Shown here: one piece after another, positions 1 through 64,000 of the stretch
Layout of the letters: every line of letters begins with the position of its first letter
How positions within the stretch are numbered: the first letter of the stretch is position 1
Assembly (NCBI GenBank): GCA_008632985.1
Contig: QPGO01000024.1
Span: forward strand, 124,001 to 188,000
Source: Psammoneis japonica
Lineage: Eukaryota
Reading direction: 5' to 3'
DNA: 64,000 bases
Position numbers and translations under genes: made by a program
The notes under the pieces: model-generated
The model's database searches: none
What the model was told of the DNA's origin: nothing
Seen by the model: only the letters and a program-made list of their open reading frames with translations

Positions 1-501
1 TTTCCGCTCCGCTGGTAGTCTACCGGTATCGACACTGCCAAACGAGCGCACAAGCAAATTTGAAATTTCACACGAACTATACACGTATTCGTAGCTAAAT
101 AAAAAATAATGATAGAAACGGTATGTTTCCGGGTTTCTGCCACCGACTTGAAGGAAAGTGCGACTCAGATCGCTCCAGGTTTCTCGTGCAAGGGCAACCT
201 GAATGGAACGCTTTTGCCTTTTGGTACCTCTCTTGTTGCTCCCTTGCCTCCTAGTAGGTATCAGCCTCGTCTGAATTGGGAAGCCTTTCGTTCGAGAGGT
301 AACTAGTTCAGTGTTGTCGTTGCAGCAGCTTTCATATCGGCACCGAAAAGCTTCCAGGCGGGACTGAAATTGATCTGGTCTGGTCACATTCTGGTCAGAA
401 AGATTGTTTTGCATGTTTGGTCGGATTGGTTTGGTTGTAGGAGAACGAAGTTGCCTCTTTAGGTACCGTCTCTCGGCGTCCACTCTCGGCAAGTTCTAAG
501 C

Positions 502-2447
502 ATGCCCCCAATGGCAGCTATCCAGCCTCATGCTCAGACAATGCAGTCACAGCCCAACCCCCCTTTGCGGCGCGCTGTTTACATTCATGTCTCGGATCTG
601 ACCAATGCGTATAACATTGATCATTCGAAATTGGATCAAGAATTAAATCGCGTTTTAGCTAAGCGTACGCCCCCAGTGGCCACGGCGTCAGAAGAACGGA
701 CGCGTGCTTCGACTGCCGAGACAGAAAGCAGTGTCCTTCCGCTGCCGCAGAAGCGGCTTCAGCCACCTCGCGGGGGCTTCAACCTTTGCGTGTAAGGAGC
801 TTCATTGTTGGAAACATGTGATCGTTGTTCTTCTCATCTTGGCATCTCATGCAGTGTTACTCTTTTCTGCTATGTCCATCTCTAGCCTTGTTGGAACGGT
901 TAATGTGGTCGTGGACAAGCTCAGGGTGGACCGGTCTCGAGTTCGCTTGGCGGAGGTTGAGATTGGTGATGAAACAGGCACTGTTTCTCTTCGTGCTCGA
1001 GACGACCAGATTGACATTTTGCAAGAAATTTCAGATCGATCGGGGGCTGCGGTGCTGCGAAATTGTACTCTTGAACTCTACCAAGGCAGACATCTTCGTC
1101 TAGCTGTAACAAAGTGGGGAAAGCTGAGAGCGTACCCTGACCAAGTCCCTAGTACCCCACCCCCACCATCCAAAATGAATCGCGATCGCAATTTCTCTTT
1201 AATAGATTTAAGCTTCGTGGCAAGTGAAATGGTTGACCAGTCTTCTGCAGAGACTGGCTTCGGTCAATCTAGACAGAAGACTCCGGAACCTGACAGTGAC
1301 CGGCAGACATCAAGAACTATGTCCACTCGCCAGCAGCACTTCCAGAGTAGTCAGCACAACCGAAGAGGATCGAGAGACCGCACTAAACAGCAACGGCCGC
1401 CAAAATCTAGCGGCGGACATTCATTGTCGATGGGGTATCAAGATACCGGTGTACGTGCGCCTATCGGGTATTCTGGAGTGCACACTTTCTCTCCCGCCTA
1501 TAGCGAACAAATCCCTCCTTATCCATACCCGTCGCCCTCCCATAGGCCGCAGGATACTTCTAGCCTTTCTCAACCCCCTCCTCAGTTGTTACTACAGCAG
1601 TACGAGCTACAGCAGCAGCGAATGCAGATGCAAATGTACCAGGAACACGAGAGCCGCCGACTGCTTGGGAGTCAACCAAGCCATCAGATGCCGCAGTCGT
1701 CGGTCCTCCTCCCTGGTGTGGTTGGCACAGGAAGTTTTGATCTTGGTGATTATCAGGCTTCATCAATGAAAAGTAGCACTGACCAGCATCCCACAGTTGT
1801 CCCTGTTGTGGGGACAAACCAACTCTTTGTTCCGGTTTCAAGCCTTGCTGCTGGGAGTTCGCAAGTTTCTTCCGGGATGCCTCATCAGGAAAGCTATGGG
1901 GATGTCGTCGCCGGGCGTAAGGCCAGAGTGAGTGGAACGTCCAATTTAGAACCCGGTGCTCGTACTTCCTTGAGTTCGGAAACAGACCAATCGAAGAAAA
2001 GCCCATGGACTGAAAGTTCTTCATCGAGAGTTGATTCCCCCCCTTCTCCAGGTCGGATGAACCCACAAGCTACGGCCTTTGCACCAACCTATCTTCAGTC
2101 CCAAGGTGAGATCATAGCTGGCAAATGATGCCCCCTTTCAGCCTTCGTTTGGTCAAAACTCAGATGTTTTTTAATACCTACATTTTGCAGGTACAATCCC
2201 TCCACAAGTCCAATCCACAGCGTACACCTACGTTCCATATGACCCCTCGCAACAAGGTCCAGCACCTATGTATGGGTCTCCCTCTTTGCAACACCCGAGT
2301 ATGTATGCACAGGGTCTGGTATACGTCCCGGCCGTGCACGCTGTTACCGGTCCAACCGCAACTAGTCCAGACGAAGAGACAGGAGGAGGCAGCGACGTTC
2401 AACCCGAACGTCCCGCCGGTGACAAGGAGACTCACAGAGATGACTGA
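502..2447 (+). CDS. OB-fold nucleic-acid-binding protein (SOSS-B/SSB-like OB) with long Q/P/S-rich tail; exons 502-791, 886-2105, 2191-2447
   Basis: Splicing GTAAGG(792)..TCTAG(885) gives GGFNLCVLVGTVNVVVDK..RLAEVEIGDETGTVSLRAR..LRNCTLELYQGRHLRLAVTKWGKL, a typical OB-fold. Second intron GTGAG(2106)..TTGCAG(2190) reads in frame to TGA at 2445-2447. Confidence 0.8.
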
Positions 2448-2738
2448 GGAGGGTGAGAAGAACAAAAGAGGGATCGTGCCGAAGAATAAAATATGCCACG
2501 AAGTAAGCAAGCAAGTTCTGCATGAGACATCTGTGATAGAGGCGCCAAACGTCGACAAGGGTTGATTTTATGTCGCAGTCCTTTGGAAGCCAGATCTATA
2601 ACAGAAGTCTCATGAATTTCTTTTGTCAGGGAAAAGCAGCAATCAGGATATGCAGTTAATGGCCAGCTAAAATTTATAGCAATGCGTTTCCTTGCGCAAA
2701 ATGGCAGCATGGACGAAATCGATGTCGCTTGCAACTCG

Positions 2739-3818
2739 TCATCTTCGGCAAGAACTAAACGGTGCCCAGCAAATCCGTTCTTCGGCTTGCGGAGCGTAAC
2801 GCTCGTGCAAATCTAGTTGTTTGTTACTTGCCCACTCATGATACACGGGTTTCGGCTGTGCACCATGTTGTTTTGACCGCACTTCTTGCTCTCTTTGGTC
2901 TTGCTCTCGTCGTTGTTTATCTGATTCTAGAGCCAACTCCACCAACGCATCCATTGCTTCTTGAATGCCTGTTCCATCCAATGCACTCACTTCAAAGTGC
3001 TTCAGACCATTCCGCATGCACCACAGGAGCACCATGTCTCTATCGGGATGAGATCTGTCTTCTGTATTGAGAACAGAATCCAGATACGAGCCATCGGTCG
3101 TCCATGTATTGCCCGTTACCATGTAAGTTGAAATCTCTTCTCTTCGTCTTGGCGTTTTTGTGACATCCGATGTATTTTGAGAAACGCGATATTCGTAACG
3201 AAAATCTCTTCCACGAAAGTTCCCCTCAAGTCCCATGACATCCCGTTGCGGCGTGGTAGCTCGTCTCTGTGGTTTTGCGACGTCATTCTTAAACAAATCA
3301 ATTTTGTTGGCAACAATCAATACAGGAAAGGGTCTGCCATTTGGTCTTCCCTGGTGTAGATGCTTTATCCTCTCCATCAAATCTGAATGCCACTGTAACA
3401 ACTGGGTAAAGGACGTACTCGATGTCGCATCGTACACCAGCATAGCTGCGTGAGCTTGCCGAAAGAACCCGTCACTCAATTCTGACGTAGAAAACTTGGT
3501 ACGATCTTTCGCGACAAATCGTTTTCTACCCGCTGTGTCCCACATTTGCAAACTTAGCCAGAGAGGACTGGCATCTTCGTCAATATTTTTCTTTTCGTCA
3601 TCATCTTGCTCGTCATGACTGGTTGAAGGGTACTTGACTCGATTCGTATAAACGTCCGCACCGACAGTCGGAACTCGCCCAGCTTGAAAGGTGTTCAAGA
3701 AAAATCGTCTTAAAATACTTGTTTTCCCAGCGTTCGCAGCACCAAGTGCAATGCACTTTAGCCGTATCTGATGCCCTGGATCCCTTTTGTCGCGTCCGGT
3801 TTCTTTTCGATCCATCAT
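2739..3818 (-). CDS. Rab/Ras-superfamily small GTPase, atypical, with insertions
   Basis: G1 GAANAGKTS, G2 PTVGAD, G3 WDTAG, G4 NKID, G5 EVSAL; C-terminal Cys (SSCRR). Confidence 0.85.
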   Translation of the reverse strand: MMDRKETGRDKRDPGHQIRLKCIALGAANAGKTSILRRFFLNTFQAGRVPTVGADVYTNRVKYPSTSHDEQDDDEKKNIDEDASPLWLSLQMWDTAGRKRFVAKDRTKFSTSELSDGFFRQAHAAMLVYDATSSTSFTQLLQWHSDLMERIKHLHQGRPNGRPFPVLIVANKIDLFKNDVAKPQRRATTPQRDVMGLEGNFRGRDFRYEYRVSQNTSDVTKTPRRREEISTYMVTGNTWTTDGSYLDSVLNTEDRSHPDRDMVLLWCMRNGLKHFEVSALDGTGIQEAMDALVELALESDKQRREQDQREQEVRSKQHGAQPKPVYHEWASNKQLDLHERYAPQAEERICWAPFSSCRR

Positions 3819-4001
3819 GCCCGACTTCTGACGGGGTTGGCATCATTGCGTGCTGTATTGTACTGTGTGCGTTGTGCGTTCATGGACGGACTATTTTTGT
3901 TATTTTCGATTTTCAACGCAAAACTTCAATTTTACGTAGAACGCTGTAGGAGCTGTAGGGGGGTGGCGGCAGTCCGAAAACAACACGGGACGACACGGAG
4001 C

Positions 4002-4048
4002 AACGGAGATGGATTGAACGCGGAAAGAAACGGAGATGGATTGAACGC
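4002..4048. repeat. 20-bp direct repeat (AACGGAGATGGATTGAACGC x2, period 27) in the divergent Rab/sulfotransferase intergenic region
   Basis: Exact copies at 4002-4021 and 4029-4048. Confidence 0.85.
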
Positions 4049-4102
4049 ATGGTATGGTAAAACGTGCCTGCTGTCTGTAGTTAGTGAGTGTACGGCTGTG
4101 AA

Positions 4103-5233
4103 ATGAGTGACTTTGCTAGTCTTTTGGGTAATCTACAGAAGACGGCTGAGCGTGCAAATGCCCAGGCCACGTCTGCGGCATCGAACGAGAGCTTGTCTGG
4201 GAAAAAGCGAAAGCTCCAGGGAGAAGACCGCGGGAACAGGGATCGAAAATGCGATTTTCCAGAAGACGCTCACAGCCTCTCCGTTACTATATCCTTCTTG
4301 TGTATCGTAAGTATAAGATCATGCGCGTTTCTCACTCGAGTGTGGAGTGTGTGACTTTTTTCGTTCGCGATGATTGATGTGTTCTGTGTTCCCCTACTGT
4401 ACTACGACGGTTTTTTTTTCAAACAGGGAGCCCAAAAGGCGGGAACTAGTTGGTTCCATGAAATGCTAAAGAAATGTCCCGAATTGTCACTGCCCGACCA
4501 AAAAGAAGTTCATTTCTGGGATTGGCACCGAAAAAGAGGACTTGGGTGGTACAGCAAACAATTTCCGCAGCACTCTTCGAACGTTCTGCTTGGAGAAATC
4601 ACTCCTTGTTACATGACACTACCGGAACTATACATCGAAGAGATCAAAACTCTATTTCCAGCTATTCGTATTGTTTTCTTGGCGAGAGATCTTGTAGAAC
4701 GTGCATGGTCTGCTTTGTACATGGAGTTGAGAAATGCTGCGAGAGGAATGACGGCGGGTCAATTCGGATCTGCTGATGGCAATCTTGACAAGAGGCAACA
4801 ACAGAAGATGGAGGAAGATTCAAACCCTGACTTACAAAGCGATGACTATTTTATGGAAAGGTTGCGACATTCGACTCATGCACAAAGGAATGACTATGCA
4901 TCGGGCTTGCGAAGATGGCTTAAGATATTTCCCAAAGAACAGTTGCTCATTCTCAACTACCATGACATCGAAAGAGCACCAAAGGAAGTACTGAGACACG
5001 CGCTGAATCATATTGGAGTGAAAAACGTTCAATCATTCACGGATTCTTTGGACGAAGACACCTTGAAAGCAAAAGTCAACGCCACTCGGACGGTGTCGAG
5101 CAACGATAATCGCATACGGCCATCTCTGCGCTGTAAAATGGAGTTGCATCTGAGGAAGCCAGCCGAAGACATGAACGTGCTCCTTGAGGAGCTTGGCTAC
5201 AGCTGGAGATTGAATGATTACCGCACCGATTGA
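4103..5233 (+). CDS. PAPS-dependent sulfotransferase (heparan-sulfate sulfotransferase-like fold); intron 4307-4426
   Basis: Splicing GTAAGT..AAACAG gives FLCIGAQKAGTSW (5'-PSB loop). KEVHFWD, GEITPCY and RDLVERAWS (3'-PB motif) follow. Confidence 0.88.
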
Positions 5234-5700
5234 CTGCTTGCTGCTGTCATCACTAAAAATTGTAAAACCACCATATTGAGTATATTGCTCTATCAAACTG
5301 CTGGCATATCTCAACCGTGTTGTTACTGCAAAAGCCTCGGTATCGTGAGTAAAATCGAGAAGGAGAGATACTGTACCCAACAGCGAGATACAGTAGAGCG
5401 AGGAGCGAGGGGAACGGCTACTACTAGACTAAGAGGGCCTACTCGTATGTACATAGGGCCCTCTCTAGTCTAGAGTAGAGAGAGAGCTGAGAGTTGACCC
5501 GACGTGGGCGCACCCGGCAGACCAGACAAAGCAACACAACGAAAAGCATCACAAACGACAACAGGCACAGGCAACAGCGCACATTGCAACTTGCAACAAC
5601 TCAATCAAGTGCGTGAGAAGTGCCGGGACCGAAGTCAGTATTTCCACCGTTTCTTCTATTGTCGGGTTGGTCCCTATGAAAGATCAGACTCGGAGATACA

Positions 5701-6993
5701 ATGGTGATTGAAAAACAAGCGGAACGTGACGGAACCAAGGGGTCGCTTTTCAAGAAGAGAAGGGTTGCTGGGTTCAAAAAAGCAAAAGCCAGAGGGCGCA
5801 TCCAATCCCGAAGACAGGACTCGGATGACGACGACAAAGAGACATCAGACCGCAACAACGATGAAGGGGAATCAGCAATGGACGCTATTGTTGCCGCTAA
5901 AAAGAAACGAAAATTGTTAAACTCTGTTTTGGGAAAGAGTCGGCGAGGGTTGGATACCGCGTTGTTGATGCAACCCAAGGCGGCTGCCGAGACGGACGAT
6001 GACGCCACAGGGGTTCCAGCCGCCAATAAGGATTTGTCGAGGCGCCTAAAAGGCAATTTTAGCGAAGGGGGTGAAACAGGTGATGGATCTGGGGACACGG
6101 CAATGCAGCGAAAACACAAGGACGCGATGGAGGAGTTTATTATGAAAAGTATGAAAACAAAGACAAGCAACGACGAATCATCCGGCCAAGGCAATGCAGA
6201 GAAGAAATCCACCACGAAATCAAGAGATTTGGAGGCACAACTTTATGAAGAATTAGCGTCTTCGGCCATGAAATTGAGTGGCCAAGCTGCAAATGACGAT
6301 ACGCATTTAAATGCCCCGCAAGAGCAGGAAGGAGATGTAGGTGCTGGTGGAGCCATGTTGGGTGGCACTGGAATTGCTGAGGTTGCCTTGGATCTAGATT
6401 CGAGAATGAATACCTTACAAGCAACACAGCAAGCTGTTGCCGCCAGAGAACGGACGCGACGTGACGAGTTTCCATCTCCCTCCCAGCATGCAGTTATGGA
6501 ACCCGAGCAGATTCACGAGCAGATGCTGCCAGTGAGCTTCAGCGTTGGCAAGGGGAAACGGGGGAAGCAAACACCCGTCGTCTCTGCGTTTGTTCCTACC
6601 ATCACAAAACCACTTGATACGCAAACCGCAAAGTCAAACGCAGGCGGTCCAACAGCTTCATCTGCTGGTGTTGATGTTCTGAGCAGCGACGTTTCAGGGC
6701 TGGGGTCTTCAGTAAGTCAGAATTATCGTCTTCACAATCAAGAATGGATATCTCAAAAGAAAGAGCAGCAAGGAAACGAATCTGAAATGGCAAGGCAGCA
6801 AGAGATTGAGGACGTGGGAACAGCGGCTAACCAGGAACGCCTCGGATTTGAGGCTGCACGAAGAATTGCTCGTGGAGAACCCGCTAGTGATGCGACATCG
6901 ACAAGAGGAAGAGATGGAAACCCTCACGGCGACCGGCATCGCTCCAACGATGATCGAGCTTTCAAGAATTTCATCCAAAAGACTCGTCGCTAA
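5701..6993 (+). CDS. C9orf78/HCA59/TLS1-like splicing-associated protein
   Basis: 430-aa ORF with MLGGTGIAEVALDLDSRM (resembles the GIxEVDL core) and C-terminal SNDDRAFKNF. Confidence 0.65.
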   Translation: MVIEKQAERDGTKGSLFKKRRVAGFKKAKARGRIQSRRQDSDDDDKETSDRNNDEGESAMDAIVAAKKKRKLLNSVLGKSRRGLDTALLMQPKAAAETDDDATGVPAANKDLSRRLKGNFSEGGETGDGSGDTAMQRKHKDAMEEFIMKSMKTKTSNDESSGQGNAEKKSTTKSRDLEAQLYEELASSAMKLSGQAANDDTHLNAPQEQEGDVGAGGAMLGGTGIAEVALDLDSRMNTLQATQQAVAARERTRRDEFPSPSQHAVMEPEQIHEQMLPVSFSVGKGKRGKQTPVVSAFVPTITKPLDTQTAKSNAGGPTASSAGVDVLSSDVSGLGSSVSQNYRLHNQEWISQKKEQQGNESEMARQQEIEDVGTAANQERLGFEAARRIARGEPASDATSTRGRDGNPHGDRHRSNDDRAFKNFIQKTRR

Positions 6994-7095
6994 CTAGAGA
7001 GAGGCGTTTGAAATACTCTACGCCTGTTGTTGGCAATGTCATTTGTATTGCTGTTCCTACAGTAGTTTACAAAGGCGGTCTAAACTCGTCTGAAT

Positions 7096-7488
7096 TTAAT
7101 TTCCGCGGTTATTCAACAAGTGGCATACCTTTGCCGGATCGCCACAGTTGAAAACGTAGGTCTTGTCCTTGCCTGCATTGTCAATAATTACTCGGACGGC
7201 GGGTCCATTTCTCGCAATGTAGCCAATATCACCGGAAAGATTGAATCGAATCCCCCATCCTCCCCAGGAGGTTAACCCGTTGACATGTTCGACGGGGTTC
7301 GCCGACTTGACGGCATCCAGAGACGTGGACTTCTGTGTCACATCATATGCGTACCCAAATCCTAGGCTGTCTTTCGTGATCGTCACATGGTAGCGCCAAA
7401 ACAATGGCATGAGGGGAAAGACCAAAACGAGTGCCGCCAGAAATGGAGGACGGTACTCCTCATGATAGAGTTGCTGGTGACCGCTCAT
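7096..7488 (-). CDS. Small membrane-anchored protein of unknown function (one TM segment, WGGWGIR motif)
   Basis: ATG at 7488 (MSGHQQ), hydrophobic FLAALVLVFPLMPLFW, then a beta-rich domain with WGGWGIR. Confidence 0.6.
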   Translation of the reverse strand: MSGHQQLYHEEYRPPFLAALVLVFPLMPLFWRYHVTITKDSLGFGYAYDVTQKSTSLDAVKSANPVEHVNGLTSWGGWGIRFNLSGDIGYIARNGPAVRVIIDNAGKDKTYVFNCGDPAKVCHLLNNRGN

Positions 7489-7837
7489 GTTGTCAGCGGG
7501 TTTGTTTGCCTCATTTTTGTTCTTCCGCGACTGCCGCCAAGCAGCAACCGCCACAACAGAATTTAAGTCCCGTTGGGTTGACCGACTGACGAGCAGACCT
7601 CCGAACATCTGTAGAAATCTACGCAGCGTTTGTACGACGAGCAGGATCGCATCGCCACCATCCAACTTTTTTGTTCCCCGCCCACAAAATGAGCTGAGAA
7701 CAAACGAACTTGGAGCCACCCAAAGTCTTCGTTTTCAAACAGATTAGCGATAGCAGATTACCGTACAAAGTAGTGTCTGCTGATCATTCTCTCGGACTTT
7801 GTCTTCTCAATATACGAGAGAATTGATCTGTGTCAAA

Positions 7838-10055
7838 ATGCCGGTTTATAACTTCAAGAAAATGGGCCCCGTCCCGTCGGCGCCGGAGCTTATCGACATT
7901 GTTCTAATGAGGACGCAGCGGCGAACTCCGACTGTGATTCACCCCGGCTACAAAATTACAAGGATTCGCTCTTTTTAGTAAGTTTCCCCGTGACTTCCCA
8001 GTGCCTCGAGACTTGAATCTAGACTCTAACGCTGACATGGCCTCTTTTTTGCGACCCGCTTCATACCGTAGCATGCGAAAGATCAAATTTACTCAGCAAA
8101 CTATTTCTGAGCGATTGGGGGCGATTCTGTCGGACTTTCCCCGTCTAAATGACATTCATCCGTTCTATGCAGACTTGTGCAACACTCTCTACGATCGAGA
8201 CCACTACAAGCTGGCGTTGGGTCAACTCAATACAGCACGCTCTCTTGTCGATGCCATTGCACGCGACATGATCCGTATGGTCAAGTACGGCGATTCGCTG
8301 TATCGGTGCAAGTGCCTCAAGCGAGCGGCGCTTGGTCGGATGTGTACCGTACTCAAGCGCCAAAAGGCCTCGTTGGCGTACCTTGAGGAAGTGCGCAAGC
8401 ACTTGTCTCGTCTTCCAGCCTTGGACCCAAACACCCGCACCATTCTCATGTGCGGCTTGCCGAACGTTGGCAAATCAAGTTTTATGAACAAGATCACACG
8501 TGCCAACGTTGATGTTCAACCATACGCCTTTACTACCAAGTCGCTCTTTGTGGGACATTGTGATTACCGCTATCTGCGGTGGCAAGTCATTGACACTCCG
8601 GGGATTTTGGATCATCCACTCGAGGAGCGCAACACCATTGAGATGCAAGCCATAACGGCTTTGGCGCACTTGACATGCAGTGTCCTCTACTTTGTTGACA
8701 TTTCGGAGCAATGTGGATACACTATTGAACAACAGTGTTCCCTTTTCCGAAGTATCAAACCACTGTTCGCAAACAAGCAGTTGATTGTGGTTGTGAACAA
8801 AATTGATCAACAGCCCTGGGAGACTCTCGAACAGTCAAAGAAAGCAATGGTTCAGGCCTTGGTGGACGATGCCAATTGCTCTCTCATGACAATGTCCAAC
8901 ATGTCAGAGGAGGGCGTATCTCAAGTCAAATCGACTGCCTGTGACAAGCTGCTGGCGTCTCGTGTAGATTCGCGTATCAACGGTAAGAAGATTGGCAACG
9001 TCATGAATCGCATCCAGGTATTCCAGCCCGTTCCTCGTGACAACGTGGAGCGCGGTGTGTGTATTCCGGAATCGGTTCTCCAAGGAGACTCCTCCAATAA
9101 CGCAGATGACCACAAGCCAAGGCGCTCCAAAGTGGGATACGCTCCGACCGTCAAGGATAGTAGTAGTGACGGCGACGTTCTCATGGATGGCAATGACGGA
9201 ATCAAAAAGACCGCCCGCGACCTTATGTGGGAAAATGGTGGTCCTGGTGTCTGGGCACCTGACTATCGTGAGCAGTACGATCTCAAAGATGAAGAATGGA
9301 AGTTCGACGCGATTCCTCAGATTTTGGATGGGAAGAACATTGCCGACTACGTTGATCCTGACATCGAAGCGAAGCTGACTGCTTTGGAACAAGAGGAAGA
9401 GCAGCTAGCGGCAGAGCTGGCAGCTGCAGGCGAAGAGGACATGGAGTCAGACTTGGACAGCGAAGAGGAAGCGGCGGTGGAGGCAATTCGTGAGCGAAAA
9501 CGTACGACTCGCCTCATGGCTCGTACCGACCGAACTCAGAACAAGCCTGTTCGGCCAAGGTCTATTCGTGGACGGACCAAGGACAAGCATGATGCCGGCG
9601 CGCTTGATGCGAATGAAATCAAAAAGAAGATGGATCGTTACGGCGTGGATAGCTCTAGAATGCTGGAACGCGGCAGAACCATGGAACGCGGCAGAAAGCG
9701 AGAACGATCTCTAAGTCGAAGAAGGCGCGGTGATGACCTTATGGAGAGCCATACTTCTGACGAGGAAATGATGGACGTCAGCATGAGCAAGGGCAAGATT
9801 AAGAGAGCGAAGAAGGCTCGTGCTGAGTCGGTGCGTCGGGATGCAAGTCTTGCTCGCAGTCATTCTCGCCCACGTAAGCCCTCACAAGTTGGACTCAAGG
9901 ACGACGCAGCCGCCAAGGTTGCGAAGAAGCTGGAGAAGGAAGGAAGAAAGATGTGGACCGGGGCTAGTGGCGAAGGAGACAAGCGGAAGAGTGTGCATTT
10001 GGTCAAATGGATGAACACTGGCAAAAAACGGAACGGAACTCACTACTGTCGTTAG
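7838..10055 (+). CDS. NOG1: Nucleolar GTP-binding protein 1 (NOG1/GTPBP4); intron 7978-8071
   Basis: Exon 1 [70 protein letters not shown]-terminal [11 protein letters not shown]. Confidence 0.97.
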
Positions 10056-13000
10056 AGACATCGGCTTCTGTTGATGTCCTGTAGTGTATGGAAAATAGAG
10101 TGAGGCGGGCATTTTTGACGTTCTCGCTTGTCATGCCGAAAGATTCCAAGTTAGCTTTTGAGTAATAAACCAAGAATTATCTACTGCTACTAACTCTTGA
10201 TTTCATGAGTCAAAGGATGAAAGGACTTGCATGTGAATCTGGTCGGCCTGCCGCTGGAGAAAAAGCAAGAGGAGACCGGCATTGACCACGACAACACGGA
10301 AGCAAGAAGAAAAAAAGCGTAGCAATCTCATTTGCCTGCAGTGCCTGGCGTGCAAGAGAAAACAAGAGAGAGCTCTGACGGTGTGGGCGTGACACTGTGC
10401 TTATCTGTTGGCGCGGCACACTTGAGGTGCACTCGCAAAGTGCACACATTGACTTTTCCCAATTGGCATCATGCGGCATGTCCAACACAGCCACCAGTGA
10501 AAACCTGTGCATCACATCCTTTCTGTTCTTTTCTTCACTCCTAACTGCCCCACAAGAAATGTCCACTCCAAGGAACCCATGCCATGTGAAGCAAATCTTT
10601 CATTGTTGATGCTTCGTCCTTTCTCATGGGTTGGCATCAGTGGCTCTCTGGGGGGGGATGCTGTGTTGCTGGAGTTTGCAGGATCAGAAGGTTCCTCAGC
10701 TTGAAGTTGGCATCCCCTGCCCTGTCCACACTCTTGAAAAATAATGGTTCTGTCAATGCCATTGTGAGCTCGTGAACAAACTCCTTGCTCATTCAACCCT
10801 TTTGCATGCAGGAACACCCTTGCCAAGCCAATGAAACTTTTGTGTCTGGCTTGACTGTGTTTGAGCTACATGCATCAAACACCCTGGCAACAGCATCACA
10901 CAGGCAGTCTGCATCAATTTGTCCAGTGCATGTGGTCAAACAAATTGTCAACAAGGGCTCTGCCCTGATCTTCTCGTGTGCTCTTTCCCACACCCTTGAT
11001 GAAAAATGGAGCATGCTGTGTTTTTGGAAACCCCTCTTTGACCAACAACAAAAACAACAAGGTTGCTCTTGAGTGCAACACATGATTGAGACCAATGAGA
11101 ATCATTTGGTCCTGAGAGTCATGCACAGAAATTGTGCAGGCCAGTGCAAAAAATGTCAAGTTGTCCTCCGCACATCTGTCCATCACACTTCTTGGGTGTC
11201 AGTTTTTCTTGGGAGTTCAACTGGAGTGCAATCTGATCAAACACATTGTTCTTTGCCATGCAAAGTGAAGCACCTTTGATCAGATGGCAATCAACTGACA
11301 TTTCCCTCAAAGTCATTGGCTCCAACCACCCTCTCAAACAACACTGTGTGTGCATTTCAGCATGACTTTGTGTCTTTTCCTTGTGCAAGAAAAGCAGCTT
11401 TGACTGTTGAGTGAAAGGCTCCTGTTGAAGCAATCTGCAAGCCATCATGAGGGCAACCCTCTTTCAAAATGTTGGCTGTGCTTGACTCCTTTTGGAATTT
11501 TTGAACAATGCCAAGGGCTCTCAAGATGCTGCACCCACAATCTTCAATGAGATCAACCCCAACTCATTGTGGTCAACAGCAAAGCCTGTCCTTGTGCAAG
11601 CTTTAACAACAGAAACAGCCCCATCATTGGCAACTTTCCAGTTGCCAGAGTTGTCACCATTCAAAGCACCTGGGACATTCTTCAAGTCTTGGAGGGGGGG
11701 GGGGGGGGGGGGGGCAAAAGAATGATGTGAGGAAGCACAGCTGTCAAAGTCAACTCTGTCTCACCAAATGGCAAGCAAGATTTGGAGGTTTCTGCAAATT
11801 TCTCCAGCTTGGTTTTGTCAACTCGAATGTGTTTTGCCTCACAGTGTTGGCTTGGAATTGGGCTCCAGTTGAGCCTGGGAAGTTTTGTCTTTGGAGGCCA
11901 TTCCTGTTCAGGGACATCACGGCTGCCATCCTTGCAACAGAGATGCCAGGTGCCCAGCACTTGGCTGGCTGGCTTTCCCATTGCCTGCTGAGTTGACCCT
12001 TTTGAACATTTGTCACCCACACAGCAGTGGGGCTGGAAATGCCAGTTGTTGCCACTGCCGTGCAACTGTGCTGAAAAAAGGATTGGCCAGGCAGGTGCCA
12101 GACAGAGATGCTTTGAGTCTGGAGCCGCCACAATCTGCTGCCAGTGAAAAAGCTGACCATGCAACACTGGCTTTGCTTCTTTTGGCAACCATTGGAGGAC
12201 ATGCCAAATGGATGAATGGAGATGCCATGGTCTGAAGCAGTCATGATCTGCTGCTGGGCATGCAGGCTGGCTGGCAACTGCCAACACTTGTCACAGGAGC
12301 AGCTGCTTCTAAAAAACTGATGAAGCCAACTAGCTGGCATCAACTGGCTGGATGACAATCAGTGAAGAAGCTCTCAAGCTGGCAGTGGAAAGAACTTGCA
12401 GTGTCTTTGTGCATGCCTTTGAGCAAGTGCAAGTCTTTGTGCTTTGTGGCAATGGCTCAATGACAAAAACCACATGTGGTCTAGCATTTTTGACATTTGA
12501 TGGGTGGATTTTGCCAACTGTCATGTGCAGGCATTGCGCACAATTGTGGCACTCTTGCTGCTTTCCACCTCAGCTCAAGCACACCTCCTTTGCAATGTCT
12601 CTGCTTCCAGCTTTCATCAAAGGCACTCTCTCTCTCTTTGGGCAACAAATCAACAGAGAAATTGCTGAGCTTGATGTTGTCTACTCACAAAGAGCTCTCT
12701 GGATGGCGCCATCAGGCAAATGCACTGAGACAAGCAACTTTGAGAAACTGGTGGGTGGTTGCTGACAACAGCACATGCAAGAAGGAGGATGGCTGGAAAC
12801 ATTTTTGTGAAAACTTTGTCAGTTGAGCCAACACCTTTGCTGCACTCACAAAACCTGATCCTGACAATCTCCTGCAACAAAGCAACTGCAACAAAAACTC
12901 AACAATTCAGTGGCAGCACATCTGATCAAGCCTGTGTCAGTTGACTTGCTCTGGGAGCTTGGGTCATGTTGATGCTTTTGCTTGTGTCAGAGGAGGGGGA

Positions 13001-13099
13001 GAGGCCTTTGATCATGGAACAAGCCACCTTGTCCTTGTTGTGGGCTGGGGCACTGCCCAGCAAATTGGGCTGCAAGAAGACTTCCACAACAACAGCACA

Positions 13100-14950
13100 T
13101 TTTTGCAGGAGAAAACAATGGCACAGCTGTTTTTATTTTGTTGGAACATTGGGGTCAGGGGCAGTTTTTGCAGGACAGACAGACAATGTTGCAGTGCAAC
13201 ATGCTCTGACAATTGTGGGCAATGTGGTGAAGTTGCATTTGCAACTTGCATTGAGTTTCAGGTCTTGTGCTCCCTTTTTGGCTTCTGCACCCAGTTGACA
13301 TGGCAGCAAGCTCAGCAGTTGACAGCATTGGTGGAAATGTGTTTGCAAGCCACACAGGGCGTTTGGGGTCAGTGAGGCTGAATGTGTGCCAGTTGGTGAG
13401 CCATGAAACTCCAACACAGAAGCCAAAAAGCAGTGGAATGACACTCAAAGGAGCGGTGGTGTTCAAAGGAGCATCTAGTGTTGGTGCATTGTGGCAAACT
13501 GGCTTGCTGGATGAGGGCAAAGAAATGATCTCTGGAGGGCCTTGCTGTCAACAAAGCTGTCGAGGGCCCTCTTTCTGCCAAAAGAGGGTGCAGCAAGGTT
13601 TTGTTGGGGTTGGCAAGACTCAGCATGTGACTGTCGGTGCAAGCCACAATGCTCCAAAATTGGTTAAAAAAAATGGGCAAAGACACAGCTGAGTGCAGAA
13701 GCACAAAAGATTCAATGGAGTGGGTGCATGATGCCATTCTTGCCAAGTTGGGATGACAGGCAGATGGTTGCACAGAGACCACAAACAAGATCAGCAAGCA
13801 TGTTGGCAGAATGTTTGGGCCAGAGATGCTGATGCTGGCATCTGTGAAGCAGGAGAGCATGCCAAAAGAGCCAGAGAGTGTCTGTTGGTGGACACTGCAC
13901 TGGAGAAGGAAAAGGCAATCTGTGGCAGTCCCAAGAAGCAATGTGGTCACCATGAAACACTCTGCAAGATGCAGAAGGCAAAGGCATTTGACACAATTGT
14001 GGGATGATGCACAAAGGCAGTTCATCACAAGAAGATTGAAGGAGTGACAGAGCTTGTGAGAGTCACAAACACAAAGGAGTGGGACATGGCAGCACTTTTG
14101 GAGGTTCTCATCAGTCTCAGTCTTGTTCTCAATGCAAATGAGAAGACATGCCAGCATGTCCAGGTGGTCAAGGCTTGGAAGCAGTTGGTGCTCATTTGTC
14201 AAGATGAAGGAGAGGCACTTTAAGATCACATTGCAGTCAGCTCATGAGCATTGTCACAGTGACAGAAATGTCCCATGGCAGGATCATCTCAGAAGACAAA
14301 ATCGCCAAGAAAGAAGATGGGTTCAGCAAGGATGCTGATGACACCTGAAACAAAGAAAGAAACAAGTTGTTGGTGGTGTGCCAATGGAAGGTGCAAAGAA
14401 GGAACACTGCTGGCATGTCTTGAAAGACCTGCATCAGCAGTTTGCACTGGGGGTCGACAATTGCCCCAATTTGGCGGAGGAGGCATTGCAGGTGCTGCAC
14501 ACATGTGGGACCAACAAGAAACCTGAGGGTGCAAGTTTTGCACAGAACAAGAAGAAGCAGATCAAGTGCTGGAAATGTGATGATTGTCCTGACAATGTCA
14601 TTCATTGGCAGAGTCAGATGATGTGGGTCATGGCAATCAGTGGAGCAGTCAAAGTGGTGTTGGGTGGCATGGTTTTCAAGTGTCATCCTCCTGTGCATGC
14701 TTGATGTGCACAAGGCCAATCAATTGACAGCTTGTGTGAAGGAGTGTGTTGGAACATTGGGGTCAGAGGTGGTTTTCCCAGGACAAACAGACAATGTTGC
14801 AGTGCAAGATGTGTTGACAATTGCAGGCAACACAGCAAAGTTGCAATCATGACTCAGGTTGCAGGTTGTGTGCTCACTTTTTGGCTTTTGGAATGTGTTC
14901 AAAACAAGCCACATGGCGAGTTTTGGTCAGCAAGCTGCAAAACTCCAACA
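13100..14950 (+). mobile_element. Repeat family A, copy 1 (degenerate gag-like remnant, zinc knuckle partly deleted)
   Basis: Colinear with parts of 18975-19537/24845-26240 and 59660-61650, e.g. shared GTGGTCAAGGCTTGGAAGCAGTTGGTGCTCATTTG. Confidence 0.7.
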
Positions 14951-15749
14951 GAGTTTTGCAGGCAGCTGCAGAGGTTGCTGTGGGTTGTCTTGGATCCACC
15001 AGGGGCTCCAGGTGCAGGTTTGTCATGTCAAGAGAGCTTGAAGCAGTGGACAGTGCTGGTGGAATCTTGGGAACACAAATGCAACCGGAGGGCTGAATGA
15101 TGTGTGTTGCACAGCAGGGGCAAAGCAGAGATGGGAGGTGCCAACAAGAACAACCACCTTGGTGCAACAAGCCACAAGAGCTTCTTCAATCTTGTGGTCC
15201 ATCATCCATCAGGATGAACAAGATGCTTGGTCAAAAGATGCAGGACTGGTGACTTTGAGGGGTGCTTTTCTGAAGAGCGATGCAGCAACCGGTGGTGCAT
15301 CTGCAGGGTCAAGGGTTTCCAGAAGGATGAGTTCTTGAAAAATGTGTTCCCAAAGCAGATCAACAATGCTGTCTTTGGCCTTCCCATGCTTGGGATCATC
15401 AAAGAACTGATCCAAGTCAATGATGCCACCACCGCAAAGGCTGTTGCCAGTCTGCAGGGCCTGTGCATTGACAAAAAAAGCACTTCCAGGATCAAAAATG
15501 GTGGCAGGCATGTTCAGCTCACAAAACAAGCACAAATCACAGTGGAAATTGCTGCAGTGCAGAAGGGTGACAACCCAATGAGTGCACAACATGTCAGAGT
15601 GCCAACGGCAGCATGAGGAACAAGCCAAAGAGCTCCCTGCAAACCAGCAACAGCAGTGGACAACACACATGTGCTGGCAAGAAAGAGTGACAAGAAGTTC
15701 TCAGAGAGATCATCTTGTCCATCTGAAGGCATGCATTTGACCATCATCT

Positions 15750-18700
15750 ACACACAGTCTGACCTTGCACAGGGTCAGCTGACAGTTGCAGAACAGATGT
15801 CCTTGTGCAGGGGTTGCTGGCTGTTGTGTCTTGGCTTCTGACAACAGGACTTTGACAGCAGCCAAAAGTTGCTGTGTGAATTGACAGGCTCTGTGTTGCT
15901 GCTGCAACTCTCCAGATCAGAGCACTGCTCTGAAGCTTGCTTTGGAGCACGCTGGACTCCAGGTGCCACCAGCATGGAAAAACTTCCAACCTGGACAGAG
16001 GCTCTGGTGTTGACGAGACTGCTGGTGTTTGTTCCATGATCCAGCTTTCCTCTGCAATGATGACATGTTTTGCACACACACAAAATGTGAGAGAGAAAGA
16101 GAGGAAGTTCAAAAACTGACATTTGCAGCACTGAAAATGATGAGGTTGAACTCTGTCCAAGCTCCTGCTGCACACAAAAAGTCCTGAGTGAGAAAATTGC
16201 ATGGAATTTGCACTGGGGGACCCAAAAAAGTCCAGAACAACATGATTTTTAGCTTTTTTTTTGGACATCCCTGGCACTGCTTTTATGTTGGATTCTGCAA
16301 AGTTCTAGAAAATCCTGTCACTCTGGACATTTTGTGCTCCCTGGCACAAACTCTGTGCACCATTTTTGCTCTAGACTTTCTGTGCATGGCAGTGCAGGTC
16401 AGGCTGATGCTCTTGTTAAGATCCACTTGGTTGACCAGGTTTTGAGCATCCTCTTCTGTGCAGTGTAGACCAGAGATTCTTCCACACATTGACAAAATGA
16501 ACAAGAGTGTCAGAGGCAAAATGTGAGAGTGGAGCTTTCACAAATCTTATGATCCATGGAGGCATGCTGGCCACGCACATGCAGACACATTGGCTGATCA
16601 TCTTTTGGGAGTTTGGCTTGCCTCTCAGCTCTCAAAGATCCAAGGTTGGGACAGCAGCTGTGGTTGGCTGCCAAATGACTTGAGGTCAGTTGGAACAATT
16701 GACTGCCACAGCTGATGATCCTTTGATTGCTGACAATGGCAAGTTTCAAATGAGAAACTCTCAAATTAAAACACTGAACACACTGTCAACTGGGAGCTTT
16801 TGGTCCTGAGTTGTGTCATTGCCTTCATGCCAAGCCCCAACCTGCAATGATGTCACTCCAGCATCAGAAGGGAGCAACAGCCCAATCATGCTGCAAATCT
16901 TCTTCCAATGGCACCTGTCTGTCAAATGTTTTTTTGAACATGGTGCATCCACAGAATCATGCCCTGCTTGTGAAGCAGAGATCCTGAAAACTCAAAGAGG
17001 GGGGGGGGGGTGGAGTTGTCAAATGAAGATCACAGGTTTTGCAAAACAGCCAGTGTCTTCTTTAGGAAGGATCGCTGCACCCCTTGCCAGGAAAAGTTGC
17101 CTGCCAGCACATGTCACATGTGGTCATTCATTCTGGGCAAGAGCCATCATTGCATGGAAATTGTTGCCAAGCACTTCAGTCATTGGCCAGCAGCTTTTTC
17201 ACATTCACAACTGCTCAGGATGACGTGTGCCAGGGTTTGACAACCAAATTCATGGCAGTCATTGTGGAAACAACTAAGCAACATCCTTTGAAGGCAGAGT
17301 TTCAAATGCCATGGTCAACAATGACATTGCCAAAACATGCCACGCACATCTTTCTGACTCTTCCAAACAAGATGCTGCCACAACCAGCACTCATTTGAAA
17401 AAGATTGTGTTGCATGGTTGAAAAAAATGGATTGTGCAAGGCAGCATTTTTTGTCATCCAGGACTGCACAGATGATGGATGTGCCAAGCAATGCAGGCAT
17501 GATTTGGCATTGCGTGTGTTGTCTGTGTTTGTGCACAAATGCAAAAAATTGTGTTCAACCCAGCAGTTGGTGCACCTGGACATGGGGCAAGGGAGAAGTG
17601 GGTGGCACTGGAGCACACACAAAGTCTGTGGCATCAGAGGGGGGAAATGTGGCCCATTGATTTGGTGACAGGAGCAAACAAAAAAGCCAAGAAAAGTGGT
17701 GCAAATGTGCCAGATGTTGCAGATTAAGACAATTGTGTTGTCAAGTCACACAACAGTGCTTGAAAGTTCTTGAAAGGGGGGAAAGTGCAAAAGGGACAAA
17801 TTTGTGGCAATTGTTGGAGATGTTGATGTCCGCTGGAGTTTTGCCATGGCAACAAAACTGCCTGGAATGTCTTTGCAGATGACTGCAGTGGTCTTGGTCA
17901 CAGTGGCCACAAATTTCTTGAATGTGAGCTTGCACCATGCTTTCCAGCATTGACAATGGTGGCAGGAAGAGGGTCGGCAATGGTGCCAGTGCTCACAGTG
18001 GAAATGACAGCCATGCAGAAAAGGACATCATGAGCAGCTTTCACAGTTGAGAGGTGAGTCAGAAGCAATTCTGAAAACTGTGATGACTTGACCAACAAAG
18101 AAATTCTGTGTGCACTGCACCAGTCTTCAACACAAAAGTCATGCAGAAGGTGCACACCATGTGAACCTCAAAGAACAAGTGGCGCCGGCTGTCAGGGGTG
18201 AGAAAAGCAAATTTTGCAGTCACACTGCAATGGTGTGGGTCACAGTGTGAACTCAATTTTCAAAAGCCAGCAACAGCATGGTTGCATGGGCTGCATCTGT
18301 TCTGTTTTGCATCTTCTCCTTTTTGAGGTTTTGCAGCTTGAATTGTCAACATTGGGCACCCCCATGCTTGTTGAGTCATGCAAAGTGAGGTGAGCAACCA
18401 AGCTGCTGAGCTCTGCCTCAGAATGTTTGAATGCAGGCATGGGATGAGTTTGCAATGACAGTGACTCCAGGTGCACACATTTGATGGAAGTTTTGTGGGT
18501 CAGCAGAGGAGAGCAAGACAACCACACAATTGCTCACCCACTGAATCTCATTGTTCACACACAGGGCCTGCACTGCAATCATCATGAGTTGTGTCTTCAA
18601 TGCCATTGGTGGCAAGCATCCTGTCTCTCTTGACCAAATTTGAGCACATCAGCCAATTGTCCCCAATTGACCAACCCACACTGGCACACCTTGTTTGCTG

Positions 18701-18944
18701 AGCTCACATGCCTGCTGTGGTTGCTTGTTGCAAGCAACATCCAGGAGCAGTGGTTGCCACCACCATGCAGAAACAAGAAAAAATGCTTCCCAAGATGTGC
18801 TCTGAGCAGCATGGTGACAAGCAGCTACAAGAAATTGACCTGCTTGGGTGTGTGACACAATGAGCTGAGAGACGAAGGGCAGACAAACTTGGGCCAGTCA
18901 TTTTGCTTGCTGAGATTGACCTCTTGCTTGGCAGGGCAACTCAA
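15750..18944. repeat. Repeat family B, copy 1 (about 3.2 kb, unclassified)
   Basis: Colinear with 52376-55968 from CACAGTCTGACCTTGCACAGG to GGCAGGGCAACTCAA. Lacks about 360 bp present at 53145-53505. Confidence 0.9.
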
Positions 18945-19537
18945 TGCAGTTGCTCCTTTTTTCTGGCATGTTTGTGGATTTTTAAGAGCAAAATGGGCAA
19001 GGCAAAAATGGCGTGCAGCATTGGAACACAGGGGTCAGAGGTGGTTTTTGCAGGACAGACATGCAAAGTTGCAGTGGAAAGACACACCAATGATTTTGGA
19101 CAACATGGTGGCTAAGTTTGCATTCACAACTTGGATTGAGTTGCTGGTCCTGTGCTCACTTTTTAAGTTCTGCACTGGGTTGACATGGCATTGGTGGTTG
19201 ACAGTGCAAGCAATGTGTTTGCAAGCCATGGGCTGAGCTGGGAGTCAGTGAGACCAAATGTGTGCTGGCCGGAGATCCACAAAACTCCAACACAGAAGCC
19301 AAAAAGGCACGGCATGACACTCAAAGGAGTGTCATCATCAGAAGGCTGGGAAGATGAGAGGAATCCAAGAAAAAGGCTGGGAAGTTGACAAGAATCCAAA
19401 GTTGTGCTTCATGTTGGCGGGTCACACCAGCAAACAAACTGGCTGGATGAGGGCAAAGAAATGATCGCTGGAGTGCCTTGCTGTCAACAAAGCTGTCAAG
19501 GGTCTGCTGAAAGAGGGTGTGGCAAGGTTGTGTCAGG

Positions 19538-19969
19538 TGCCCCATGCATGCAACAGGCGACGAAAATGCAGATGTGTTTCAATTGTGTCATTGTGGAAAA
19601 TTATGAGCTAATTTCATGTAGAGAAATGGGGTCGTAGGAACAGGGAATCGCATCAAATTCGCTGTTCGTTTGCATTGTGGATCGCACCAATCGATCGTGC
19701 ATTCGCATTGTGGATCGTGCGAATCACACCAACACGCGCTGCGCACGAGTGATGTCATCGTGTGGAATCACACTGCTGTTGTGGGCCAGACAACAGGTTA
19801 GTGTGCTTCACACGGATGCTCTCTTAGCATCCTTCTGGATTTGCCTGAGACACAGAGCCACATCCTCCTGTGGTCTTGCTTCCCAGGTGCGTGCTGACAA
19901 CACTGCGTTGTCACGCACAAGAGGCCATGCACAGTCTTGCCGTGTTGTCCAGTGCTGAGGCATGCTGCA
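19538..19969 (-). repeat. Gypsy 3' LTR (432 bp)
   Basis: Direct repeat of 24408-24840; adjacent polypurine tract. Confidence 0.92.
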
Positions 19970-20185
19970 CACTCCCCCATGATCAGGGCTGTTGAGTGAC
20001 AGAATGTCTCACTGGTGACAGGGCACAATCTGCCATAGATTGCATGCATCTGTCAGTGCTCCATTCTGGATGCGCAACGTGCCATTGTCACACACACGGA
20101 CAACTCTGGCAGGTCCTGCATGGCAGTCAGAAATGCACTTAGAAGATTGTTCTTGTTTTGTGAGCGCCAATTGCCCAACGGTGTG

Positions 20186-23100
20186 TCAGTGCTCCTTGTG
20201 TTTCTGATTTTCACGCTTGATGTTTGGGTGGATGAGCTTCTGTTTTCTAGTTTCCATGTGCTTCCACTTGGCACGATGGGCAATGGACAAAATTGCATCG
20301 CGTCCGAAGACCAATTGCATGGGACTTGCACGCATGGTTGCATGCACCGTGGCTCTAACAGCAAAGGCTGCAGCAGATGGGATGCCACTCCAGGGGTCAT
20401 CCTCATCCACTTCCACATCTTGCACTGAAAATGAGCGTGCCACATTGCCAAGTGTCTGGTGCGCACATTCCACTGTGGCACTCGCCTGTGGATTGTGCTC
20501 ACTTGTGGGTTTCTTCAGAATCCCACAGTCATTTTTAATCATCTGGCTAAATTCTGCCATGAATTCTGTCCCACAGTCATGTGCTGCCTGGGTTGGCCAC
20601 GGATGTCTGTGCAGCCAAGTTTGTTCCATGACGTTTGCTGCTGCATCTGCAAGTTTTGCAGACACTTCCTTGATCTCAAACCACCCGGTTGCCGGATCAA
20701 TCACAGTGACCGCCCATGATTGCAAGGTGTCTTTTCTGCATCTTTGGATTTTGTAGGGCCCTGTCATGTCTGTGCATGGAGTCTCCCAAGGAATTGTCTC
20801 AGCAACCATTTTTGGTGGCTTGCCATGACGCTGCATTTGGCGTTTTGTCCTCTGGCATCGTTCGCACTTAACGCATGTAGAATGCACCGCAGACCTCACA
20901 CCAGGCCAGCAGAAGTGCTGGGCAATGAATGTTTCCACACGTGTCTCACCTGGATGACACAGTGTTTTGTGGTGTTGTTCAGTTGATGGAACCTGCAATG
21001 ACTGAGGCACTGCAATTTTGTCCTTATGAAATGTTGACTGTCGCACTGACCCTCCCCCATGATGCACACGAATGGAGCAGTCAGACGAGTCCTCAGCTCG
21101 CTGCAGTGGGTGCTTGTCCTGTTGCTGCTCTTTTTGGATGCGCTTGAAGCCAACAGGCAGAGGTGCAGTGTCTGGCACGTCTGCATTGAAAGCTTCATGT
21201 GGGAGACGACTCGATGGAGTGTCTTCTACATCTGGATTGGATTTGGAAGGCAAAGGTGGTGCCAGCCAAAGGCGACTAAGAGCATCAGCGACTGGGTTGT
21301 GGGTGCCCTTGACATGTCGTAATTCGGGTCTGCACTCTTCACATGTCAACCGCCAGCGCATCACACGTTCGGCATTGAATGCTTTGCATGTTAGATTTTT
21401 GTGATCAGCACACATGATTGTGCGATGACCAAGGAGCATCATTCGAAATTCTTTCAACGTCTCCACAATGGCGAGCAATTCTCTCTCTGTTGTTGTGTGA
21501 TTTAATCTGTTGTTGTGTGATTTAATTGTGCACTGTCAAGCTTTCTGCTGCAGAGTGCGATTGGTTGGTCATCTTGGGATGCAACTGCTCCCAATTGACA
21601 TTTAGAGGCATTGGCATGCATCTCAAAGGGTTCATTAAAATCAGGATGTTTTAACAAGACATTGTCTGACATTGAGCGTTTGATGGTTTCAAATGCCTCA
21701 TCTTCAACGGACGTCCATTGCCACTCAACAGTCTCGCCAACGAGTCGTGTCAGTGGAGCCAAGACTTCAGAATGTCTGGTCCACGTGTCACGGCAGCAGT
21801 TTGCCATGCCTGTGAATGAGCGCAGGTTGCGCTCATTTGTGGGCTTCGCGATGCATTCAATGGAGTCAATTTTTTTGTGCATTGGCCGTGTGCCATCACG
21901 GTTGATGAGACAACCCAAGTGTTCTAATTGGGTTTGACAGAAGTGTGACTTAGTTGCGTTAACTTCAAGTCCTGCTTCTTCAAGTTTCTTGAGGTGATCT
22001 TCACAGGTGCCTTTTGGCACAACGAGAAGGTCATCCAAGTGCATTTGAACAAACAACAGATCTTTGAACAAGCTTGACATGCGTTCTTGGAAGATGTCTG
22101 GCGAATTGCGTGACCCCATGGGCAACACCTGCATCTCACACTTGCCCCATGGGAAGATGAGCACACAGAGCTTCTCACTGTCAGCATCCAGTCAGACGTG
22201 ACAATGACCCACATTAAGATCCAACGATGCAGCCCACACAAAGCCTTCGAGCTTTTAGTGGCATGTCCTGGATGTGAGGGATCTGACAAGGCAATCACTT
22301 AATCCGTTCACTCAGCTCCCTGAAATCATTCATAAATCGTGCCGTCAAGTCTTTCTTTGGCATGACAAAAGATGGAGCCACCCATTGGGATTGGTTGACG
22401 CATTTGAGAACACCCATGCACACAAGGCGCTCTGCTTCTTTACGCAGTGTAGCTTCGTGCGCACAAGGAGCTTTGTGCGGACCAGTGTGGCATGGTTCTG
22501 CGTTGTTCTTGAGTTGGATGTGGCAGGGTTCTCCCTTCCATTCTCCTAAAGTCCCATCAAATGAGGACTCATGGCGTTTCAATGATGCCAAAAGGTCGTT
22601 CTGTTGAACAACAGAAAGTCCTGTTGCCCCTTGCGTCATGTCCTCAAGGCATGCTGGTGTGTGCTTGGCATCCAAAATGCGTGAAATCTGGTCGGTTTCT
22701 GAAGTTGAGGCTTCTGGATCGTCAAGAAAGAAGGAGGTTTCTGCTGTCACATCTGCGTGCCACATTGGTGCTTCTCCATTGACTGTTGGCCACTCTGTCA
22801 TCTGTTCAGAGAAGACAATGTCAATGCCTTGTGCTTCCAGAATGTCTCGTCCAATGATCACATCGCACTTGCCCAACTTTCCATTGTGCACGTGGACAGC
22901 ATGCACAAGTTCCGCAGTCTCGGACAGTTCTGGCAACTTAAATTTAACGGTGCAATCGCTGACCACACTGAACCAGCCTGCTGCCATTGTCCAGTTTGTC
23001 TCAGCCATCAAACAGCTTTGCAAATGCTTGCAGCGTTGCTTGTTCAGCAGAGCACTGCTGGCGCCGCTGTCTGGCAGCGCCTCAACAGTCTGAGTCTTGC

Positions 23101-24312
23101 CTTTGCCATGTTCAGCATTCACAGCTGCAAACAAGATTGGTGCAAGATGAGTCTTTTTAACTCGTTTGCGGGATTGGCCTGCAACACATGTACGACGGCA
23201 TGTCAGTTGTTCATTCATGCATTCATCTAATGTGTTGAAACTGCCAGTGTCATGTCGGCCCCCTTCTCAGGTGTCCGAATCATCGGCATTGCTCAAGTCA
23301 AGGTCGCGGAAGTGATTGAGCTCTTCCTCATGTGCCTTGCACTTCTTCTCAGCATTGGCAAAGCATTCGTCCACCTTCGTTCCGATGACAGCATGACCAT
23401 CTTCTTCAGGCTTGGATTTCTGATTGGGCTTGCCACCTGCACCATTGGTGTGTGGCTGGTCTTGACACGCTTCACATGGTGCTTGAGTGCACAACAATCA
23501 TCAGCATGATGTCCACAGTTGGTCCCGTGGAGCACACACAACTTCTGGGTGTTCTTCTGATTTGTGATCAACAACTCAGGATTGTCTGTTCTGCGGCCCT
23601 GCTCACATGGAACCTCAGCATGTTGGTCCTGGTTGCCTTTGGTGAGCTCGACCTGCTCGATGCGCTCACAGAACTGTACGAACTTGGCCACAGCATGAGC
23701 CAACAGATCAAAATTCTGTGGCATCATGATTTTCTGCCACGCGTTTGGCACTCCGCACTCAAATGAGTCACAGAGTTCATCATTGGGCAATGACTCTGGT
23801 GCTGCTCCACCCTGCGTCAGAGGCGGAAACTGAGAGATGCAGCCATTGAGTTCAACAGCCCTCACGACACAGTCATGAGCAGAGACTTCAGCGGGCTTGC
23901 ACATGAAGCGTCGCAGACAACGTTTCTGCAGCAGCACTGCCCCATGAGGGAAGACACTTTCCTTTAGCTTTGCCATGCACACAGCATGCACAGCGTTGGT
24001 TTGGGATGCCTGCTCTTCAGCGGCGTCATTGAAGGTTGTCAGGGCATCGCCCTTGAGGAACCTGCACACAAGTGCAAACTTGGCCGGCCCCGCAGTCATG
24101 TTTTGTCCTTGATGCACGCGCTCGGAGTTGTGCAGAAGGACAAGGAGTTCCTTGCATGTTCCCGCAGAATGGTGCGGTGTGCCCATCTTGTGTGTTGGAC
24201 TGTCAGGATCAGTGGGGTCATTGCGCAGCTTGAACATCTGGTGCTCACCCTGCTGCAGTTCCTTCTTCTCCGGCCATGCGAATGGAGTCGGCGGCTTGAG
24301 ACGCTTCTTCAT
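20186..24312 (-). pseudogene. Gypsy gag-pol pseudogene
   Basis: gag FKLRNDPTDPDSPT; protease ALPDSGAS; RT LPMG..HLDD; RNase H ANASKCQLGAV, SRKL, ADHKNL, VADALSR; integrase H..H..C..C, DMTGP, DCGTEF, NPQASATVE. Frameshifts include a 20-bp tandem duplication at 21486-21525. Confidence 0.92.
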
Positions 24313-24407
24313 GGTGATTTTCGAGTTTGTTGGTCCTGCCAACATGTTGCAGCATTCGTTTTTGTAGATTTTGTAACCTCGCACACCATGCGGGAGCAAT
24401 GTCACTG

Positions 24408-24840
24408 TGCCCCATGCATGCAACAGGCAACAAAAATGCAGATGTGTTTCAATTGTGTTGTTGTGGAAAATTATGAGCTGGTTTACATGCAGAGAAATGG
24501 GATCGTACGAACAGAGAATCGCATCAAATTCGCTGTCTGTTCACATCATGGATTGCACCAATCGATCGTGCGTTCGCATCATGGATCGTGCGAATCACAC
24601 CAACACACGCCATGCACAAGTGATGTCATCGTGTGGAATCACGCTGCTGTTGTGGGCCAGACAACAGGTCAGTGTGCTTCACACAGATGCTCTCTTGGCA
24701 TCCTTCTGGATTTGCCTGAGACACAGAGCCACGCCCTCCTGTGGTTGTGCTTCCCAGGTGCATGCTGACAATGCTGCGTTGTCACACACAAGAGGCCATG
24801 CACGGTCTCGCCATGTTGTCCAGTGCTGAGGCATGCTGCA
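24408..24840 (-). repeat. Gypsy 5' LTR (433 bp)
   Basis: Direct repeat of 19538-19969, followed on the + strand by TSD CAGG. Confidence 0.92.
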
Positions 24841-27800
24841 CAGGGTCAGCAACACAGGGTGTTCACCTGTCAACAAGCCATGAAACTCCAACACAAGTCC
24901 CAAAAAAGATGGGCAAGAACACAGCTGAGTGTGGAAGCATGAAAGATTGAAGGAGTGGGTGTGTGACACCATTGCCAAGTTGGGATGACAGGCAGATGGT
25001 TGCACAGAAACCACAAGGAAGATGGGCGAGCATGTCAGAAGAATGCTCAGCTGGAGATGCAGGCACTGGTGTCTCTGAAGCAAGAGAGCACCACCCCAAA
25101 AGAGCTGGAGCATCTGTGGGGAGTCACCCTGTGGGAGAAGGACTGGAGCAAGGAATGTGGTCACAATGCAAAACAGGGTGCAATCTACAAGACACATGAG
25201 GGAAAAGCGTTTGACGTTGTTTGAGGGGCAATGTGCAAAGGTCATTCACCACAAGTTGAAGGAGTGACAGAGTTTGCAAGAAGAGTTAGAAAGGAGTGGG
25301 ACATGGCAGCACTGCTGGATGTTCTCAAGTCAATCTTGTTCCAGGCAAAAGAGAAGACAAACCCACACGTTGGGGTGGTCAAGGCTTGGAAGCAGTTGGT
25401 GCTCATTTGTTGAGATGAAGGAGAGGTGCTTCAATGTCAATGTGACTGGCCCATGAGTCTGGTTGAAGTGGTGAAAGCATCTTGTGGCAGGATCACCATC
25501 ATGGAAGAAATCACCAAGAAAGAAGGTGGGTTCAGCAAAGATGCCAATCACAACCAGAAAAAAGAAAGGGACAAGTTGTTGGCAGTGACGCCAATGGAAA
25601 GTGCCAAGGAACATTGGCGTGTCTCAAAAGACCCATGTTGGCAGTTCACACTGGGGGGCGACATTTGTCCCAACTCAACTGAGGAGGAACTGCAGATGTT
25701 GGACACCTGTGGGACCAATGAGAAACCTGATGGTGCAAGTTTTGCACAGAGCAAGAAGAAGCATGTCAGATGCTGGAAATGCAACAAGGTTGGGCATGTG
25801 AGAAAAGATTGTCCTGATGACAGCTGTCATCCATCAGTGGAGTCAAATGATGTGGGCCACTGGAGTCAACAGAACAGTTGACATGGTGTTGGGTGGCATG
25901 GATTCCAAGTGTTGTTCTCCCATGCTTGATGCACACAAGGCCAATGTCATCAGTTGATGGCTTGTGCGAAGGAGTGTGTTGGATCATTGGGGCCGCAGGA
26001 AGTTTTTGCAAAGGACAGATGACAGACAAAGTTGCAGTGGAAAGACACACTGATGATTGTGGATGATGCAGCAAGTTTGTCTTGTGCTCACATTTTTGCT
26101 TCTGCACCTGGTTGACATGGTGTTGCGGGCAGTGGTTGACAGCACTGGCAGCAATGCATTTGTGAGCCACACAGTGAGTCAGGAGACAGTGGTGTGGCCA
26201 AATGCATGCCAGTCGGTGAGCTGTGAAACTCCAACATGCAGACAGATCTCCTGTGAAGTGTCCCAAAGAGCTGGCACTTGAGAAGTTGCTCAAATGCAAT
26301 GACCCGTGTGCTTGTTGCTGGGCATGAACAAGTGCTTTCTTGTGGCTGCCTTTGTGAAAACCACCGCCAGAATCAACTCTGAAAAATTGAGAGGAGAACT
26401 TGACAAGAGAAAAGAAATTCTGTGCACATGACACCAGCCTTTCTGGCACAACAGTCACTTGCAGTGCACACAGGTGCAGCCCTTGAGGAAGCCGTTGTGT
26501 GAAAGCAAGTTTTTGTGGTGTCGCGCTGGCTCATGTGCATGTTTCAATGATTCCACAGCCATGGCCAGCCTTGACATTGGCATTGATTCATCAGATGAAG
26601 ACGGATTCAAAAGACATTCTCGCTGTTGAACACAAAACACCGGCGACTCGCGTTAATCTCAAGGACTGTAAACAGCTGGGACCCATGTTGTCACGCGGAG
26701 AGCTTCTCATGACGGATGCAGGCAATGAACTTTCAAACTTGGTCAAGGTGTGCTTGTCTCCTTCTCATCACAACTTGTGTGACTTGGCCGTGAAGCTCAT
26801 GATTTCCCGCGAAAAGCCAGCTTGCCTCTTGTCTCTCCTGAGCATCTTGCTGGAGCACGGACTTCGACAAGAATGGTGCCACGTGAATTGTTGGCCTTTA
26901 GACGCCATTGCTTGCCCGGGTGCCTGCTTTGTCACTCTTGATGGCCATGGCCAACAACAACAGCACAATCTGCTCTTGTGTCCTCACTTGTGTCTTGATG
27001 ATGGTTTAGAGAAGCCAAATTCTCTGGTGCACAAATTGGGCGGATTGACAATTGTGCTGCTGAGCAATCTGCATTGTTCCTCTTGTGGCGGTCCCATCAT
27101 CAGTGCCGGTCTGTCTCATGGCATGTTTGATGCGCACCTGGAGGCTGAGGTTTCAACGTGCCAGGAAAGCAAGAGCAATGATCATTTGTGGGATGCAGCT
27201 CAAGCCGTGTTTGCAGCACTTGAGGGAGCTGCAAGATCACCTTCATCAGAGCTGCGCCAGTGTCAACCAGTCTTTTCCTTTTCAGCTGGAGCAAATCAAG
27301 ATGCTCAAAAGATGCTGATGCAGTTGGAGCATCTGCAATTTTTTCAAGCGTCAGACGACAGTGGCCACCACAGTCCAACAAGCACCTGCGCTGATCCATT
27401 GCATCTTGGTGTGCCAATGGAGTTGTTGCAACAGGGGTTGAAACAAGTCCTGCCCTTTTCCAGTGGTCACCCTCATTGGGACGCTCAGGCTGCTTTTGTG
27501 GAACATGATTGCAGCATGAAACTAGCGTGTTGTACAGCTGCTTGAGCTCTTCTTGCCAACGTGGCAACAGCTTCAGCTGTCCATCTGTGTCTCCCCCCTG
27601 CCCTGACCCTGAACGGACCAGAGACAGACGGGTGAGACAAAGTCGGGGTTTGGGGCTGACCACTTTCAAAATGACCAAATTTGCAAGTGGTCTTTGCATG
27701 CAAAATAGAGTGCAATGACTTTTGCATGGTTCGGGGTTTCACAAAAATCACTCTGTTCACTGACACAAAACATTCCGAATTTTGTGTTGCCCCAGTCATT

Positions 27801-28163
27801 TCTGGGTTGGGATGCCATTGACTCCTGGCCAATCAATTGGCCATTTTTCTATTTTGAGGTCATTCATGTCAAACACATGTTTGAATGCCAGTTGCTTTTG
27901 TCTTTTTTTGTGCCCTCAATCCATGCATGTGACATGGCCCTTTTTTCCGTTGAGATGATGGGTGCACATGATTTTGTGCTTTTTGTGCATTCGCTCGCTT
28001 TCAAACCGGAGATCGTGAGCACAAACAACTCACGCAACACCCTTGTTTCTACACCTGACAAGGACAATCACATGATGCAAGCCTGGATTGTTGATGAATT
28101 GTTAACTTTAAAAGTCATTGTCTAATGATTGCAATCTTCAGCAGTTGTGAATGCCTTGCACAG

Positions 28164-29950
28164 TCATTTGCAACACAAGAGGGGCCTGGCAGCCTTCTTG
28201 GAACCCTCTCTTGTGCTCCTGAAGTGACCAAGGAACTCACTTGATGCAAATGGCATGCCCTTTGTTTTCCTGCCATCAAACTTCTTCCCAAGACAAAGTC
28301 CCTTTCTTGTTGTCACTCTGGACAGAACCACATGCATGAACCCAGCTGTCTCTGCAGCCAAAGTTGTTGTTGAGCCAACAGCCAGGCTCTCAATTCCCCC
28401 CCCCCCCTGGAGCTTGTGTGCAGTTGCTGTGTTGTTGCACAAAACTGGGAACTGGGTCAATTGCTTCCTCTGACTGATTCTTGGGGTTCTCTTTTCAATG
28501 AAACCCACCACAGGGACAGGAAAGTTGACAACACAGCATGTCTCTCTCCTTGGAGCCACACAAAACAGCTCTCCCCCTGTCTTTTCCTCATGCCTCAAGA
28601 CAATCGACTCAACTTGTGAAACAGAGGCTGACCTCACCCAATGACCATCAATCCTCATCAACTCCAAATCATCCAAAGAAGCACATTCCTTCAGCTCAAC
28701 TCCCTCAAAAAAGCCAGAACAATGCCGCTGGCTGGCCTCCTCATTTTTCTCCACGTTCTCATTGCGGTTCATCATCACAGGGCAGCCATGCAAAGCTTTG
28801 GAAGTGGGTCCACATGACCTGACTCATTCCCAGCTTGTTTGACATTATGAGCATCTGGACAAACTGCAAACAAAATGTCCTTGGACAGCTCATCTTGAAA
28901 ATCCACATGCTCGTGTCTACATTTTTTCCACTCGAGGTTCTTGCTTGCCCAGAGGACAATGGTGTGGGTTTGAGGTGGCTGTGCAAGAGATTTTGAGTGT
29001 GTTCCCTCTAGTGCCTTCTTGAAAATGCCATTGTTGACCACATTCCTGTCAAGATTGGTGGCAACAGCACAGGTTGAATTGCTTGTTGTGTCACTTTCCA
29101 TGAGGAAAAGATTGCTCTGGCAGATCAAGGTTTTCAACTTTCAGATGTTTCCATGAGAGAGTCAGTCACAAAAATGATGAAAGTTCAGAGGAGAATGGCT
29201 GGCCTGTCAGGACTCATCTGATTGCAATGAACAATGAAAACACCACCAAATCATGTCTTCAGCTTCTTCAGTTCATCAAAAATTGGGCGACAAAGCACAA
29301 AGAAACTGCAAACAAAATGTCCTTGGACAGCTCATCTTGAAAATCCGCATGCACGTGTCTCCATTTTTTCTGCTTGAGGTTCTTGCTTGCTCAGAGGACA
29401 ATGGTGTGGGTTGGAGGTGCCTGTGCAAGAGATTTTGAGTGTGTTCCCTCCAGCACCTTCTTGAAAATGCCGTTGTTGACCACATTCCTGTTAAGATTGG
29501 CGGCAACAGCACAGGTTGCATTGCTTGTTGTGTCACTTTCCATGAGGAAAAGATTGCTTTGGCAGATCAAGGTTTTCAACTTTCAGATGTGTCCATGAGA
29601 GAGTCAGTCACCAAAATGATGAAAGTCCAGAGGAGAATGGCTGGCCTGTAGGACTCATCTGATCACAATGAACAATGAAAGCATCACCCCGACAAAGCAC
29701 AAAGAGACAACAAAAGTGCAAGACAGAACATGTTGCTGATGATGATGCATTGCGCAACATTGTGCACTCTCTGCCTGTTGCACCCAACCATTTGTGGGCC
29801 ACTGTCAAGCTGGCTGGAGAGGCATGTGATGAAAATGACACTGATGGAACATTTCACGAAACTTGCACAGATGTCGCGAAGTCATGATTTGCTGCTGGTG
29901 GCTGATGAGTGTCGAAATGAAGCAAAAGAGCACCACAGACATCCTTCTCT
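28164..29950 (-). pseudogene. PIF1-family helicase remnant (probably Helitron-type)
   Basis: TQFPVLCNNTATAHKLQG (motif V) and MHVVLSRVTTRKGL (motif VI, YVxLSRV); AVATNLDRNVVN upstream. Confidence 0.75.
28861..29685. repeat. Tandem duplication of about 385 bp (period about 442) in the helicase remnant
   Basis: AAACTGCAAACAAAATGTCCTTGGACAGCTC at 28861 and 29303; both copies end GACTCATCTGAT..AATGAACAATGAAA. Confidence 0.88.
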
Positions 29951-32030
29951 TTGACATTTTAACAATTGCAATGTCATTGTGTTGTTTGAAGCATCTGATG
30001 TTTCATCTTAAATGTTTGTAAATGAAGACAATGAGACACAGCCGTTCAGCGAAGCGTCCAATCTTTGCCAATCTCTTAGAAGAGTCATTTGCTTTGGACT
30101 CGAAACAAGCTGGAAAACGAATTCCAAGCCGCAAGCTTAAACAGCAAAAGAGACTTTGCGACTTGACACCATTTGTGACAACAATGTATTCGTTCTTTTC
30201 ATATGTAGCTTTGCTCTCGATAAAGCAACAAATCCAACATGAGGAATCCGAAGTTTCACTCTCTCCTTCACTGTTGCTCAAGGCGGTAGAACGATCGAGA
30301 ATGTGCGTTTCTACAATGGCGACCTTTGTGGTCACAAACAGCGACCGTGCAGTCTAAGCAGCAAGGGAATACAGTCAAGGCAATGCCGTTCATACAATCG
30401 TACAACAGGCAAAGCTTGAAGAGGGGCATCAAACGTAGTGGCAGACGTTTCCCTCCTCGAGATGAACTCCCAGCCGATCAAGTATCGCATAATGGAAAAT
30501 CCGACTGCACGCCAAGGGACCGACTGAAACGAAATGATACAGAAGGAGACTCTTCAAAAAGATGCGCTGTCACAGTGCAGACTAAAGCCAACGAAAAGAT
30601 TAGACTCAGATCGGTAGTTCTCTATTACATGTGAAAAGCCGGACGAAGAGCAATGGCGGCCACTGCTTTATTCAGTTTGAAGAGAGGAGTTAGGCAAAGT
30701 GCGTGCTCTCGGAAAGAAGTGATTGGACGCAATGACTAGCGGAAAGGAAAAAGAGCTAGATTGAATTCATACGATGACGTGTGCGATCCCTCCGAGCTGT
30801 TCCTAATTCCATTTGTATAGCCGTTCGTGAACGTACTTATTTCCCGTCGACCCTAACCAGCCACAGTTGCGGTGAACGCAGCTAACTAGGGACATAGTTG
30901 TGAACTCTTGCATCGAGGAGGGGAAGCCGCTTCTACCCTGAATTTTCCATTCAGGAAACGTGTCGATTATGGAAGTAGCGCGGCCAGCGACTTTTTCTAG
31001 TCTTCTTCTATGGGTCGGCATTTGTGCCGCTTCAGAACATGATACGATGGGTGCTTGCTATTGCTCAGTAATACTTGCCGCACGCGACAGAGGTAAAATG
31101 GTGAGTACGAGGAACAGGAGTGTATCGAATAGACCTAGCCATCTAAAATTCTACAAGGTCGCGAAATTTGGTGATCTCCTCAACCCCACTATGTTCGTCC
31201 CTATTTGGCTTTTCCCAACGGGTACGTATCCTGCAATTGGTTTCATCCTTAGCCCCACTCGGGCAAAAAATCGAACCACTCAGTGGTTCACAACTTGCGC
31301 AGCGTGAAATTCGCGAGTGACACAATGAAGTAGCACCCACACGTTTATAACCTTTTAAAAGAGGCAAAAAGCCATCGTTATCAATGCATTATGTTGTCAG
31401 CAACCACTCGTGAATGGAGCACGGTCGCCGTCAAATCACCGTCATGGTCGTTGGCGGTGATTTTCTCACCCCGTAGAAACCACCGTAGAGCAGTACCAGA
31501 AAAAATATCGAACCATTGAGCGGTTCGCTGCGTAGATAAGTACCAGGAGCCCCGTAGAATTGGCGAACCATGAGGACCCAAAACAAAACCCAATGTCTAT
31601 GGAATGCAAAATTGAACCAGAAAAATGAGGCTCACGATGAACAAGACGGTAGCAGTACGGAGACGTTTAAGAACATAGTAAACCACTAAAATAAAGCATA
31701 CACATTGTCAAACAGACGCTGCTGTATCGACTGATGCAATGTTATTGTAGATATCTCATTATCTTTTACACTTTTACCCATCGTCTATCGGTTCGTTTTT
31801 GGCTTGCCGCGAACCACTTGATGGTTCGGGGCAGGAATCGCGCGCATTCGTCATTTCGTACATAGGACCCTACTGTACCTACGATGCATGATGACAGACG
31901 ATGCGTGAACCGAGCGCGCTTCGCACTTCGCACCCCCGGGGTTTTTATTGAATAAGTTGTTATTCATTCTGGAATGCCATATATGAAAACCAATCTTTCA
32001 CTCTCAACGGCCGCAACTGATAGACTGACT

Positions 32031-32570
32031 TGTGACAGACAAGTAAATTTTATTAATAACGGATATAAATATTTGTCTGTCACAATGGGCATTGTGACAG
32101 ACAACTAAATTTTATTCATAATGGATATAAATACTTGTCTGTCACAGCAACTTGTGACAGACAAGTAAATTTAATCCATAATGTATATAAATACTTGTCT
32201 GTCACAACGTGCATTGTGACAGACAAGTAAATTTTATTCATAATGAATATAAATATTTGTCTGTCACAGCAACTTGTGACAGACAAGTAAATTTTATTCA
32301 TAATGGATATAAATACTTGTCTGTCACAGCAACTTGTGACAGACAAGTAAATTTTATTCACAATGTATATAAATACTTGTCTGTCACAACGTGCATTGTG
32401 ACAGACAAGTAAATTTTATTCATAATGGATATAAATATTTGTCTGTCACAGCAACTTGTGACAGACAACTAAATTTTATTCATAATGGATATAAATACTT
32501 GTCTGTCACAACAACTTGTGACAGACAAGTAAATTTTATTCACAATGAATATAAATAGTAGTCTGTCTCA
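32031..32570. repeat. Tandem array of nine 60-62 bp palindromic units
   Basis: Unit TGTGACAGACAAGTA-(AT-rich, about 24 nt)-TACTTGTCTGTCACA-GCAACT starts at 32031, 32093, 32153, 32215, 32275, 32335, 32397, 32457 and 32517. Confidence 0.95.
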
Positions 32571-32945
32571 ACGGGCAGTTATGAGACCCAGACCATAAAT
32601 AATGATGTTGAAGTTGGTCCGGCAAGCGAGAATCCGGGTTCCTTTTTACCTCCACCGCGTGACGAAAGCACACGAAACTTACAAAAAACCGTCGCAGCCG
32701 ACGATGAGATTGAGGCGATAAGAAAGTTATCGAGACTATCATCGTTTCGTGGACTTTTCATACTGTTTCTTCAGCAGCTTGGCGCTCTTGGTGATACTTG
32801 AGACAAAACTTGAGAGACGAAGGCATTGAGAGGGAAGTGGAACGAAGCCAAGACACTGCGAACTGCAAGAGTGCATGCACCAACACACGCGACTTCCCGC
32901 TCCCCCCAGCAATTATTCATACCAATCTCCTCCGCTCCTCCGCGC

Positions 32946-33542
32946 ATGGCCCAATTGTTTCTCCACGAAATTGACACCATCATGTCTAAAGCCCCAGTGA
33001 TCCCCGCTGCTGCTTTTGGCGTCCTGTCTGGGATTGTGATGGGCATGTTCATCCAAAGTCGCCGTCGGAGTTGTTTTCTCACCAAACATCCTCCCGGATC
33101 ACCAGCCCATGACATGGAGTCTCACATCCTTGAAACCCAGAAACCAGCCCACGCCTTAGGCATCCGGGTGGTGAACCTTACAGGAGACACTCTAACTCTG
33201 CAGGCACCCCTGGATCTCAACCATAATGTACACGGCACCGCCTTGCAGTCTGTGAGCGTTTTATGCTCTTACTATCTTTTTAGAGAGTGGCTTATGCGAG
33301 GGGGTCTATCAAAGTATCAGCTAGTTGCCAAGACTGGTAGCATTCGGTACATTCGACCTGTCACTACCCCTTGGATAGTCGCGACCAGCAGGTTACCATC
33401 AGAGGAGGCCCTGGAAAGCTTTCGCAACAAGTTGGCTTCAGACAGAAAAGCCACGTTGGAAGTTTCTGGGCATATCTTGCAACATACAGCGAAAGTTGCT
33501 TGTGAATATACAGTGGAAGTATGTGCATACCTGCCAAGGTAA
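32946..33542 (+). CDS. Hot-dog-fold thioesterase-like protein (YiiD C-terminal-like) with N-terminal hydrophobic segment
   Basis: ALGIRV..LTLQAPLDLNHNVHGTA..LVAKTGSIRYIRPVT. Start codon uncertain. Confidence 0.7.
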   Translation: MAQLFLHEIDTIMSKAPVIPAAAFGVLSGIVMGMFIQSRRRSCFLTKHPPGSPAHDMESHILETQKPAHALGIRVVNLTGDTLTLQAPLDLNHNVHGTALQSVSVLCSYYLFREWLMRGGLSKYQLVAKTGSIRYIRPVTTPWIVATSRLPSEEALESFRNKLASDRKATLEVSGHILQHTAKVACEYTVEVCAYLPR

Positions 33543-33935
33543 TGGTGAGCACGTCCCCACGTGATAAGAAACGAGAGAAACTTTCCAGTCTTGACGACGA
33601 TGATCATTCATAGCGGCGAAGTTGACACATGCTTGTTCGATTGATCCGGAAGAATAGGAAACGGACCACGCGTAGTGGGCACTGAGCTTGTCCGTTGACG
33701 TAGCATACAGATGTTGCGCCACTGTCCATTCGTCAACCTACATAGTCCCACACTGGATGAAGACTTTCTTAGTTATCTTTCAGTTGTGAGAAAGCTGGCT
33801 TCTCTCGCCCTACCGTACTATTGACGAAAGATTTGCTAGAGAGCTATTCTTATGAAACAAACTCACCTACCAGTTAGTTGTGTTCTCTGGACAATGACAG
33901 CGTGCATCTCAGCTTGGGGTTCTACTCGTCTCTCT

Positions 33936-36900
33936 TCAGAAATCCTCGTCGAAATCCCAGCCTTCTTCATTATCTTGATTAGCATCATTAGCAGGAGAAG
34001 GATTATGGCTCGGCTCATTCACCGGCGCCTCTGCTTCGGGTTCTCCGGCGGCGTTGGAACTGGCATGGCTCTTTTTCAGGTTCTGACTCATGTCGCGATC
34101 TACAACAGATGGTTCGACAGGTTTCGAAACGTGCATTGCTTGAACTTCCTTCGATAGCACATTTGATGAAGGAGGGATACTGGTCACCTCCGTCGATGAC
34201 ATATTCGCCTCCTTCGACTCTGTCGTAGAGGTGGTCGTGCTATGGACATTGGTCCCCCCAATATTTTCTGTAGAGGTAGATTTCATTGGAGCAGCTAGCG
34301 TTGAAGCTGGTCGTATGGCGGGGCCTGACTGGTTTATCTCCGCCACAAGAGTAGATGCTGAAGGCGTGGCTCTGGCTGGTTCTTGTCGAGGATCGGATAC
34401 TGGACAGGCTCCTTTTCGACTCACATGGTACACAAGATGTTGTGTTCCCTTCATTATCCTGCATGCGTCTCTTAGCGCCTGTTGAATGCGACGAATCGTC
34501 GTTTGGTCAACAAGCACTCTCCTCAAGGTGTCGTTTTCTGCTTTGAGGTTCGCAATAGGATAATCGAAATTAGGATCCAAAGAGTGGGAGACCGCCCAAG
34601 CCATCGCTGTTTCGTAGCCTTCATTGTTCGTCATCATCGCAGCCCGCCTGGCGCCGTTCTCACTGTAGCCTCGTCCAATGAGACGTTGGACAACACCGGC
34701 ATCTGGAAGCACATGATTTGGGGGCTGACTTGAAGAGGCCTCCTCGAGCATCGCCGAAACCTCCGCCTCACTGGTTTCCTTCAATTCGCTAGCAAGGGCC
34801 ACCCCTGCTTCTTTATTTTCGATATGCAAAAGTAGAGAGACGCCAAACTCAAGGGCGAATCTGGCGTCATCACTCTCCATCCCCTCCCGAATGCCAGTCA
34901 TATCGGTGTGAAAAGAGTCAGCAATACACCAAAATATCACCAAGCGACAAATCGTGTGCAGCAAAGGGTCAGCCGACTTGTTTTCTTCGCCCACGAAATG
35001 CATTTGTAACTCAGAGTAAAGTCCGCGCATATCTGTCCCATAGTGCTCACGAATGTAATCGAATATCCGGTCACCTGGTCTCGAGTGGCCGAGTCCCTCC
35101 AGCGAACGCGAACCTTTTGACTGCGGTACACCCCCGACGAGCGTCTTGGCTGTCTTTGAGAAAATGCGAGCTGCCTTGAAAACAAGAAATCCCGTTTTTA
35201 CTGACGAAGCATGTCTCGGTTCAGCAGTTTCTAATTGAATCGACATTTTCTCTTCAGTTGGAGGGAGTGACTCTTGGCTTGCTTCTCGAATATGAGGCCA
35301 ACGACCGCTCCGCATTTCCAACGCACTGAAACTTTTGATTATTATCTCGAGCAATCCAGTGTGGTTCACCGATAGCTTCCCACGAAAACGTTGTAAACAG
35401 CAAGACAAAGCTCCTTTCTCGTATAACTATCGTCGAATTCATCCAACGCGACGACTTCTGCAACAGCTTTAAGTCGCACTCTCACGTCCTCTTCTCCTTC
35501 CCATGGTAACGAAGGGTCACAAACAAGGGAAAAGCACGCAGCTGCTGAGGCCCCGTACAGCTTGGCTCGCACAGCATGATGTACAACTCGACTTCGCAAA
35601 AACACTTGCGACGACAAACAGTCCAATCCCAGGATACCCGCAAAATGATAAATTGCGCCACCTGGTAGAGATGGGAGGTTGTCGCTCCTTGGCGCTTCTT
35701 GCGAGAGAAAAAGGCTCTTGAAATACTGGCAAATTCTGAAATTTGCTTCGGTCGCGAAAGAAGGATCTTTCCAAGCAGCGCATCCTGAAAGTACTGTATG
35801 AGGATTCTCTGTAAGCACAAGCTCAACAACGTCGAGAGGTGCTTTCTCTCGGATATCACGAACTTTCAATCCGCAGTCTCTGCGCCCAGCAAATAAGACA
35901 TTTGCCAAGAAACTGGCAGCATCGAGAAAGCGACGCATGTTGCAGAACTCTGTCCTGACATCTGGAAAGAGAGGTTCAAACAAATCCTGGCATTTTATTG
36001 CGGCCTCTGCGATTCACTGTCATCTACAGAGAAAAACGATTCTCGTAAGAACGCCAAAACGAGGTTTTGCATGTCTTGCTTCTGTATCCACTCGTATTTT
36101 TCAGCTCGAGCGACGTCGACAAGAAGTTCAACGTGCCCCTTATTCAGCAGCGGGCTAAACAGTTCCCTTTGAATCGCTTCGTTAAATACAAGCATATCCT
36201 GAAAACAGAGTCCATTCAGATATTGAAGGTCAGCAAAGAAGTCTTCAAACAGGGACATCTTTTCCAGTAAAGTTGAATCCGGGATTGTCTCAACTAGTCG
36301 AACAACCCCCTTACACATTTCTGAAACCATCTTCATTCCGACAATCATCTTTCCTTTCCTACCGCCATCACTCGATTTCGTCTCCTTCCGGTATGATATC
36401 ATTTCAAGCAATAGCGAAAACGCTTTATTTCGTATCCACGTTACCAGAATATCAAGCGATACCAAATCGTAGTGCAACAGGTCGACGCTTTCTTGCAATG
36501 ATTTCATTTGGGCATCTGATGCTTCTATCTCGTCTACATGCTTCGGTAAGCACTCATACATTTCCCACATCATATTGATAAGCATTCTGCTGTCTGACTC
36601 CGACAGATCGGAATTGCGCAGCTTCGATGCAGAGGCAGACACAACTTCGACAACCAACCGAATCAAAACAATTTTATCTGAAACAATACGGTCTGTCTCG
36701 CATACAGTTGTTCGACTCGCATTCGCAATCGTAACAGTCAAAGCAAGAGCATCTCGGGTTTCTGATGTATGGTTTGCGCTTCGAATAAGCTGTAGACAAT
36801 AACTAGCAACTGCATCATCCACCATCGCATTACTCGAACTCGAGCCATTCATTTTACCGCTAAGCATATTGTGTTGGAAACCTGGGATCGCCACAAGCGG

Positions 36901-38830
36901 CTTGAGAAACGTCTTGTATCTGGAAAGAACTTCGAAAGAGTCCACTTTATCACCAAGCACAAAACCCACAAGATCGTGACTATTCATATGTATAAGATCA
37001 TCACTTGACATGGTTGTTGAAGGAGAAGCTGGAAGAAACTGAGATGACGGAAACAATGCGTTGTCGTGAAGCATCTGGTTGTACACGTTCGCGTACTCCC
37101 TTAACTCATGCAACTGAAGCGACACCGGCGAGGTCTTCTCCACTTCGAACTTTTCACCTGAATTCTTAATGGCGTGCCCTTGAGACGATTCTATCCGTGC
37201 GAACGCAAAGTCACAGAATTCAACAACAGCGTCTAAGCTGCCGCGGTAATTCTGAATACACCTAGCTCTCTCAAGGTACCACCTTGTAACCATGTCGTTT
37301 CGTCCGTCAGATGTATCAGCACGGATTGGGGACGCCGTAGTTGCGAGAACGATCTTTTCGTCGCGATCGTCAAGGAAGATACCAACTGGAGGTCGCACGT
37401 GTCGTGCCATCAGAGTCCAGTGCAGCTGTCCCAAATGAGCCTCCAAGGGGACAAAGAAGCTGTCGCCATCTCCGTCAGACTTCTCAACAGGAAGCAAATG
37501 GCAATATGATGCAACACTGACTGAAGCTGGTATTTGGTTCAAGATTTCGAAGCGATGTGGGACCAGTTCTAACCGATGTCGAACAAATAGTAAGGTTAGA
37601 ACGGCAACGTCGCCTTTCGCTGCGAACCCCAAAGCAATCTGGTCCAGCGGTACATCGAAGAATCCTCTACCAAACTGCAACAAAGAAGACTGACTTCCAA
37701 ATCTACGAGACAGAAGTTCGTACGTGCAAAGTCTGACCAAGGCGGTGGAAAGCTTCGTGGTCGCTTGAACAAAATCCTGCGATGCGCGAGAATCTTGGGT
37801 CTGATTTTGAGCTCGCTTCAGTCCAATCATGGACGCCATCCTCGCGGTTTCAAAGTGGACGTGCTTGGTTGTAGGGCTATATTCAAAAAGAGACAAAGCT
37901 TGTCCAATTACGTATGAATCATCGAGAATCCTTTCCAAGGAACCGGTTTGCAGTTCCCTCTCCCAAATACACTTGTGACAGAAATCAATGTCGTCTGACA
38001 ACGTCGCACGTTCAAGTCCGTCAAGCGAATCAAAAATTGCAACCGCTTCGTGGTATCGAGCTGATTTTACTAACGAATGAAATATATCTTTGCCACCAAG
38101 TGGCTGTACAGCACAGAGGGAGAGATCAACATTGTAGGTTTCTGCTTCGTCAGCGGCACGACGTCTATACAGAACGAAAACCAATTCATCGTTTGCCCTC
38201 GTGAACGAAAGCCAACGCCAAGTTCCCACCCACCCGTCCAAGTACCAAATCAGATATACTTTTGCTAGACTCACTCCTTGAGTCAGCTACATCCATGAAA
38301 TGCAAATGGCCATCTCCTGCCGCGGCGACTAGAAGAGACTTCCACCAGCAAACATCAGCAACATTTTGAGGTACGCAGGGGCCGTTTCTTAACAAAGATT
38401 CGATGCTTTGTGCTCGGTGCACTAGCATTGTACAACCAGTTTCTGACGATTGATCACCTCTAGCGGACAAGAAAGACGCGCCGCTTATCCCAACAACAGT
38501 GATGCCTCCATTCCAATCCAACGAAGCGACTGTGACGATCGTCCGTCTACCGTCTTCATCGTTGGTTGTTGCTGTCCCGAATTGCAGGCAAGAGATTGGA
38601 ACAGGAGTAGTTACGACGCCCGAAACCTTTTCTCCAAAGCTTTCGCGTCTATTCTCAACAGTTTTTCGCTTTGTTCCTGTACTTTCCGCTGGATTCCCAG
38701 TGTCATCCAATCAAAGCAAAAGATGGTGTCCAAGATTCCCTATGCGGAGCAACGACTTGGATCAAAGAAACTTATTGCGAACAAGAGGGATCCAATGTAA
38801 TGGTTCCGCTCTGATACTTGTGGTTGGGAG
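33936..38830 (-). pseudogene. NBAS/Sec39-like tethering factor with C-terminal UBA; frameshifted in this sequence, 5' end unresolved
   Basis: FAAKGDVAVLTLLFVRH..HRFEILNQIP..YCHLLP and WYLERARCI resemble the NBAS core; UBA-like VVQRLIGRGYSENGARRA..AMAW; ends EEGWDFDEDF. Frames break near 38200, 36010 and 35405 with no evident introns. Confidence 0.7.
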
Positions 38831-40940
38831 AGAGTCGGGTTGAAAAGTTAATATTCAGAGGGTGTCTACAATCCTTGCTGTGCGATTCCAGAAAGAATCA
38901 GTCAAACAAGTGTGTTGATACAATAATATTAACGCTAATACCCTATAGAACAATAAATTCTAGACAAAAGAGCTTCTCCCTGGCTTGGTTTCACTCTAGA
39001 TTGTTCGCAAAGATGCAAACTGTCAAATCTGAAAATAGCATGGCGTGCTTTATAGTGAGTTTAAATTGATTGCAGGGCCTATTTGTACCAAGAGAGAGGT
39101 AGAAAACAGTGTTCACGAGGTCAATGATGAGTTGTAAAATATAATGCCGCTTTAAAATGGGCTTGTTGTTGTTCATCGTCTATTGGAGGGGTCCATTTTG
39201 GTCGTCGTGCCTTGAGTCACGAATCGTGAATCCCGTATGACCCGTTCGACTCGAGTTTTTGGGAGAATTAGCTCTACTAGACTTTGGCGCCCGCTAGCTA
39301 GAGGGCCATAAAGGACGAGAGAGAGAAGCATTATGGGTCAGCGAACCTTTCAAACAATGTAGTAAGAAAGTCTCTATGGATCGGTATACTCGTGGCACCC
39401 GATTTTTGAACACACAACCAGCTGCTGCGTGAACAGCTTTTTAACACGGGCAAGTGCTGCGTGAGCCAAAAATCTGAGACACCTGTGGAACTACCCGGGA
39501 AGTCATGGGGACACCCCGAAAGTTGTCTACTGGGTTTACTCGTGGGGACTACCGTGTGTTAGTTGGTCGGTGTGGAGTTTTAGTTGAAAAAGGGGGGTTA
39601 ATTTTTACACGTGGAAGTGCACGTCTGGGCCAAATGGCAGTGTGACAGACAACCAAATTTTGTTCACAGTGAAAATGTAAATGCTTGTCTGTCACAGCAA
39701 CTCCTCGCTTCTGATTCGCATGCATGTAGCCACCGGCAGCTGCACAAGGCTCCCACAACCCAATGGAAAACAAGCCAGCAATGACTCCTTGTGCACAGTG
39801 TCCGCACGCGACGCGTTGTCAGCTCGCTGGCAACTCTTGCTCATGACCCATTTCGAAAGCTTCTTTGTCTTTTGTCAGAAAGAGCATAACAAGATGCATC
39901 GACTGTGCTGTGTGGCACATCGAATTTTGTTGTGAAAGGGAAATGACGTTGACCGTGATGCCATGGTTGTTCTTCGTCTTTGCGTCGGTTGACGTCGCGA
40001 CATTTTTGACCCCCACACATGTTTTGCAACACGAACAAACCATGTTGCAGAATTTGCCACCTCCTGTTTGCGAATGATGCAACCCTTGTAAAACAATGAT
40101 GATTGCAGTTTCTTGCAATTGTGAAGTTGGCTGGGGCAGGGCCAGTTGGTCGCGCACGTTTGGGTTCGATGCAGCCGTGCAACTGGCCACACCTTGCAGG
40201 CAGAGCTGTGATGTTGATTGCACCATGTGATTTTCGGACATGAGAAGAACGCGTTCTTTAGAATGCTTCATCACTTGAAGATGAGTGATGAACACATCTC
40301 CTTCATCATCTGGCACTTGAGCAAGGATGTCACGGAGTTGCTCACCAAATGATGCTCACCACGTCTGTCGGCCATCAGGTTCTCGGATTTTTGCGACCCC
40401 TCCTCCCCGCCCCCACTCCCCACGGCCAGACACAGTCTCAGTGCATTGTGCAATCAGATTTGTGATGTCCTGAAGATTGCAAACAACATTGTCATTGCCC
40501 AACCTTTTCAGATTTGAGTGAAAACACAAATCGCATCATGCGCGCAAGATTTGTCTTTGCTTGAGTGCACATTTTGTCAGAACACAGCAGTGTGCAGTTG
40601 GGAGCGCAGCACCAGTGCTCACATCAGGAGCACAGGCGCTTGCACAGCATTGCAGTGAGCAACATGCACGTTGCATGGAAACAGCCGTTTCTCCCATGTC
40701 AGAATTCTGTGATGACTGGGTGGAAGAAAACAATGACTCCTTGCTGCTGTCCAAACAGCAGATGAGTCTCCGTGCAGAGACCTTTGCAGGAGCTGAAAGA
40801 CTGGTGTTGTGACGTTGGCACTGCTGTTGTCATTCTTGTGAGCTGTGGGGCTCAAAAGCAAACTGCATCACACGACGCACGTGGAACCAAGAGTGCACAT
40901 GATCATGTGTGATGAACTGAAATCTTGTTCAAATCCTGTC

Positions 40941-43660
40941 ACTCCCCAGTTTGCTTGAGGGGTCAACAGCAACAGATTGGATTGGTTGAAAGCCTCGGGA
41001 TCGAAGTTTCAAAACATCAGAGGATGAAGGAGGCTCCAGACTTGGGAGTGACCCCAGTGCTTGCTGAGGATGTCAGCTGGGTTGTGGGAGAATTCAATGA
41101 AATGAAACTTGAGGAAACCAGAGGCAATTGCCTTGCGCACACAATGGAACAAGAGGGCGGTGTGTCACTTGTGTAACTTGGAGTGCGGGATGGTGGCACC
41201 ATCCACACCAACTTGTTGTCCCCGAACATGTGACATGTTTCACAAATGGGGACGCCAAGGTGACGCAAAGTGATGTGCAGGTCGATGATCTGTTCAACGC
41301 ACATCCTTGCGGCAACAAACTCGGATCCATGCGCAGCAGTTTCAACTGTTGCTTGTTTCTTGGAGAACCAATCAGCTGGAAACTTGTTGAGGAAATGGAG
41401 GATGCTGGGGACAGAGCGTCCAGTGAGTGTGCAATGGAACAAGTTCACATCAATGCATTGTGTTGTGGTGACGAACTTGCCAAGTGGCTTGGGTGTGTCT
41501 TGTGGGAGTGGCTCTTCTACCTCCCCGCACACAGACTGGGACCAGTCATGCACGGGCTTGGAAAGGTCCGAACAGTCGGGTTCCTTGGTGTGCACTCAAA
41601 GGGCACCATGTCGCATCTTGGAGAGGCATCCACAGATGCACTTGGCGCGGTCCAGGTGACCTTGACGAGGCACTGCGCGGAAGCTGGAGAGGGACATGAC
41701 GACTGCAGTGATGTCAATGCGTCCAAGGGACACTGCCCATTGCAAGGAGCCAATCAAGGATTGGAGTTGGTGGATGCCATCTAGCTCAAGCAGTTTGGAG
41801 GTGTCAAGCTCAGGGTGGTCTCCCTTGTCAAGAGGTGAGAGCACATCAGTGCAAGGTTTCTCCCTGAAGAGGTGTGCACAATTGTCAACCATGTGCTCAA
41901 TGTGCTTGTGGGGAGCAAGACACAGGGTGCCATCCGGATCACGGGTGAAGTCGCATCCAAGGTGAAACTCCAATGGTCCAGTGCCCTTGAGTTTGAGCTT
42001 GTGTTTCTCCATGAGAGTGTCTGCAAAGGCCTGAGGGTCCTTCATGGTGAAGGCTGGGTCATCCACATGCACTGCCATGCATTCGCAGGGGTCGCCATTC
42101 CGGGTGAGCCAGATGTTGGGTTCAGCACGGCACGGGAAGAAGCCTTCAGCATGCAAGCAATTGGCAAAGCGTTCATGCCACCTGAGGCCGGAGCTGCGGA
42201 GTCCACACAGAGCCTTGTGGATGACTGAGGATGTGTCCTTCCAATTTGCCAAATTTGGGGCCTGCCATGATGCACAGTTTCTCCTTGGTCACAGCTTTGA
42301 GACAGGCATTCCCAATGTCAGTGGCCCAGGTCTCTGGTTCGTTGAGTTTGGCAAGGAAGATCATCATTCACAGACCACGGAGAGACACTGCTCCGGAACA
42401 GACACTGTTGACGGGCACGTCCGTGAGATGTTCGTCGGCAACAAGCCGTGCTTTGTGCCGTCCATCATGCTTGACGTTGCAGACGAGATGCACCCGGATC
42501 TTCTTGTGTCCTGATGGGGCGCTGGAGTCCTTGCAATGTCTGCAGTTGTGAAAAACCTTGCACTCATCATGCTGAGTCATCTTGAGGTCCGTTGCGTCTC
42601 CCCACTTGTGGTTGCCGTTGCGCTCGTCAAGGGTCAAGGCATGTTTGTAGTCCCGGGGCACTTCAAATGCGGAAGGAGCGCAGCTTGGCTTGGTTGGCCA
42701 TGCAGAATGGTTTCTTCTGGCGCCGAGATTTGGTCTGGAAACGTTTTCCAGCCTTCGGTGTCAAGCAAGCCATGTTCGCGTGCGCAAATGGCACAGGTGA
42801 TGGGATCGGCCTTGGCAATGATGGCAAGGGGTTCAGACGTGATCTGCCCATTCTCCCATTCAAGCATGATGTTGTGACTTGAGCCTTTTCAAGATGGATC
42901 GTGAGGTCTCAGTGGTCCTTCGTGAGAGACAATGCATCGGAACTTCCAGAGGGTGGAGTCCTCGTCTTCTTGCTTGATGTGGCGCATGATGCCATTGCAG
43001 GCAAGAACTTCCTCATGCTCATCATTGTTGACAGAGCAAATGAACTTGATCAATTCTGGGTTTTCTCTGATTTCCCAATCAGGGTCTTCAAAGGCTTTGA
43101 CAATGCAGGCTCTGCAACGTTGTCCATTCTCCTGTGGCTTCATGAGGAAGGTGCATCCGATGATGTCCTGGGGGTTGAAGACCGGCATTTTGGGCATCCT
43201 GATTGCCTCTCCATCTGGTGAATCCAGTGAATCCTCAAAGTTGTGTCGGGACTTGATGATGGGTTCAGCAGATGCTTTGTCAGGAGGGTCAAGACGGAGG
43301 TTTGGAGTGGATGGGTCATGGGCGGAGCGCATGTTCAAACGGCAAAGAATCTTTTGAGTGTCATCAGAGAGAATTTTGAAGGTCATTTGATGACCAATGT
43401 GTTCGGCAATGCCAACGAAGTGACCACAGAGCTCACAGGATTTGGACTGCCAGTCGGAATCATCTGGGTGACGGGTGACAGCACACGGGTTCCCACCATT
43501 GGAAATGGAGGAGCGGGCTGATGTTGGGAGCAGAGCCAGACAGCACCTCAGTGGGGGTGCACCAGTGAAGCTTGGCAGACACCGTGTGGTTGAGCATGAA
43601 GCACACGCACATCAGGGCGAGTGGCCAGGTGCAAGCCGGAGACCCAAAGCAATCCATGAT
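40941..43660 (-). mobile_element. 5'-truncated Ty1/Copia (diatom CoDi-like) pol remnant: integrase C-terminus, RT, RNase H
   Basis: HDGRHKARLVA, WATDIGNACL, KALCGLRSSG, AVHVDDP, FHLGCDF, GSLQWAVSLGRIDI, WFSKKQATVETAAHGSEF. PPT GGGGAG followed by TGACAGG at 40941 is the probable 3' LTR start. Confidence 0.92.
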
Positions 43661-43690
43661 GGTGTTGGCTGTTCACATGCCAGTCGCATT

Positions 43691-43866
43691 GCCGAAGCCA
43701 AGCCTCTTCCCAAGGTTTTGTTTTCAGACATTCATTTGAATTGGCTTCAAGTTGTTTGTGAAGGATGGGCCAGTCCACTCAAGGGATTCATGCGCAAGGG
43801 CACCCTTTTGGAGATGCTTCACTGCAACTTGATTCTTGTTGATCCACCCAATCCCACCAGCAATGT
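43691..43866 (+). pseudogene. ATP sulfurylase (PAPS synthase) gene fragment
   Basis: AEAKPLPKVLFSDIHLNWLQVVCEGWASPLKGFMRKG matches the eukaryotic EGWASPLxGFMRE motif. Confidence 0.85.
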
Positions 43867-44399
43867 CGTGCATTTTCTCCAACTTTTGAGAGCACCATTC
43901 TCCAACAAGACTTGAAAAGAAAGGGCGCCAGAAGCCGGTCTTGTGACTCAGTCCGCCAGGTGGCTTGACCAAGGACAATGATGTTCTGTCAGACGTGCAA
44001 GTCAAGCAGCGCAAAGAAATTTGGCACAAGGTTGTGTCAATTTTCTTGGAGGTTTGCAATTGTCTTTTCTTGTGTGTGTTGGTCACTCATTGACTGGCTT
44101 GTGTCATTTTTGCCTTGAAGTGTTCTTGAGCAGAACCACTCACTCCCATGGATTGGATCCTGTCTTTGCCATCGTGGCCATCTTGACTGCCCCAATGGTT
44201 TGCGCTGGACCAGCAGAGGTTGAATGTTCTTGTCCCACTGCCGCAGCATCCTTCCTTGTTGTTGGTCGTTGCAGTCCCACTGGCGTGAAAGAATCACAGC
44301 TTGCTGTGGCACATCCCTGTGATGACCTGTGCAATGGTGACCACAGTTGCGATGTCCTTCAAAACTCGCCCAGCATCAGTGCTGAGCTTTGTGAAGGTC

Positions 44400-46140
44400 A
44401 TGCATGAGATCAGCACCGACAATGTCATGAAGGTTCCCGATGAGAACCAAGTGGAGGATTTCATCAGCACAGCTGGGACCAACATGTGTCTGCTGGCATG
44501 CAACAGAGCAGTTCTCTGCAGCCCAACCAATGTTTTGACGGATCTTTTGCCGGGTGGAGGCGAACTGTTTCCTCAGCAGCTCAGTGGTCCCCAAGGGATG
44601 GGAAGGAGGGGTTGATTGCTGCACGCATGTCGATGAGCCCCGCACTGGATCCCATGGTCCAGACTGCATGTCCAGCCTCCTGATGACCCCCAGACAACTT
44701 CCTTGGGACAGTTTGGTTCCAGTTCATCTGAAAGGCACAAGACATGCGGCAGCTTCTGGCATGCAACAACCTTGTGTGCCGGAGCGGCGGCAGCAATCAC
44801 CTTGCTCATCAGATCCATTCGATGCACCAAACACGGCATCCCACTCACCAGTTGCTCTGCCGCCCTTGGCTTGTGGTCTAATCCACGTTCCACCCTCTTC
44901 CTCTGCCAAGTGTTCTGCCACTGCACCCCCGCCCTTCTCAGATTTGACTCTCCTGCCTTCACCTCCTTTGAACACGCTGTCCAACACCACACCCTGCGCG
45001 GTCTTGCTCAGCACCTTCACCCACATCATCACAAACACAACACCCTCCCTCAAGTCCTTGCAGACCCTTGCATGCAACCAGCTCTTTCATCCTTGCTGTC
45101 TCTGCTGACAAGCCTGTGCCTTCACTCTCTCTCCTGCACCCCAGCCTCCAACCGACTCCCATCGAACCTCTTCACACTCCTTCTCCTGCACAAACTGTGT
45201 CTCCCTGTGACATCCTCCACCCTGCTCTAATGTGACTGCCCATGCGGCCACACTTGCCCTGACCCCTGTGGAGACCATGCCTTTGCTTGCTCCAAAATGC
45301 ACAAAGGCCCTCTGTCAAACCACGTCCGAGACACCGTCCACACCATGGTCGAAACCTTGGGGGCCCTCTTTGCGGCCTGTGCTTCTCCCGTCAACAAGCA
45401 CACCTCAACCCCACCGGCCTCTCACCCAATCACCCCCTCAAACACCCCGCTGATGTTGGGGTGGCCCAACTCACTCCCAGCTCTGCACCACCAAATGCCC
45501 CATCCACCCACCAATTTTTGGCAATGGACGTCACCGCACTGCCAGCCACCCCGCCTCCTGCGCCTGGTTTGCCTGTCCCTGAAACCCCCCCAAACAAGGC
45601 TCACCTCAGCAGCACACGGGAAAAGCTTCTCGGTTGCTCTGCACCATCCACCCATGGCTCTGACATCATCGATGCCATCAACCAAGCTGGGCTCTTCCTT
45701 CTCCCTTTTGTCTTCGACCACCTTGGCGGCATCAGCTGCCATTTCCACATCTTCTTTTTCAGCACCTCTGCCACAACATCCTCCTCCATCCCACCTTTCC
45801 TCCCAAACCACCCTGGACAAGCCCCTCCTCCTTTTCCATTTTCCGCCTTCACCAACTCACTTCTCGCACCCTCCGACCTCCTTGCCGACTCCAACGCGGC
45901 TTGGAAACAACTCTCTCAAGACCGCTTCGGCTCCTCATGCCACACTTCAACCCCTCTGCTCTTGGCCTCTCAAATCCTCAGTCTCAACTTCGGCTTCGCT
46001 CTCTCCACCCATCTTTCTACATGTCAAGCTCTTCTCCTCCGCCACCCCACTGTCACCACACCAACACGTCCTCTCAACCGTCTGTCCGTGCTATCGGCCC
46101 ACCCTTTTTCTCTCCATCCACCCACCTCTTCCAACACCAT
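44400..46140 (+). mobile_element. Non-LTR retrotransposon 3' remnant with restriction-like endonuclease (CRE-like)
   Basis: From 45231: C-P-C-G..D-P-C-G-D-H-A-F-A-C..SNHVRD, then HPADVG..LAMDVT..REKL..LLPFVFDHLGG, i.e. CCHC plus PD-(D/E)xK order. Left limit approximate. Confidence 0.55.
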
Positions 46141-46142
46141 AA

Positions 46143-46393
46143 TCATCGTGAGACCCCACAAATACGGAGGGACCCTCCTGTAGAGCTCTACGCGAATTTT
46201 TGTATGTGGCACTGAAACATGTAGCCTACATACGCAAAACTGGTACAGTTTCTACGACAAAAATCCGAAAAAACGCCTAGTTCGCGAGATAGCTCTGGTA
46301 CAAAACCTACGTGAACAGTCCCCATACATTCACGTAGAACTCTACACATTTCCGGGTTGCGGGTCCCTCCGTATTTGTGGGGTCCCACGATGA
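46143..46393. mobile_element. MITE-like element, 251 bp, 33-bp TIRs, apparent 4-bp TSD ATAA
   Basis: TCATCGTGAGACCCCACAAATACGGAGGGACCC (46143-46175) matches its inverse at 46361-46393 at 32/33. ATAA at 46139-46142 and 46394-46397. Confidence 0.9.
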
Positions 46394-46663
46394 ATAATCC
46401 CTACTAAAAAAAAGGGCGAAAACATTATCAACTTTGTGACCGAGATCTCCATGTATATGGCCGCCAAGATGGAAGTTCAGAAGTCAGAAGGCCGTCGGAG
46501 GCATCCCGACTTCCCAGTGCAGTGTGTTAAGAACAAGACACGGTGGTGACAGTGATCCTCTTGATGTCATGGAGATGTTCCGGGAGACTGGGGATGGGAA
46601 GAGGCACGCTGTGCCGCCTTTTGTGTGAGCTGGAATGTGTGTACGATGGTGAAACGGATCATA

Positions 46664-46838
46664 GGATTCTCTGTATTGCTTTCAGTGACAAGGGAGCTGA
46701 CCGTATCCACAACATGGAACGATTTGGAACTCGTCAAGCCCAACACTTGGATCGACTTATTGACTGGGCTGAAGATTCTCTGTGTTGCTTTCAGTGACAA
46801 CGATGCTGACCGTGTCCATAGCATGGACGATTTGGAAT
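46664..46838. repeat. Diverged direct repeat of about 65 bp (period about 109)
   Basis: GATTCTCTGTRTTGCTTTCAGTGACAA..GCTGACCGTRTCCA..GATTTGGAA near 46664 and 46773. Confidence 0.8.
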
Positions 46839-47126
46839 TTTAATTACTGGTTGACACGATACAAGACAAACGATCGCAAGGCTGACTCCCAAGTTAGCAT
46901 CTCAGGCAATGGACGTAATTGACGAAACACATGTACAGTGGAACAGCCTTGTGGCAAGGAGGGAACGAGCTTGTACATGCTATCTTGAAAGACAGTCCTG
47001 GCTGCCATGGATAAGGTAGGATGATTTGAATCACACTTACGGTAACTTAGAAAGATTTGTTAGATTTTGGTTTTATTAAAGTCATTACAGTAGGATTACG
47101 ATGTGGGGTTAACAAGAGCACTGAAG

Positions 47127-48172
47127 TTAGAATCGGTGGCTGCGGTTCATCTGGCTGCGTTCGGCGCGATCTTCGTAGTGGTATTCCGAGCGACCTTCGT
47201 AGTCGTAGTGGTATTCCGGGCGACCTTCGTAGTCGTAGTGGTATTCCGGGCGACCTTCGTAGTCGTGGTGGCATTCCGAATGACGACGACGTCCCGACAC
47301 AAGAGACTCAAGATACTCGTTTCGCTTCGTCGCGCATTCCAATTTGTAGGTCGCGCATTCCAATTCGTACTTCAGGCGGCGTTCAACCTCGCAGTTCTTG
47401 GTATTAATCAAGCTACAATTTGGGTTGACGTACTTGACGACTCTGTGGAAAATGCCCCTGTACATTTTCGGGTCGGGCAATCGGTGCCTCCCTGCACAGT
47501 GAGCGATCATGTTGCGACCTCCATTTAAATACTGCAAGTCTTTTTTAAGCTCGACAGGAATGTGGCGTTCGACTTGTCCAATGACCTCGCCGAGACCGTT
47601 GCACGGGTTGACATATTCTTTCGCGTAGGCTTGGAAGTAAAATTGGAGAAACTTCGAACCACAAATGCTGAGTTCCGCGTCATTGTCAAAATTGCATTCG
47701 AACTTGTCATCCTCCTCGTTCAAGGGAAACGAGATTTTTCTCTAGGCCTACTACTATAGACCAGGCTCTCTTCCACGAGGTCGGGGACTGCGATCTCGCG
47801 CTCGGCTTCCGACGACGCATCGACGGGCGGAGTAGCCAATAAATTGCGACGTGGAATGACGAAATCAGAGCACAAATCGGACAACTTCTCGCGAGTTTTG
47901 TCGCCGGTCTTCGTCAAGCTGTTCGTCAAGTCTTTCCGCACCCCCTCGGCGTCTTTCTGAATGAGCTTAGCCATTTTCAAGAGGACGGTACTGTCAGATT
48001 CGGCGCTGCTCTTTGCACGACTCATCGCTTTCTTCGTCTCGCGTTGATCAGCCTTTTCTTCTCTCATTCGCTTTCTCGATGCTTTACGACCAAAATCCTT
48101 TAAGAAATTCTTCCGTTCTTCCCTCTTTCGCAACTTGTCTGCCTCCCTTTTCTCTTCAACTGCCTTGGCCAT
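47127..48172 (-). CDS. Hypothetical protein(s): basic coiled-coil ORF overlapping a HEPN-like ORF (RNMIAH) with a repeat tail; may be one frameshifted gene
   Basis: ORFs 47720-48172 and 47127-47723 overlap in the -1 frame. GLGEVIGQVERHIPVELKKDLQYLNGGRNMIAH. Normal TA/CG content. Confidence 0.5.
47165..47280. repeat. 30-bp tandem repeat (about 3.5 copies) encoding HYDYEGRPEY on the minus strand
   Basis: CGACCTTCGTAGTCGTAGTGGTATTCCGGG repeated. Confidence 0.9.
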
Positions 48173-48827
48173 GTTGTCCTTGTTGTTGTTGCTGCTGCGA
48201 GTATGAGTTGTGTGGTTGATCGTGGTGGAACTGGAGCATGATAGCATCGAGCGTGTTTTTTTTTCCAGATACGTTTTTTTTTCAGATACGTTTTCGCTCT
48301 GTCATTCAAACCTTTTTCATTCCTACTCGAAAGAACGCGACCCAAAAACACGACAAACACCCTTCACATTTGCACGGTCGTTCAAACCTTGTGCATTCAC
48401 GTGACAGTAGACCATCGTGGCGGACCATCGTGACGGGCATCATTGTGGCCACGGCCTTATTCTGAATGACCCTTGATGCATGATGCGTGCATCTATCTAG
48501 CTAGGAAAATAGGGGGGGGTACAGACGGAAGAAGAGGGGGGGAGAGGGGGAGCGAAGCGACCCCGTTGTTGCTGCTTTAACAAGAGAGAAGGAAGGAAGA
48601 GAGCAAACGGAAGCAGCAAGGAAAGAAGTGAGACGACCGTGCGATGTGTTGTTGCGTTTTTGCGGAGTTGAAGATAGAGCGCATGAGCCTGACGCGCATA
48701 AAAGATTTCTATGGTAGATTTTATATATGCGCTGTCGCCCCCCATTTCCCATCTTCTATCTTGGTCCCAATTTGAGATGGAACGTTGGCTAGAATCACAG
48801 TGCAAATAATGAATCTACATTTACAGG

Positions 48828-51800
48828 CTACTTGGACGAACAATGTTCATCATGCGGTACTCTTCCTCGAGCAGCCACCCCCAACAAGTTTGTTTTTGAA
48901 AGATGAAAATCCCTGGCTCGGAAGCAACAGAATTTTTTGGTCAGATCCGATTGCAGATTCGGCGCCAGATGCAACGGCGGCAAATATGTTGGTGAACTAG
49001 TCCAAAATGGAGTAACGGCAATCTGCACACAGCATGGCACAGGGCATGGTGCAACAGGGACGGGTGGTGCACGTCTCGGCGCTGCCTTGTCTTGAGAACA
49101 CGAGGACTTGTTTTTTTTCGCGCTCGGCCCCTCAGCACACGTCGGCGTCGGCTGTTGTGACTCGCGGTTCCTTTTGCATGGGTTCACCACAGTTGATGCA
49201 GGATTAGATCGAGTTGCACATGGGTTTCTTGTCCCACACTTGCTGCACATGCATCTGTCAGGGTCGTTGTTGCTGCTCGCAGCTGCTGCGCCAAATTTTG
49301 CTTTTCTCGCTTCGAGTTCCTCGCCCACGCTTTCTAGTTGTTTCGGGTGTGCTGAAAAATGCCGCTCACCATTGTCTGCTTTCAATTCTTCGACATTTTC
49401 ATGCACAGGATGACCGACTCCCGCTTTCTCTGCCAACTTGTTGTTGTGGTCGAGCCTGCTGTGGTTGAGAAACGTCGGCACCCCACGAAAGGCGTGCGGA
49501 ATCTTGGCGCGCTCGTCCGCCGTCATCTCGTCTATTCGAAGACGCTGGCGTGTCGTAATGTTGCATTCACACGTTCCAGCAAGGCACAGTGCATCTATGA
49601 AGGCACTCCTGGAACCAGTGTTTCCAAAATGCTTGACGATGTGATGAAACTTCTCAAGCTTGGATTTGGCACCGGTGGTGGTGACGTACGTGTCAAGCTT
49701 GCACTTCGACCATTTTGAAGGCTTGACGACTCTGTACAAGTCTCCACGTTGTAAAGGCTCATCGAGTCCACGAGCTGTCACCTTTGCATTTTCTGCCGCT
49801 GGCTTGGTGTCTTCCGTGAAGAGAGGCCTGCCAGAATCTGGATCATGCCGTCCGCCGGCGTCTGCCGCTCCAGGAGACGCAGAGCACTTGCACCGATTAA
49901 ACCACGCTTCAAGATTGCTGTTGCGTGTTGCGAGAGGGCAAGTCCACCTTCGCATGTGCTTCTGGCAGTTTTTCCATTTCTTGCTCTTCTTGATCTCTTG
50001 AATTTCTTTGCTTGTGTGTGTCTTGCTGCCGAGCCTTCCAAACATTGGCGCATCGATCACCCGCGCCTCGTTGGATTCATCATCATGCCGAACACAATCT
50101 TTCAAGTCATGAACGGCACGACAGTGATCAATGTGAGTGCCTCGCAAGGTGCGAATGATTCAGTTAGTCTAGTGCCAAAGACCAAGCCGACACACTGTGT
50201 CCTGACCAAAAATTTCTTTCCAAAACTCTTCCTTGTTCGGCCATGTGTCAGAATGGTGAACTTGGGGGTTCACATTTGGACGTCTGGCGAATTGCTCAGC
50301 AGCATGGGCAAAATCCTTGGTTTCCAGTGATGGCACCACTGCCGCCACCCCAATTTCCCCCGTCTCAACAGCCATGGTGAAAAGTCCTTTTCCGTCATTG
50401 TCTTTGCAATTTTTCAATTGGTCGAAGGTGTGGTCGGAAGCAACGCTCACACGACAACCAACTGATTGGATCTCTCTTGTGTGTCGCATGTTGTCGCTCA
50501 TGCCAGTGTTGGCATGTTTTGAATCGGCAACTGCATCAAACATGTCGCGCACGTTCTGACCTGTTGGTCCATGTCGACCCAACCACTTCTCAAAAGTTGA
50601 CAACACTGGTGTGGGCGTCGTGGAACTTTTCGCCGCTTCGATCCACCTTAAATGATGTCGCTCCTCCACATCAAGGTAAGCTTGGCCACGTTGTTGATGC
50701 AGGTGTGCCGATGTGGCATCACCGTTGCTGCTTTCCTTCAATTCGTGCTCAGCGCATCTTGTTGTTGTCAAGTCCACATGAAACGAGGAGTTCGCGACCG
50801 CGCACCGAACGTCCACGGGATGTGACTGTCAGACAAGCTCAGGCAACTTAACTGGTAGCTTGCCATCATTCCCCTTGCATTTGCAACCACATTTATTGCA
50901 TTTGTGGCACATTGCCGTTGCGCAATCGGTGTGTCCACTGACTTTAAAGATGGGAGTTGCCGGACAGTCCTTTTTTACATCAAGTTGCTGGTGCATCATC
51001 TCACCACCACAATCATTGATGCAAGGCAAAAATGTGCCCAGACAATTGAGCTCCCAGCGAAGCACATGTGCTGTGACACCCTCCACCTCACTGTGGAGAT
51101 CATCTGGGGCGGAGAATGTGCTGTCACGAGGTGCTGTAAATGACAAGGTGCCAGGGGGGAAGTGCTTCTGGTGCCATGCCAGCTTCTTCTTGTTTGCCTC
51201 TCCACCCATCATCTCGTTTGAGTCGGCATGAAATCGAGATGGCAACAAGTCCAATGGATGCAACATCAAAGCTTGCACTGGTGCAGAACAGGAGTTCTTC
51301 TTTTTCTTGCATGCATCAACTCTTTTGCGAATCTCTCTCTTCAGCACCTCTGGAGAAAGAAGATCTTCTTCCACATTCACGGCAGAAAGCAGTGTGTTCT
51401 TCGACCGGATGGCAGTGATGGTGGCAGCAGCAGCACCGGCAGCAGCAGTGACGGGCGTGGTGTCGGCAGCATCATTCAACGAGTCGGTCGTTGCAGATGG
51501 CTCGCTGTTCTTTGAAGCCCTGGTGTGAATGCAGAACAGGTCCTCCACACCTTCCTCAGTTAGACGCTGAAAACCCTGCACTTTTTTTGCGTTCTTTCTT
51601 GCGTTGCTAGTCACAAAGCGGTGGACAGCCGCGTTTCGCTCGGTGCTCATGTTCTTTCCACAATGTGTGGATTTTGGGCAGCCAGGGTCATGGCCCTTTT
51701 TGCAGGTGGGTCCTTGTTTGCATCTCTTGCACTCAACAACCTTTTCTTGAGCAGTGTGACTGTTTGATGGAGTCAGAATTTGCGATTCTGCCTCCGCCGC

Positions 51801-52000
51801 CGGTGATGTTGTAAACCGAGGCGCATTTTTTCCCGACAACTTTGCGACTCCAGAAAAAGCTCGCTCCTTTGCTTTTTTCGTGGCTGCCTTTCGAGTCTGA
51901 GACTGAATGCCCATGGTGCTGGGAAGCTTGCGGGAGCAACACTTCTCCATTCTGCTGCAATTCCTTCTCTCAGAACTCTCCTGTGCAGGTGGGTCGGCAC
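48828..52000 (-). pseudogene. Large (about 1000 aa) DDE-transposase-like ORF broken by three in-frame stops; family uncertain
   Basis: ORFs 50829-52091, 50169-50816 and 48828-50147 share one frame. Cys clusters, then VASDHTF..ETGEI..HSDTWP..CRLGLWH..SKLEKFH, reminiscent of DUF6729-associated/Dada/MULE-like transposases (from memory, not searched). Confidence 0.5.
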
Positions 52001-52375
52001 TGATGATGAGTGAGATGAAAAAAGACCAGAGGAGTTTGAATTTTGTGTGTGGTGTCTTTGTCCGAGCGCCAGTGCTCAGACTGTGGCGCATCCGTCTGAG
52101 ATGGACGAACCGAGGTGGCAGTGTCTGTGTTGCATTGATCGTTGACTGGTGATGATGTGCATTCTTTCAGAAAGCCTTGAGTGTTGCAACATGTGTTCTT
52201 GAAATGAAGCGTTCTGATTGGTCCAATCTTCCATCGGCAGGGGGCCTGTCACGAGCTGCGGTGTGTCATTGTAACGTACGTGCGCATGTCCGTCCGTCCA
52301 TTTTCAAAAAGAAATGCTGCACACAAGTTGGTCGCGCACGTTTGGGTTCGTTCGATGCAGCCGTGCAACTAGCCA

Positions 52376-55300
52376 CACACACAGTCTAACCTTGCACAGG
52401 GTCATCTGACAGTTGCAGAACAGATGTCCTTGTGCAGGGGTTGCTGGCTGTTGTGTCTTGGCTTCTGACAACAGGACTTTGACAGCAGCCAAGTTGCTGT
52501 GTGAGTTGACAGGCTCTGTGCTGCTGCAACTCTCCAGATCAGAACACTGCTCTGAACCTTGCTTTGGAGCATGCTGGACTTCAGGTGCCTTCAGCATGGA
52601 AAAACCTCCAACCTGGACAGAGGCTCTGGTGTTGACAAGACTGCTGGTGTTTGTTCCATGATCCAGCTTTCCTCTGCAATGATGACATGTTTTGCACACA
52701 CACAAACTGTGGGAGAGAAAGAGTGGAAGTTCAAAAACTGACATTTGCAGCACTGCAAATGATGAGGTTGAACTCTGCCCAAGCTCCTGCTGCACACAAA
52801 AAGTCCTGAGTGAGAAAACTGCATGGAGTTTGCACTGGGGGACCCAAAAAAGTCCAGAACAACGGGATTTTTAGCTTTTTTTTGGACATCCCTGGCACTG
52901 CTTTTATGTTGGATTCTGCACAGTTCTAGAAAATCCTGTCACTCTGGACATTTTGTGCTCCCTGGCACAAACTCTGTGCACCATTTTTGCTCCAAACTTT
53001 CTGTGCATGGCAGTGCAGGTCAGGCTGATGCTCTTGTTGAGATCCACTTGGTTGACCAGGTTTTGAGCATCCTCTTCTGTGCAGTGTGGACCAGACACTC
53101 TTCCACACATTGACAAAATGAACAAGAGTGTCAGAGGCAAAATGTGCCACTGAGCATCTGTCAGACCAGACAGCTTCTTGATGAGATGCACAAAAGACAC
53201 TCATGACATGCAGCTAAAATGGAGCATGTTTTTCTGATCTTTGATGGCACAGAAACACTGCTTGGCTCTGTCAAAAAATGGCCATTGTCTCTCTTCACTC
53301 CTTGCAGCAACTCAGCTGATGCTGGGCCTTGGTCAGAATTGGTTGTCATGAGCCCCTGCGGGTCATGCACTGAAAAACACATTGAAGAAAACAGCTGACA
53401 GATGTCTGACTTGGTGAATCTTGAATTTGAGACATCCTCTCCAAAGAGCAAGTGACCAAAGGTGGTTGTGCTCAATGTTGTTGATGAACATGATGCCTGC
53501 ATGGTGAGAGTGGTGCTTTCACAAATCTTGTGATCCATGGAGGCATGCTGGCCACACACATGCAGACACATTGGCTGATCATCTTTTGGGAGTTTGGCTT
53601 GCCTCTCAGCTCTCAAAGATCCAAGGTTGGCACAGCAGCTGTGGTTGGCTGCCAAATGACTTGAGGTCAGTTGGAACAATTGACTGCCACAGTGGCTGAT
53701 GATCCTTTGATTGCTGACAATGGCAAGTTTCAAATGAGAAACTCTCAAATTAAAACACTGAACACACTGTCAATTGGGAGCTTTTGGTCCTGAGTTGTGT
53801 CATTGCCTTCATGCCAAGCCCCAATCTGCAATGATGTCACTCCAGTGTCAGAAGGGAGCAACAGCCCAATCACACTGCAAATCTTCTTCCAAGGGCACCT
53901 GTCTGTCAAATGTTTTTTTGGACATGGTGCATCCACAGAATCATGCCCTGCTTGTGAAGCAGAGATCCTGAAAACTCAAAGAGGGGGGGTGTGGAGTTGT
54001 CAAATGAAGATCACAGGTTTTGCAAACCAGCCAGTGTCTTCTTTGGGAAGGATCGCTGCACCCCTTGCCAGGAAAAGTTGCCTGCCAGCACATGTCACAT
54101 GTGGTTATTCTGGACAAGAGTTGTTGAATGGAAATTGTCACCAAGCACTTCAGCAGTCATTGACCAGCAGCTTTTTCACATCTGCAACTGCTCAGGATGA
54201 CTTGTGTCAGAGTTTGACAACCAAATTCAGGGCAATCATTGTGGAAACAACCAAGCAACATCCTCCTTTGAACAAGGCAGAGTTTTAGATGCCATGGTTG
54301 ACAATGACATCACCAAAACATGGCACACACATCTTTCTTCCAAACAAGATGCTGCCACAACCAGCACTCATTTGAAAAAGATTGTTGCATGGTTGAAAAA
54401 ACATGGATTGTGCAAGGCAGCATTTCTTGTCATCCAGGACTGCACAGATGACGGATGTGCCAAGCAATGCAGGCATGATTTGGCACTGCATGTGTTGTCT
54501 GTGTTTGTGTGCAAATGCAAAAAATTGTGTTCAACCCAGCAGTCTGTGCACCTGGACACAGGGCAAGGGAGAAGTGGGTGGCATTGGAGCACACACAAAG
54601 TCTGTGGCATCAGAGGGAGAAATGTGGCCCATTGATTTGGTGGCAGGAGCAAACAAAAAAGCCAAGAAAATTGGCGCAAATGTGCCAGTTGTTGTGGATC
54701 AAGACAATGTGTTGTCAAGTCACACAAGAGTGCTTGAAAGTTCTTGAAGAAGGAATGTGCAAAAGGGGCACATTTGTGGCAATTGTTGGAGATGTTGATG
54801 TCCACTGGAGTTTTGCTTGTCATGGCAACAAAACTGCCTGGGGATGCCTTTGCAGATGACTGCACAAATTTCTTGAATGTGAGCTTGCGCCATGCTTTCC
54901 AGCATTGACAATGGTGGCAGGAAGAGGGTTCTTGGCAATGGTGCCAGCACTCACAGTGAAAATGACAGCTGTGCAGAAAAGGACATCATGAGCAGCTTTC
55001 ACAGTTGAGAGGTGAGCTGGAGGCAATTCTGAAAACTGTGATGACTTGACCATCAAAAGAAATTCTGTGTGCACTGCATCAGTCTTCAACACAAAAGTCA
55101 TGCAGAAAGTGCACACCATGTGAACCTCAAAGAACAAGTGGCGCCGGCTGTCAGGGGTGAGAAAAGCAAGTTTTGTGGTCACACTGCAATGGTGTGGGTC
55201 ATGGCGTGAATTCAATTTTCAAAACATTTCAAGCCAGCAACATCATGGTTGCATTGGCTGCATCTGTTCTGTTGCATCTTGTCTTTTCTGAGATTTTGCA

Positions 55301-55968
55301 GCTTGAATTTTTGTGCCAGTCTTGCATGACATCAACATTGGACACCCCCCCATGCTTGTTGAGTTGTGCAAAGTGAGGTGAGCAACCAAGCTGCTGAGCT
55401 CTGCCTCAGAATGTTTGAGTGCAGGCATGGGATGAGTTTGCAATGACAATGACTCCAGGTGCACATTTGACGGGAGTTTTGTGGGTTGGCAGAGGAGAGC
55501 AAGACAATCACACAATTGCTCACCCACTGAATCTGGCTGTTCACACACAGGGCCTGCACTGCAGCCACATCAGCATGAGTTGTGTCTTCAATGCCATTGA
55601 ACGCAAGCATCCTGTCTCTCTTGACAGAATTTGAGCACATCAGCCAATTGTCCTCAATTGACCAACCCGCACTGGCACACCTTGTTTGCTGAGCTCACAT
55701 GCCTGCTGTGGTTGCTTGTTGCAGGCAACATTCAGGAGCAGTGGTTGCCACCACCATGCAGCAACAAGAAAAAATGCTTCCCAAGATGTGCTCTGAGCAG
55801 CATGGTGACAAGCAGCTGCAAGAAATTGACCTGCTTGGGTGTGTGACACAATGAGCTGAGAGACAAAGGGTGACCACTCCTTTTTAAAGAGCCCACCACC
55901 AGGCAGACAAACTTGGGCCAGTCATTTCACTTGCTGAGATTGACCTCTTGTTTGGCAGGGCAACTCAA
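52376..55968. repeat. Repeat family B, copy 2 (about 3.6 kb)
   Basis: Colinear direct repeat of 15750-18944. Confidence 0.9.
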
Positions 55969-56528
55969 CACCATGAAAAAATTGTTGTCAGCTTTTGTTG
56001 AAATGATGCAAGAGGCAAAATTTTGTTTTCAATGCCCCCCCATGACAGGAGCACAAAAGACATGATCATGAAAAATGCAAAGATCAACAATTGAGGCTTG
56101 CACAAACGACACCCCATGAGATGGTAGTTGCACTTGATTGTGCTCTGGAAGAACGCGACAAGATGGATCATAAATGTGTGATTGCAGGAGCGAGAGTTAA
56201 ACTTCTCGTGACGAGGCTGGAAATGGAGCTTGGCGGATTGGGGCTGTCAGAGCTGCGGACATGCCTGTGCACTTGTGCAGCGATCCCAGTGCCGCTTCCA
56301 TGTGTTTTTCTGTGTTTTGCCACCAGAGTTTGTGACAATGTGCAATCGTGCGCCTGTTCCCACCGACAAAGACAGCGCCACCCCTCCACTTCTCGCACTC
56401 GAATTCATCTGACACCAAGGCAACAGAGCTTCAATCACCTCCATCAGGTCAAAAGACTCTGAAAGCGTGGAGCCATTGCCTCGTTTGTGAGCATCCCCCA
56501 TCCCCCCCCCCCCAGCATTCGAGTTCAT

Positions 56529-58855
56529 CTAACTGCGAGGCAACAGAGCTTCAATCGCCTTCATCAGGTCAAAAGACTCAGACATCGTGGGGCGTGAAGC
56601 ATGATTGCATGTGAGCATGCTTTTGCAGAGACTGATCATCTCCTTTCCTCCATCTAGTTTCGGCCAATGTTCTGTGAAGACTGCCTTGTTAAAGGCCTGT
56701 CCCAGCTGCTCTTCGAAATTGATCTCTGACGAGAAAGCCTTGTGTGGCATTGGAGCTTCACCAGCCATCATTTCACAGAAGATTGCCCCAACACTGCAGG
56801 CATCTATCTTGTTGCTTGCAGTGCAACTGTTCGCACTCCAGGGGCCATGCACATGGGTGTGCCAGCTTCCTGTGTGATGCCCTGATCGTCATCCTCACTG
56901 ACGGCAGATCTCAAGAGACCGAAGTCTGTGACTGGCACCTTGCCGGTTTCCTCGTCGACAAGAATGTTCACCAGTTTGAGATCGCGATGCATCATCGAAT
57001 GCTGCTCGAATGCTTTGCCTGCCGACATGACCTGTAGCACAACATTAAAAACCCAACGAAATTTTGAAACAGAGGGCTTGATGGACGCCATCTTCTCACA
57101 TTCATCTTTCAGCGTGTGGTTCTCTAATCTCGGCATAAAAGTGGCAAAGCACACCTTGCTTTTCTCTGGTGCTTTGCATGTGTGGCCGAGAAGTGGGACC
57201 ACATTCTTGTGATCGATGAGTCCATGACAAAGCAAAGGGCGCACACCATGCTTGGGGATGTCAGCCACGTCCAAAATCTGAATCTTCATGACCAAAGAGG
57301 CGTGGCTGTTTGCAATTCCATAGATCCCGCCTTGAGCACCAGAGTCCATGTGATCGGTTGTTGAGAATTGGCCCTTCTCAAGTTCCCAGAGAAGCCCAGC
57401 TCCTGCCTTTTCCTGAGTGGCAAGGGGGCTGCTCTTCTTCTGCTGCTTGAAACTTTCCACTTGATCTCTTACGTTGCCCATGCAGTCATCCTCATAATCA
57501 GATTTCTCAAGTGCAGCTCAAATGACAGGATTGTGCATGCAAAGTTCCAACGTAAAATGCGGTCCTGGTCCAAGGGCAGTTTGTGGATCCAGCTCGGATG
57601 CTTCCACGTCAGTCTCGTTGCACGAAAGCTCGGCCACTTCCGAGTCGCGTGCTCCAGCAGCAATCGAATCGTCCGCCGCGATGAGAAACATTGGGTGTTT
57701 GTCCTTGATGCTCTGCAAGCAAGCGTCCATGAAGCCGTGGCCTGGAAAGTGGCGCTCGCACTTCTCCACCATGGGGCAGAGTTGCTCGTGTGGTTGTGTG
57801 AACAGATTGCGCAAATCCGACACTTCAACAGGAATGTCCGGGTCAAAGCTCGATGCACCGGCTGCGGTCCTCGTGTCAGCGCCAGGCGAGCTGACCGTCA
57901 ATGATGCAGCATTTCCGTCGGATGTGCCACTTGGTCCAACGGCAATCCACAGCAACTTGAGTTCTTTGATGGACCTTGATGGACCTGCAACGATGTGTGG
58001 GAAAATGTTGTTCTTGATTGTGTTCTCAAGCAATGTCATTTTTGCGGTTTTCAACAAGTCCATGCCAGTGTCAATTCTTTCCACGAATTGCAACAGGTGA
58101 TCATCGCCCAGCAACAGCTCCACGATCATCTGTTTTGCTTGTTTTTTGAAGACATGCGGACAAAGATTGCCTTCTCTGAGTTCCAAGGTGAGCTCAGTTG
58201 CTCGTTCGAGCTGTGCCTGTGACATGAGGCCCCAGATCGCATCGTCACGAAGCAGCGCCACGCATTTGTCTTTCCCCAGAGAATGCTGGGCTGCTGCCTC
58301 CATCAGACACCTCACAAATTCTCGAACACTCTCATCCGACCCAGAAAGCTGGGGTTGGATTCAAATCAACTTGGAAACTTCGACGAGCATGAGCATCAAA
58401 TCATCCACATCGCTTCCTGATTTTCCCTTCTTCTTGTTGCTGTCCGGCAGCATCCACGCAAGAAGGCCTTGCACCTCCTTCTCTTCTGCTGATGGCAACC
58501 TCTGCTTTTCAATGGAAAGGTTCAGCTTCATTTTTTCGGCCTCGAGCAAGGACCAAATCGTGGGTGAGTCCTCCTTGCTGATGAGACATTTTTCTCGTCC
58601 AACGTTGAGGGCGGCTCGGATGAGACTCACATTCAGCAAGTTGTCTCTCATGGCATTGAAGCAGCCCGTGAGCTGCAACGACGTCTTTCCAAAGGCAGCG
58701 ACATCCCCAGTGCTTCCTCGGCCGGTCATTTCATCATCACTGAACGAAGCGGCATTGGCAAGAGTCAGCCGCGCCTTTGGGTCTTCGTCTGAGCCACCAG
58801 CTGCAGCCTGTCACTGACGATTGCGAATCTTTGGTGTCTTTGCGTTGTGTTCCAT
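56529..58855 (-). pseudogene. Ser/Thr protein kinase pseudogene with long N-terminal extension
   Basis: SGAQGGIY, VMK, HRDLKLVNILV, TDFGL, GTPMCMAP, KIDACSVGAIFCEM, SRPT; several frameshifts. Confidence 0.85.
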
Positions 58856-59015
58856 TGTCACAGAAAAGATGTCTGACTGCAAAAGGATGTTGTGATGAAA
58901 GGTGTAGCGAATGGAAGCAATTGGTCGCAGAGACATGATGAAATCAAAATTCAAAATGGCCGCTGGTGTTGTCGTTGACCATCTTGTTGTGGTTTGTTGT
59001 GGCTGGAGCGAAGAG

Positions 59016-59600
59016 CGGGATTTTCTAAAAAATGGGATTTTAAAAATTTTAAAAGAAAATTGAGTCTCAAAATTTTGAAAATCGTGTTTTCTCAGCAAAT
59101 GCGGCAAGAACGTGATGGATCAGCCGCACGTCGGGATTTTCTAAAAAAATGGGATTTTCAAAATTTTAAAAGAAAATTGAGTCTCAAAATTTTGAAAATC
59201 GTGTTTTCTCAGCAAATGCCGCAAGAACGTGATGGATTGGCCGTCCGTCAGGATTTTCTAAAAAAATGGGATTTTCAAAATTTTAAAAGAAAATTGAGTC
59301 TCAAAATTTTGAAAATCGTGTTTTTTCTCAGCAAATGCCGCAAGAACGTGATGGATTGGCCGTCCGTCGGGATTTTCAAAAAAATGGGATTTTCAAAATT
59401 TTAAAAGAAAATTGAGTCTCAAAATTTTGAAAATCGTGTTTTCTCAGCAAATGCCGCAAGAACGTGATGGATTGGCCGTCCGTCGGGATTTTCAAAAAAA
59501 TGGGATTTTCAAAATTTTAAAAGAAAATTGAGTCTCAAAATTTTGAAAATTGTGTTTTCTCAGCAAATGCCTCAAGAACGTGATGGATCGGCCGTCCATC
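59016..59600. repeat. AT-rich tandem repeat of about 117 bp, 5 copies
   Basis: GGATTTTC(T/A)AAAAAATGGGATTTTCAAAATTTTAAAAGAAAATTGAGTCTCAAAATTTTGAAAATCGTG..GATGGATTGGCCGTCCGT repeated. Confidence 0.95.
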
Positions 59601-59659
59601 TTCCGTTTGTGGTTTCAAAGGAACGTTTGCATCGCGCAGGCCTGGACACTTCTGAGATG

Positions 59660-61951
59660 TTTTAAGAGCAAAACAGGCAAGGTGAAAATGACTTGCAGCA
59701 TTGGAGCACAGGGATCAGAGGTGGTTTTTGCAGGACAGACATGCAAAGTTGCAGTGGAAAGACACACTGATGATTTTGGACAACATGGTGGCCAAGTTTG
59801 CACCCACAACTTGGGCTGAGTGTTGCGGGTCTTGTGTTCACTTTTAACTTCTGCACTGGGTTGACATGGCATTGGTGGTTGACAGTGTCAGCAATGTGTT
59901 TGCAAGCCATTGGGCTGAGCTGGGAGTCAGCGAGACCAAGTGCTGTTTGCTGGCCAGCGACCCACCAAACTCCAACACAGAAGCCAAAAAGGCACGGCAT
60001 GACACTCAAAGGAGTGTCATCATCAGAAGGCTGGGAAGTTGAGAGGAATCTAAAGAAAAAGACTGAGAAGTTGACAAGAATCCAAAGTTGTGCTTCATGT
60101 TGGTGGGTCACACCAGCAAACAAACTGGCTGGATGAGGGCAAAGAAATGATCTCTGGAGGGCCTTGCCACCAACAAAGCTGTCAAGGGTCTGCTGAAAGA
60201 GGGTGTGGCAAGGTTGTGTCAGGGTCAGCAAGACAGGGTGTTCACCTGTCAGCAAGCCATGAAAGTCCAACACAAGCCCCAGAAAAGATGGGCAAGGACA
60301 CAGCCAAGTGTTGAAGCATGAAAGATTGAAGGAGTGGGTGTGTGACACCATTGCCAAGTTGGGATGACAGGCAGATGGTTGCACAGAAACCACAGGAAGA
60401 TGGACAAGCATGTGTCAGAAGAATGCTCAGCTGGAGATGTGGGCAGTGGTGTCTCTGGGGCAAGAGAGCACCACCCCAAAAGAGCTGGAGCATCTGTGGG
60501 GAGTCACCCTGTGGGAGAAGGACTGGGGCAAGGAATGTGGTCACCATGCAAAACAGGGTGCAATCTGCAAGACACATGAGGCAAAGGCGTTTGACATCAT
60601 TTGAGGGGCAATGTGCAAAGGTCATTCACCACAAAGTTGAAGGAGCAACAGAGTTTGCAAGAAGAGTTGCTCCTGGAAAGGAGTGGGACATGGCAGCACT
60701 GCTGGATGTTCTTAAGTCAATCTTGTTCCACACAAATGAGAAGACAAACCCACACATTGAGGTGGTCAAGGCTTGGAAGCAGTTGGTGCTCATTTGTTGA
60801 GATGAAGGAGAGGTGCTTCAAGATCAATGTGACTGGCCCATGAGTGTGGTTGAAGTGGTGAAAACATCTTGTGGCAGGATTGCCATCATGGAAAAAATCA
60901 CCAAGAAAGAAGGTGGGTTCAGCAAAGATGCCAATCACAGCCAGAACAAAAAAAGGGACAAGTTGTTGGCAGTGACACCAATGGAAGGTGCCAAGGAACA
61001 TTGGCACATCCTGAAAGACCCACATTGGCAGTTCACACTGGGGGGCGACATTTGCCCCAATTCAGCTGAGGAGGAACTGCAGATGTTGGACACCTGTGGG
61101 GCCAATGAGAAACCTGATGGCGCAAGTTTTGCACAGAGCAAGAAGAAGCATGTCAGATGCTGGAAATGCAATGAGGTTGGGGGGCATGTGAGAAAAGACT
61201 GTCCTGATGACAGCCATCATCCATCAGTGAAGTCAAGTGGTTTGGGCCACTGGAGTCAATGATGGAACAGTTGACATGGTGTTGGGTGACATGGATTCCA
61301 AGTGATGCTCTCCCATGCTTGATGCACACAAGGCCAATGTCATCAGTTGACTGCTTGTGCAAAGGAGTGTGTTGGATCATTGGGGCCAGAGGCAGTTTTT
61401 GCACAGGACAGATGACAGACAAAGTTGCAGTGGAAAGACACACTGATGATTGTGGTCAATGTGGCAAGCTTGCACTCATGACTTGGATTGAGTTGCAGGT
61501 CTTGTGCTCACATTTTAGCTTCTGCACCTGGTTGACATGGCATTGCTGGCAGTGGTTGACAGCGCTGGCTGCAGTGTTTTTGTGAGCTGCACAGTGAGTC
61601 AGGAGACAGCAGTGTGATCAAATGCATGCCAGTTGGTGAGCTGTGAAACTCCAACATGTAGACAGATCTCCTGCAAAGTGTCTTGGAGAGCTGGCACTTT
61701 TTGAAAAGTTGCTCAAACGCAATGACCCGTGCGTGCCTGTCGCTGGGCACGAACAAGTGCTTTCTTGTGGCTGCCTTTGTGAAAACCACCGACAGAACCA
61801 ACTCTGAAAATTGAGACAACTTGACAAAGAAAAGAAATTCTGTGCACATGACACCAGCCTTTCTGGCACAACAGCCACTTGCAGTGCACACAGGTGCAGC
61901 CCTTGAGGAAGCCGGTGTGTGAAAGCAAGTTTTTGTGGTGTCGCGCTGGCT
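59660..61951 (+). mobile_element. Repeat family A, copy 3 (uninterrupted; carries the empty Gypsy site)
   Basis: GGTTGTGT-CAGG-GTCAGC at about 60212-60229 has a single CAGG. CWKCNEVGGHVRKDC at about 61158-61202. Confidence 0.85.
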
Positions 61952-62484
61952 CCTCCTGTGCAACATCCGCAGTGGCACCAACTCATTTCCCCCCAAACAT
62001 TTGAAAACAGCAACATTGTGGTTGCTCATGTGTGCAAGGAAGCGATTTGGTGTGGAGATTTGCGCAAGTGAGTGCTGGCTGCCTCGCCAAATGCACGTGC
62101 AGCAGCACAGCTGGAGAGTCAGCTGTGTTGTGCTCCTCTCGAGAAGGATCACATTCAAGAAAATCACATCAAAGGACTGGGACTCAGTTCTGCTGGTCAG
62201 ACAATTTGCACAATGCCAACACTCTCTTGTCATGCCGAAAGACACCGTGCTGGCATTTGAGTCAGCAGTCTCAACTCTCTCCAGGTGCTGCAAGCGAGCT
62301 CGCGTGAAGCGTGAAGAACGACGGGCACGCTCAGCGCTCAGCGCTCAGCTCTACTCTGGGGGCCCTAGAGCTAGCCACCAGAGATAAGCACCAAATCAAA
62401 ATTCTACTGCCACTTTCCACTTTGGACTTCCGATTTCCGATTCACGACGGACGACGGAAAAATTGAACTTTCGCGCGCAGCGCG

Positions 62485-62548
62485 AACTTTCGGCGAAAGT
62501 TGCCCCCTTTTGGAGCGCGAAGCGCTCCAACTTTCGGCTGAAAGTTGG
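62485..62548. other. Cluster of three short hairpins
   Basis: AACTTTCG-G-CGAAAGTT (62485-62501), TTGGAGCGC-GAA-GCGCTCCAA (62510-62530), CCAACTTTC-GGCT-GAAAGTTGG (62527-62548). Confidence 0.8.
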
Positions 62549-62827
62549 GAAACGGAGGGGGCGCGCGGAGGAAAAAAAGTTCGTCCGTTGAATCTTGGCT
62601 GTGAATCGTGAGAGTGCGTTAAGTCGTGCGTCAAGTCGTGCGTTGAGTCGTCTTGAAATTTGAAAAAAAATCAAAAATCAATCGAAACACGAAAGCTCAC
62701 GCGATGAGCGATGGAAACATGTTACCGTCGCACGCGAATCCTCATACGGAAGGCCTTTTCTCCTACTGTACTGTGGAGGATACTGTAGAGAAGTTTCCTG
62801 AATACCCAAAGTGCAGTGGATGGCAGA

Positions 62828-63454
62828 ATGGTTAAGAAGCGAAGTTTTGAGGGAGGAACTGCCGACGACGCAATAGTTGTAGACAGCGCAAGCGACGACG
62901 AAGGTGGAAAAGACTTTGAGAGTGTGGCTATTGCTCCAAACCTACCGGCATCATCAAGATTTGGCAGTGCTGGCAAAGGTGAACCATCAAGGAAGAAGAA
63001 ACGAGGGCGTCCTCGAAAGATCCGATCGCCCAAATTCTCCATCTCGGACACGCCCATATTTTCATACACCGGATCTTCCATTGAATTTGACGTTGTCGGA
63101 AAGCCAATGCCAAAGTCAAGACCAAAGCATGGGTGGAATGGAAATGTTTACAATCCAAACCAAGCTGATGAGAAAGAGTTTGCAAGTGTAGCATCAGATC
63201 TCTGCCGATCAAGACTAGATTCAGTACCAAAGTTCCGTGACGGTGTGTTGTTGAAGGCTCGGATTGAATTTACTTTTCCTGGGAAGAGTCTCAAGGATAC
63301 AGGAGACATTGACAATCTCTGTAAGTTTGTTTTGGACAGCTTAAACACAGCATTGTATCAAGATGATTGGCAAGTGTCACACTTATCGGCGAAAAAGGTA
63401 CTTGCTTCGTCCGAATCTGCCGGACGTACAGCAGTCGAATTGAAGCAAATTTGA
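62828..63454 (+). CDS. RusA-family Holliday-junction resolvase-like protein with N-terminal AT-hook/NLS
   Basis: FDVVGKPMPKSRP..YNP; GDIDNLCKFVLDSLN..YQDDWQV..AKK (RusA DxDN-x2-K..D..DDxQ); KKKRGRPRK upstream. Intronless. Confidence 0.85.
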   Translation: MVKKRSFEGGTADDAIVVDSASDDEGGKDFESVAIAPNLPASSRFGSAGKGEPSRKKKRGRPRKIRSPKFSISDTPIFSYTGSSIEFDVVGKPMPKSRPKHGWNGNVYNPNQADEKEFASVASDLCRSRLDSVPKFRDGVLLKARIEFTFPGKSLKDTGDIDNLCKFVLDSLNTALYQDDWQVSHLSAKKVLASSESAGRTAVELKQI

Positions 63455-63560
63455 AACAAATAATTCCACACGATTATAACAAGCACTGTATCACCTACTC
63501 ACTTGACGTGTGCCTAGAGTAGTCATGTTTTATTTTAGCCCACTTGTGTCGTGAGACAAG

Positions 63561-63620
63561 CACTTGCTTCGTCTGAATCGGCTGGACGCACGGTCGTCTC
63601 TCTGAACCAAATTTGAAATA
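63561..63620 (+). repeat. Diverged duplicate of the RusA-like 3' end
   Basis: ACTTGCTTCGTCTGAATCGGCTGGACG..AAATTTGAAA resembles 63400-63456. Confidence 0.7.
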
Positions 63621-64000
63621 GATAGTATATTATTTCACTTGGCATGTGCTATACCTTACTTTGGTGCACTTCTTTGACTGGCAAGTTGTGGAGCCGTCGG
63701 CATGAAAAGTATACATTTTTCGTCTGAATAGATCGGACGCATGACAATCTGGCGGACGCAAAATCTGGAGTCGTTGCACCGCACCAAATTTGAAATGCAC
63801 AGTTCTACAAGCTTCTGTTGGCACAGTAACACACAATTACTTTACACACATTTTACTTTCACCCAATTCTTTGCATGTGGGTTCACGGGTTTTTTCGGAC
63901 TAGTTCCAGAAGCTTTGGATACAACCTTTTTCACAAACCCTACCAAGACGCTCGTTCGCTGCTCGCCGATGGTTGATATGTTCTGATTCTTCTTGTACGC

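Follow-up and report, generated by a model that had tools for sequence, protein, structure and literature searches.

How did TpA come to be almost eliminated from three stretches of a diatom contig when the genes adjoining them were spared? The question arises in a 64,000-nucleotide region of Psammoneis japonica (contig QPGO01000024.1, positions 124,001 to 188,000), referred to here as the window, whose own coordinates are used throughout. The reading we favour, with a probability of roughly 0.6, is that transposon islands in the nuclear genome have been hypermutated in place, TpA to TpG or CpA, after integration and copy by copy. That the process is real, acts in situ and is specific to TpA we hold with high confidence.

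Three transposon-rich blocks (10192–29990, 39800–46017 and 48860–62351) showed TpA observed/expected ratios of 0.01–0.17, compared with 0.49–0.77 in flanking genes (2-kb windows; also 250-bp bins), while TG and CA reached 1.4–2.2 inside the blocks (2-kb windows). Summed over the blocks, and taking flanking-gene density as the baseline, from which native transposon composition may differ, there were 174 TA where 1574 were expected, 911 CG (2282 expected) and 8513 TG+CA (5566 expected), a loss of 2771 TA+CG nearly matched by a gain of 2947 TG+CA. The initial annotation's account of near-elimination of TpA, high TG/CA and normal genes was thus borne out, and the loss is far beyond chance. The DNA of unmutated Gypsy relatives had TA observed/expected ratios of 0.60–1.02 in 44/44 loci, so the true loss is, if anything, bigger than the gene-based baseline gives. 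Borders were sharp, to about 50–160 bp where TA spacing permits: the last and first TA fell at 10191 and 10320, and at 29960 and 30009, for block 1; at 39727 and 39887 for the left border of block 2, which at its right end has zero TA between 45228 and 46018; and at 48858 and 48985, and 61659 and 62352, for block 3. The features of the window are as follows.

10192–29990: block 1, mosaic of old unclassified repeats, nested Gypsy element and helicase-like remnant; TA observed/expected 0.02–0.17
10192–10474: edge zone, CG kept (12, 16 expected)
15750–19536: repeat unit X copy 1, left part (self-BLAST); TA and CG each about 92% lost
19537–24842, minus strand: Ty3/Gypsy LTR retrotransposon nested in X (Pfam RVT_1, RT_RNaseH, Integrase_H2C2)
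19537–19971 and 24407–24842: Gypsy LTRs, 90.6% identity
20189–21535, minus strand: Gypsy RNaseH/integrase ORF
21505–22298, minus strand: Gypsy RT ORF
22298–23266, minus strand: Gypsy protease region
23296–24540, minus strand: Gypsy gag ORF
21508–21522, 21538–21552, 22030–22041 and 23063–23077, minus strand: Gypsy motifs NHTTT, CSRKL, HLDD and LPDSG, respectively
24843–26532: X copy 1, right part, resuming past the Gypsy insertion; matches 60220–61952 at 90.3%
25414–25878, plus strand: zf-CCHC match (Pfam) in X copy 1, right part
28167–28823, minus strand: helicase-like ORF remnant, 0 Tyr in 219 aa; motif HVVLSRV at 28314–28334
32028–32577 (about): control satellite outside the blocks, 60-bp x8.9 tandem, TA-rich, keeping ATAT and ATAC sites
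39800–46017, minus strand: block 2, Ty1/Copia remnant; Pfam RVT_2 at 41599–42288
42055–42069 and 42202–42216, minus strand: Copia motifs HVDDP and KALCG
48860–52300, minus strand: multi-copy element of block 3; one 1112-codon frame (48831–52166) interrupted by two TGA and one TAG
52301–55968: X copy 2, left part; TA 10 (146 expected), CG 18 (212 expected)
55969–59660, minus strand: 3.7-kb segment found only in X copy 2; TA 25 (147 expected), CG 160 (213 expected)
56532–57517, minus strand: degraded protein kinase (Pfam Pkinase) in the 3.7-kb segment; CMAP at 56840–56851, DACS at 56793–56804
57521–58360: ORF of no known identity in the 3.7-kb segment
59016–59597: tandem repeat, 117-bp x5, in the 3.7-kb segment
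59661–62351: X copy 2, right part, ending at the right border of block 3
59701–59977 and 61372–61656: old LTR-like pair inside X copy 2, right part, 72%

The three 'repeat blocks' first described are real, but each is a nested mosaic of several elements rather than one repeat. Within block 1, observed/expected TA counts were 2/11 (10192–10474), 28/361 (10475–19536), 47/211 (Gypsy) and 20/205 (24843–29990); the first of these, the edge zone, sits between the end of the NOG1 gene and the old CG-poor repeat, and may be a young fragment, or else unique flank into which the process has spread. The left part of X copy 1 is collinear with 52377–55968 and 59660–60223 (88–96% identity, self-BLAST), and the Gypsy insertion site was read against the uninterrupted X copy 2. 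TG/CA states are mostly common to both X copies (for example, 535 concordant and 18 discordant in pair B), which places much of the loss in X before its duplication. The ORF at 28167–28823 had no Pfam match at E≤0.01, so its family, presumably helicase, is taken from its motif; the 1112-codon element likewise matched no Pfam family.

CG was depleted too, unevenly (observed/expected 0.05–0.9) and independently of TA loss, which amends the initial annotation. Uncoupling was clearest in the element at 48860–52300, which has lost 80% of its TA (27, 137 expected) and 9% of its CG (181, 199 expected), in keeping with the proposed distinction from 5mC decay. In the Copia block (TA 9, 248 expected; CG 204, 359 expected) a TA+CG loss of 394 equals a TG+CA gain of 394. 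The TpA process is therefore separate from the CpG>TpG/CpA decay of the older parts, and mostly faster.

Protein motifs give the direction of change. All nine motifs searched (HLDD, HVDDP, LPDSG, CSRKL, NHTTT, KALCG, HVVLSRV, CMAP and DACS) lay on the minus strand at or near the places first reported, and the four Gypsy pol ORFs, described as nearly Tyr-free, have a single Tyr among 1125 residues (against 1.6–2.6% Tyr in host genes). At 12 columns where Tyr is conserved in 60 homologues, the Gypsy ORF has His at five, Cys at five, Phe at one and Tyr at one; its other differences from them include six Ile>Thr, two Ile>Met, four Leu>Pro and three Leu>Ser. Of the 15 conserved-Tyr columns of the 1112-codon element, six hold His, four Cys and two Tyr, with a stop, a Leu and an Arg in the remaining three. 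Relatives have Tyr, and alignment with them thus indicates that His and Cys at these motifs are derived and that the polarity is TA>TG/CA, opposite in direction to RIP, as had been suggested. TpA>TpG/CpA conversion never yields stop codons; gene inactivation is by missense, with Tyr nearly all lost, ATA Ile becoming Thr or Met and CTA/TTA Leu becoming Pro or Ser.

Composition and outgroup polarity together uphold a TpA-specific T:A>C:G process confined to transposon-rich blocks, and leave very little room for non-targeted causes, namely native composition, selection against TA, GC-biased gene conversion or repair by pol eta (WA motif). Ectopic conversion does occur among repeats, and TA is mildly low even in genes (0.5–0.77). 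However, the relatives' Tyr and TA content speak against native scarcity, and the changes destroy catalytic motifs and hence were not selected for function. Gene conversion or pol eta should also deplete AA/TT and AT, yet these stand at 1.0–1.5 and 0.7–1.05, other dinucleotides in the blocks being about normal; because ApA is not depleted, the pol-eta-type WA mutagenesis first listed as a candidate does not fit. Moreover, the most retained TA site is TTAA, rather than the GC-poor class generally.

Differences between copies bear on timing. Between the two Gypsy LTRs there are 40 differing columns, and 32 of these involve TA or CG; TA states were TA/TA 2, TA/TG 2, TA/CA 2 and TG/CA 6 (reading all LTR TA loss as post-integration assumes about 16 ancestral TA), and CG states were CG/CG 11, CG/TG 4 and CG/CA 12. 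TG-versus-CA doubles numbered 18 between the right parts of the X copies and 49 summed over six repeat pairs, and the 1112-codon element shows both these and TA<->CA/TG differences from its other genomic copies. Such doubles, between LTRs and between genomic copies, indicate change after integration, on DNA, copy by copy.

Editing before integration, in which A-to-I change at UA by an ADAR- or ADAT-like enzyme is fixed when the RNA is reverse-transcribed, a route suggested for some hypermutated animal retroelements, is very improbable: it is contradicted by the differences between LTRs, which are identical at integration, and by strand symmetry. In its favour, LTR retrotransposons account for two of the elements hit, and ADARs, according to the Discussion of bioRxiv 10.64898/2026.01.13.699255, favour U on the 5′ side and act on dsRNA from repeats. 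Editing of genomic RNA, however, predicts A>G on the sense strand alone, whereas on the coding strand T>C (five Tyr>His, six Ile>Thr, seven Leu>Pro/Ser) was found as often as A>G (five Tyr>Cys, two Ile>Met), and DNA other than retroelements (the kinase segment, the 1112-codon element and non-coding repeat X) was hit equally. ADARs typically prefer a 3′ G; here the 3′ preference is for Y.

Sequencing reads address a further concern, that errors made at modified bases when long reads were called or polished have written TG or CA for TA; heavily modified repeats do give systematic long-read errors. The depleted sequence was reproduced in contigs derived from public run X1 (one sample, about 60x 31-mer depth), although X1 is possibly the assembly's own source and its independence is therefore incomplete. 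Over pieces of 0.5–1.5 kb there were 0–6 differences, with one difference in a contig (38683–40184) that crosses the left border of block 2 and three at 43640–45193. Some block parts are single-copy in X1 at the 31-mer level, the kinase segment having a depth of about 57–65, as in single-copy genes. Among 29 listed differences between the window and other copies in X1, 11 were TG<->CA doubles, 4 were window TA with CA or TG elsewhere, 2 were window CA with TA elsewhere, 8 were CpG-type and 4 were other; an error model would not produce TG and CA at one site in different family copies.

The signature also extends beyond this genome. Of 150 library representatives that are relatives of the Gypsy ORF, 10 had less than 1% Tyr, and Tyr-free relatives occur in four more public sources (Logan, JGI, ENA and NCBI), which again argues against artefact. 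An unmutated relative 91% identical to metagenome protein P0174 differs from it at 39 residues, and for 25 of these a single TA>TG/CA step in the codon of the relative accounts for the change; A>G affected 13/48 TpA but 3/264 other NpA. Judged by these sequences, the same process appears to be at work elsewhere.

A precedent lies in Bigelowiella natans, where bioRxiv 10.64898/2026.01.13.699255 describes TpA>TpG/CpA hypermutation of integrated viruses under mutation accumulation: 230/231 mutations in two viral inserts were A>G or T>C, the GC-biased ones all at TpA, in bursts confined to some lines and reaching 45 mutations per line. The statement that no equivalent had been described is accordingly outdated. 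These Illumina data from an independent laboratory also count against technical artefact, the least probable of the explanations considered. In B. natans the main target was single-copy; given this, the TA-keeping satellite at 32028 and the single-copy block parts, the qualifier 'repeat-restricted' is not supported. The B. natans mutations, in a rhizarian, were measured de novo in integrated viruses and those in the diatom transposons are read from sequence, but the signatures match, and the two are probably the same kind of system, a shared mechanism being suggested by signature alone.

Surviving sites carry a flanking preference. TA survivors in the blocks comprised 101 YTAR, 36 RTAR, 27 YTAY and 8 RTAY, compared with 170, 242, 254 and 301, respectively, in genes (chi-square 149, p = 4e-32), a trend alike in most of eight sub-blocks, survivors in the Copia block being few. 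The A of 5′-TAY was converted about four times faster than that of 5′-TAR or, put in terms of T, conversion was faster in RTA than in YTA; an additive per-strand model predicted 2.55 for mixed sites, where 2.39 and 2.72 were observed. In P0174 the TAY preference was a trend (17/49 and 8/48, p = 0.06). The satellite retains TA even in the most susceptible contexts, and hence was not targeted. TG approximately equalled CA in each sub-block (runs-test z −1.0 to +1.6): both strands are affected equally, site by site, without strand-coordinated tracts.

What chemistry would produce this pattern is a more tentative matter. Because TpA is palindromic, A>G on one strand and T>C on the other look the same in sequence; the 'A-to-G' of the initial annotation is a convention, and sequence by itself does not favour adenine deamination or decide between A- and T-centred chemistry. 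One rather unlikely route, though more credible than the alternatives above, is a symmetric TpA mark in silenced DNA (5hmU or 5-formyl-U made by a TET/JBP-type dioxygenase, or hypermodified T), with marked T mispairing with G or being mis-repaired to give T>C, as 5mC gives CpG>TpG; on that view an epigenetic mark, with no dedicated mutator, would deplete TA as a side effect. The palindrome, strand equality and lack of coordinated tracts are how a symmetric duplex mark behaves, TA loss shares domains with CpG decay, and the context is as readily expressed for T. Older literature reports that dinoflagellate 5hmU prefers TpA/TpC; on the other hand, 5hmU is only a weak mutagen that forms a good base pair with A, and we know of no modified base at TpA in diatoms. 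Within SAR, a dinoflagellate study (PMC11572971) describes repeat-enriched 5hmU, made by a TET/JBP homologue, that helps to silence transposons. The B. natans bursts look more like an episodic enzyme than the steady decay of a mark.

If hypermutation took place in situ, an enzyme would be drawn to integrated transposon DNA in silenced or foreign chromatin and would convert a base there, on DNA, in TpA of either strand. For the chemistry our leading candidate, at clearly less than even odds, is an enzyme that deaminates adenine to hypoxanthine, which is then read as G. Such a process may serve as genome defence, irreversibly disabling mobile DNA, and the diatom would be a second lineage for a kind of hypermutation first reported, in 2026, in an unrelated alga.

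TpA depletion was restricted to foreign or mobile DNA and fell into three blocks, whose limits, set from the last or first TA, lay at about 10192–29990, 39800–46017 (the Copia block) and 48860–62351. A dinucleotide scan in 2-kb windows (250-bp bins were also run) gave TpA observed/expected ratios of 0.01–0.17 inside the blocks, with TpG and CpA at 1.4–2.2, compared with 0.49–0.77 for TpA and approximately 1.1–1.2 for TG/CA in the genes between them. Relative to flanking-gene density, the blocks held 174 TA (1574 expected), 911 CG (2282 expected) and 8513 TG+CA (5566 expected). Losses of 1400 TA and 1371 CG (2771 together) were thus nearly balanced by a gain of 2947 TG+CA, and in the Copia block the balance was exact (394 lost, 394 gained). 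The remaining dinucleotide classes were little shifted, and GC content was the same or raised. Neighbouring host genes were normal in coding content as well: Tyr made up 1.6–2.6% of four host proteins, compared with 1/1125 residues in four Gypsy pol ORFs. The initial annotation, which had described three TpA-poor, TG/CA-rich repeat blocks beside genes of normal TA content, is confirmed by these counts, and all of the altered protein motifs it quoted that were looked for were present where it had placed them.

Block borders were sharp (approximately 50–160 bp), the TA pairs that bracket them being 10191/10320, 29960/30009, 39727/39887, 48858/48985 and 61659/62352; in block 2 there was no TA between 45228 and 46018. 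Beside the 3′ end of the NOG1 gene, a 283 bp stretch (10192–10474) had 2 of 11 expected TA and 12 of 16 expected CG. Here the TA process could have spread into unique flank past an old, CG-poor repeat, or the stretch could be a young fragment.

Features of the window (window coordinates)
8001–10055: NOG1 gene; best named relatives in the diatoms Attheya, Chaetoceros, Nitzschia and Dactyliosolen (72–76% identity), others up to 83%
19537–24842, minus strand: Ty3/Gypsy element; Pfam RVT_1, RT_RNaseH(_2) and Integrase_H2C2; 436-bp LTRs, 90.6% identical
41599–42288: Ty1/Copia reverse transcriptase (RT) remnant (Pfam)
48831–52166, minus strand: 1112-codon element, a single frame interrupted by two TGA and one TAG
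52377–55968 and 59660–61952: copy 2 of the unclassified repeat X, without Gypsy, carrying a 3.7-kb insert with a kinase
56532–57517: degraded protein kinase (Pfam), block 3
within the blocks: zinc knuckle (Pfam)

The window was taken to be diatom nuclear DNA; its genes are long ORFs with few introns, and Pfam matches outside the blocks were to ordinary host genes. No tRNA gene was found by a scan of the window. Immediately right of block 3 and of CpG-dense DNA at 62295–62750 was an ORF (62789–63451, plus strand) whose product has a RusA Holliday-junction resolvase domain (Pfam E 3.8e-11); the RusA family is typical of bacteria and phages.

The Gypsy element, nested in repeat X according to self-comparison, has the Ty3/Gypsy order, with an LTR pair around gag, protease, RT, RNaseH and integrase, although the rve core present in homologues was not matched in its ORF. 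Its target-site duplication was ambiguous, the empty site already having a short direct repeat. Self-BLAST of the window revealed no LTRs for the Copia remnant. Part of the Copia block is an extremely abundant repeat of this genome: at 40669–41335, summed 31-mer depth in X1, a public sequencing run, was approximately 56,000, compared with approximately 60 for single-copy genes. Within the same hypermutated block, a frame running antisense to the Copia remnant matched PUA_2 (PUA-like domain; 43472–43912, plus strand, E 2.5e-8), possibly as part of a gene that was captured or that overlaps. The kinase remnant matched generic kinase clusters only in the Protein Atlas.

For the 1112-codon element, eight metagenomic relatives were found but no Pfam family, and there was no usable Protein Atlas match. 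A Pfam search of seven of its homologues and five more window ORFs gave nothing above threshold, one homologue having a sub-threshold match to DUF6729. Word depth in X1 was several-fold above that of adjacent single-copy genes, corresponding to approximately 4–10 copies. X1 contigs linked 52237/52245 back to 48516/48513, with 20–31 other letters between, which suggests that copies elsewhere are arranged head-to-tail or otherwise rearranged. If the element begins at about 48516, its initial ~340 bp, with 16 TAs including ATAT and GTAC, escape hypermutation.

Conserved protein positions gave the direction of change. When the Gypsy RNaseH/integrase ORF was aligned with 60 homologues (45–55% identity), it had 0.22% Tyr compared with their 3.5%, and His and Cys were doubled; 12 columns of conserved Tyr contained His (5), Cys (5), Phe (1) and Tyr (1). 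In the same ORF, Ile had recurrently changed to Thr (ACA, 6) or Met (2) and Leu to Pro (CCA, 4) or Ser (TCA, 3), and Thr>Ala recurred at codons with a preceding T (3); Arg>Cys/His (4) is the mark of CpG decay. Similarly, 15 conserved-Tyr columns of the 1112-codon element held His (6), Cys (4), Tyr (2) and one each of stop, Leu and Arg. As conserved Tyr became mostly His or Cys in both elements, TA is ancestral and TG/CA derived, in the direction the initial annotation had assigned. His and Cys were not native at these positions in active relatives, whose Tyr is retained, and outgroups therefore contradict native composition as the cause.

Loss of TA was uncoupled from loss of CG. At 48860–52300, the 1112-codon element had lost 80% of its TA and 9% of its CG; the corresponding figures were 96% and 43% in the Copia block and approximately 92% for each in old repeat X, and per-site TA loss was 1–17 times CpG loss, depending on the element. 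Deamination of 5mC resembles the process seen here in acting site by site and strand-symmetrically at a palindromic dinucleotide, in yielding TG/CA, and in having operated in the same blocks, but it is incapable of removing TA. As a sole cause, CpG decay is rejected, given 1400 TA lost besides 1371 CG and TA lost with CG almost intact at 48860–52300; the separation of the two processes had been anticipated in the initial annotation. We conclude that ordinary CpG decay overlies TpA hypermutation in the older parts.

Only TA (and CG) was lost and only TG/CA gained in the blocks, and the polarised codon changes fitted TA>TG/CA. Both products were made, TG approximately equalling CA in 8/8 sub-blocks, in line with five Tyr>His and five Tyr>Cys. 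Their order along the DNA was random, no strand-coordinated tract being found by runs tests in the eight sub-blocks (z −1.0 to +1.6). Clusters of the APOBEC/AID type are rejected, having the wrong base change and strand-coordinated runs that were absent here. Polymerase eta, proposed earlier as part of an error-prone repair route, acts at WA motifs; AA/TT observed/expected in the blocks was 1.03–1.48, not below that of the genes, and this candidate falls. Normal AA/TT and AT count against gBGC as well.

Survival of TA depended strongly on flanking bases. The 172 surviving TAs comprised 101 YTAR, 36 RTAR, 27 YTAY and 8 RTAY, compared with 170, 242, 254 and 301, respectively, in host genes (chi-square 149, p 4e-32), with a similar trend in most sub-blocks. 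Retention was accordingly 37% for YTAR, 9% for RTAR, 7% for YTAY and 1.6% for RTAY. In an additive model, in which the A on each strand is hit independently at a rate of 2.05 before Y and 0.50 before R, the mixed classes are predicted at 2.55; 2.39 and 2.72 were observed. A gain of YTGY above that of RTGR agreed with the preference for TAY.

By codon enumeration, TA>TG/CA turns no sense codon into a stop (0 cases), and TAA and TAG are destroyed; TGA made up 1953/2218 stop triplets in the blocks, and ORFs of at least 110 codons numbered 29.4 per 10 kb there, compared with 18.4. RIP in ascomycete fungi is a parallel in outcome: mobile DNA is irreversibly mutated in place by transitions at one dinucleotide, leaving skewed islands beside normal genes. 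However, RIP changes C to T, mainly at CpA, makes TpA and many stops, and requires duplication and a premeiotic stage. Here TpA was destroyed, GC was the same or higher and no stop could be created, and fungal RIP is rejected on these grounds.

A need for duplication, as in RIP, is likewise not shown here. A 60-bp satellite (32028–32577, 8.9 copies), internally palindromic, TA-rich and CG-poor, was not TA-depleted and kept its ATAT and ATAC sites (32028–32567). Repetition is therefore insufficient for targeting, and the term ‘repeat-restricted’ used in the initial annotation is unproven. An 80-bp relative of the satellite lay at 39623–39702, immediately left of the block 2 border. In block 3, a five-copy 117-bp tandem repeat (59016–59597) retained TA only within CTAA and TTAA, both of them resistant contexts. 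Taken with the sharpness of the borders, the sparing of the 60-bp satellite suggests that chromatin state or foreign-DNA recognition, rather than sequence repetition, guides recruitment.

An LTR pair is identical at the time of insertion, so that differences within it arose later. The Gypsy pair differed at 40 columns, 32 of them TA- or CG-linked and 8 of other kinds; TG was opposed to CA at 6 sites, TA to TG/CA at 4 and CG to TG/CA at 16. Independent mutation of approximately 16 ancestral TA and 27 CG, numbers assumed from length and composition, predicts approximately 6 discordant doubles, and 6 were seen. Over six repeat pairs, TG-versus-CA doubles totalled 49. X1 contigs aligned with 38001–58000 gave, for other copies of the 48860–52300 element, 29 listed differences (beside 238 further rows): 11 were TG/CA doubles, 4 had TA in the window and CA/TG elsewhere, 2 had CA in the window and TA elsewhere, 8 were of CpG type and 4 were other. 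LTR discordance and the TG/CA differences between copies therefore indicate conversion on integrated DNA, each copy separately. In one pairing of repeat X (pair B), 535 TG/CA states were concordant and 18 discordant; as the copies share most of their states, much of the loss in X is older than their duplication.

Action after integration also sets the process apart from the animal deaminases. These too are host editors that inactivate retroelements through densely packed transitions and favour particular neighbouring bases, APOBEC3 through G>A on cDNA and ADAR through A>G via RNA. They work on single-stranded cDNA or RNA before integration and leave strand-biased clusters, whereas the changes here were post-integration, strand-symmetric and present also in non-retroelement DNA. 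RNA editing of the ADAR type is rejected: coding-strand T>C was as common, the LTRs were discordant at 6 TG/CA and 4 TA sites, and non-retroelement DNA was affected.

Raw-read assemblies bear on the authenticity of the pattern. Contigs from X1 (one sample from one study, contigs at approximately 60x word depth) matched 38683–40184, which spans the left border of block 2, with a single difference, 43640–45193 with 3, 55835–56513 with 0 and 56495–58000 with 6. X1 is perhaps the assembly's own source, and the match thus does more to exclude artefacts of assembly or consensus than to replicate the sequence independently. The blocks were almost uncovered by two other public runs, X3 and the greater part of X2. 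TG/CA discordance between copies, and Tyr-free relatives from other public sources, argue against a platform artefact. These observations contradict an artefactual reading.

The same footprint was detected in other sequences. One of the Gypsy ORF's 120 word-indexed homologues, the metagenomic protein P0174, had 0.45% Tyr. A metagenome scan with P0174 found TA-depleted loci in 0/44 cases (TA observed/expected 0.60–1.02), P0174's own contig being absent from the scan. Several of these loci encoded unmutated relatives 90–92% identical to P0174, which served as outgroups (L014, with a broken frame and 11 stops, was left out of interpretation). Relative to one of them, L001, P0174 showed 39 residue differences, of which 25 were explained by a single TA>TG/CA in the L001 codon and 2 by CpG changes, and 9/11 Tyr had been lost. 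A>G occurred at 13/48 observable TpA targets compared with 3/264 at other NpA (p 2e-9), the enrichment that a TpA-directed mutator had been expected to leave. The favoured contexts (TAY/RTA) were hit at 17/49 sites and the disfavoured at 8/48 (p 0.06).

An exhaustive search recovered less than 1% Tyr with raised His+Cys in 10/150 best representatives of Gypsy pol relatives (P0276, P0299, P0366, P0360, P0384, P0312, P0396, P0341, P0382 and P0358). Their sources were Logan, JGI, ENA and NCBI, and some may be this same genome. Hypermutated pseudo-proteins, Tyr-free or nearly so, have therefore been entered as genes in public catalogues.

We conclude that mobile DNA in the blocks underwent TpA>TpG/CpA hypermutation in place, by a domain-targeted process of the kind seen, by its signature, in the chlorarachniophyte Bigelowiella natans. 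A 2026 preprint describes hypermutation (TpA>TpG/CpA) in that alga, where the targets are integrated viral DNA from an NCLDV and a virophage: in 15 mutation-accumulation lines, 231/302 nuclear mutations fell in one NCLDV and one virophage insert, 230/231 were A>G or T>C, and the GC-biased ones were all at TpA (bioRxiv 10.64898/2026.01.13.699255). According to its text, the insert rate was approximately 6e-7 compared with 3.5e-10 elsewhere, in some lines only; the NCLDV insert was single-copy; 324 TpA-depleted CDS were enriched in reverse transcriptase and DDE domains; and an ADAT2 homologue was put forward as candidate enzyme (10.64898/2026.01.13.699255). The core of the earlier proposal, a mutator that acts at TpA and targets mobile DNA, stands, but its statement that no equivalent had been described does not. 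Literature searches recovered no report of TpA depletion in a diatom, and this preprint was the only one recovered for any organism.

As far as the preprint's text extends, the two cases share T:A>C:G transitions only, at TpA, giving TG or CA by strand. They differ in host, a diatom (stramenopile) here and a rhizarian there, and in target: LTR retrotransposons and unclassified repeats were near saturation here (TA observed/expected 0.01–0.17), whereas the viral inserts of B. natans are described as still holding much TA (rho 0.45). The process is known here from its footprint alone; in B. natans the rate was measured de novo, in mitotic lines, a further difference from RIP. The window contributes, as quantitative features, a flanking rule (TAY), symmetry between strands, action after integration and the lack of stop creation; by term search, the preprint's main text has nothing on diatoms, flanking-base preference, strand runs or LTR pairs (10.64898/2026.01.13.699255).

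Because TpA is a palindrome, A>G on one strand reads in sequence just as T>C on the other. Enzymatic deamination of adenine on DNA would be our favoured, if tentative, route. TadA and ADAT2-ADAT3 naturally act where U lies 5′ of the edited A, and the bacterial TadA site, UAC, resembles the TAY preference, a lead only. The natural substrates of these enzymes are structured RNA or single strands, in contrast to a footprint here that looks duplex and site-by-site; activity on DNA is reported for ADAT2 from amphioxus and from trypanosomes (as cited in the text of 10.64898/2026.01.13.699255). A mutagenic modification of thymine or adenine at TpA ranks after adenine deamination and seems rather unlikely. 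Precedent for a T-centred route comes from another SAR lineage, in which a dinoflagellate TET/JBP enzyme is described as making 5hmU, enriched on repeats, and silencing transposons, likewise through modification of T:A pairs (PMC11572971). However, in the text of that article 5hmU is a mark, with no mutator reported and no TpA>CpA footprint. We encountered no sign of 5hmU in diatoms.

Read jointly, these observations could mean that diatoms, and possibly much of SAR, have a system dedicated to converting DNA bases under the guidance of chromatin, in effect a natural ‘adenine base editor’ of duplex DNA with a 5′-TAY motif. It would spot new mobile or viral integrants, repeated or not, erase their TpA in short evolutionary time, and disable their proteins through loss of Tyr and changes at ATA Ile and CTA/TTA Leu, without stops; the same system would operate in B. 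natans, and the Tyr-free retroelement proteins found in marine metagenomes would record its action in many protists. We put the probability of this reading at roughly one in three.

Some consequences are practical. Gene catalogues are contaminated by the products of TpA-depleted regions, namely long pseudo-ORFs lacking stops and ‘proteins’ lacking Tyr (10/150 best representatives), and dating by LTR divergence is badly inflated in such genomes, 32/40 LTR differences here being TA- or CG-driven. The per-strand TAY/RTA motif, strand symmetry, integrated duplex DNA as substrate, sharp borders and CpG independence are handles for the enzyme, and a natural T:A-to-C:G enzyme acting on duplex chromatin would be of interest to genome-defence biology and base-editing technology alike. 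To our knowledge, no eukaryotic genome defence mutating A:T pairs was known before 2026; RIP, APOBEC and 5mC decay are all C-directed. TpA hypermutation, previously described in one 2026 preprint only, is now also seen in a diatom, and diatoms are among the most important marine primary producers. A saturated footprint in a major lineage other than that of the chlorarachniophytes suggests a widespread, old process rather than a curiosity of one alga.

Follow-up and report, generated by a model that had tools for sequence, protein, structure and literature searches.

Contexts of surviving TpA sites in mutated repeat blocks of the diatom Psammoneis japonica

Mutated blocks and gene islands

The window analysed here (64,000 nucleotides; positions 124,001 to 188,000 of contig QPGO01000024.1, assembly GCA_008632985.1) is diatom nuclear DNA, in which three TA-depleted blocks lie between gene islands (Table 1). 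The borders of the blocks are sharp to a few hundred bases, and TA remains at an observed/expected ratio of 0.58 in the islands, whose genes include NOG1 and Ras. Island segments 1..10000, 30001-39500, 46001-49000 and 62501-64000 served as the unmutated control.

Table 1. Features of the window (positions are those of the window)
Feature	Position	Strand	Remarks
Gene island 1	1..10000		TA observed/expected 0.58, CG 1.01; genes include NOG1, Ras-like GTPase, sulfotransferase, Hep_59
Mutated block 1	10200..30000		TA-depleted, TG/CA-enriched; count of TA per 500 bases 12-14 before and 0-3 past ~10200-10540; TA back at 30009
Segment covered by the sequence-only reading	11600..23200		up to 19536 an old repeat block poor in TA and CG; beyond it gypsy 3' LTR and part of pol
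Gypsy 3' LTR (minus-strand element)	19537..19971	-	90.6% identity with 24407-24842
Gypsy pol	20012..23266	-	protease, RT, RNase H, integrase; three frames; Pfam RVT_1, RT_RNaseH, Integrase_H2C2
Gypsy second LTR	24407..24842	-	
zf-CCHC gag remnant (block 1)	25414-25878		
Mutated block 2	39730..46018		0-2 TA per 500 bases; CG observed/expected 0.4-0.6
Copia pol fragments (block 2)	41012-43672	-	RVT_2; profile of 40 full-length homologues matches eight fragments
Mutated block 3	48860..62350		ORF chain, kinase pseudogene, tandem array, copies of block 1 repeats
ORF chain (block 3)	48828-52166	-	no family assigned; no Pfam match
Copies of block 1 repeats (block 3)	52377-55968 and 59660-61952		
Kinase pseudogene (block 3)	56804-58360	-	
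117-base tandem array (block 3)	59016-59597		

Repeat families of block 1 were found again in block 3, and alignment of contigs of the sequencing run to the window at 80% likeness revealed that the gypsy family is present in high copy number. The mutated DNA is repeated within the window or in the run (word depth of 3,000-14,000 for the gypsy element vs ~60-130), yet a TA-rich 60-base tandem array at 32028-32577 is untouched. Several contigs of the run match the window with 0-1 differences, and the run may represent the data behind the window's assembly. A Pfam search (E up to 0.01) gave no match for most ORFs of the blocks, including the chain in block 3. A profile of 50 homologues matched over the gypsy pol, whose RT motif YxDD is present as MHLDD.

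The three blocks (38.5 kb) contain 169 TA, whereas the density of the islands would give ~1,461. The observed/expected ratios within them are 0.07 for TA, 1.69 for TG and 1.77 for CA, i.e. TG and CA are nearly doubled, and AA is not depleted (1.22 in blocks vs 1.15 in islands). The segment 11600-23200 (11,601 bases) holds 64 TA, 160 CG, 1355 TG and 1292 CA. CpG is lost from these blocks too, by a separate, slower process that probably reflects decay of 5-methylcytosine.

The fate of ancestral TA sites can be followed in the proteins encoded by the two retrotransposons. The 24 conserved Tyr columns of the gypsy pol now read Cys (12), His (10), Met (1) and Tyr (1), and the 28 columns of the copia pol read Cys (15), His (10), Leu, Phe and Tyr (1 each). 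Tyr was thus kept in 2 of 52 columns and replaced by Cys or His in 47, and Trp was kept in 30 of 32. TA has therefore become TG or CA on both DNA strands, which were changed about equally (27 Tyr to Cys vs 20 Tyr to His, p = 0.38). The changes are specific for TpA: at protein-polarised second codon positions, the share of A's changed to G was 27/52 with a preceding T, against 7/110 with A, 1/58 with C and 0/136 with G (AA to AG vs TA to TG, p = 1.5e-10), and 22 of the 25 first-position A-to-G replacements were preceded by T. They also arose after insertion, since the two LTRs of the gypsy element differ from each other at 40 positions, 32 of which are changes of state at Y-R steps (CG vs TG/CA, 16; CA vs TG, 6; TA vs TG/CA, 4, among others). 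Between repeat copies, 49 CA-vs-TG sites were detected.

Flanking bases of the surviving TA sites

The sequence-only reading had proposed that TA survives mainly in TTAA- and CTAG-type contexts. All 17 sites on which it relied are present, each at most 10 bases from the place given: 12 are TTAA (TA at 11604, 13665, 14221, 16417, 16767, 17725, 18983, 21503, 21636, 21960, 22939 and 23158) and 5 are CTAG or TCTA (TA at 12331, 12482, 13476, 16306 and 16372). The context preference is real, YTAR being spared and RTAY erased. Survival of NTAN in proportion to background frequencies, named by that reading as the contrary outcome, is rejected by the counts of all 16 tetranucleotides in the three blocks vs the islands (chi-square 187.7, 15 df, p = 7e-32).

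Within 11600-23200 the surviving sites comprise TTAA (20), CTAA and TTAG (9 each), CTAG and GTAG (6 each), TTAT (5), CTAC (4) and one each of ATAA, ATAG, GTAA, GTAC and TTAC, with zero ATAC, ATAT, CTAT and GTAT. YTAR accounts for 44 of these 64 sites (69%) and RTAY for one, compared with 160 YTAR of 888 in the islands (Fisher p = 3e-17). In the three blocks together, the YTAR share of TA is 100/169 (59%) vs 17-18% in the islands and ~25% in unmutated gypsy relatives, and the RTAY share is 7/169 vs 32% and 26%, respectively. ATAC, GTAT and ATAT are absent from the blocks and were counted 204 times in the islands. The relatives (78 sequences, 21,521 TA) gave 25.1% YTAR and 26.0% RTAY, from which the blocks differ with p = 1e-20 and 7e-14. 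All 78 of the 78 metagenome loci carrying them showed normal TA (observed/expected 0.56-1.18), a figure that carries no information on the occurrence of the mutator in other organisms, as Tyr-containing search patterns cannot retrieve mutated copies. The YTAR share was 60%, 69% and 44% in three age strata, and after removal of the 117-base tandem array and of one member of each duplicated pair the blocks retained 78/140 YTAR and 6/140 RTAY.

The density of each context relative to the islands revealed a graded series: (i) TTAA, 0.64; (ii) CTAA/TTAG, 0.39; (iii) CTAG, 0.17; (iv) GTAA/TTAC, 0.11, CTAC/GTAG, 0.10, and ATAA/TTAT, 0.09; (v) GTAC, 0.05, and ATAG/CTAT, 0.04; and (vi) ATAC/GTAT (0 vs 149) and ATAT (0 vs 55), both 0. 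The ancestral composition of the old blocks was stood in for by the island and relative backgrounds in these comparisons. The bias does not result from decay of the flanks themselves, because transitions preserve the purine or pyrimidine class of a flanking base.

The series was described by a Poisson model with four parameters, in which the hazard on each strand depends on the base that follows its A and survival equals exp(-(k(y)+k(complement of x))). The hazards k at +1 were 2.51 (2.16-3.04) for T, 1.72 (1.45-2.04) for C, 0.78 for G and 0.22 for A. Compared with a flat hazard, the model gave a likelihood-ratio chi-square of 203 (3 df), with a bootstrap k(Y)/k(R) of 4.1 (3.1-6.2). Its fit is marginal (residual deviance 21.1 on 12 df, p = 0.048), TTAC being found 4 times vs 11.8 expected.

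The second downstream base also matters. A occupied +2 in 167 of the 338 half-sites of the blocks, whereas trinucleotide frequencies of the blocks themselves predict 106.6 (p = 8e-11), and no comparable effect was seen in the islands (512 vs 486, p = 0.03). The preference at +2 is for C or T, and A is protective. Among the TAC half-sites that survive, TACG makes up 14/54 vs 123/547 in the islands (p = 0.61) and TACC plus TACT 6/54 vs 243/547 (p = 8e-7), both comparisons being confounded by CpG decay.

Direction of change and candidate mechanisms

We consider it likely that dead repeats and gene copies are hit after insertion by a flank-reading process acting on DNA, which turns TpA into TpG or CpA and has 5'-T-A-Y-3' as its target on each strand. 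The blocks are dead LTR retrotransposons (gypsy and copia), other repeats and gene copies in the diatom nuclear genome, and an A:T-to-G:C transition would strike either base pair of the TpA step, on both strands, once the element has inserted. RTAY sites (ATAT, ATAC/GTAT, GTAC) would be lost fastest, YTAY/RTAR at an intermediate speed and YTAR slowest, with TTAA above all. The simplest target that would fit is 5'-T-A-Y-3' per strand (5'-R-T-A-3' on the partner strand), with a putative ranking of 3' neighbours of T ~ C, then G, then A, and further protection by an A two bases downstream. Selective survival, specificity for TpA and post-insertional action on both strands are established by the data above. 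That the flank bias arises from the substrates an enzyme prefers is an inference, and this enzyme would most probably have a deaminase-type activity that acts on DNA adenine and is directed to silenced repeats. As a far more tentative extension, diatoms might possess a native enzyme which deaminates chromosomal adenine, is aimed at silenced repeats, targets 5'-T-A-Y-3' and is held off by A-tracts, i.e. a natural counterpart of the adenine base editors used in the laboratory. Given that a chlorarachniophyte shows this TpA signature as well, such a system may be an old genome defence of the SAR lineages, to which some transposon families could have adapted by purging TA from synonymous sites.

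A TAY and/or RTA target had been suggested in the sequence-only reading. It fits the survival data, in which the two motifs, being the same base pair, are equivalent. The direction of change agrees with the TAY rule to a moderate degree only: a model based on the 3' base alone predicts that ~76-80% of asymmetric sites change on the predicted strand, and the measured share is 0.61-0.69. Raw counts of YTGY+RCAR and YCAY+RTGR stand at 2460:1793 in blocks, a ratio that does not differ from the 1025:787 of the islands (odds ratio 1.05, p = 0.36), so the bias is visible only as an excess over baseline. Measured in this way in asymmetric contexts, the TG/CA excess over the islands puts 0.61 (0.54-0.69) on the predicted strand. 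Comparison of the gypsy element with its relatives gave 0.66 (SE 0.03), YTAY contexts gaining +84 TG vs +27.5 CA. Among polarised sites, 24 of 35 changed in the predicted way (Tyr after a pyrimidine, 14:6; Ile ATA before a purine, 5:3; copy pairs, 5:2; p = 0.02). The Tyr codons fall into two groups: those after T became Cys 3 times and His 6 times vs ~90% Cys predicted (p = 6e-5), which argues against the TAY rule, and those after C became Cys 11 times and never His (a post hoc division). In 10 conserved Leu columns TTA or CTA before a pyrimidine became TCA or CCA, the disfavoured outcome; the favoured one leaves Leu unchanged and so escapes counting (at most 26). For this reason, Val GTA and Leu TTA/CTA codons were left out as tests of direction, one outcome being indistinguishable from ancestral GTG, TTG or CTG. 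Inspection by eye of the differences between copies revealed no strand-coordinated runs of TG-type or CA-type change. On the gypsy sense strand the gain of TG (261) exceeded that of CA (191; p = 0.001), against a baseline that is uncertain.

The shortfall in direction raises the possibility, unlikely in our view, that recognition is of the palindromic duplex site R-T-A-Y, in which case each flank would make the entire TA step more mutable and the strand hit would be nearly random. Survival data alone fit such recognition and the per-strand model alike, and the Tyr codons after T as well as the 10 Leu-to-Ser/Pro changes in YTAY contexts are consistent with it. However, the share on the predicted strand exceeds 0.5 in all three estimates given above, the Tyr codons after C changed in one direction, and in the additive-hazard fit a single flank per strand carries almost the whole effect.

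A lesion on thymine seems rather less plausible. A TET/JBP-like or other modifying enzyme would mark the T in 5'-R-T-A-3' of silenced repeats, and mispairing of the marked base with G would give T-to-C. As T-A-Y is R-T-A on the other strand, all counts fit equally well, and precedents exist: 5-hydroxymethyluracil in dinoflagellates prefers TpA, and base J prefers T before A. The TG excess on the gypsy sense strand, with its uncertain baseline, would instead fit attack on the non-template A.

It is similarly doubtful, and somewhat more so, that the bias lies in repair, with lesions arising at all TpA and the I:T or mispair intermediates being corrected better in YTAR or A-tract surroundings. 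Sequence data give the net outcome only, and the effect of A at +2 could reflect local DNA structure; the per-strand direction bias, for its part, is expected under biased repair and a biased mutator alike.

Some TA of the blocks may be new rather than surviving. That the present TA is largely of this kind appears improbable: it would have been created from the abundant CA and TG by ordinary or TpC-biased C-to-T changes (TCA to TTA, TGA to TAA), so that the TTAA excess would reflect creation and not sparing. The dominance of the TTAN and NTAA classes agrees with such an origin, the oldest blocks may be at equilibrium, and third-position C-to-T before a codon starting with A is synonymous and so compatible with it. 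Creation in proportion to xTGy+xCAy is nevertheless rejected (chi-square 162, p = 8e-27), and TTAC (4) and TTAT (10) are rare though TCAC (194) and TCAT (238) match TCAG (226) in frequency. Moreover, the whole gypsy element (19537-24842; 47 TA), which is young, is already biased (YTAR 28/47), and its in-codon TA fall at positions where homologues have Leu, Val or Tyr.

Finally, A-to-I editing of element transcripts (ADAR-like or TadA/ADAT-like) followed by fixation through reverse transcription shares the 5' neighbour U/T with ADAR and TadA but can practically be dismissed, given the about equal change of both strands, the 32 Y-R-step differences between two LTRs of one insertion, the mutation of a kinase pseudogene without sign of retrotransposition, and a loss of TAG ~3x slower than that of TAY, the opposite of the 3' G preference of ADARs.

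Comparison with known systems

Full-text literature searches found TpA-directed hypermutation described in a single 2026 preprint, on an unrelated alga, and none for diatoms, and a natural DNA adenine deaminase was likewise not found by them. The preprint describes mutation-accumulation lines of Bigelowiella natans in which every hypermutation of integrated viral DNA occurred at TpA, giving TpG or CpA (Mettrop et al., bioRxiv 10.64898/2026.01.13.699255). The new mutations (231 de novo) arose in real time at a rate ~1000-fold above background, and an ADAT2 homologue, an adenine deaminase, was proposed as a candidate. Over the long term TpA is depleted while CpA and TpG rise, and coding sequences poor in TpA show an excess of reverse-transcriptase and DDE domains (bioRxiv 10.64898/2026.01.13.699255). 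Like the giant-virus/virophage system of B. natans, the diatom blocks are hit at TpA only, with TpG and CpA as products, and the mutations are confined to foreign or repeat DNA. The two differ in (i) the host, a chlorarachniophyte (Rhizaria) there and a diatom here; (ii) the targets, viral insertions vs LTR retrotransposons, repeats and gene copies; (iii) the depth of TpA depletion, which is far greater here (observed/expected 0.07 vs 0.45 in the B. natans NCLDV region); and (iv) the CpG decay that accompanies TA loss in the diatom blocks. The main text of the preprint names no flank preference, and its Figure 2B or Table S2 may show one.

As a fingerprint that can be tested, the flank rule comprises a strict T at -1, a +1 order in which T and C outrank G and G outranks A, protection by A at +2, and action on both strands. 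It is directly comparable with the B. natans de novo mutations and predicts the oligonucleotides that a candidate enzyme should favour. If a native DNA adenine deaminase does exist, it would be of interest to base-editing work. The rule also explains why TTAA-type sites are left in repeat DNA that has lost its other TA, a point of relevance to models of repeat age and to annotation.

The rule argues against ADAR-like, polymerase eta-like and plain TadA-like (UACG) specificities. ADARs, which are not known outside animals, prefer G 3' of the A. The blocks resemble the action of ADAR on repeat-derived double-stranded RNA in the A-to-G change and in the order of 5' neighbours, T >> A, then C and G (27/52, 7/110, 1/58 and 0/136), whereas the substrate is DNA and not RNA, both LTRs diverged after insertion, and the hazard with a 3' G (0.78) lies below that with C or T. 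The 5' neighbour preference of ADAR is also quoted in the discussion of the preprint (bioRxiv 10.64898/2026.01.13.699255). The WA signature of polymerase eta (A-to-G at TA and AA) was rejected, as had been anticipated from the intact A-runs: AA stands at 1.22 in the blocks, and AA to AG was found at 7/110 vs 27/52 for TA to TG.

TadA, whose target is UACG (PMC11472039), ADAT2-ADAT3 and the TadA-derived adenine base editors share with the process seen here an A-to-I change read as G and a requirement for U or T 5' of the A. The substrate here is chromosomal DNA, T is at least equal to C at +1 (k of 2.5 vs 1.7) and G is not favoured at +2. The earlier suggestion of an echo of the TadA substrate thus found no support, TACG being undepleted among TAC survivors.

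The blocks also resemble the products of RIP in Neurospora and other fungi, i.e. repeated or mobile DNA is heavily mutated once inserted, by transitions only, with a dinucleotide target, flank preferences and sparing of neighbouring genes. The chemistry is the reverse: RIP makes TpA from CpA by C-to-T, whereas TpA is destroyed here by A:T-to-G:C changes (TA 0.07, CA 1.77, TG 1.69). Fungal RIP depends on RID, to which the diatom methyltransferase DNMT4 is related (PMC9998398).

Layout and composition of blocks and islands

TA steps have been stripped from three stretches of the window (blocks 1, 2 and 3; about 10200-30000, 39730-46018 and 48860-62350). The 38.5 kb defined as blocks contain 169 TA, against 1,461 expected at the density of the gene-bearing islands, together with 858 CG, 4285 TG and 4037 CA (observed/expected 0.07, 0.37, 1.69 and 1.77 for TA, CG, TG and CA, respectively). 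The islands display an ordinary dinucleotide content (TA 0.58, CG 1.01) and carry long intron-free ORFs (NOG1, a Ras-like GTPase, a sulfotransferase and Hep_59). The best relatives of NOG1 show 83% identity, and the named ones, from diatoms (Attheya, Chaetoceros, Nitzschia, Dactyliosolen), 72-76%. The products of the island ORFs with bacterial-type domains, here embedded in diatom nuclear DNA, may be organelle-targeted.

Features of the blocks and islands
Feature	Position	Strand	Remarks
Ssb-like OB fold	659-2128		island ORF, bacterial-type domain
NOG1 gene	7938-10055		island
G run	11694-11714		21 consecutive G; contigs of public run X1 end exactly here
gypsy element	19537-24842	minus	435-base LTRs; Pfam RT, RNase H, integrase
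gypsy LTR pair	19537-19971, 24407-24842		single insertion
60-base tandem array	32028-32577		internal inverted repeat; 8.9 copies, 88% matches
YiiD_C thioesterase	32814-33542		island ORF, bacterial-type domain
copia pol fragments	41012-43672	minus	in blocks
C-rich segment	45001-46000		right end of block 2; 421 C vs 150 G, GC skew -0.475; translation Pro/Thr-rich
Cys/His-rich frame	48828-52166	minus	1,113 codons, three internal stops only
Protein-kinase pseudogene	56804-58360	minus	inside mutated block; motifs HRDLK, DFG
117-base tandem array	59016-59597		block 3; 5 copies, 96% matches; AT-rich, CG kept
RusA resolvase	62789-63454		island ORF, bacterial-type domain
gag zinc knuckle			in blocks
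Repeat families			common to blocks 1 and 3

The loss of CpG is block-dependent (0.02 to 0.9), while that of TA is near total in every block; the two losses are therefore separable, TA loss being the faster. The kinase pseudogene, which reads GTPMCMAPG with Cys at a position where Tyr is usual in kinases, shows that non-transposon gene copies are mutated too. In the Cys/His-rich frame TA is depleted (0.07-0.19) and CpG nearly normal (0.58-0.94). A Pfam search with this frame gave no match, and it may represent an uncharacterised mobile element or gene copy, caught early in mutation.

Nature of the base change

Three gypsy pol frames were aligned to 50 homologues (45-57% identical, Tyr 2.9-4.8%) and eight copia fragments to 40 full-length homologues. 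The 52 columns of conserved Tyr (at least 60% Tyr; 24 in gypsy, 28 in copia) now hold Cys in 27 cases, His in 20, other residues in 3 and Tyr in 2, and conserved Trp is unchanged in 30 of 32 columns. The YxDD motif of the gypsy RT reads MHLDD. At codon position 2, A-to-G changes were found in 27/52 cases after T, 7/110 after A, 1/58 after C and 0/136 after G, and T precedes 22 of the 25 first-position A-to-G replacements. Since A-to-G is almost confined to A after T, the process is TpA-specific rather than WA-specific, which bears out the case made by the sequence-only reading against a plain WA (pol eta) signature.

Both strands were affected about equally (27 Cys versus 20 His, p 0.38), evidence against a route in which sense RNA is edited and then reverse-transcribed. 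The LTRs of the single gypsy insertion differ at 40 sites, 32 of which are state changes at a Y-R step (pyrimidine-purine), and repeat copies differ at 49 sites with CA in one copy and TG in the other. The changes therefore postdate insertion or duplication and were made on DNA.

Between the LTRs, sites with CG against CA outnumber those with CG against TG (12 versus 4), a possible sign that CpG decay is strand-biased. In the one public run containing it, the gypsy family occurs in many copies (summed word depth 3,000-14,000, versus about 60-130 for flanking old repeats), and on the sense strand of the element the gain of TG (261) exceeds that of CA (191). In copia pol, C precedes 64 of 92 unchanged codons starting with A, versus 81 of 185 starting with C or T, and only three first-position A-to-G changes after T were seen. 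TA at codon borders was therefore lost almost only by the synonymous route; the copia family may have purged TA under selection while still active.

Flanks of the remaining TA steps

All 17 TA sites listed by the sequence-only reading exist, each within 10 bases of its assigned position. In 11600-23200, 44 of 64 TA are YTAR (20 of them TTAA) and one is RTAY. YTAR makes up 100/169 TA in the blocks versus 164/948 in the islands (160/888 once the TA-rich tandem array is omitted), and RTAY 7/169 versus 302/948. Counts of the 16 NTAN tetramers differ between blocks and islands (chi-square 187.7, 15 df, p 7e-32); ATAC, GTAT and ATAT are absent from the blocks, versus 204 in the islands. YTAR accounts for 28/47 TA in the young gypsy element, 27/61 in CG-intermediate DNA, 36/52 in the oldest CG-poor DNA (RTAY 0), and 78/140 after removal of the 117-base array and one member of each duplicated pair. 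The flank bias of the remaining TA is real and robust.

Because host genes are possibly a poor stand-in for transposon ancestors, 78 metagenome loci encoding intact relatives of gypsy pol were used as a background. Their TA content is normal (median observed/expected 0.755), and their 21,521 TA include 25.1% YTAR and 26.0% RTAY. Against this background the bias was retained in the gypsy element (YTAR 28/47, p 6e-7; RTAY 3/47, p 0.001) and in all blocks (p 1e-20 and 7e-14, respectively). Decay of the flanks could not produce it, since transitions leave their purine/pyrimidine class unaltered.

Uniform re-making of TA from TG/CA predicts NTAN counts proportional to xTGy+xCAy, from which the observed counts depart (chi-square 162, p 8e-27). 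A TpC-biased C-to-T origin predicts TTAC and TTAT equal to TTAG; 4 and 10 versus 20 were counted, despite about equal numbers of TCAC, TCAT and TCAG. Some TA may have been re-created, chiefly at third positions where the change is synonymous. The in-codon TA left in the gypsy coding region fall in Leu, Val and Tyr codons whose columns carry the same residues in homologues.

Relative to the islands, density was 0.64 for TTAA, 0.39 for CTAA/TTAG, 0.17 for CTAG, 0.11 for GTAA/TTAC, 0.10 for CTAC/GTAG, 0.09 for ATAA/TTAT, 0.05 for GTAC, 0.04 for ATAG/CTAT, and 0 for both ATAC/GTAT and ATAT. In the fitted model the hazard of each A in a TA step depends solely on the base that follows it on its strand (A 0.22, G 0.78, C 1.72, T 2.51). 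It improves on a flat model (likelihood-ratio chi-square 203; residual deviance 21.1, 12 df, p 0.048), with a bootstrap ratio k(Y)/k(R) of 4.1 (3.1-6.2). At +2, A occupies 167/338 half-sites in the blocks versus 106.6 expected from their own trinucleotides (p 8e-11), an effect without a comparable counterpart in the islands (512 versus 486 expected, p 0.03). TTTAAA, GTTAAA, ATTAAA and TCTAAA are common surviving hexamers.

Strand choice and known specificities

Under a T-A-Y target acting per strand, about 76-80% of YTAY sites should end as YTGY, and the same share of RTAR sites as RCAR. The raw ratio of predicted to opposite product tetramers showed no difference between blocks and islands. 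The excess over the island baseline gave a predicted-side share of 0.61 (bootstrap 0.54-0.69), a figure diluted by CpG-derived TG/CA; the share was highest for TTAC/GTAA (0.69), and CTAT/ATAG showed no bias (0.53). Against its unmutated relatives the gypsy element, where CpG loss is negligible, gave 0.66 (SE 0.03), with gains at YTAY of 84 TG and 27.5 CA, and at RTAR of 59.5 CA and 47.6 TG. Among polarised sites, 24 of 35 changed in the predicted direction (p 0.02): Tyr codons following a pyrimidine gave 14 Cys and 6 His, Ile ATA codons followed by a purine gave 5 Thr and 3 Met, and copy pairs split 5 to 2. Two observations run counter to the rule. In gypsy (20012-23266) and copia, Tyr codons following T became Cys in 3 and His in 6 cases, versus 11 and 0 after C, a post hoc contrast (Fisher p 0.002) that fits no model tried; and in ten columns of conserved Leu, TTA/CTA has turned into TCA/CCA ahead of a pyrimidine.

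We conclude that a 3' pyrimidine steers strand choice, but less strongly than survival suggests. The data support the TAY/RTA target proposed from sequence alone in its sign and, approximately, in its size. Either the far-side base matters too (duplex R-T-A-Y), or the survival figures are skewed by re-created TA and a mixture of ages. A lesion on the thymine of R-T-A, or a flank bias arising in repair, fits every count equally well; the sequence does not separate these readings.

ADAR prefers G 3' of its target A, which is contradicted by the present pattern. Bacterial TadA sites share UACG, extended to YUACGAA (PMC11472039); with C at +1 they differ from the blocks, where T is at least equal to C. 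Among survivors TACG is not depleted (14/54 versus 123/547 in islands, p 0.61) and TACC+TACT is (6/54 versus 243/547), CpG decay confounding this test, and the suggested echo of the TadA UACG substrate is therefore unsupported. In a full-text literature search, TpA-restricted hypermutation was described solely in the 2026 Bigelowiella natans preprint (Mettrop et al., bioRxiv 10.64898/2026.01.13.699255), whose main text, the part compared here, does not mention a flank preference.

The nine TA of the 117-base array are all within TCTAAA or TTTAAA. The 60-base array is very TA-rich (51 TA in 32001-32500) and without TA loss, though repeated and located between genes; the mutator apparently spares short tandem repeats.

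Follow-up and report, generated by a model that had tools for sequence, protein, structure and literature searches.

TpA erasure and CpG decay in a Ty3/gypsy retrotransposon and its sister copies in a diatom genome

The window (the whole stretch of DNA analysed, 64,000 nucleotides) is part of a diatom chromosome in which a Ty3/gypsy retrotransposon has entered an older repeat (Table 1). Positions 19534-24844 correspond exactly to the element plus both target duplications. Paired LTRs with TG...CA ends, a polypurine tract and a short target duplication are all present, and Pfam places reverse transcriptase, RNase H and integrase in the Ty3/gypsy order on the minus strand. The spacing from polypurine tract to 3' LTR is identical in the sister 3' LTRs listed. 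Pfam searches of the protease and gag-like regions gave no match, and the D-S-G triplet in the former is presumably the protease motif. By eye, no obvious TGG-type primer-binding site was seen beside the 5' LTR. Among the 18 further elements that have two LTRs and both flanks (tandem L092 left out), 15 have identical 4-bp duplications; of the remaining three, one displays a TA>TG change and two are off register. Nitzschia, Attheya and Chaetoceros-type sources supply the named homologues of NOG1, a gene of the window. One DNA run was listed as containing this sequence, and the listing gave no RNA source for it.

Table 1. Features of the element, its insertion site and the surrounding DNA (positions in the window)
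Feature	Position	Strand	Basis or remark
Ty3/gypsy retrotransposon	19538-24840	minus	5,303 bp; host is a diatom
Left target-site duplication CAGG	19534-19537	.	single copy at the empty site
Right target-site duplication CAGG	24841-24844	.	
3' LTR, TG...CA ends	19538-19969	minus	residual 6 TA, 22 CG
5' LTR	24408-24840	minus	residual 3 TA, 17 CG
Polypurine tract	19972-19978	minus	2 bases away from 3' LTR; read directly
Disrupted pol with the end of RNase H, and integrase	20186-21535	minus	PF17917, PF17921; 1 Tyr in 449 codons
Disrupted pol with reverse transcriptase, and RNase H	21502-22191	minus	PF00078, PF17919; 0 Tyr in 229 codons
Protease region	22295-23266	minus	D-S-G motif near 23063-23071; read directly
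Gag-like region and leader	23293-24407	minus	assigned by position only
Older host repeat, insertion target of the element	18980-26532	+	self-BLAST
Zinc-knuckle gag remnant inside host repeat	25414-25878		PF00098
Paralogous host copy with empty site	59660-61952	+	CAGG at 60220-60223; self-BLAST
TA- and CG-depleted island around the element, sharp borders	10200-30000	.	

The observed/expected ratio (O/E) of TA is 0.01-0.19 over 11 to 30 kb versus 0.55 in gene blocks, and 0.02-0.14 in repeats, so that the depletion is confined to foreign or mobile DNA. The CG ratio in gene blocks is 0.98, and CG is depleted across the island (about 10.2-30 kb). The paralogous host repeat contains, near position 60220 as an earlier note on this DNA had stated, an empty site with a single CAGG, and together the empty site and the paralogous copy prove the junction and the 4-bp duplication. 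The same note also took the empty site, with the LTR pair, as an internal control for post-insertion mutation. As a before/after control the empty site fails because TA is already exhausted in both host copies (O/E 0.02-0.08 in both), and the site controls the junction only. Of 156 mismatches between the host copies, only 65 are YR transitions and 91 are of other kinds.

The LTRs differ largely at CG, TA, TG and CA steps, as had been claimed. Their alignment holds 40 mismatches in 432 aligned bases, comprising 32 transitions within these steps, 6 other transitions and 2 transversions; 32 of 38 transitions against a background share of 0.59 (binomial p = 8e-4) is nonrandom with respect to dinucleotide context. 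All four example pairs quoted in the note occur in the alignment. The 32 step transitions fall at 26 sites: CA/CG 12, CG/TG 4, TG/CA 6, TA/TG 2 and TA/CA 2. With five near relatives and 24 young LTRs as the comparison, the ancestral state is CG at 18 sites, TA clearly at 4 and weakly at 1, and ambiguous at 3. Among the quoted pairs, GCGACG/GCAACA and GTCATT/GTTGTT represent CpG decay and ATGTAG/ATGCAG represents TA loss. On this comparison the window LTR pair mainly records ordinary CpG decay, a known process. Of the six TG-versus-CA sites, each of which the note read as one ancestral palindromic dinucleotide resolved independently on opposite strands, two trace to CG, one weakly to TA and three are ambiguous.

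The window copy has lost TA at 235 of 271 steps that its young sisters have as TA. At 14 of 16 TA sites both window LTRs carry the same derived letter, versus 9.8 expected from site biases, a modest result (p = 0.02); agreement is 8 of 8 where both sub-lineages keep TA and 16 of 16 when sites are chosen more loosely. At CG sites of near relatives, zero losses are common to both window LTRs. Given the agreement at TA sites, most TA loss in the window element probably predates the moment when its LTRs were last identical, and their differences would mostly represent a slower CpG phase. Re-copying of an already edited parent or lineage could account for this, as could LTR-to-LTR conversion after editing; a search for a close sibling sharing the window copy's edits gave none above 84% among the 40 of 119 candidates scored. 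As a single control the window pair is a weaker example than the younger sister copies.

An LTR search produced 255 candidates, of which 40 were scored, and the DNA around the hits yielded 20 two-LTR stretches. Nineteen were aligned at full length (L092, with tandem LTRs, was left out), and 16 constitute the young group, with pairwise non-YR divergence of 0.6-2.1%; L085, L036 and the window copy were left out of this set and L076, which is cut off, out of LTR-pair tallies. Within the young copies 254 of 306 TA-bearing steps display all of TA, TG and CA, and CG makes up 6 of about 4,770 states at these steps. TA is ancestral, because it is the only state present that lies one step from both others. 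In tracts that were hit, TA has been lost at 2887 of 3703 positions (78%), giving TG 1455 times and CA 1432 times, and TG/CA>TA at fixed steps accounts for 19 of about 9,700 observations; rare-variant counts here and below assume near-star ancestry. The A:T>G:C changes occur almost only at TpA, on both strands. Changes of CG to TG or CA also affect both strands, with 406 CA and 375 TG states at 374 CG steps. TpA loss is about 7 times more complete than CpG loss in the young copies. Protein sequence supports the direction from TA as well: of 110 homologues, 100 have Tyr as the reverse transcriptase residue before xDD, whereas the window copy and 12 of 15 young copies have His at this Tyr position of YxDD. 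Tyr makes up a median of 4.6% of homologue reverse transcriptases versus 0 of 229 codons in the window piece. No Tyr-poor proteins occur among the 110 homologues (10th percentile 3.3%), a set limited as a survey of edited genomes in that gene callers favour intact copies.

Tracts that were hit or spared were called with an HMM using author-set parameters. Spared tracts, 0.6-2.2 kb long and varying in position, occur in 10 of 16 young copies, with TA loss at 69 of 1063 steps (6.5%) versus the 78% of hit tracts. No copy is spared over the first 870 alignment columns, which cover the 5' LTR and leader, while five are spared over the 3' LTR; across 15 pairs, TA is scarcer in the 5' than in the 3' LTR (Wilcoxon p = 0.008). 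At matched sites, spared tracts have about five-fold lower CpG loss (20/922) than hit tracts (336/2993), and non-YR A>G is likewise rarer (3/3974 versus 75/13180, p = 5e-6). The TpA process works in kilobase chromatin domains, the same ones in which CpG decays, and the 5' LTR and leader lie within them in every case. Proximity to genes as a cause of a spared LTR is not supported in this family: five of the six spared 3' LTRs (at least 13 TA) adjoin flanks with 0-2 TA per 500 bp, and at L081 it is the hit 5' LTR that borders the flank richer in TA.

In a competing-risk fit the hazard of TA loss relative to A at +1 is 2.9 for C, 3.1 for T and 1.3 for G, TAY being about three times TAA; A is unfavourable at +2 and favourable at -2. 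TA is kept at 1-6% of RTAY sites versus 26-43% of YTAR sites. Residual TA in the window element fits this preference, with 28 of 47 as YTAR versus 104 of 578 in genes. Adenines near an edited TA change with it on the same strand. The A at +1 is changed in 38 of 590 cases with a same-strand TA edit, 11 of 826 with an edit on the other strand and 4 of 782 where TA is kept; at -2 and +2 the same-strand counts are 29/595 and 15/395 and the other-strand counts 10/682 and 5/519. A>G at +1 following an invariant TG is seen in 4 of 1788 cases. Same-strand adenines are co-edited within -2 to +3, a window of about 6 bases, and co-editing is flat at about 1% beyond +/-4. Adjacent changes fall on the same strand at a frequency of 0.498 versus 0.507 +/- 0.007 when shuffled, which rules out strand-coordinated (kataegis-like) runs; because neighbouring changes lack such runs, many separate local events are indicated.

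Two mutational processes thus operate on such DNA once it has inserted: in (a) CpG decays to TG or CA, and in (b) TpA is converted to TG or CA on either strand. For (a) the decay pattern is evident and its cause would be deamination of 5-methylcytosine in DNMT5-methylated transposons; the source genome has 27 matches to C5-methyltransferases of whatever family. Process (b) is post-insertion, chromosomal, TpA-specific, limited to domains and acts on both strands. Its probable agent is a deaminase acting on silenced chromatin. Such a deaminase would turn A into inosine in a short, briefly unpaired stretch of silenced DNA, and the inosine would be fixed as G when the DNA replicates. The two-process account with deaminase-like TpA editing of silenced DNA is the reading we hold to be reasonably probable, and a putative TadA/ADAT-type DNA adenine deaminase is, by a little better than an even chance, the enzyme behind (b). 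The source genome has a TadA-like gene (L095) and an ADAT2-like gene (L099). Both are near-universal tRNA-editing families expected in any eukaryote, so that their presence is no proof of editing, and a hydrophobic leader at the start of L095 suggests a putative organelle location. Missing inosine repair of the Endonuclease V type was tried as an explanation and ruled out, Endonuclease V being present in the source genome. Attack on A and attack on the paired T leave the same trace in sequence.

Among the alternatives, a base modification at TpA (N6-methyladenine, or 5hmU/5fU made by a TET/JBP-type enzyme) might come first, followed by deamination or mispairing to give A:T>G:C. Strict dinucleotide specificity and confinement to chromatin domains would suit a writer enzyme, and the sequence is equally compatible with an A or a T as its target. 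The non-TA neighbours co-edited at -2 to +3, however, would demand a loosely positioned catalyst, and we regard the proposal as unlikely. Searches of the source genome for PF05063 (MT-A70) and PF12851 (TET/JBP) gave no match, although the control profiles matched nowhere either.

Less likely again is error-prone short-patch repair, in which T:G mispairs from 5-methylcytosine deamination would trigger a polymerase-eta-like activity making A>G at WA. It would explain why TA and CpG are lost in the same tracts, the short same-strand clusters, and the excess of off-target A>G in hit tracts at AA (68/6910) over GA (25/6289); off-target A>G is higher in hit than in spared tracts, where the counts are AA 4/1517, CA 3/1620 and GA 1/1399. 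Polymerase eta mutates AA within a few-fold of TA, but here TA is changed in about 39% of strand-copies versus 1% for AA, and CA (61/8130) is close to AA. TA loss of 78% also far exceeds the supposed trigger, at 11-15%.

Alternatively, TA loss could be uniform and the spared tracts simply younger DNA, brought in by conversion from an unedited copy or by assembly polishing. The lower CpG loss of spared tracts would agree with this, and a three-fold excess of transversions there (19/7150 versus 20/23651 in hit tracts), for which our model has no explanation, could mean a divergent donor. Private non-CpG G>A is, however, equal in hit and spared tracts (45/10471 and 13/3176, p = 1), on which ground the spared tracts look equally old and protected; transversions are not fewer, several tract borders are graded, and in one public run, which may stem from the same sample, contigs match erased pieces of 283-374 bp with 0-2 differences. 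These observations render the younger-DNA explanation improbable.

The earlier note had also placed the changes on both strands of chromosomal DNA and set aside RNA editing as their source, and the young copies bear this out. Editing of RNA or cDNA before integration, ADAR-like or APOBEC-like, could draw on the preference of ADAR for a 5' U, as given in a preprint (bioRxiv 10.64898/2026.01.13.699255), and on the TA changes mostly common to both LTRs in the window pair and in one young pair (15 of 16 outcomes, p = 0.004). It is contradicted by the equality of TG and CA without strand runs and by the target duplications of copy L032, one CTAT and the other CTGT, where the changed base belongs to host DNA that integration had duplicated. 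Host and flanking DNA is erased too, and TA outcomes are independent in 14 of 15 young pairs, LTR agreement within elements (141/217) displaying no excess over that between elements (1914/3017). We give such editing very little credence. Fungal-type RIP (CpA>TpA) or CpG decay alone, although the latter accounts for the 18 CG-derived sites of the window pair, has next to no chance of explaining the TA loss, for TA is depleted and not enriched, C>T at CpA with a gain of TpA is not what is found, the three-state sites and Tyr loss fix the opposite direction, TG/CA>TA is scarce, and a 60/62-bp tandem array at 31970-32637 retains TA (O/E 0.74).

Methylation has long been known to inflate LTR dates. 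When transversions and non-YR transitions serve as the clock, raw LTR divergence of the window pair is inflated 2.4-fold (40 versus 16.8), as the earlier claim that raw LTR dating overestimates age would have it, and the 15 young pairs 8.3-fold (389 versus 47); both figures are lower bounds, bystander edits inflating the clock too. CG, TA, TG and CA steps have to be masked when elements of this genome are dated by LTR divergence; otherwise age is overstated about 2- to 8-fold. More tentatively, and at less than even odds, deaminase-like editing could amount to a natural diatom adenine editor: a TadA/ADAT deaminase that is brought to transposon chromatin with methylated cytosines, starts at the 5' LTR, spreads over kilobases and removes Tyr codons, including the catalytic one of reverse transcriptase, which kills elements. 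This would be a mirror-image RIP shared with Rhizaria. To our knowledge, natural enzymes that edit adenine in genomic DNA are almost without example. The tract structure, TAY preference and short same-strand window give concrete predictions for locating the enzyme, and such an enzyme would interest designers of base editors. Two metagenome loci (reverse transcriptase 45-46% protein identity) have TA O/E of 0.10 and 0.01; they were queried with patterns from an edited copy and show existence elsewhere, not frequency.

Among known systems, RIP in ascomycetes causes dinucleotide-specific, near-saturating transitions in repeats on both strands and distorts LTR dating. The diatom process resembles it in being dinucleotide-specific and near-saturating in repeats on both strands, but has the opposite polarity, RIP creating TpA, and repetition alone is insufficient here, parts of repeats being spared. 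In Phaeodactylum, loss of DNMT5a is described as removing methylation and de-repressing young transposons (PMC9998398). Silencing methylation of that kind would supply the CG>TG/CA substrate that dominates in the window LTR pair, and DNMT5-linked CpG decay leaves A:T pairs untouched, unlike TpA erasure. Engineered TadA adenine base editors are described as most active for A-to-G at TAY (PMC10879117), an optimum common to the diatom process; this is a likeness of spectrum only, those editors being laboratory enzymes guided by Cas9, with no homologue shown acting here.

Our literature search found no report of TpA loss in a diatom; the one comparable account that it turned up, a 2026 preprint on Bigelowiella natans (bioRxiv 10.64898/2026.01.13.699255), describes A:T>G:C hypermutation at TpA only, in integrated DNA of NCLDVs and virophages, and proposes an ADAT2-like enzyme. 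The rates there were measured de novo, at about 1000-fold above background and in some lines only, whereas the diatom data are a comparative footprint. TpA erasure here is a real phenomenon with, on the preprint's account, a recent precedent in B. natans: both systems change TpA to TpG or CpA on either strand of nuclear DNA and do so only in certain regions, and the TpA-poor windows of B. natans are reported as enriched for transposon domains. They differ in that the host here is a diatom, the targets are LTR retrotransposons and the loss is near saturation, with TA O/E of 0.02-0.15 versus a Rho of 0.45 for the NCLDV region in the preprint. Found in the diatom and absent from the preprint's main text are the sub-element tracts of 0.6-2.2 kb, the coupling to CpG decay, the TAY preference and the same-strand bystander edits.

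Regions in which TpA has been lost to TpG/CpA (erased islands) are almost the sole location of the LTR family to which the window's Ty3/gypsy element belongs, through either targeting or spreading. Flanks of 19 family members contain at most 5 TA per 500 bp in 34 of 37 cases, against about 17 in genes. Family LTRs also occur close together at two places, three in tandem within 2 kb (L091/L092, contig G000:C105) and two side by side in inverted orientation (L006/L008, G000:C152). The tandem array of the window, in which 60- and 62-bp units alternate, retains its TA (see table), and thus repetition by itself is no trigger of erasure.

Among young sister copies, private transversions are approximately 3-fold more common in spared DNA (TA mostly kept) than in hit DNA (TA mostly lost) when matched columns are compared, an excess for which the proposed deaminase model does not account. 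The interior of one copy, L035 (G000:C254), is strongly edited, but its two LTRs carry the same outcome at 15 of the 16 TA sites where editing took place, in which it resembles the window pair. Conversion between the LTRs, or re-copying of an already edited parent, may have produced this agreement.

The nested repeats around the window element, approximately 5-6 kb, have been duplicated locally, with the copies 36 kb apart. Each duplicate received a separate later insertion, the window element in one and a sequence of ~3.7 kb in the other.

Several enzyme genes were also recorded. A single reading frame in stretch L098 combines both chemistries considered for TA loss, deamination and oxidation; its product is probably metabolic. 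C5 DNA methyltransferase gives 27 matches in the genome (G000), several of which are broken and grouped on contigs C297 and C10.

Features of the window and of stretch L098
Feature	Position	Strand	Remark
Local duplicates	window 15750-26532 and 52377-61952		nested repeats
~3.7-kb insertion	window 55968-59660		second host copy
AT-rich unit, 116-119 bp, x5	window 59016-59643		inverted symmetry; within ~3.7-kb insertion
Tandem array, 60/62-bp units	window 31970-32637		internal inverted symmetry; TA observed/expected 0.74
RusA Holliday-junction resolvase domain	window 62789-63451		PF05866
Zinc-dependent deaminase domain + 2OG-Fe(II) dioxygenase	L098 316-1791	minus	one reading frame

Follow-up and report, generated by a model that had tools for sequence, protein, structure and literature searches.

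A dead DNA transposon copy in a diatom genome that probably records domain-wise TpA-specific mutation ahead of slower CpG decay

The closest described parallel to the loss of TpA reported here is the TpA-specific hypermutation of integrated giant-virus and virophage DNA in Bigelowiella natans: a 2026 preprint counts 231 mutations newly arisen in two such regions of mutation-accumulation lines, of which 230 were A>G or T>C, every one of these at a TpA step (bioRxiv 10.64898/2026.01.13.699255). In those cultured lines new mutations of this type arose at about 1000-fold the background rate; one hypermutated region (NCLDV) is a single copy with a TA observed/expected ratio (o/e) of 0.45, and an ADAT2-like DNA adenine deaminase of the host is a candidate enzyme (Mettrop et al., bioRxiv 10.64898/2026.01.13.699255). 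The preprint's text contains no occurrence of 'CpG' (bioRxiv 10.64898/2026.01.13.699255). Literature searches for TpA erasure in diatoms returned this preprint only and no diatom paper. RIP, in Neurospora and other fungi, changes CpA to TpA and raises TA and AT content; by codon computation, changes of that type make stops from CAA, CAG and TGG. Among diatoms, the transposable elements of Phaeodactylum carry DNMT5-dependent cytosine methylation (PMC9998398).

Here, in a window of 64,000 nucleotides (the whole stretch of Psammoneis japonica DNA analysed), we show that roughly 48505-52305 is occupied by a single dead copy of a DNA transposon that is multi-copy in this diatom genome, and that its only gene codes for a Mutator/IS256-type DDE transposase of a large, unnamed eukaryotic family (Table 1). 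About three quarters of the element's TA has become TG or CA since the split from its relatives, and this conversion took place independently of that in the genome's other copies. Changes of CpG to TpG or CpA are few, accounting for two of three stops, one or two Arg>Gln replacements and one conserved Glu>Lys. The copy probably records a TpA-specific mutator running ahead of a slower 5mC-driven CpG decay, with domain-wise targeting. It offers codon-by-codon proof of TpA-directed hypermutation in a diatom, and it orders TpA erasure in time against CpG decay, a relation that the B. natans preprint leaves unaddressed.

The element termini are defined by summed contig depth and a short motif picked out by eye. 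Depth (run X1) rises from 61-87 over 47000-48504 to 185-1526 over 48505-52417, contigs from other copies cease to match the window sequence at 48513/48514, and a similar short motif, read outwards as ...ATTTTC, closes both ends. An inverted-repeat scan of this copy found no long TIR, the ends sharing just the short motif; no target-site duplication was seen at 48505..52305, and near-identical metagenome contigs, largely one sequence recovered in different samples, were uninformative on the ends. Minus-strand positions 48828-52166 form one reading frame of 1112 codons with three in-frame stops; over 1157 codons this frame has 6 stops, against 26-49 in the other five. Relatives align without a frameshift from Met85 (MGIQSQ, nt 51914) to a C-terminal CC...GR.PH motif, and because the alignment starts at Met85 the true CDS is 51914..48828. 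An initial annotation, drawn from the letters alone, had proposed a near-intact ORF without frameshift over 48828..52300; the single unshifted frame is real, but 51915-52300 is upstream sequence and not ORF.

Table 1 Features of the element and its neighbour (window coordinates)
Feature	Position	Strand	Basis or remark
DNA transposon copy, multi-copy family	48505..52305, approximate ends	-	contig depth and end motif
Transposase pseudogene, 1028 codons, 3 in-frame stops, no frameshift	48828..51914	-	alignment to relatives
RNase H-like DDE core with insertion domain	49374..50459	-	mapped from P0002, +90 offset of DHTF motif
5' untranslated and terminal part, TA-erased	51915..52305	-	2 TA (o/e 0.09), CG o/e 0.72
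3' untranslated and terminal part, not TA-erased	48505..48827	-	15 TA in 323 bp, o/e 0.71
In-frame TGA	50829..50831	-	column Arg in 31/52 relatives; likely CGA>TGA
In-frame TAG	50169..50171	-	column Phe 28, Tyr 8, Leu 8 of 52 relatives
In-frame TGA	50160..50162	-	Arg invariant in 52/52 relatives; CGA>TGA, CpG transition
Family A second copy, old neighbouring repeat, TA and CG both lost	52377..55870	.	aligns to 15750-18879

Relatives of the encoded protein were recovered at E values of 6.6e-148 to 2.1e-68. In an AlphaFold model of one of them, P0002 (pLDDT 81), residues 480-841 match integrase and transposase cores, and comparison with ISCth4 (reference structures PDB 6xg8/6xgx), an IS256-family transposase of bacteria (PMC7780238), gave a Foldseek E of 7.8e-5 with Z 11.4 over 308/355 aligned residues and Z 10.8 over 343/401. 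The model thus predicts an IS256/Mutator transposase architecture with an RNase H-like DDE fold. The likeness to MULE/IS256 proteins extends to the DDE core, which has D...D followed further on by a conserved Glu; the best fold match spans nearly all of ISCth4. MULE transposases carry a C/LwH motif, which the GLWH after the second Asp of the window family resembles. Unlike them, the protein has a length of about 1000 aa, a long and faintly DUF6729-like N-terminal region, and Cys-rich motifs at both ends. Asp578 (50433-50435) and Asp640 (50247-50249), invariant in 52/52 relatives, are kept; Glu834, conserved in 51/52, is Lys in the window (AAA after GCC).

Pfam searches of three ORF pieces and 49 relatives gave nothing above threshold. 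For MULE (PF10551)/Transposase_mut the best score was 12.6 bits for P0002 (E 0.19; cut-off 27.6) with no match for the window protein, and for DUF6729 (PF20499; gathering score 27) three of the 49 relatives reached 26.1, 24.6 and 19.9 bits, again with no match for the window protein. KDZ/CxC models matched none of 10 members at E up to 1 and none of 40 more at 0.01, and a family-profile sequence search of the PDB found nothing relevant. The suggestion that the family is poorly described is apt for Pfam but not for its size, which comes to 2031 cluster representatives. Among Atlas feature matches, 19 of 30 were DUF6729 clusters, a lead only, and KDZ clusters had scores of 0.78 only.

Across 48828-52300 there are 29 TA (o/e 0.15) and 183 CG (o/e 0.80), with CA at 1.61 and TG at 1.43; the CDS holds 27 TA (o/e 0.15) and 165 CG (o/e 0.81) at a GC of 0.51, so the initial reading of rare TA amid abundant CG was correct, as was its report of a long Tyr-free segment (by eye, the first segment of 445 aa has zero Tyr). 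Only 4 of 1112 residues of the frame are Tyr, with four Tyr codons in the CDS, giving the window protein 0.36% Tyr, whereas 52 relatives have 1.7-5.5% (median 3.4%). A low TA count could by itself reflect the intrinsic composition or codon usage of the family, or of some foreign genome that donated it; the count is all that speaks for this explanation, which we consider very improbable. Composition was compared over 46 of 78 metagenome loci (the first 31 and, by our choice, 15 others with long matches), whose matched coding stretches, from relatives 23-38% identical to the window protein and hence proxies only for the copy's starting TA and CG content, have TA o/e 0.35-0.69 (median 0.55) in all 46 cases, CG o/e 0.03-0.88 (median 0.72) and a median GC of 0.46. 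The 11 intact relatives carry 48-138 TA and 90-136 CG each, and CA and TG are higher in the window copy than in relatives (CA o/e 1.40 versus 1.31, TG o/e 1.62 versus 1.48). Intact relatives are therefore not equally TA-poor, Tyr is well represented in them, and the same pattern is common to unrelated elements in the window.

The direction of change can be read codon by codon. Fifteen columns have Tyr in at least 60% of the 52 relatives; here the window sequence reads His at eight (CAY), Cys at two (TGY), Tyr at two, and Ser, Phe and Arg at one each, and at other conserved columns it keeps the residue in 165 of 230. In a nine-relative alignment with 19 Tyr columns, nine of these are His, four Cys and three Tyr. 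Seventeen conserved Arg columns are represented by CGN at 10, AGR at 3, CAA and TGA at one each and other codons at 2. Among 12 informative Tyr codons, 10 now read CAY or TGY, and among 12 CGN Arg codons, 2 now read CAA or TGA (Fisher p = 0.003); the nine-relative alignment gives 13/16 against 3/16 (p = 0.001). The Tyr test samples the TAY context that the mutator prefers and somewhat overstates average TA loss. As conserved Tyr has become His or Cys and the relatives are not TA-poor, TA was lost through TA>CA/TG mutation. A strand bias of the mutator was not significant in either alignment, with His:Cys at 9:4 (p = 0.27) and 8:2 (p = 0.11).

Other copies in the genome bear on when these changes arose. 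Differences in the contigs of run X1 over 47000-56000 comprise 319 transitions and 76 transversions. Forty of the 396 rows of differences were read, and these include 20 events within the element: seven are TG versus CA, in either direction, between the window and another copy, three are sites still TA in the other copy but TG or CA in the window, six are CG versus TG or CA, and four are other changes. It is conceivable that the copy was already TA-poor at insertion, its source copies having been partly erased earlier, so that the contrast with CG would reflect lineage history; low TA along almost 3.3 kb with the frame open would fit this, and losses shared among copies would not be visible in the 40 of 396 rows. 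We nonetheless regard pre-insertion loss as quite improbable. Y449H, Y504H, Y587C, Y940H and Y693R lie at columns that are Tyr in 46-50 of 52 relatives and are unlikely in a working transposase, the seven TG-versus-CA doubles and three TA-retaining sites show that changes arose separately in different copies, and the 3' UTR of the same copy has normal TA.

The open frame itself is no clock of age, because TA>TG/CA makes neither stops nor indels: none of 1976 possible changes of this kind creates a stop, and among CpG transitions CGA>TGA is the sole stop-making change. In simulations on the 11 intact relatives, 75% TA loss with 20% CG loss yielded a mean of 1.1 stops and an equal number of random substitutions a mean of 4.2. 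The in-frame TAG is not a TA>TG/CA product. On this account the frame would have been kept open by a mutator unable to produce stops or indels, and not by gene function. In such genomes an open reading frame is no evidence for a live or young gene, and edited genes can be flagged by amino-acid composition, with Tyr down and His and Cys up.

Both losses change along the element. From the 5' UTR through the CDS thirds (5' to 3') to the 3' UTR, TA o/e runs 0.09, 0.12, 0.11, 0.21 and 0.71, and CG o/e 0.72, 0.62, 0.86, 0.96 and 0.93, so that both losses increase toward the end abutting the converted family A repeat and cease about 0.3 kb within the element on the host-gene side. A return of TA over the last roughly 250 bp of the ORF, as first described, is the weakest part of that description (5 TA there and 22 over the remaining 2837 bp; Fisher p = 0.06); the return is clear only past the stop codon (48505-48827; p = 3e-6 versus the CDS). 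That 3' part, with CG o/e 0.93 and CA/TG 0.95, has a contig depth of at least 706 and so belongs to the repeated element. With the tract edge lying inside the element, targeting appears to track a chromatin-like domain and not repeat borders, although the TA richness of the 3' UTR may have another cause, such as recent gene conversion. A domain edge within a repeated element provides a concrete locus for the question of chromatin versus homology in targeting.

Elsewhere in the window, host blocks have TA o/e 0.44-0.61, including stretches with TA 0.55-0.61 and CG 0.98-1.10, and all TE blocks have TA o/e 0.02-0.23. As to taxon, the 763-aa ORF at 35998-38286 gave no match at E <= 1e-10 and cluster names of the transposase relatives were uninformative, but for NOG1 the best named matches, at 72-76% identity, come from the diatoms Attheya, Nitzschia and Chaetoceros. 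As the initial annotation held, the kinase-bearing block (55871-59000; TA 0.09, CG 0.64) and the Gypsy interior (TA 0.14, CG 0.53) share the state of the transposase, and families A (TA 0.03-0.05, CG 0.06-0.07) and B (TA 0.02-0.08, CG 0.13-0.16) have lost both dinucleotides. The neighbouring family A copy is 91-96% identical to 15750-18879, with TA o/e 0.03, CG o/e 0.06 and CA+TG making up 97.7% of YpR steps. TA loss is common to unrelated types in the window, namely Gypsy, a copia-like RT and the kinase block.

Divided into 128 bins of 500 bp, the window has 25 that are TA-low/CG-high, 52 that have lost both and one, a satellite, that is TA-high/CG-low; four whole blocks have TA o/e 0.02-0.15 yet CG o/e 0.44-0.81, ranges shared by the 25 TA-low/CG-high bins. 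These counts, with the Tyr and Arg codons, lend partial support to the claim that TpA is lost before CpG, yet within TA-poor bins retention of TA and of CG co-varies (Spearman 0.41, p = 2e-4). Only one in-window pair, the Gypsy LTRs, times both losses from one insertion, and the numbers are small: per-copy TA loss is 0.50 (95% 0.2-1.0; two sites kept in both LTRs, four in one) and per-copy CG loss 0.42 (0.26-0.64; 11 kept in both, 16 in one), with a further six TG/CA doubles of unassigned origin. This similarity does not match the claimed order, and the ratio of TA to CG loss rates is not constant. Of 41 mismatches between the LTRs, 32 are at TA or CG sites; in such genomes LTR divergence overstates age.

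A single process acting on both YpR steps, with the apparent order arising from different starting CG contents, would account for the co-variation and the similar LTR losses, for the confinement of CG-poor bins to TA-poor DNA (52 of 53, the exception being the satellite) and for the old repeats, in which CA+TG reaches 96-98% of YpR steps and CG o/e of 0.06-0.16 lies below the CpG level of methylated vertebrate DNA. We consider it unlikely, given the 25 bins and four blocks at TA o/e 0.02-0.15 with CG o/e 0.44-0.81, and the loss within one gene of 10/12 Tyr codons against 2/12 CGN Arg codons. The B. natans preprint, moreover, reports changes at TpA only (bioRxiv 10.64898/2026.01.13.699255).

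We therefore favour two processes. The TA changes would come from the mutator, specific for transitions at TpA, whose mark is found on mobile DNA across this genome and which has been caught in the act in B. natans; most likely an enzyme deaminates the A of 5'-TA on either strand, with 5'-TAY as its preferred context. Changes at CpG would reflect 5-methylcytosine deamination within the same silenced domain, 5mC decay being a suggested cause of CG loss. In this element the TA process would run several times faster per site (the comparison of Tyr and Arg codons gives about 8-fold), and a copy would therefore pass through a stage with TA gone and CG kept before reaching the state of families A and B. 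More tentatively, this could represent a diatom DNA-editing defence that converts the TpA of silenced DNA quickly and then its CpG more slowly, until CA and TG make up 96-98% of YpR steps, that is aimed by chromatin domain and not by homology, and whose fast phase leaves open 'zombie' frames. If so, such frames would be misread by gene finders and insertion ages by LTR-dating methods.

The footprint resembles that of B. natans in involving TA>TG and TA>CA only, with low TA and high CA+TG, in affecting foreign or mobile DNA and sparing adjoining genes, and in not being aimed simply by copy number (a single-copy NCLDV there, a tract edge inside a multi-copy element here). It differs in its host, a diatom (stramenopile) and not a chlorarachniophyte, in its targets, transposons and not viral insertions, in its depth (TA o/e 0.02-0.15 versus 0.45) and in the slower CpG loss alongside in the same domains; the window evidence is a footprint and not mutations caught in real time. 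With RIP it shares dinucleotide-specific transition hypermutation, strongly skewed, that disables mobile DNA in place. Unlike RIP, in the window element TA is destroyed, GC is raised (0.51 versus the relatives' median of 0.46) and no stops can be made, and the unmutated 3' 323 bp of a repeated element would argue against homology dependence, the element ends being approximate. TA is depleted and CA/TG raised, the opposite of the CpA>TpA direction of fungal RIP. Resemblance to methylated-CpG decay is seen in CGA>TGA (twice), CGN>CAR and GCC|GAA>GCC|AAA at conserved codons, and in the near-total CG loss of adjoining old repeats; unlike such decay, CG loss is a minor process in this element, and methylation here is presumed. 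RNA editing with reverse transcription was set aside as a cause, the element being a DNA transposon and the changes reaching single-copy-like blocks as well.

The TA sites that survive are not a random sample. Across all TE blocks, ATAC/GTAT accounts for 0 of 164 surviving TA against an expected 16%, and CTAA, TTAA and CTAG together for 90 of 164 against about 15-18% expected; the same three contexts are enriched in the element, at 11 of its 29 surviving sites.

The minus-strand stretch is a dead Mutator/IS256-type transposon copy, and the initial annotation's observation of a TA-poor, CG-retaining, transposase-like frame is real: the gene holds 27 TA and 165 CG dinucleotides at a GC content of 0.51, in one frame and with no frameshift. 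Read on the minus strand, positions 48828–52166 form a single frame, 1112 codons long and interrupted by three in-frame stops; over 1157 codons this frame contains 6 stops, compared with 26–49 in each of the other five. Alignment with relatives places the protein start at Met85 (nucleotide 51914), and the protein extends as far as the C-terminal Cys/His motif of the family, where the stop codon lies at 48828; this gives a gene of 1028 codons. Contigs of the only public sample found to contain this DNA (run X1), mapped on 47000–56000, delimit the element: summed depth is 61–87 in the host flank versus 185–1526 over 48505–52417, contigs from other copies part from the window sequence at 48513/48514 and the two ends, read outwards, terminate in a similar short motif. 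Neither a target-site duplication nor a long inverted repeat was found at the element, so its ends are approximate, as are the bounds behind its untranslated lengths of 323 bp (3′) and 391 bp (5′).

Coordinates of the features and the basis on which they are placed
Feature	Position	Strand	Basis or parts
NOG1 GTPase	7938–10052		Pfam
Gypsy element	19531–24842		LTRs 19531–19971 and 24400–24842
Transposon copy (element)	about 48505–52305	minus	Contig depth, divergence point, short end motif; ends approximate
Family A, old repeat	starts 52377

The protein has no Pfam match, and the suggestion that its family is poorly described holds for the domain libraries; at the level of the superfamily it does not. 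A word-based search returned nine relatives (E = 6.6e-148 to 2.1e-68, 30–43% identity), and when 1.84 billion cluster representatives were searched with a profile, 2031 matched at E ≤ 0.001, 695 of them at E ≤ 1e-30; the family is therefore large. Among 40 further relatives scanned, 37 matched no Pfam family at E ≤ 0.01 and two gave DUF6729 at 26.1 and 24.6 bits, below the cut-off of 27; one of the first nine gave DUF6729 at 19.9 bits and another MULE at E = 0.19. The AlphaFold model of the closest relative, P0002 (53 sequences, pLDDT 81), most closely resembles, among PDB structures, ISCth4, a transposase of the IS256 family (Foldseek E = 7.8e-5; Z = 11.4 over 308 of 355 residues and 10.8 over 343 of 401), and the match of retroviral integrases to this model is limited to a core of 120–130 residues. 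On this predicted fold, the superfamily is clearly Mutator/IS256-type; IS256 transposases are the bacterial relatives of Mutator-like elements in eukaryotes (PMC7780238). Both invariant Asp residues are kept in the window copy.

TA was lost by mutation: the initial annotation's refuting condition, that intact relatives be equally TA-poor, does not hold. In matched coding stretches from 46 of 78 metagenome loci, the observed/expected ratio (o/e) is 0.35–0.69 for TA (median 0.55) and 0.03–0.88 for CG (median 0.72), with a median GC of 0.46; 11 uninterrupted relatives (824–1059 codons) carry 48–138 TA and 90–136 CG each. Tyrosine makes up 0.36% of the window protein versus 1.7–5.5% of its relatives. 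Fifteen columns are Tyr in 60% or more of the 52 relatives aligned; there the window has His at eight (all CAY), Cys at two (TGY), Tyr at two, and Ser, Phe and Arg at one each, whereas it keeps the residue at 165 of the 230 other conserved columns. In the nine-relative alignment, the 19 Tyr columns read His at nine, Cys at four and Tyr at three. Since several of the replaced residues are Tyr in 46–50 of the 52 relatives, the protein is dead.

Over the 9 kb compared, 319 transitions and 76 transversions separate this copy from the others in the same genome. Among the 20 events inside the element in a listing of 40 of the 396 differences, seven are TG here and CA in the other copy or the reverse, three are TA still present in the other copy, six are CG versus TG or CA, and four are other changes. 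Opposite products at the same site indicate that mutation struck each copy on its own, once the copies had become separate.

Some run X1 contigs have internal deletions (for example, 49914>50576); the stretches missing from other copies' contigs are 49914–50576, 51847–51893 and 52033–52085, and depth is lower in the middle of the element than at its ends, the pattern that non-autonomous derivatives with internal deletions would produce. Two contigs join the 5′ end to the 3′ end (48513–48516 to 52237–52245) across an intervening 20 or 31 nucleotides, at a depth of 28–36, about half that of single-copy DNA; they may represent either circular forms or copies arranged head to tail at another place in the genome. 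The IS256 family, the closest solved fold, transposes via circles (PMC7780238).

The open frame had been read as support for TA being lost before CG, and it gives none. An enumeration of all TA dinucleotides across all pairs of sense codons shows that 0 of 1976 possible TA>TG or TA>CA changes create a stop, unlike RIP-type changes, which make TAA and TAG; in the same enumeration CpG transitions do so only from CGA>TGA. Simulated loss of 75% of TA and 20% of CG in the 11 intact relatives yields a mean of 1.1 stops, compared with 4.2 for the same number of random substitutions, and of the three stops in the window gene, two are of the CGA type. The near-intact frame thus follows from the mutator's chemistry and does not by itself show fast TA loss.

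At the Tyr columns, 12 codons still read Tyr, His or Cys and 10 of them are converted, versus 2 of 12 conserved Arg codons (CGN/CAR/TGA; Fisher p = 0.003), a test in which Tyr is TAY, the mutator's preferred context; with the nine relatives the counts are 13 of 16 versus 3 of 16 (p = 0.001). Judged against relatives, per-site loss of TA and CG in the gene would then differ about eight-fold. CpG decay, which may be linked to cytosine methylation, has begun, as two of the three stops are TGA at Arg columns (Arg in 52/52 and 31/52 relatives) and a Glu of 51/52 relatives is now AAA, preceded by a codon ending in C. Across 128 bins of 500 bp, 25 are TA-low (o/e < 0.25) and CG-high (o/e ≥ 0.5), 52 have lost both and only one, a satellite, is CG-low with TA kept. 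That TA goes before CG therefore holds in this copy and, as an order of loss, over the window as a whole; a fixed lead does not.

The size of that lead varies. The LTRs of the Gypsy element, which is nested in a family B copy (18977–19537 plus 24841–26532, equivalent to 59656–61952), were identical at insertion and now differ at 41 of 441 positions, 32 of them TA or CG sites, with only three transversions and two gaps. Loss per copy since insertion is 0.50 for TA (95% 0.2–1.0; two sites kept in both, four in one) and 0.42 for CG (95% 0.26–0.64; 11 and 16), so the two rates do not stand in a fixed ratio, and LTR-divergence dating would greatly overstate the age of this element. Within TA-poor DNA the retention of TA and CG co-varies (rho = 0.41, p = 2e-4). 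Surviving TA sites in all transposable-element blocks are enriched for CTAA, TTAA and CTAG (90 of 164 versus 15–18% expected), and ATAC/GTAT is absent among them. A transposase relative from another organism, at metagenome locus L040 (189–1415), has a CG o/e of 0.03 and a TA o/e of 0.38 and is a case of CpG decay without TA erasure; elsewhere the family can thus lose CG without losing TA, which makes the TA-before-CG order a feature of this genome.

Inside the element, from the 5′ untranslated region (UTR) through the thirds of the coding sequence to the 3′ UTR, TA o/e runs 0.09, 0.12, 0.11, 0.21 and 0.71, and CG o/e 0.72, 0.62, 0.86, 0.96 and 0.93. The reported return of TA over the last ~250 bp of the frame is a weak rise (5 TA versus 22, p = 0.06); the clear rise is in the 3′ UTR (15 per 323 bp versus 27 per 3087 bp of coding sequence, p = 3e-6). 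Contig depth places the 3′ UTR within the repeated element, so the edited tract probably does not follow the element border. The 5′ end adjoins family A and the 3′ end host DNA; the gradient and internal edge fit targeting by a chromatin-like domain, which would spread from the old repeat and be held off near the host genes at 47.1–48.3 kb.

A full-text literature search found no paper on a TA-directed mutation process in diatoms. For mutation-accumulation lines of the chlorarachniophyte Bigelowiella natans, a preprint reports 231 new mutations across two integrated viral regions; 230 of these are A>G or T>C, all 230 at TpA, at ~6e-7 per site per generation. Its authors propose an ADAT2-like adenine deaminase and make no mention of CpG (bioRxiv 10.64898/2026.01.13.699255). 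An edited tract that probably does not follow the element border recalls the single-copy hypermutable viral region described there. In the diatom Phaeodactylum, DNMT5 is known to methylate transposon cytosines (PMC9998398).

The window is eukaryotic and its host genes look diatom-like, the best named relatives of the NOG1 GTPase being Attheya, Nitzschia and Chaetoceros proteins (72–76% identity). The longest ORF (35998–38286, minus strand, 763 amino acids) lies in TA-normal DNA; neither a Pfam family nor a relative at E ≤ 1e-10 was found for it. Blocks nearly devoid of TA, with CA/TG nearly doubled, cover about half of the window. In the old repeats (10300–18879, 52377–55870 and 59656–61952), CA and TG make up 96–98% of pyrimidine–purine steps and CG o/e is 0.06–0.16. 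Methylated vertebrate DNA has a higher CG o/e, so CpG loss in these repeats may also be enzymatic. A kinase ORF (56807–57517, minus strand; Pkinase E = 6e-13) lies inside a TA-erased block (55871–59000; TA o/e 0.09, CG 0.64), a host-type gene fragment treated like mobile DNA. Tandem arrays at 31970–32637 and 59016–59643 have periods of ~60–62 bp and 116–119 bp, the former array being the window's sole CG-poor, TA-normal bin.
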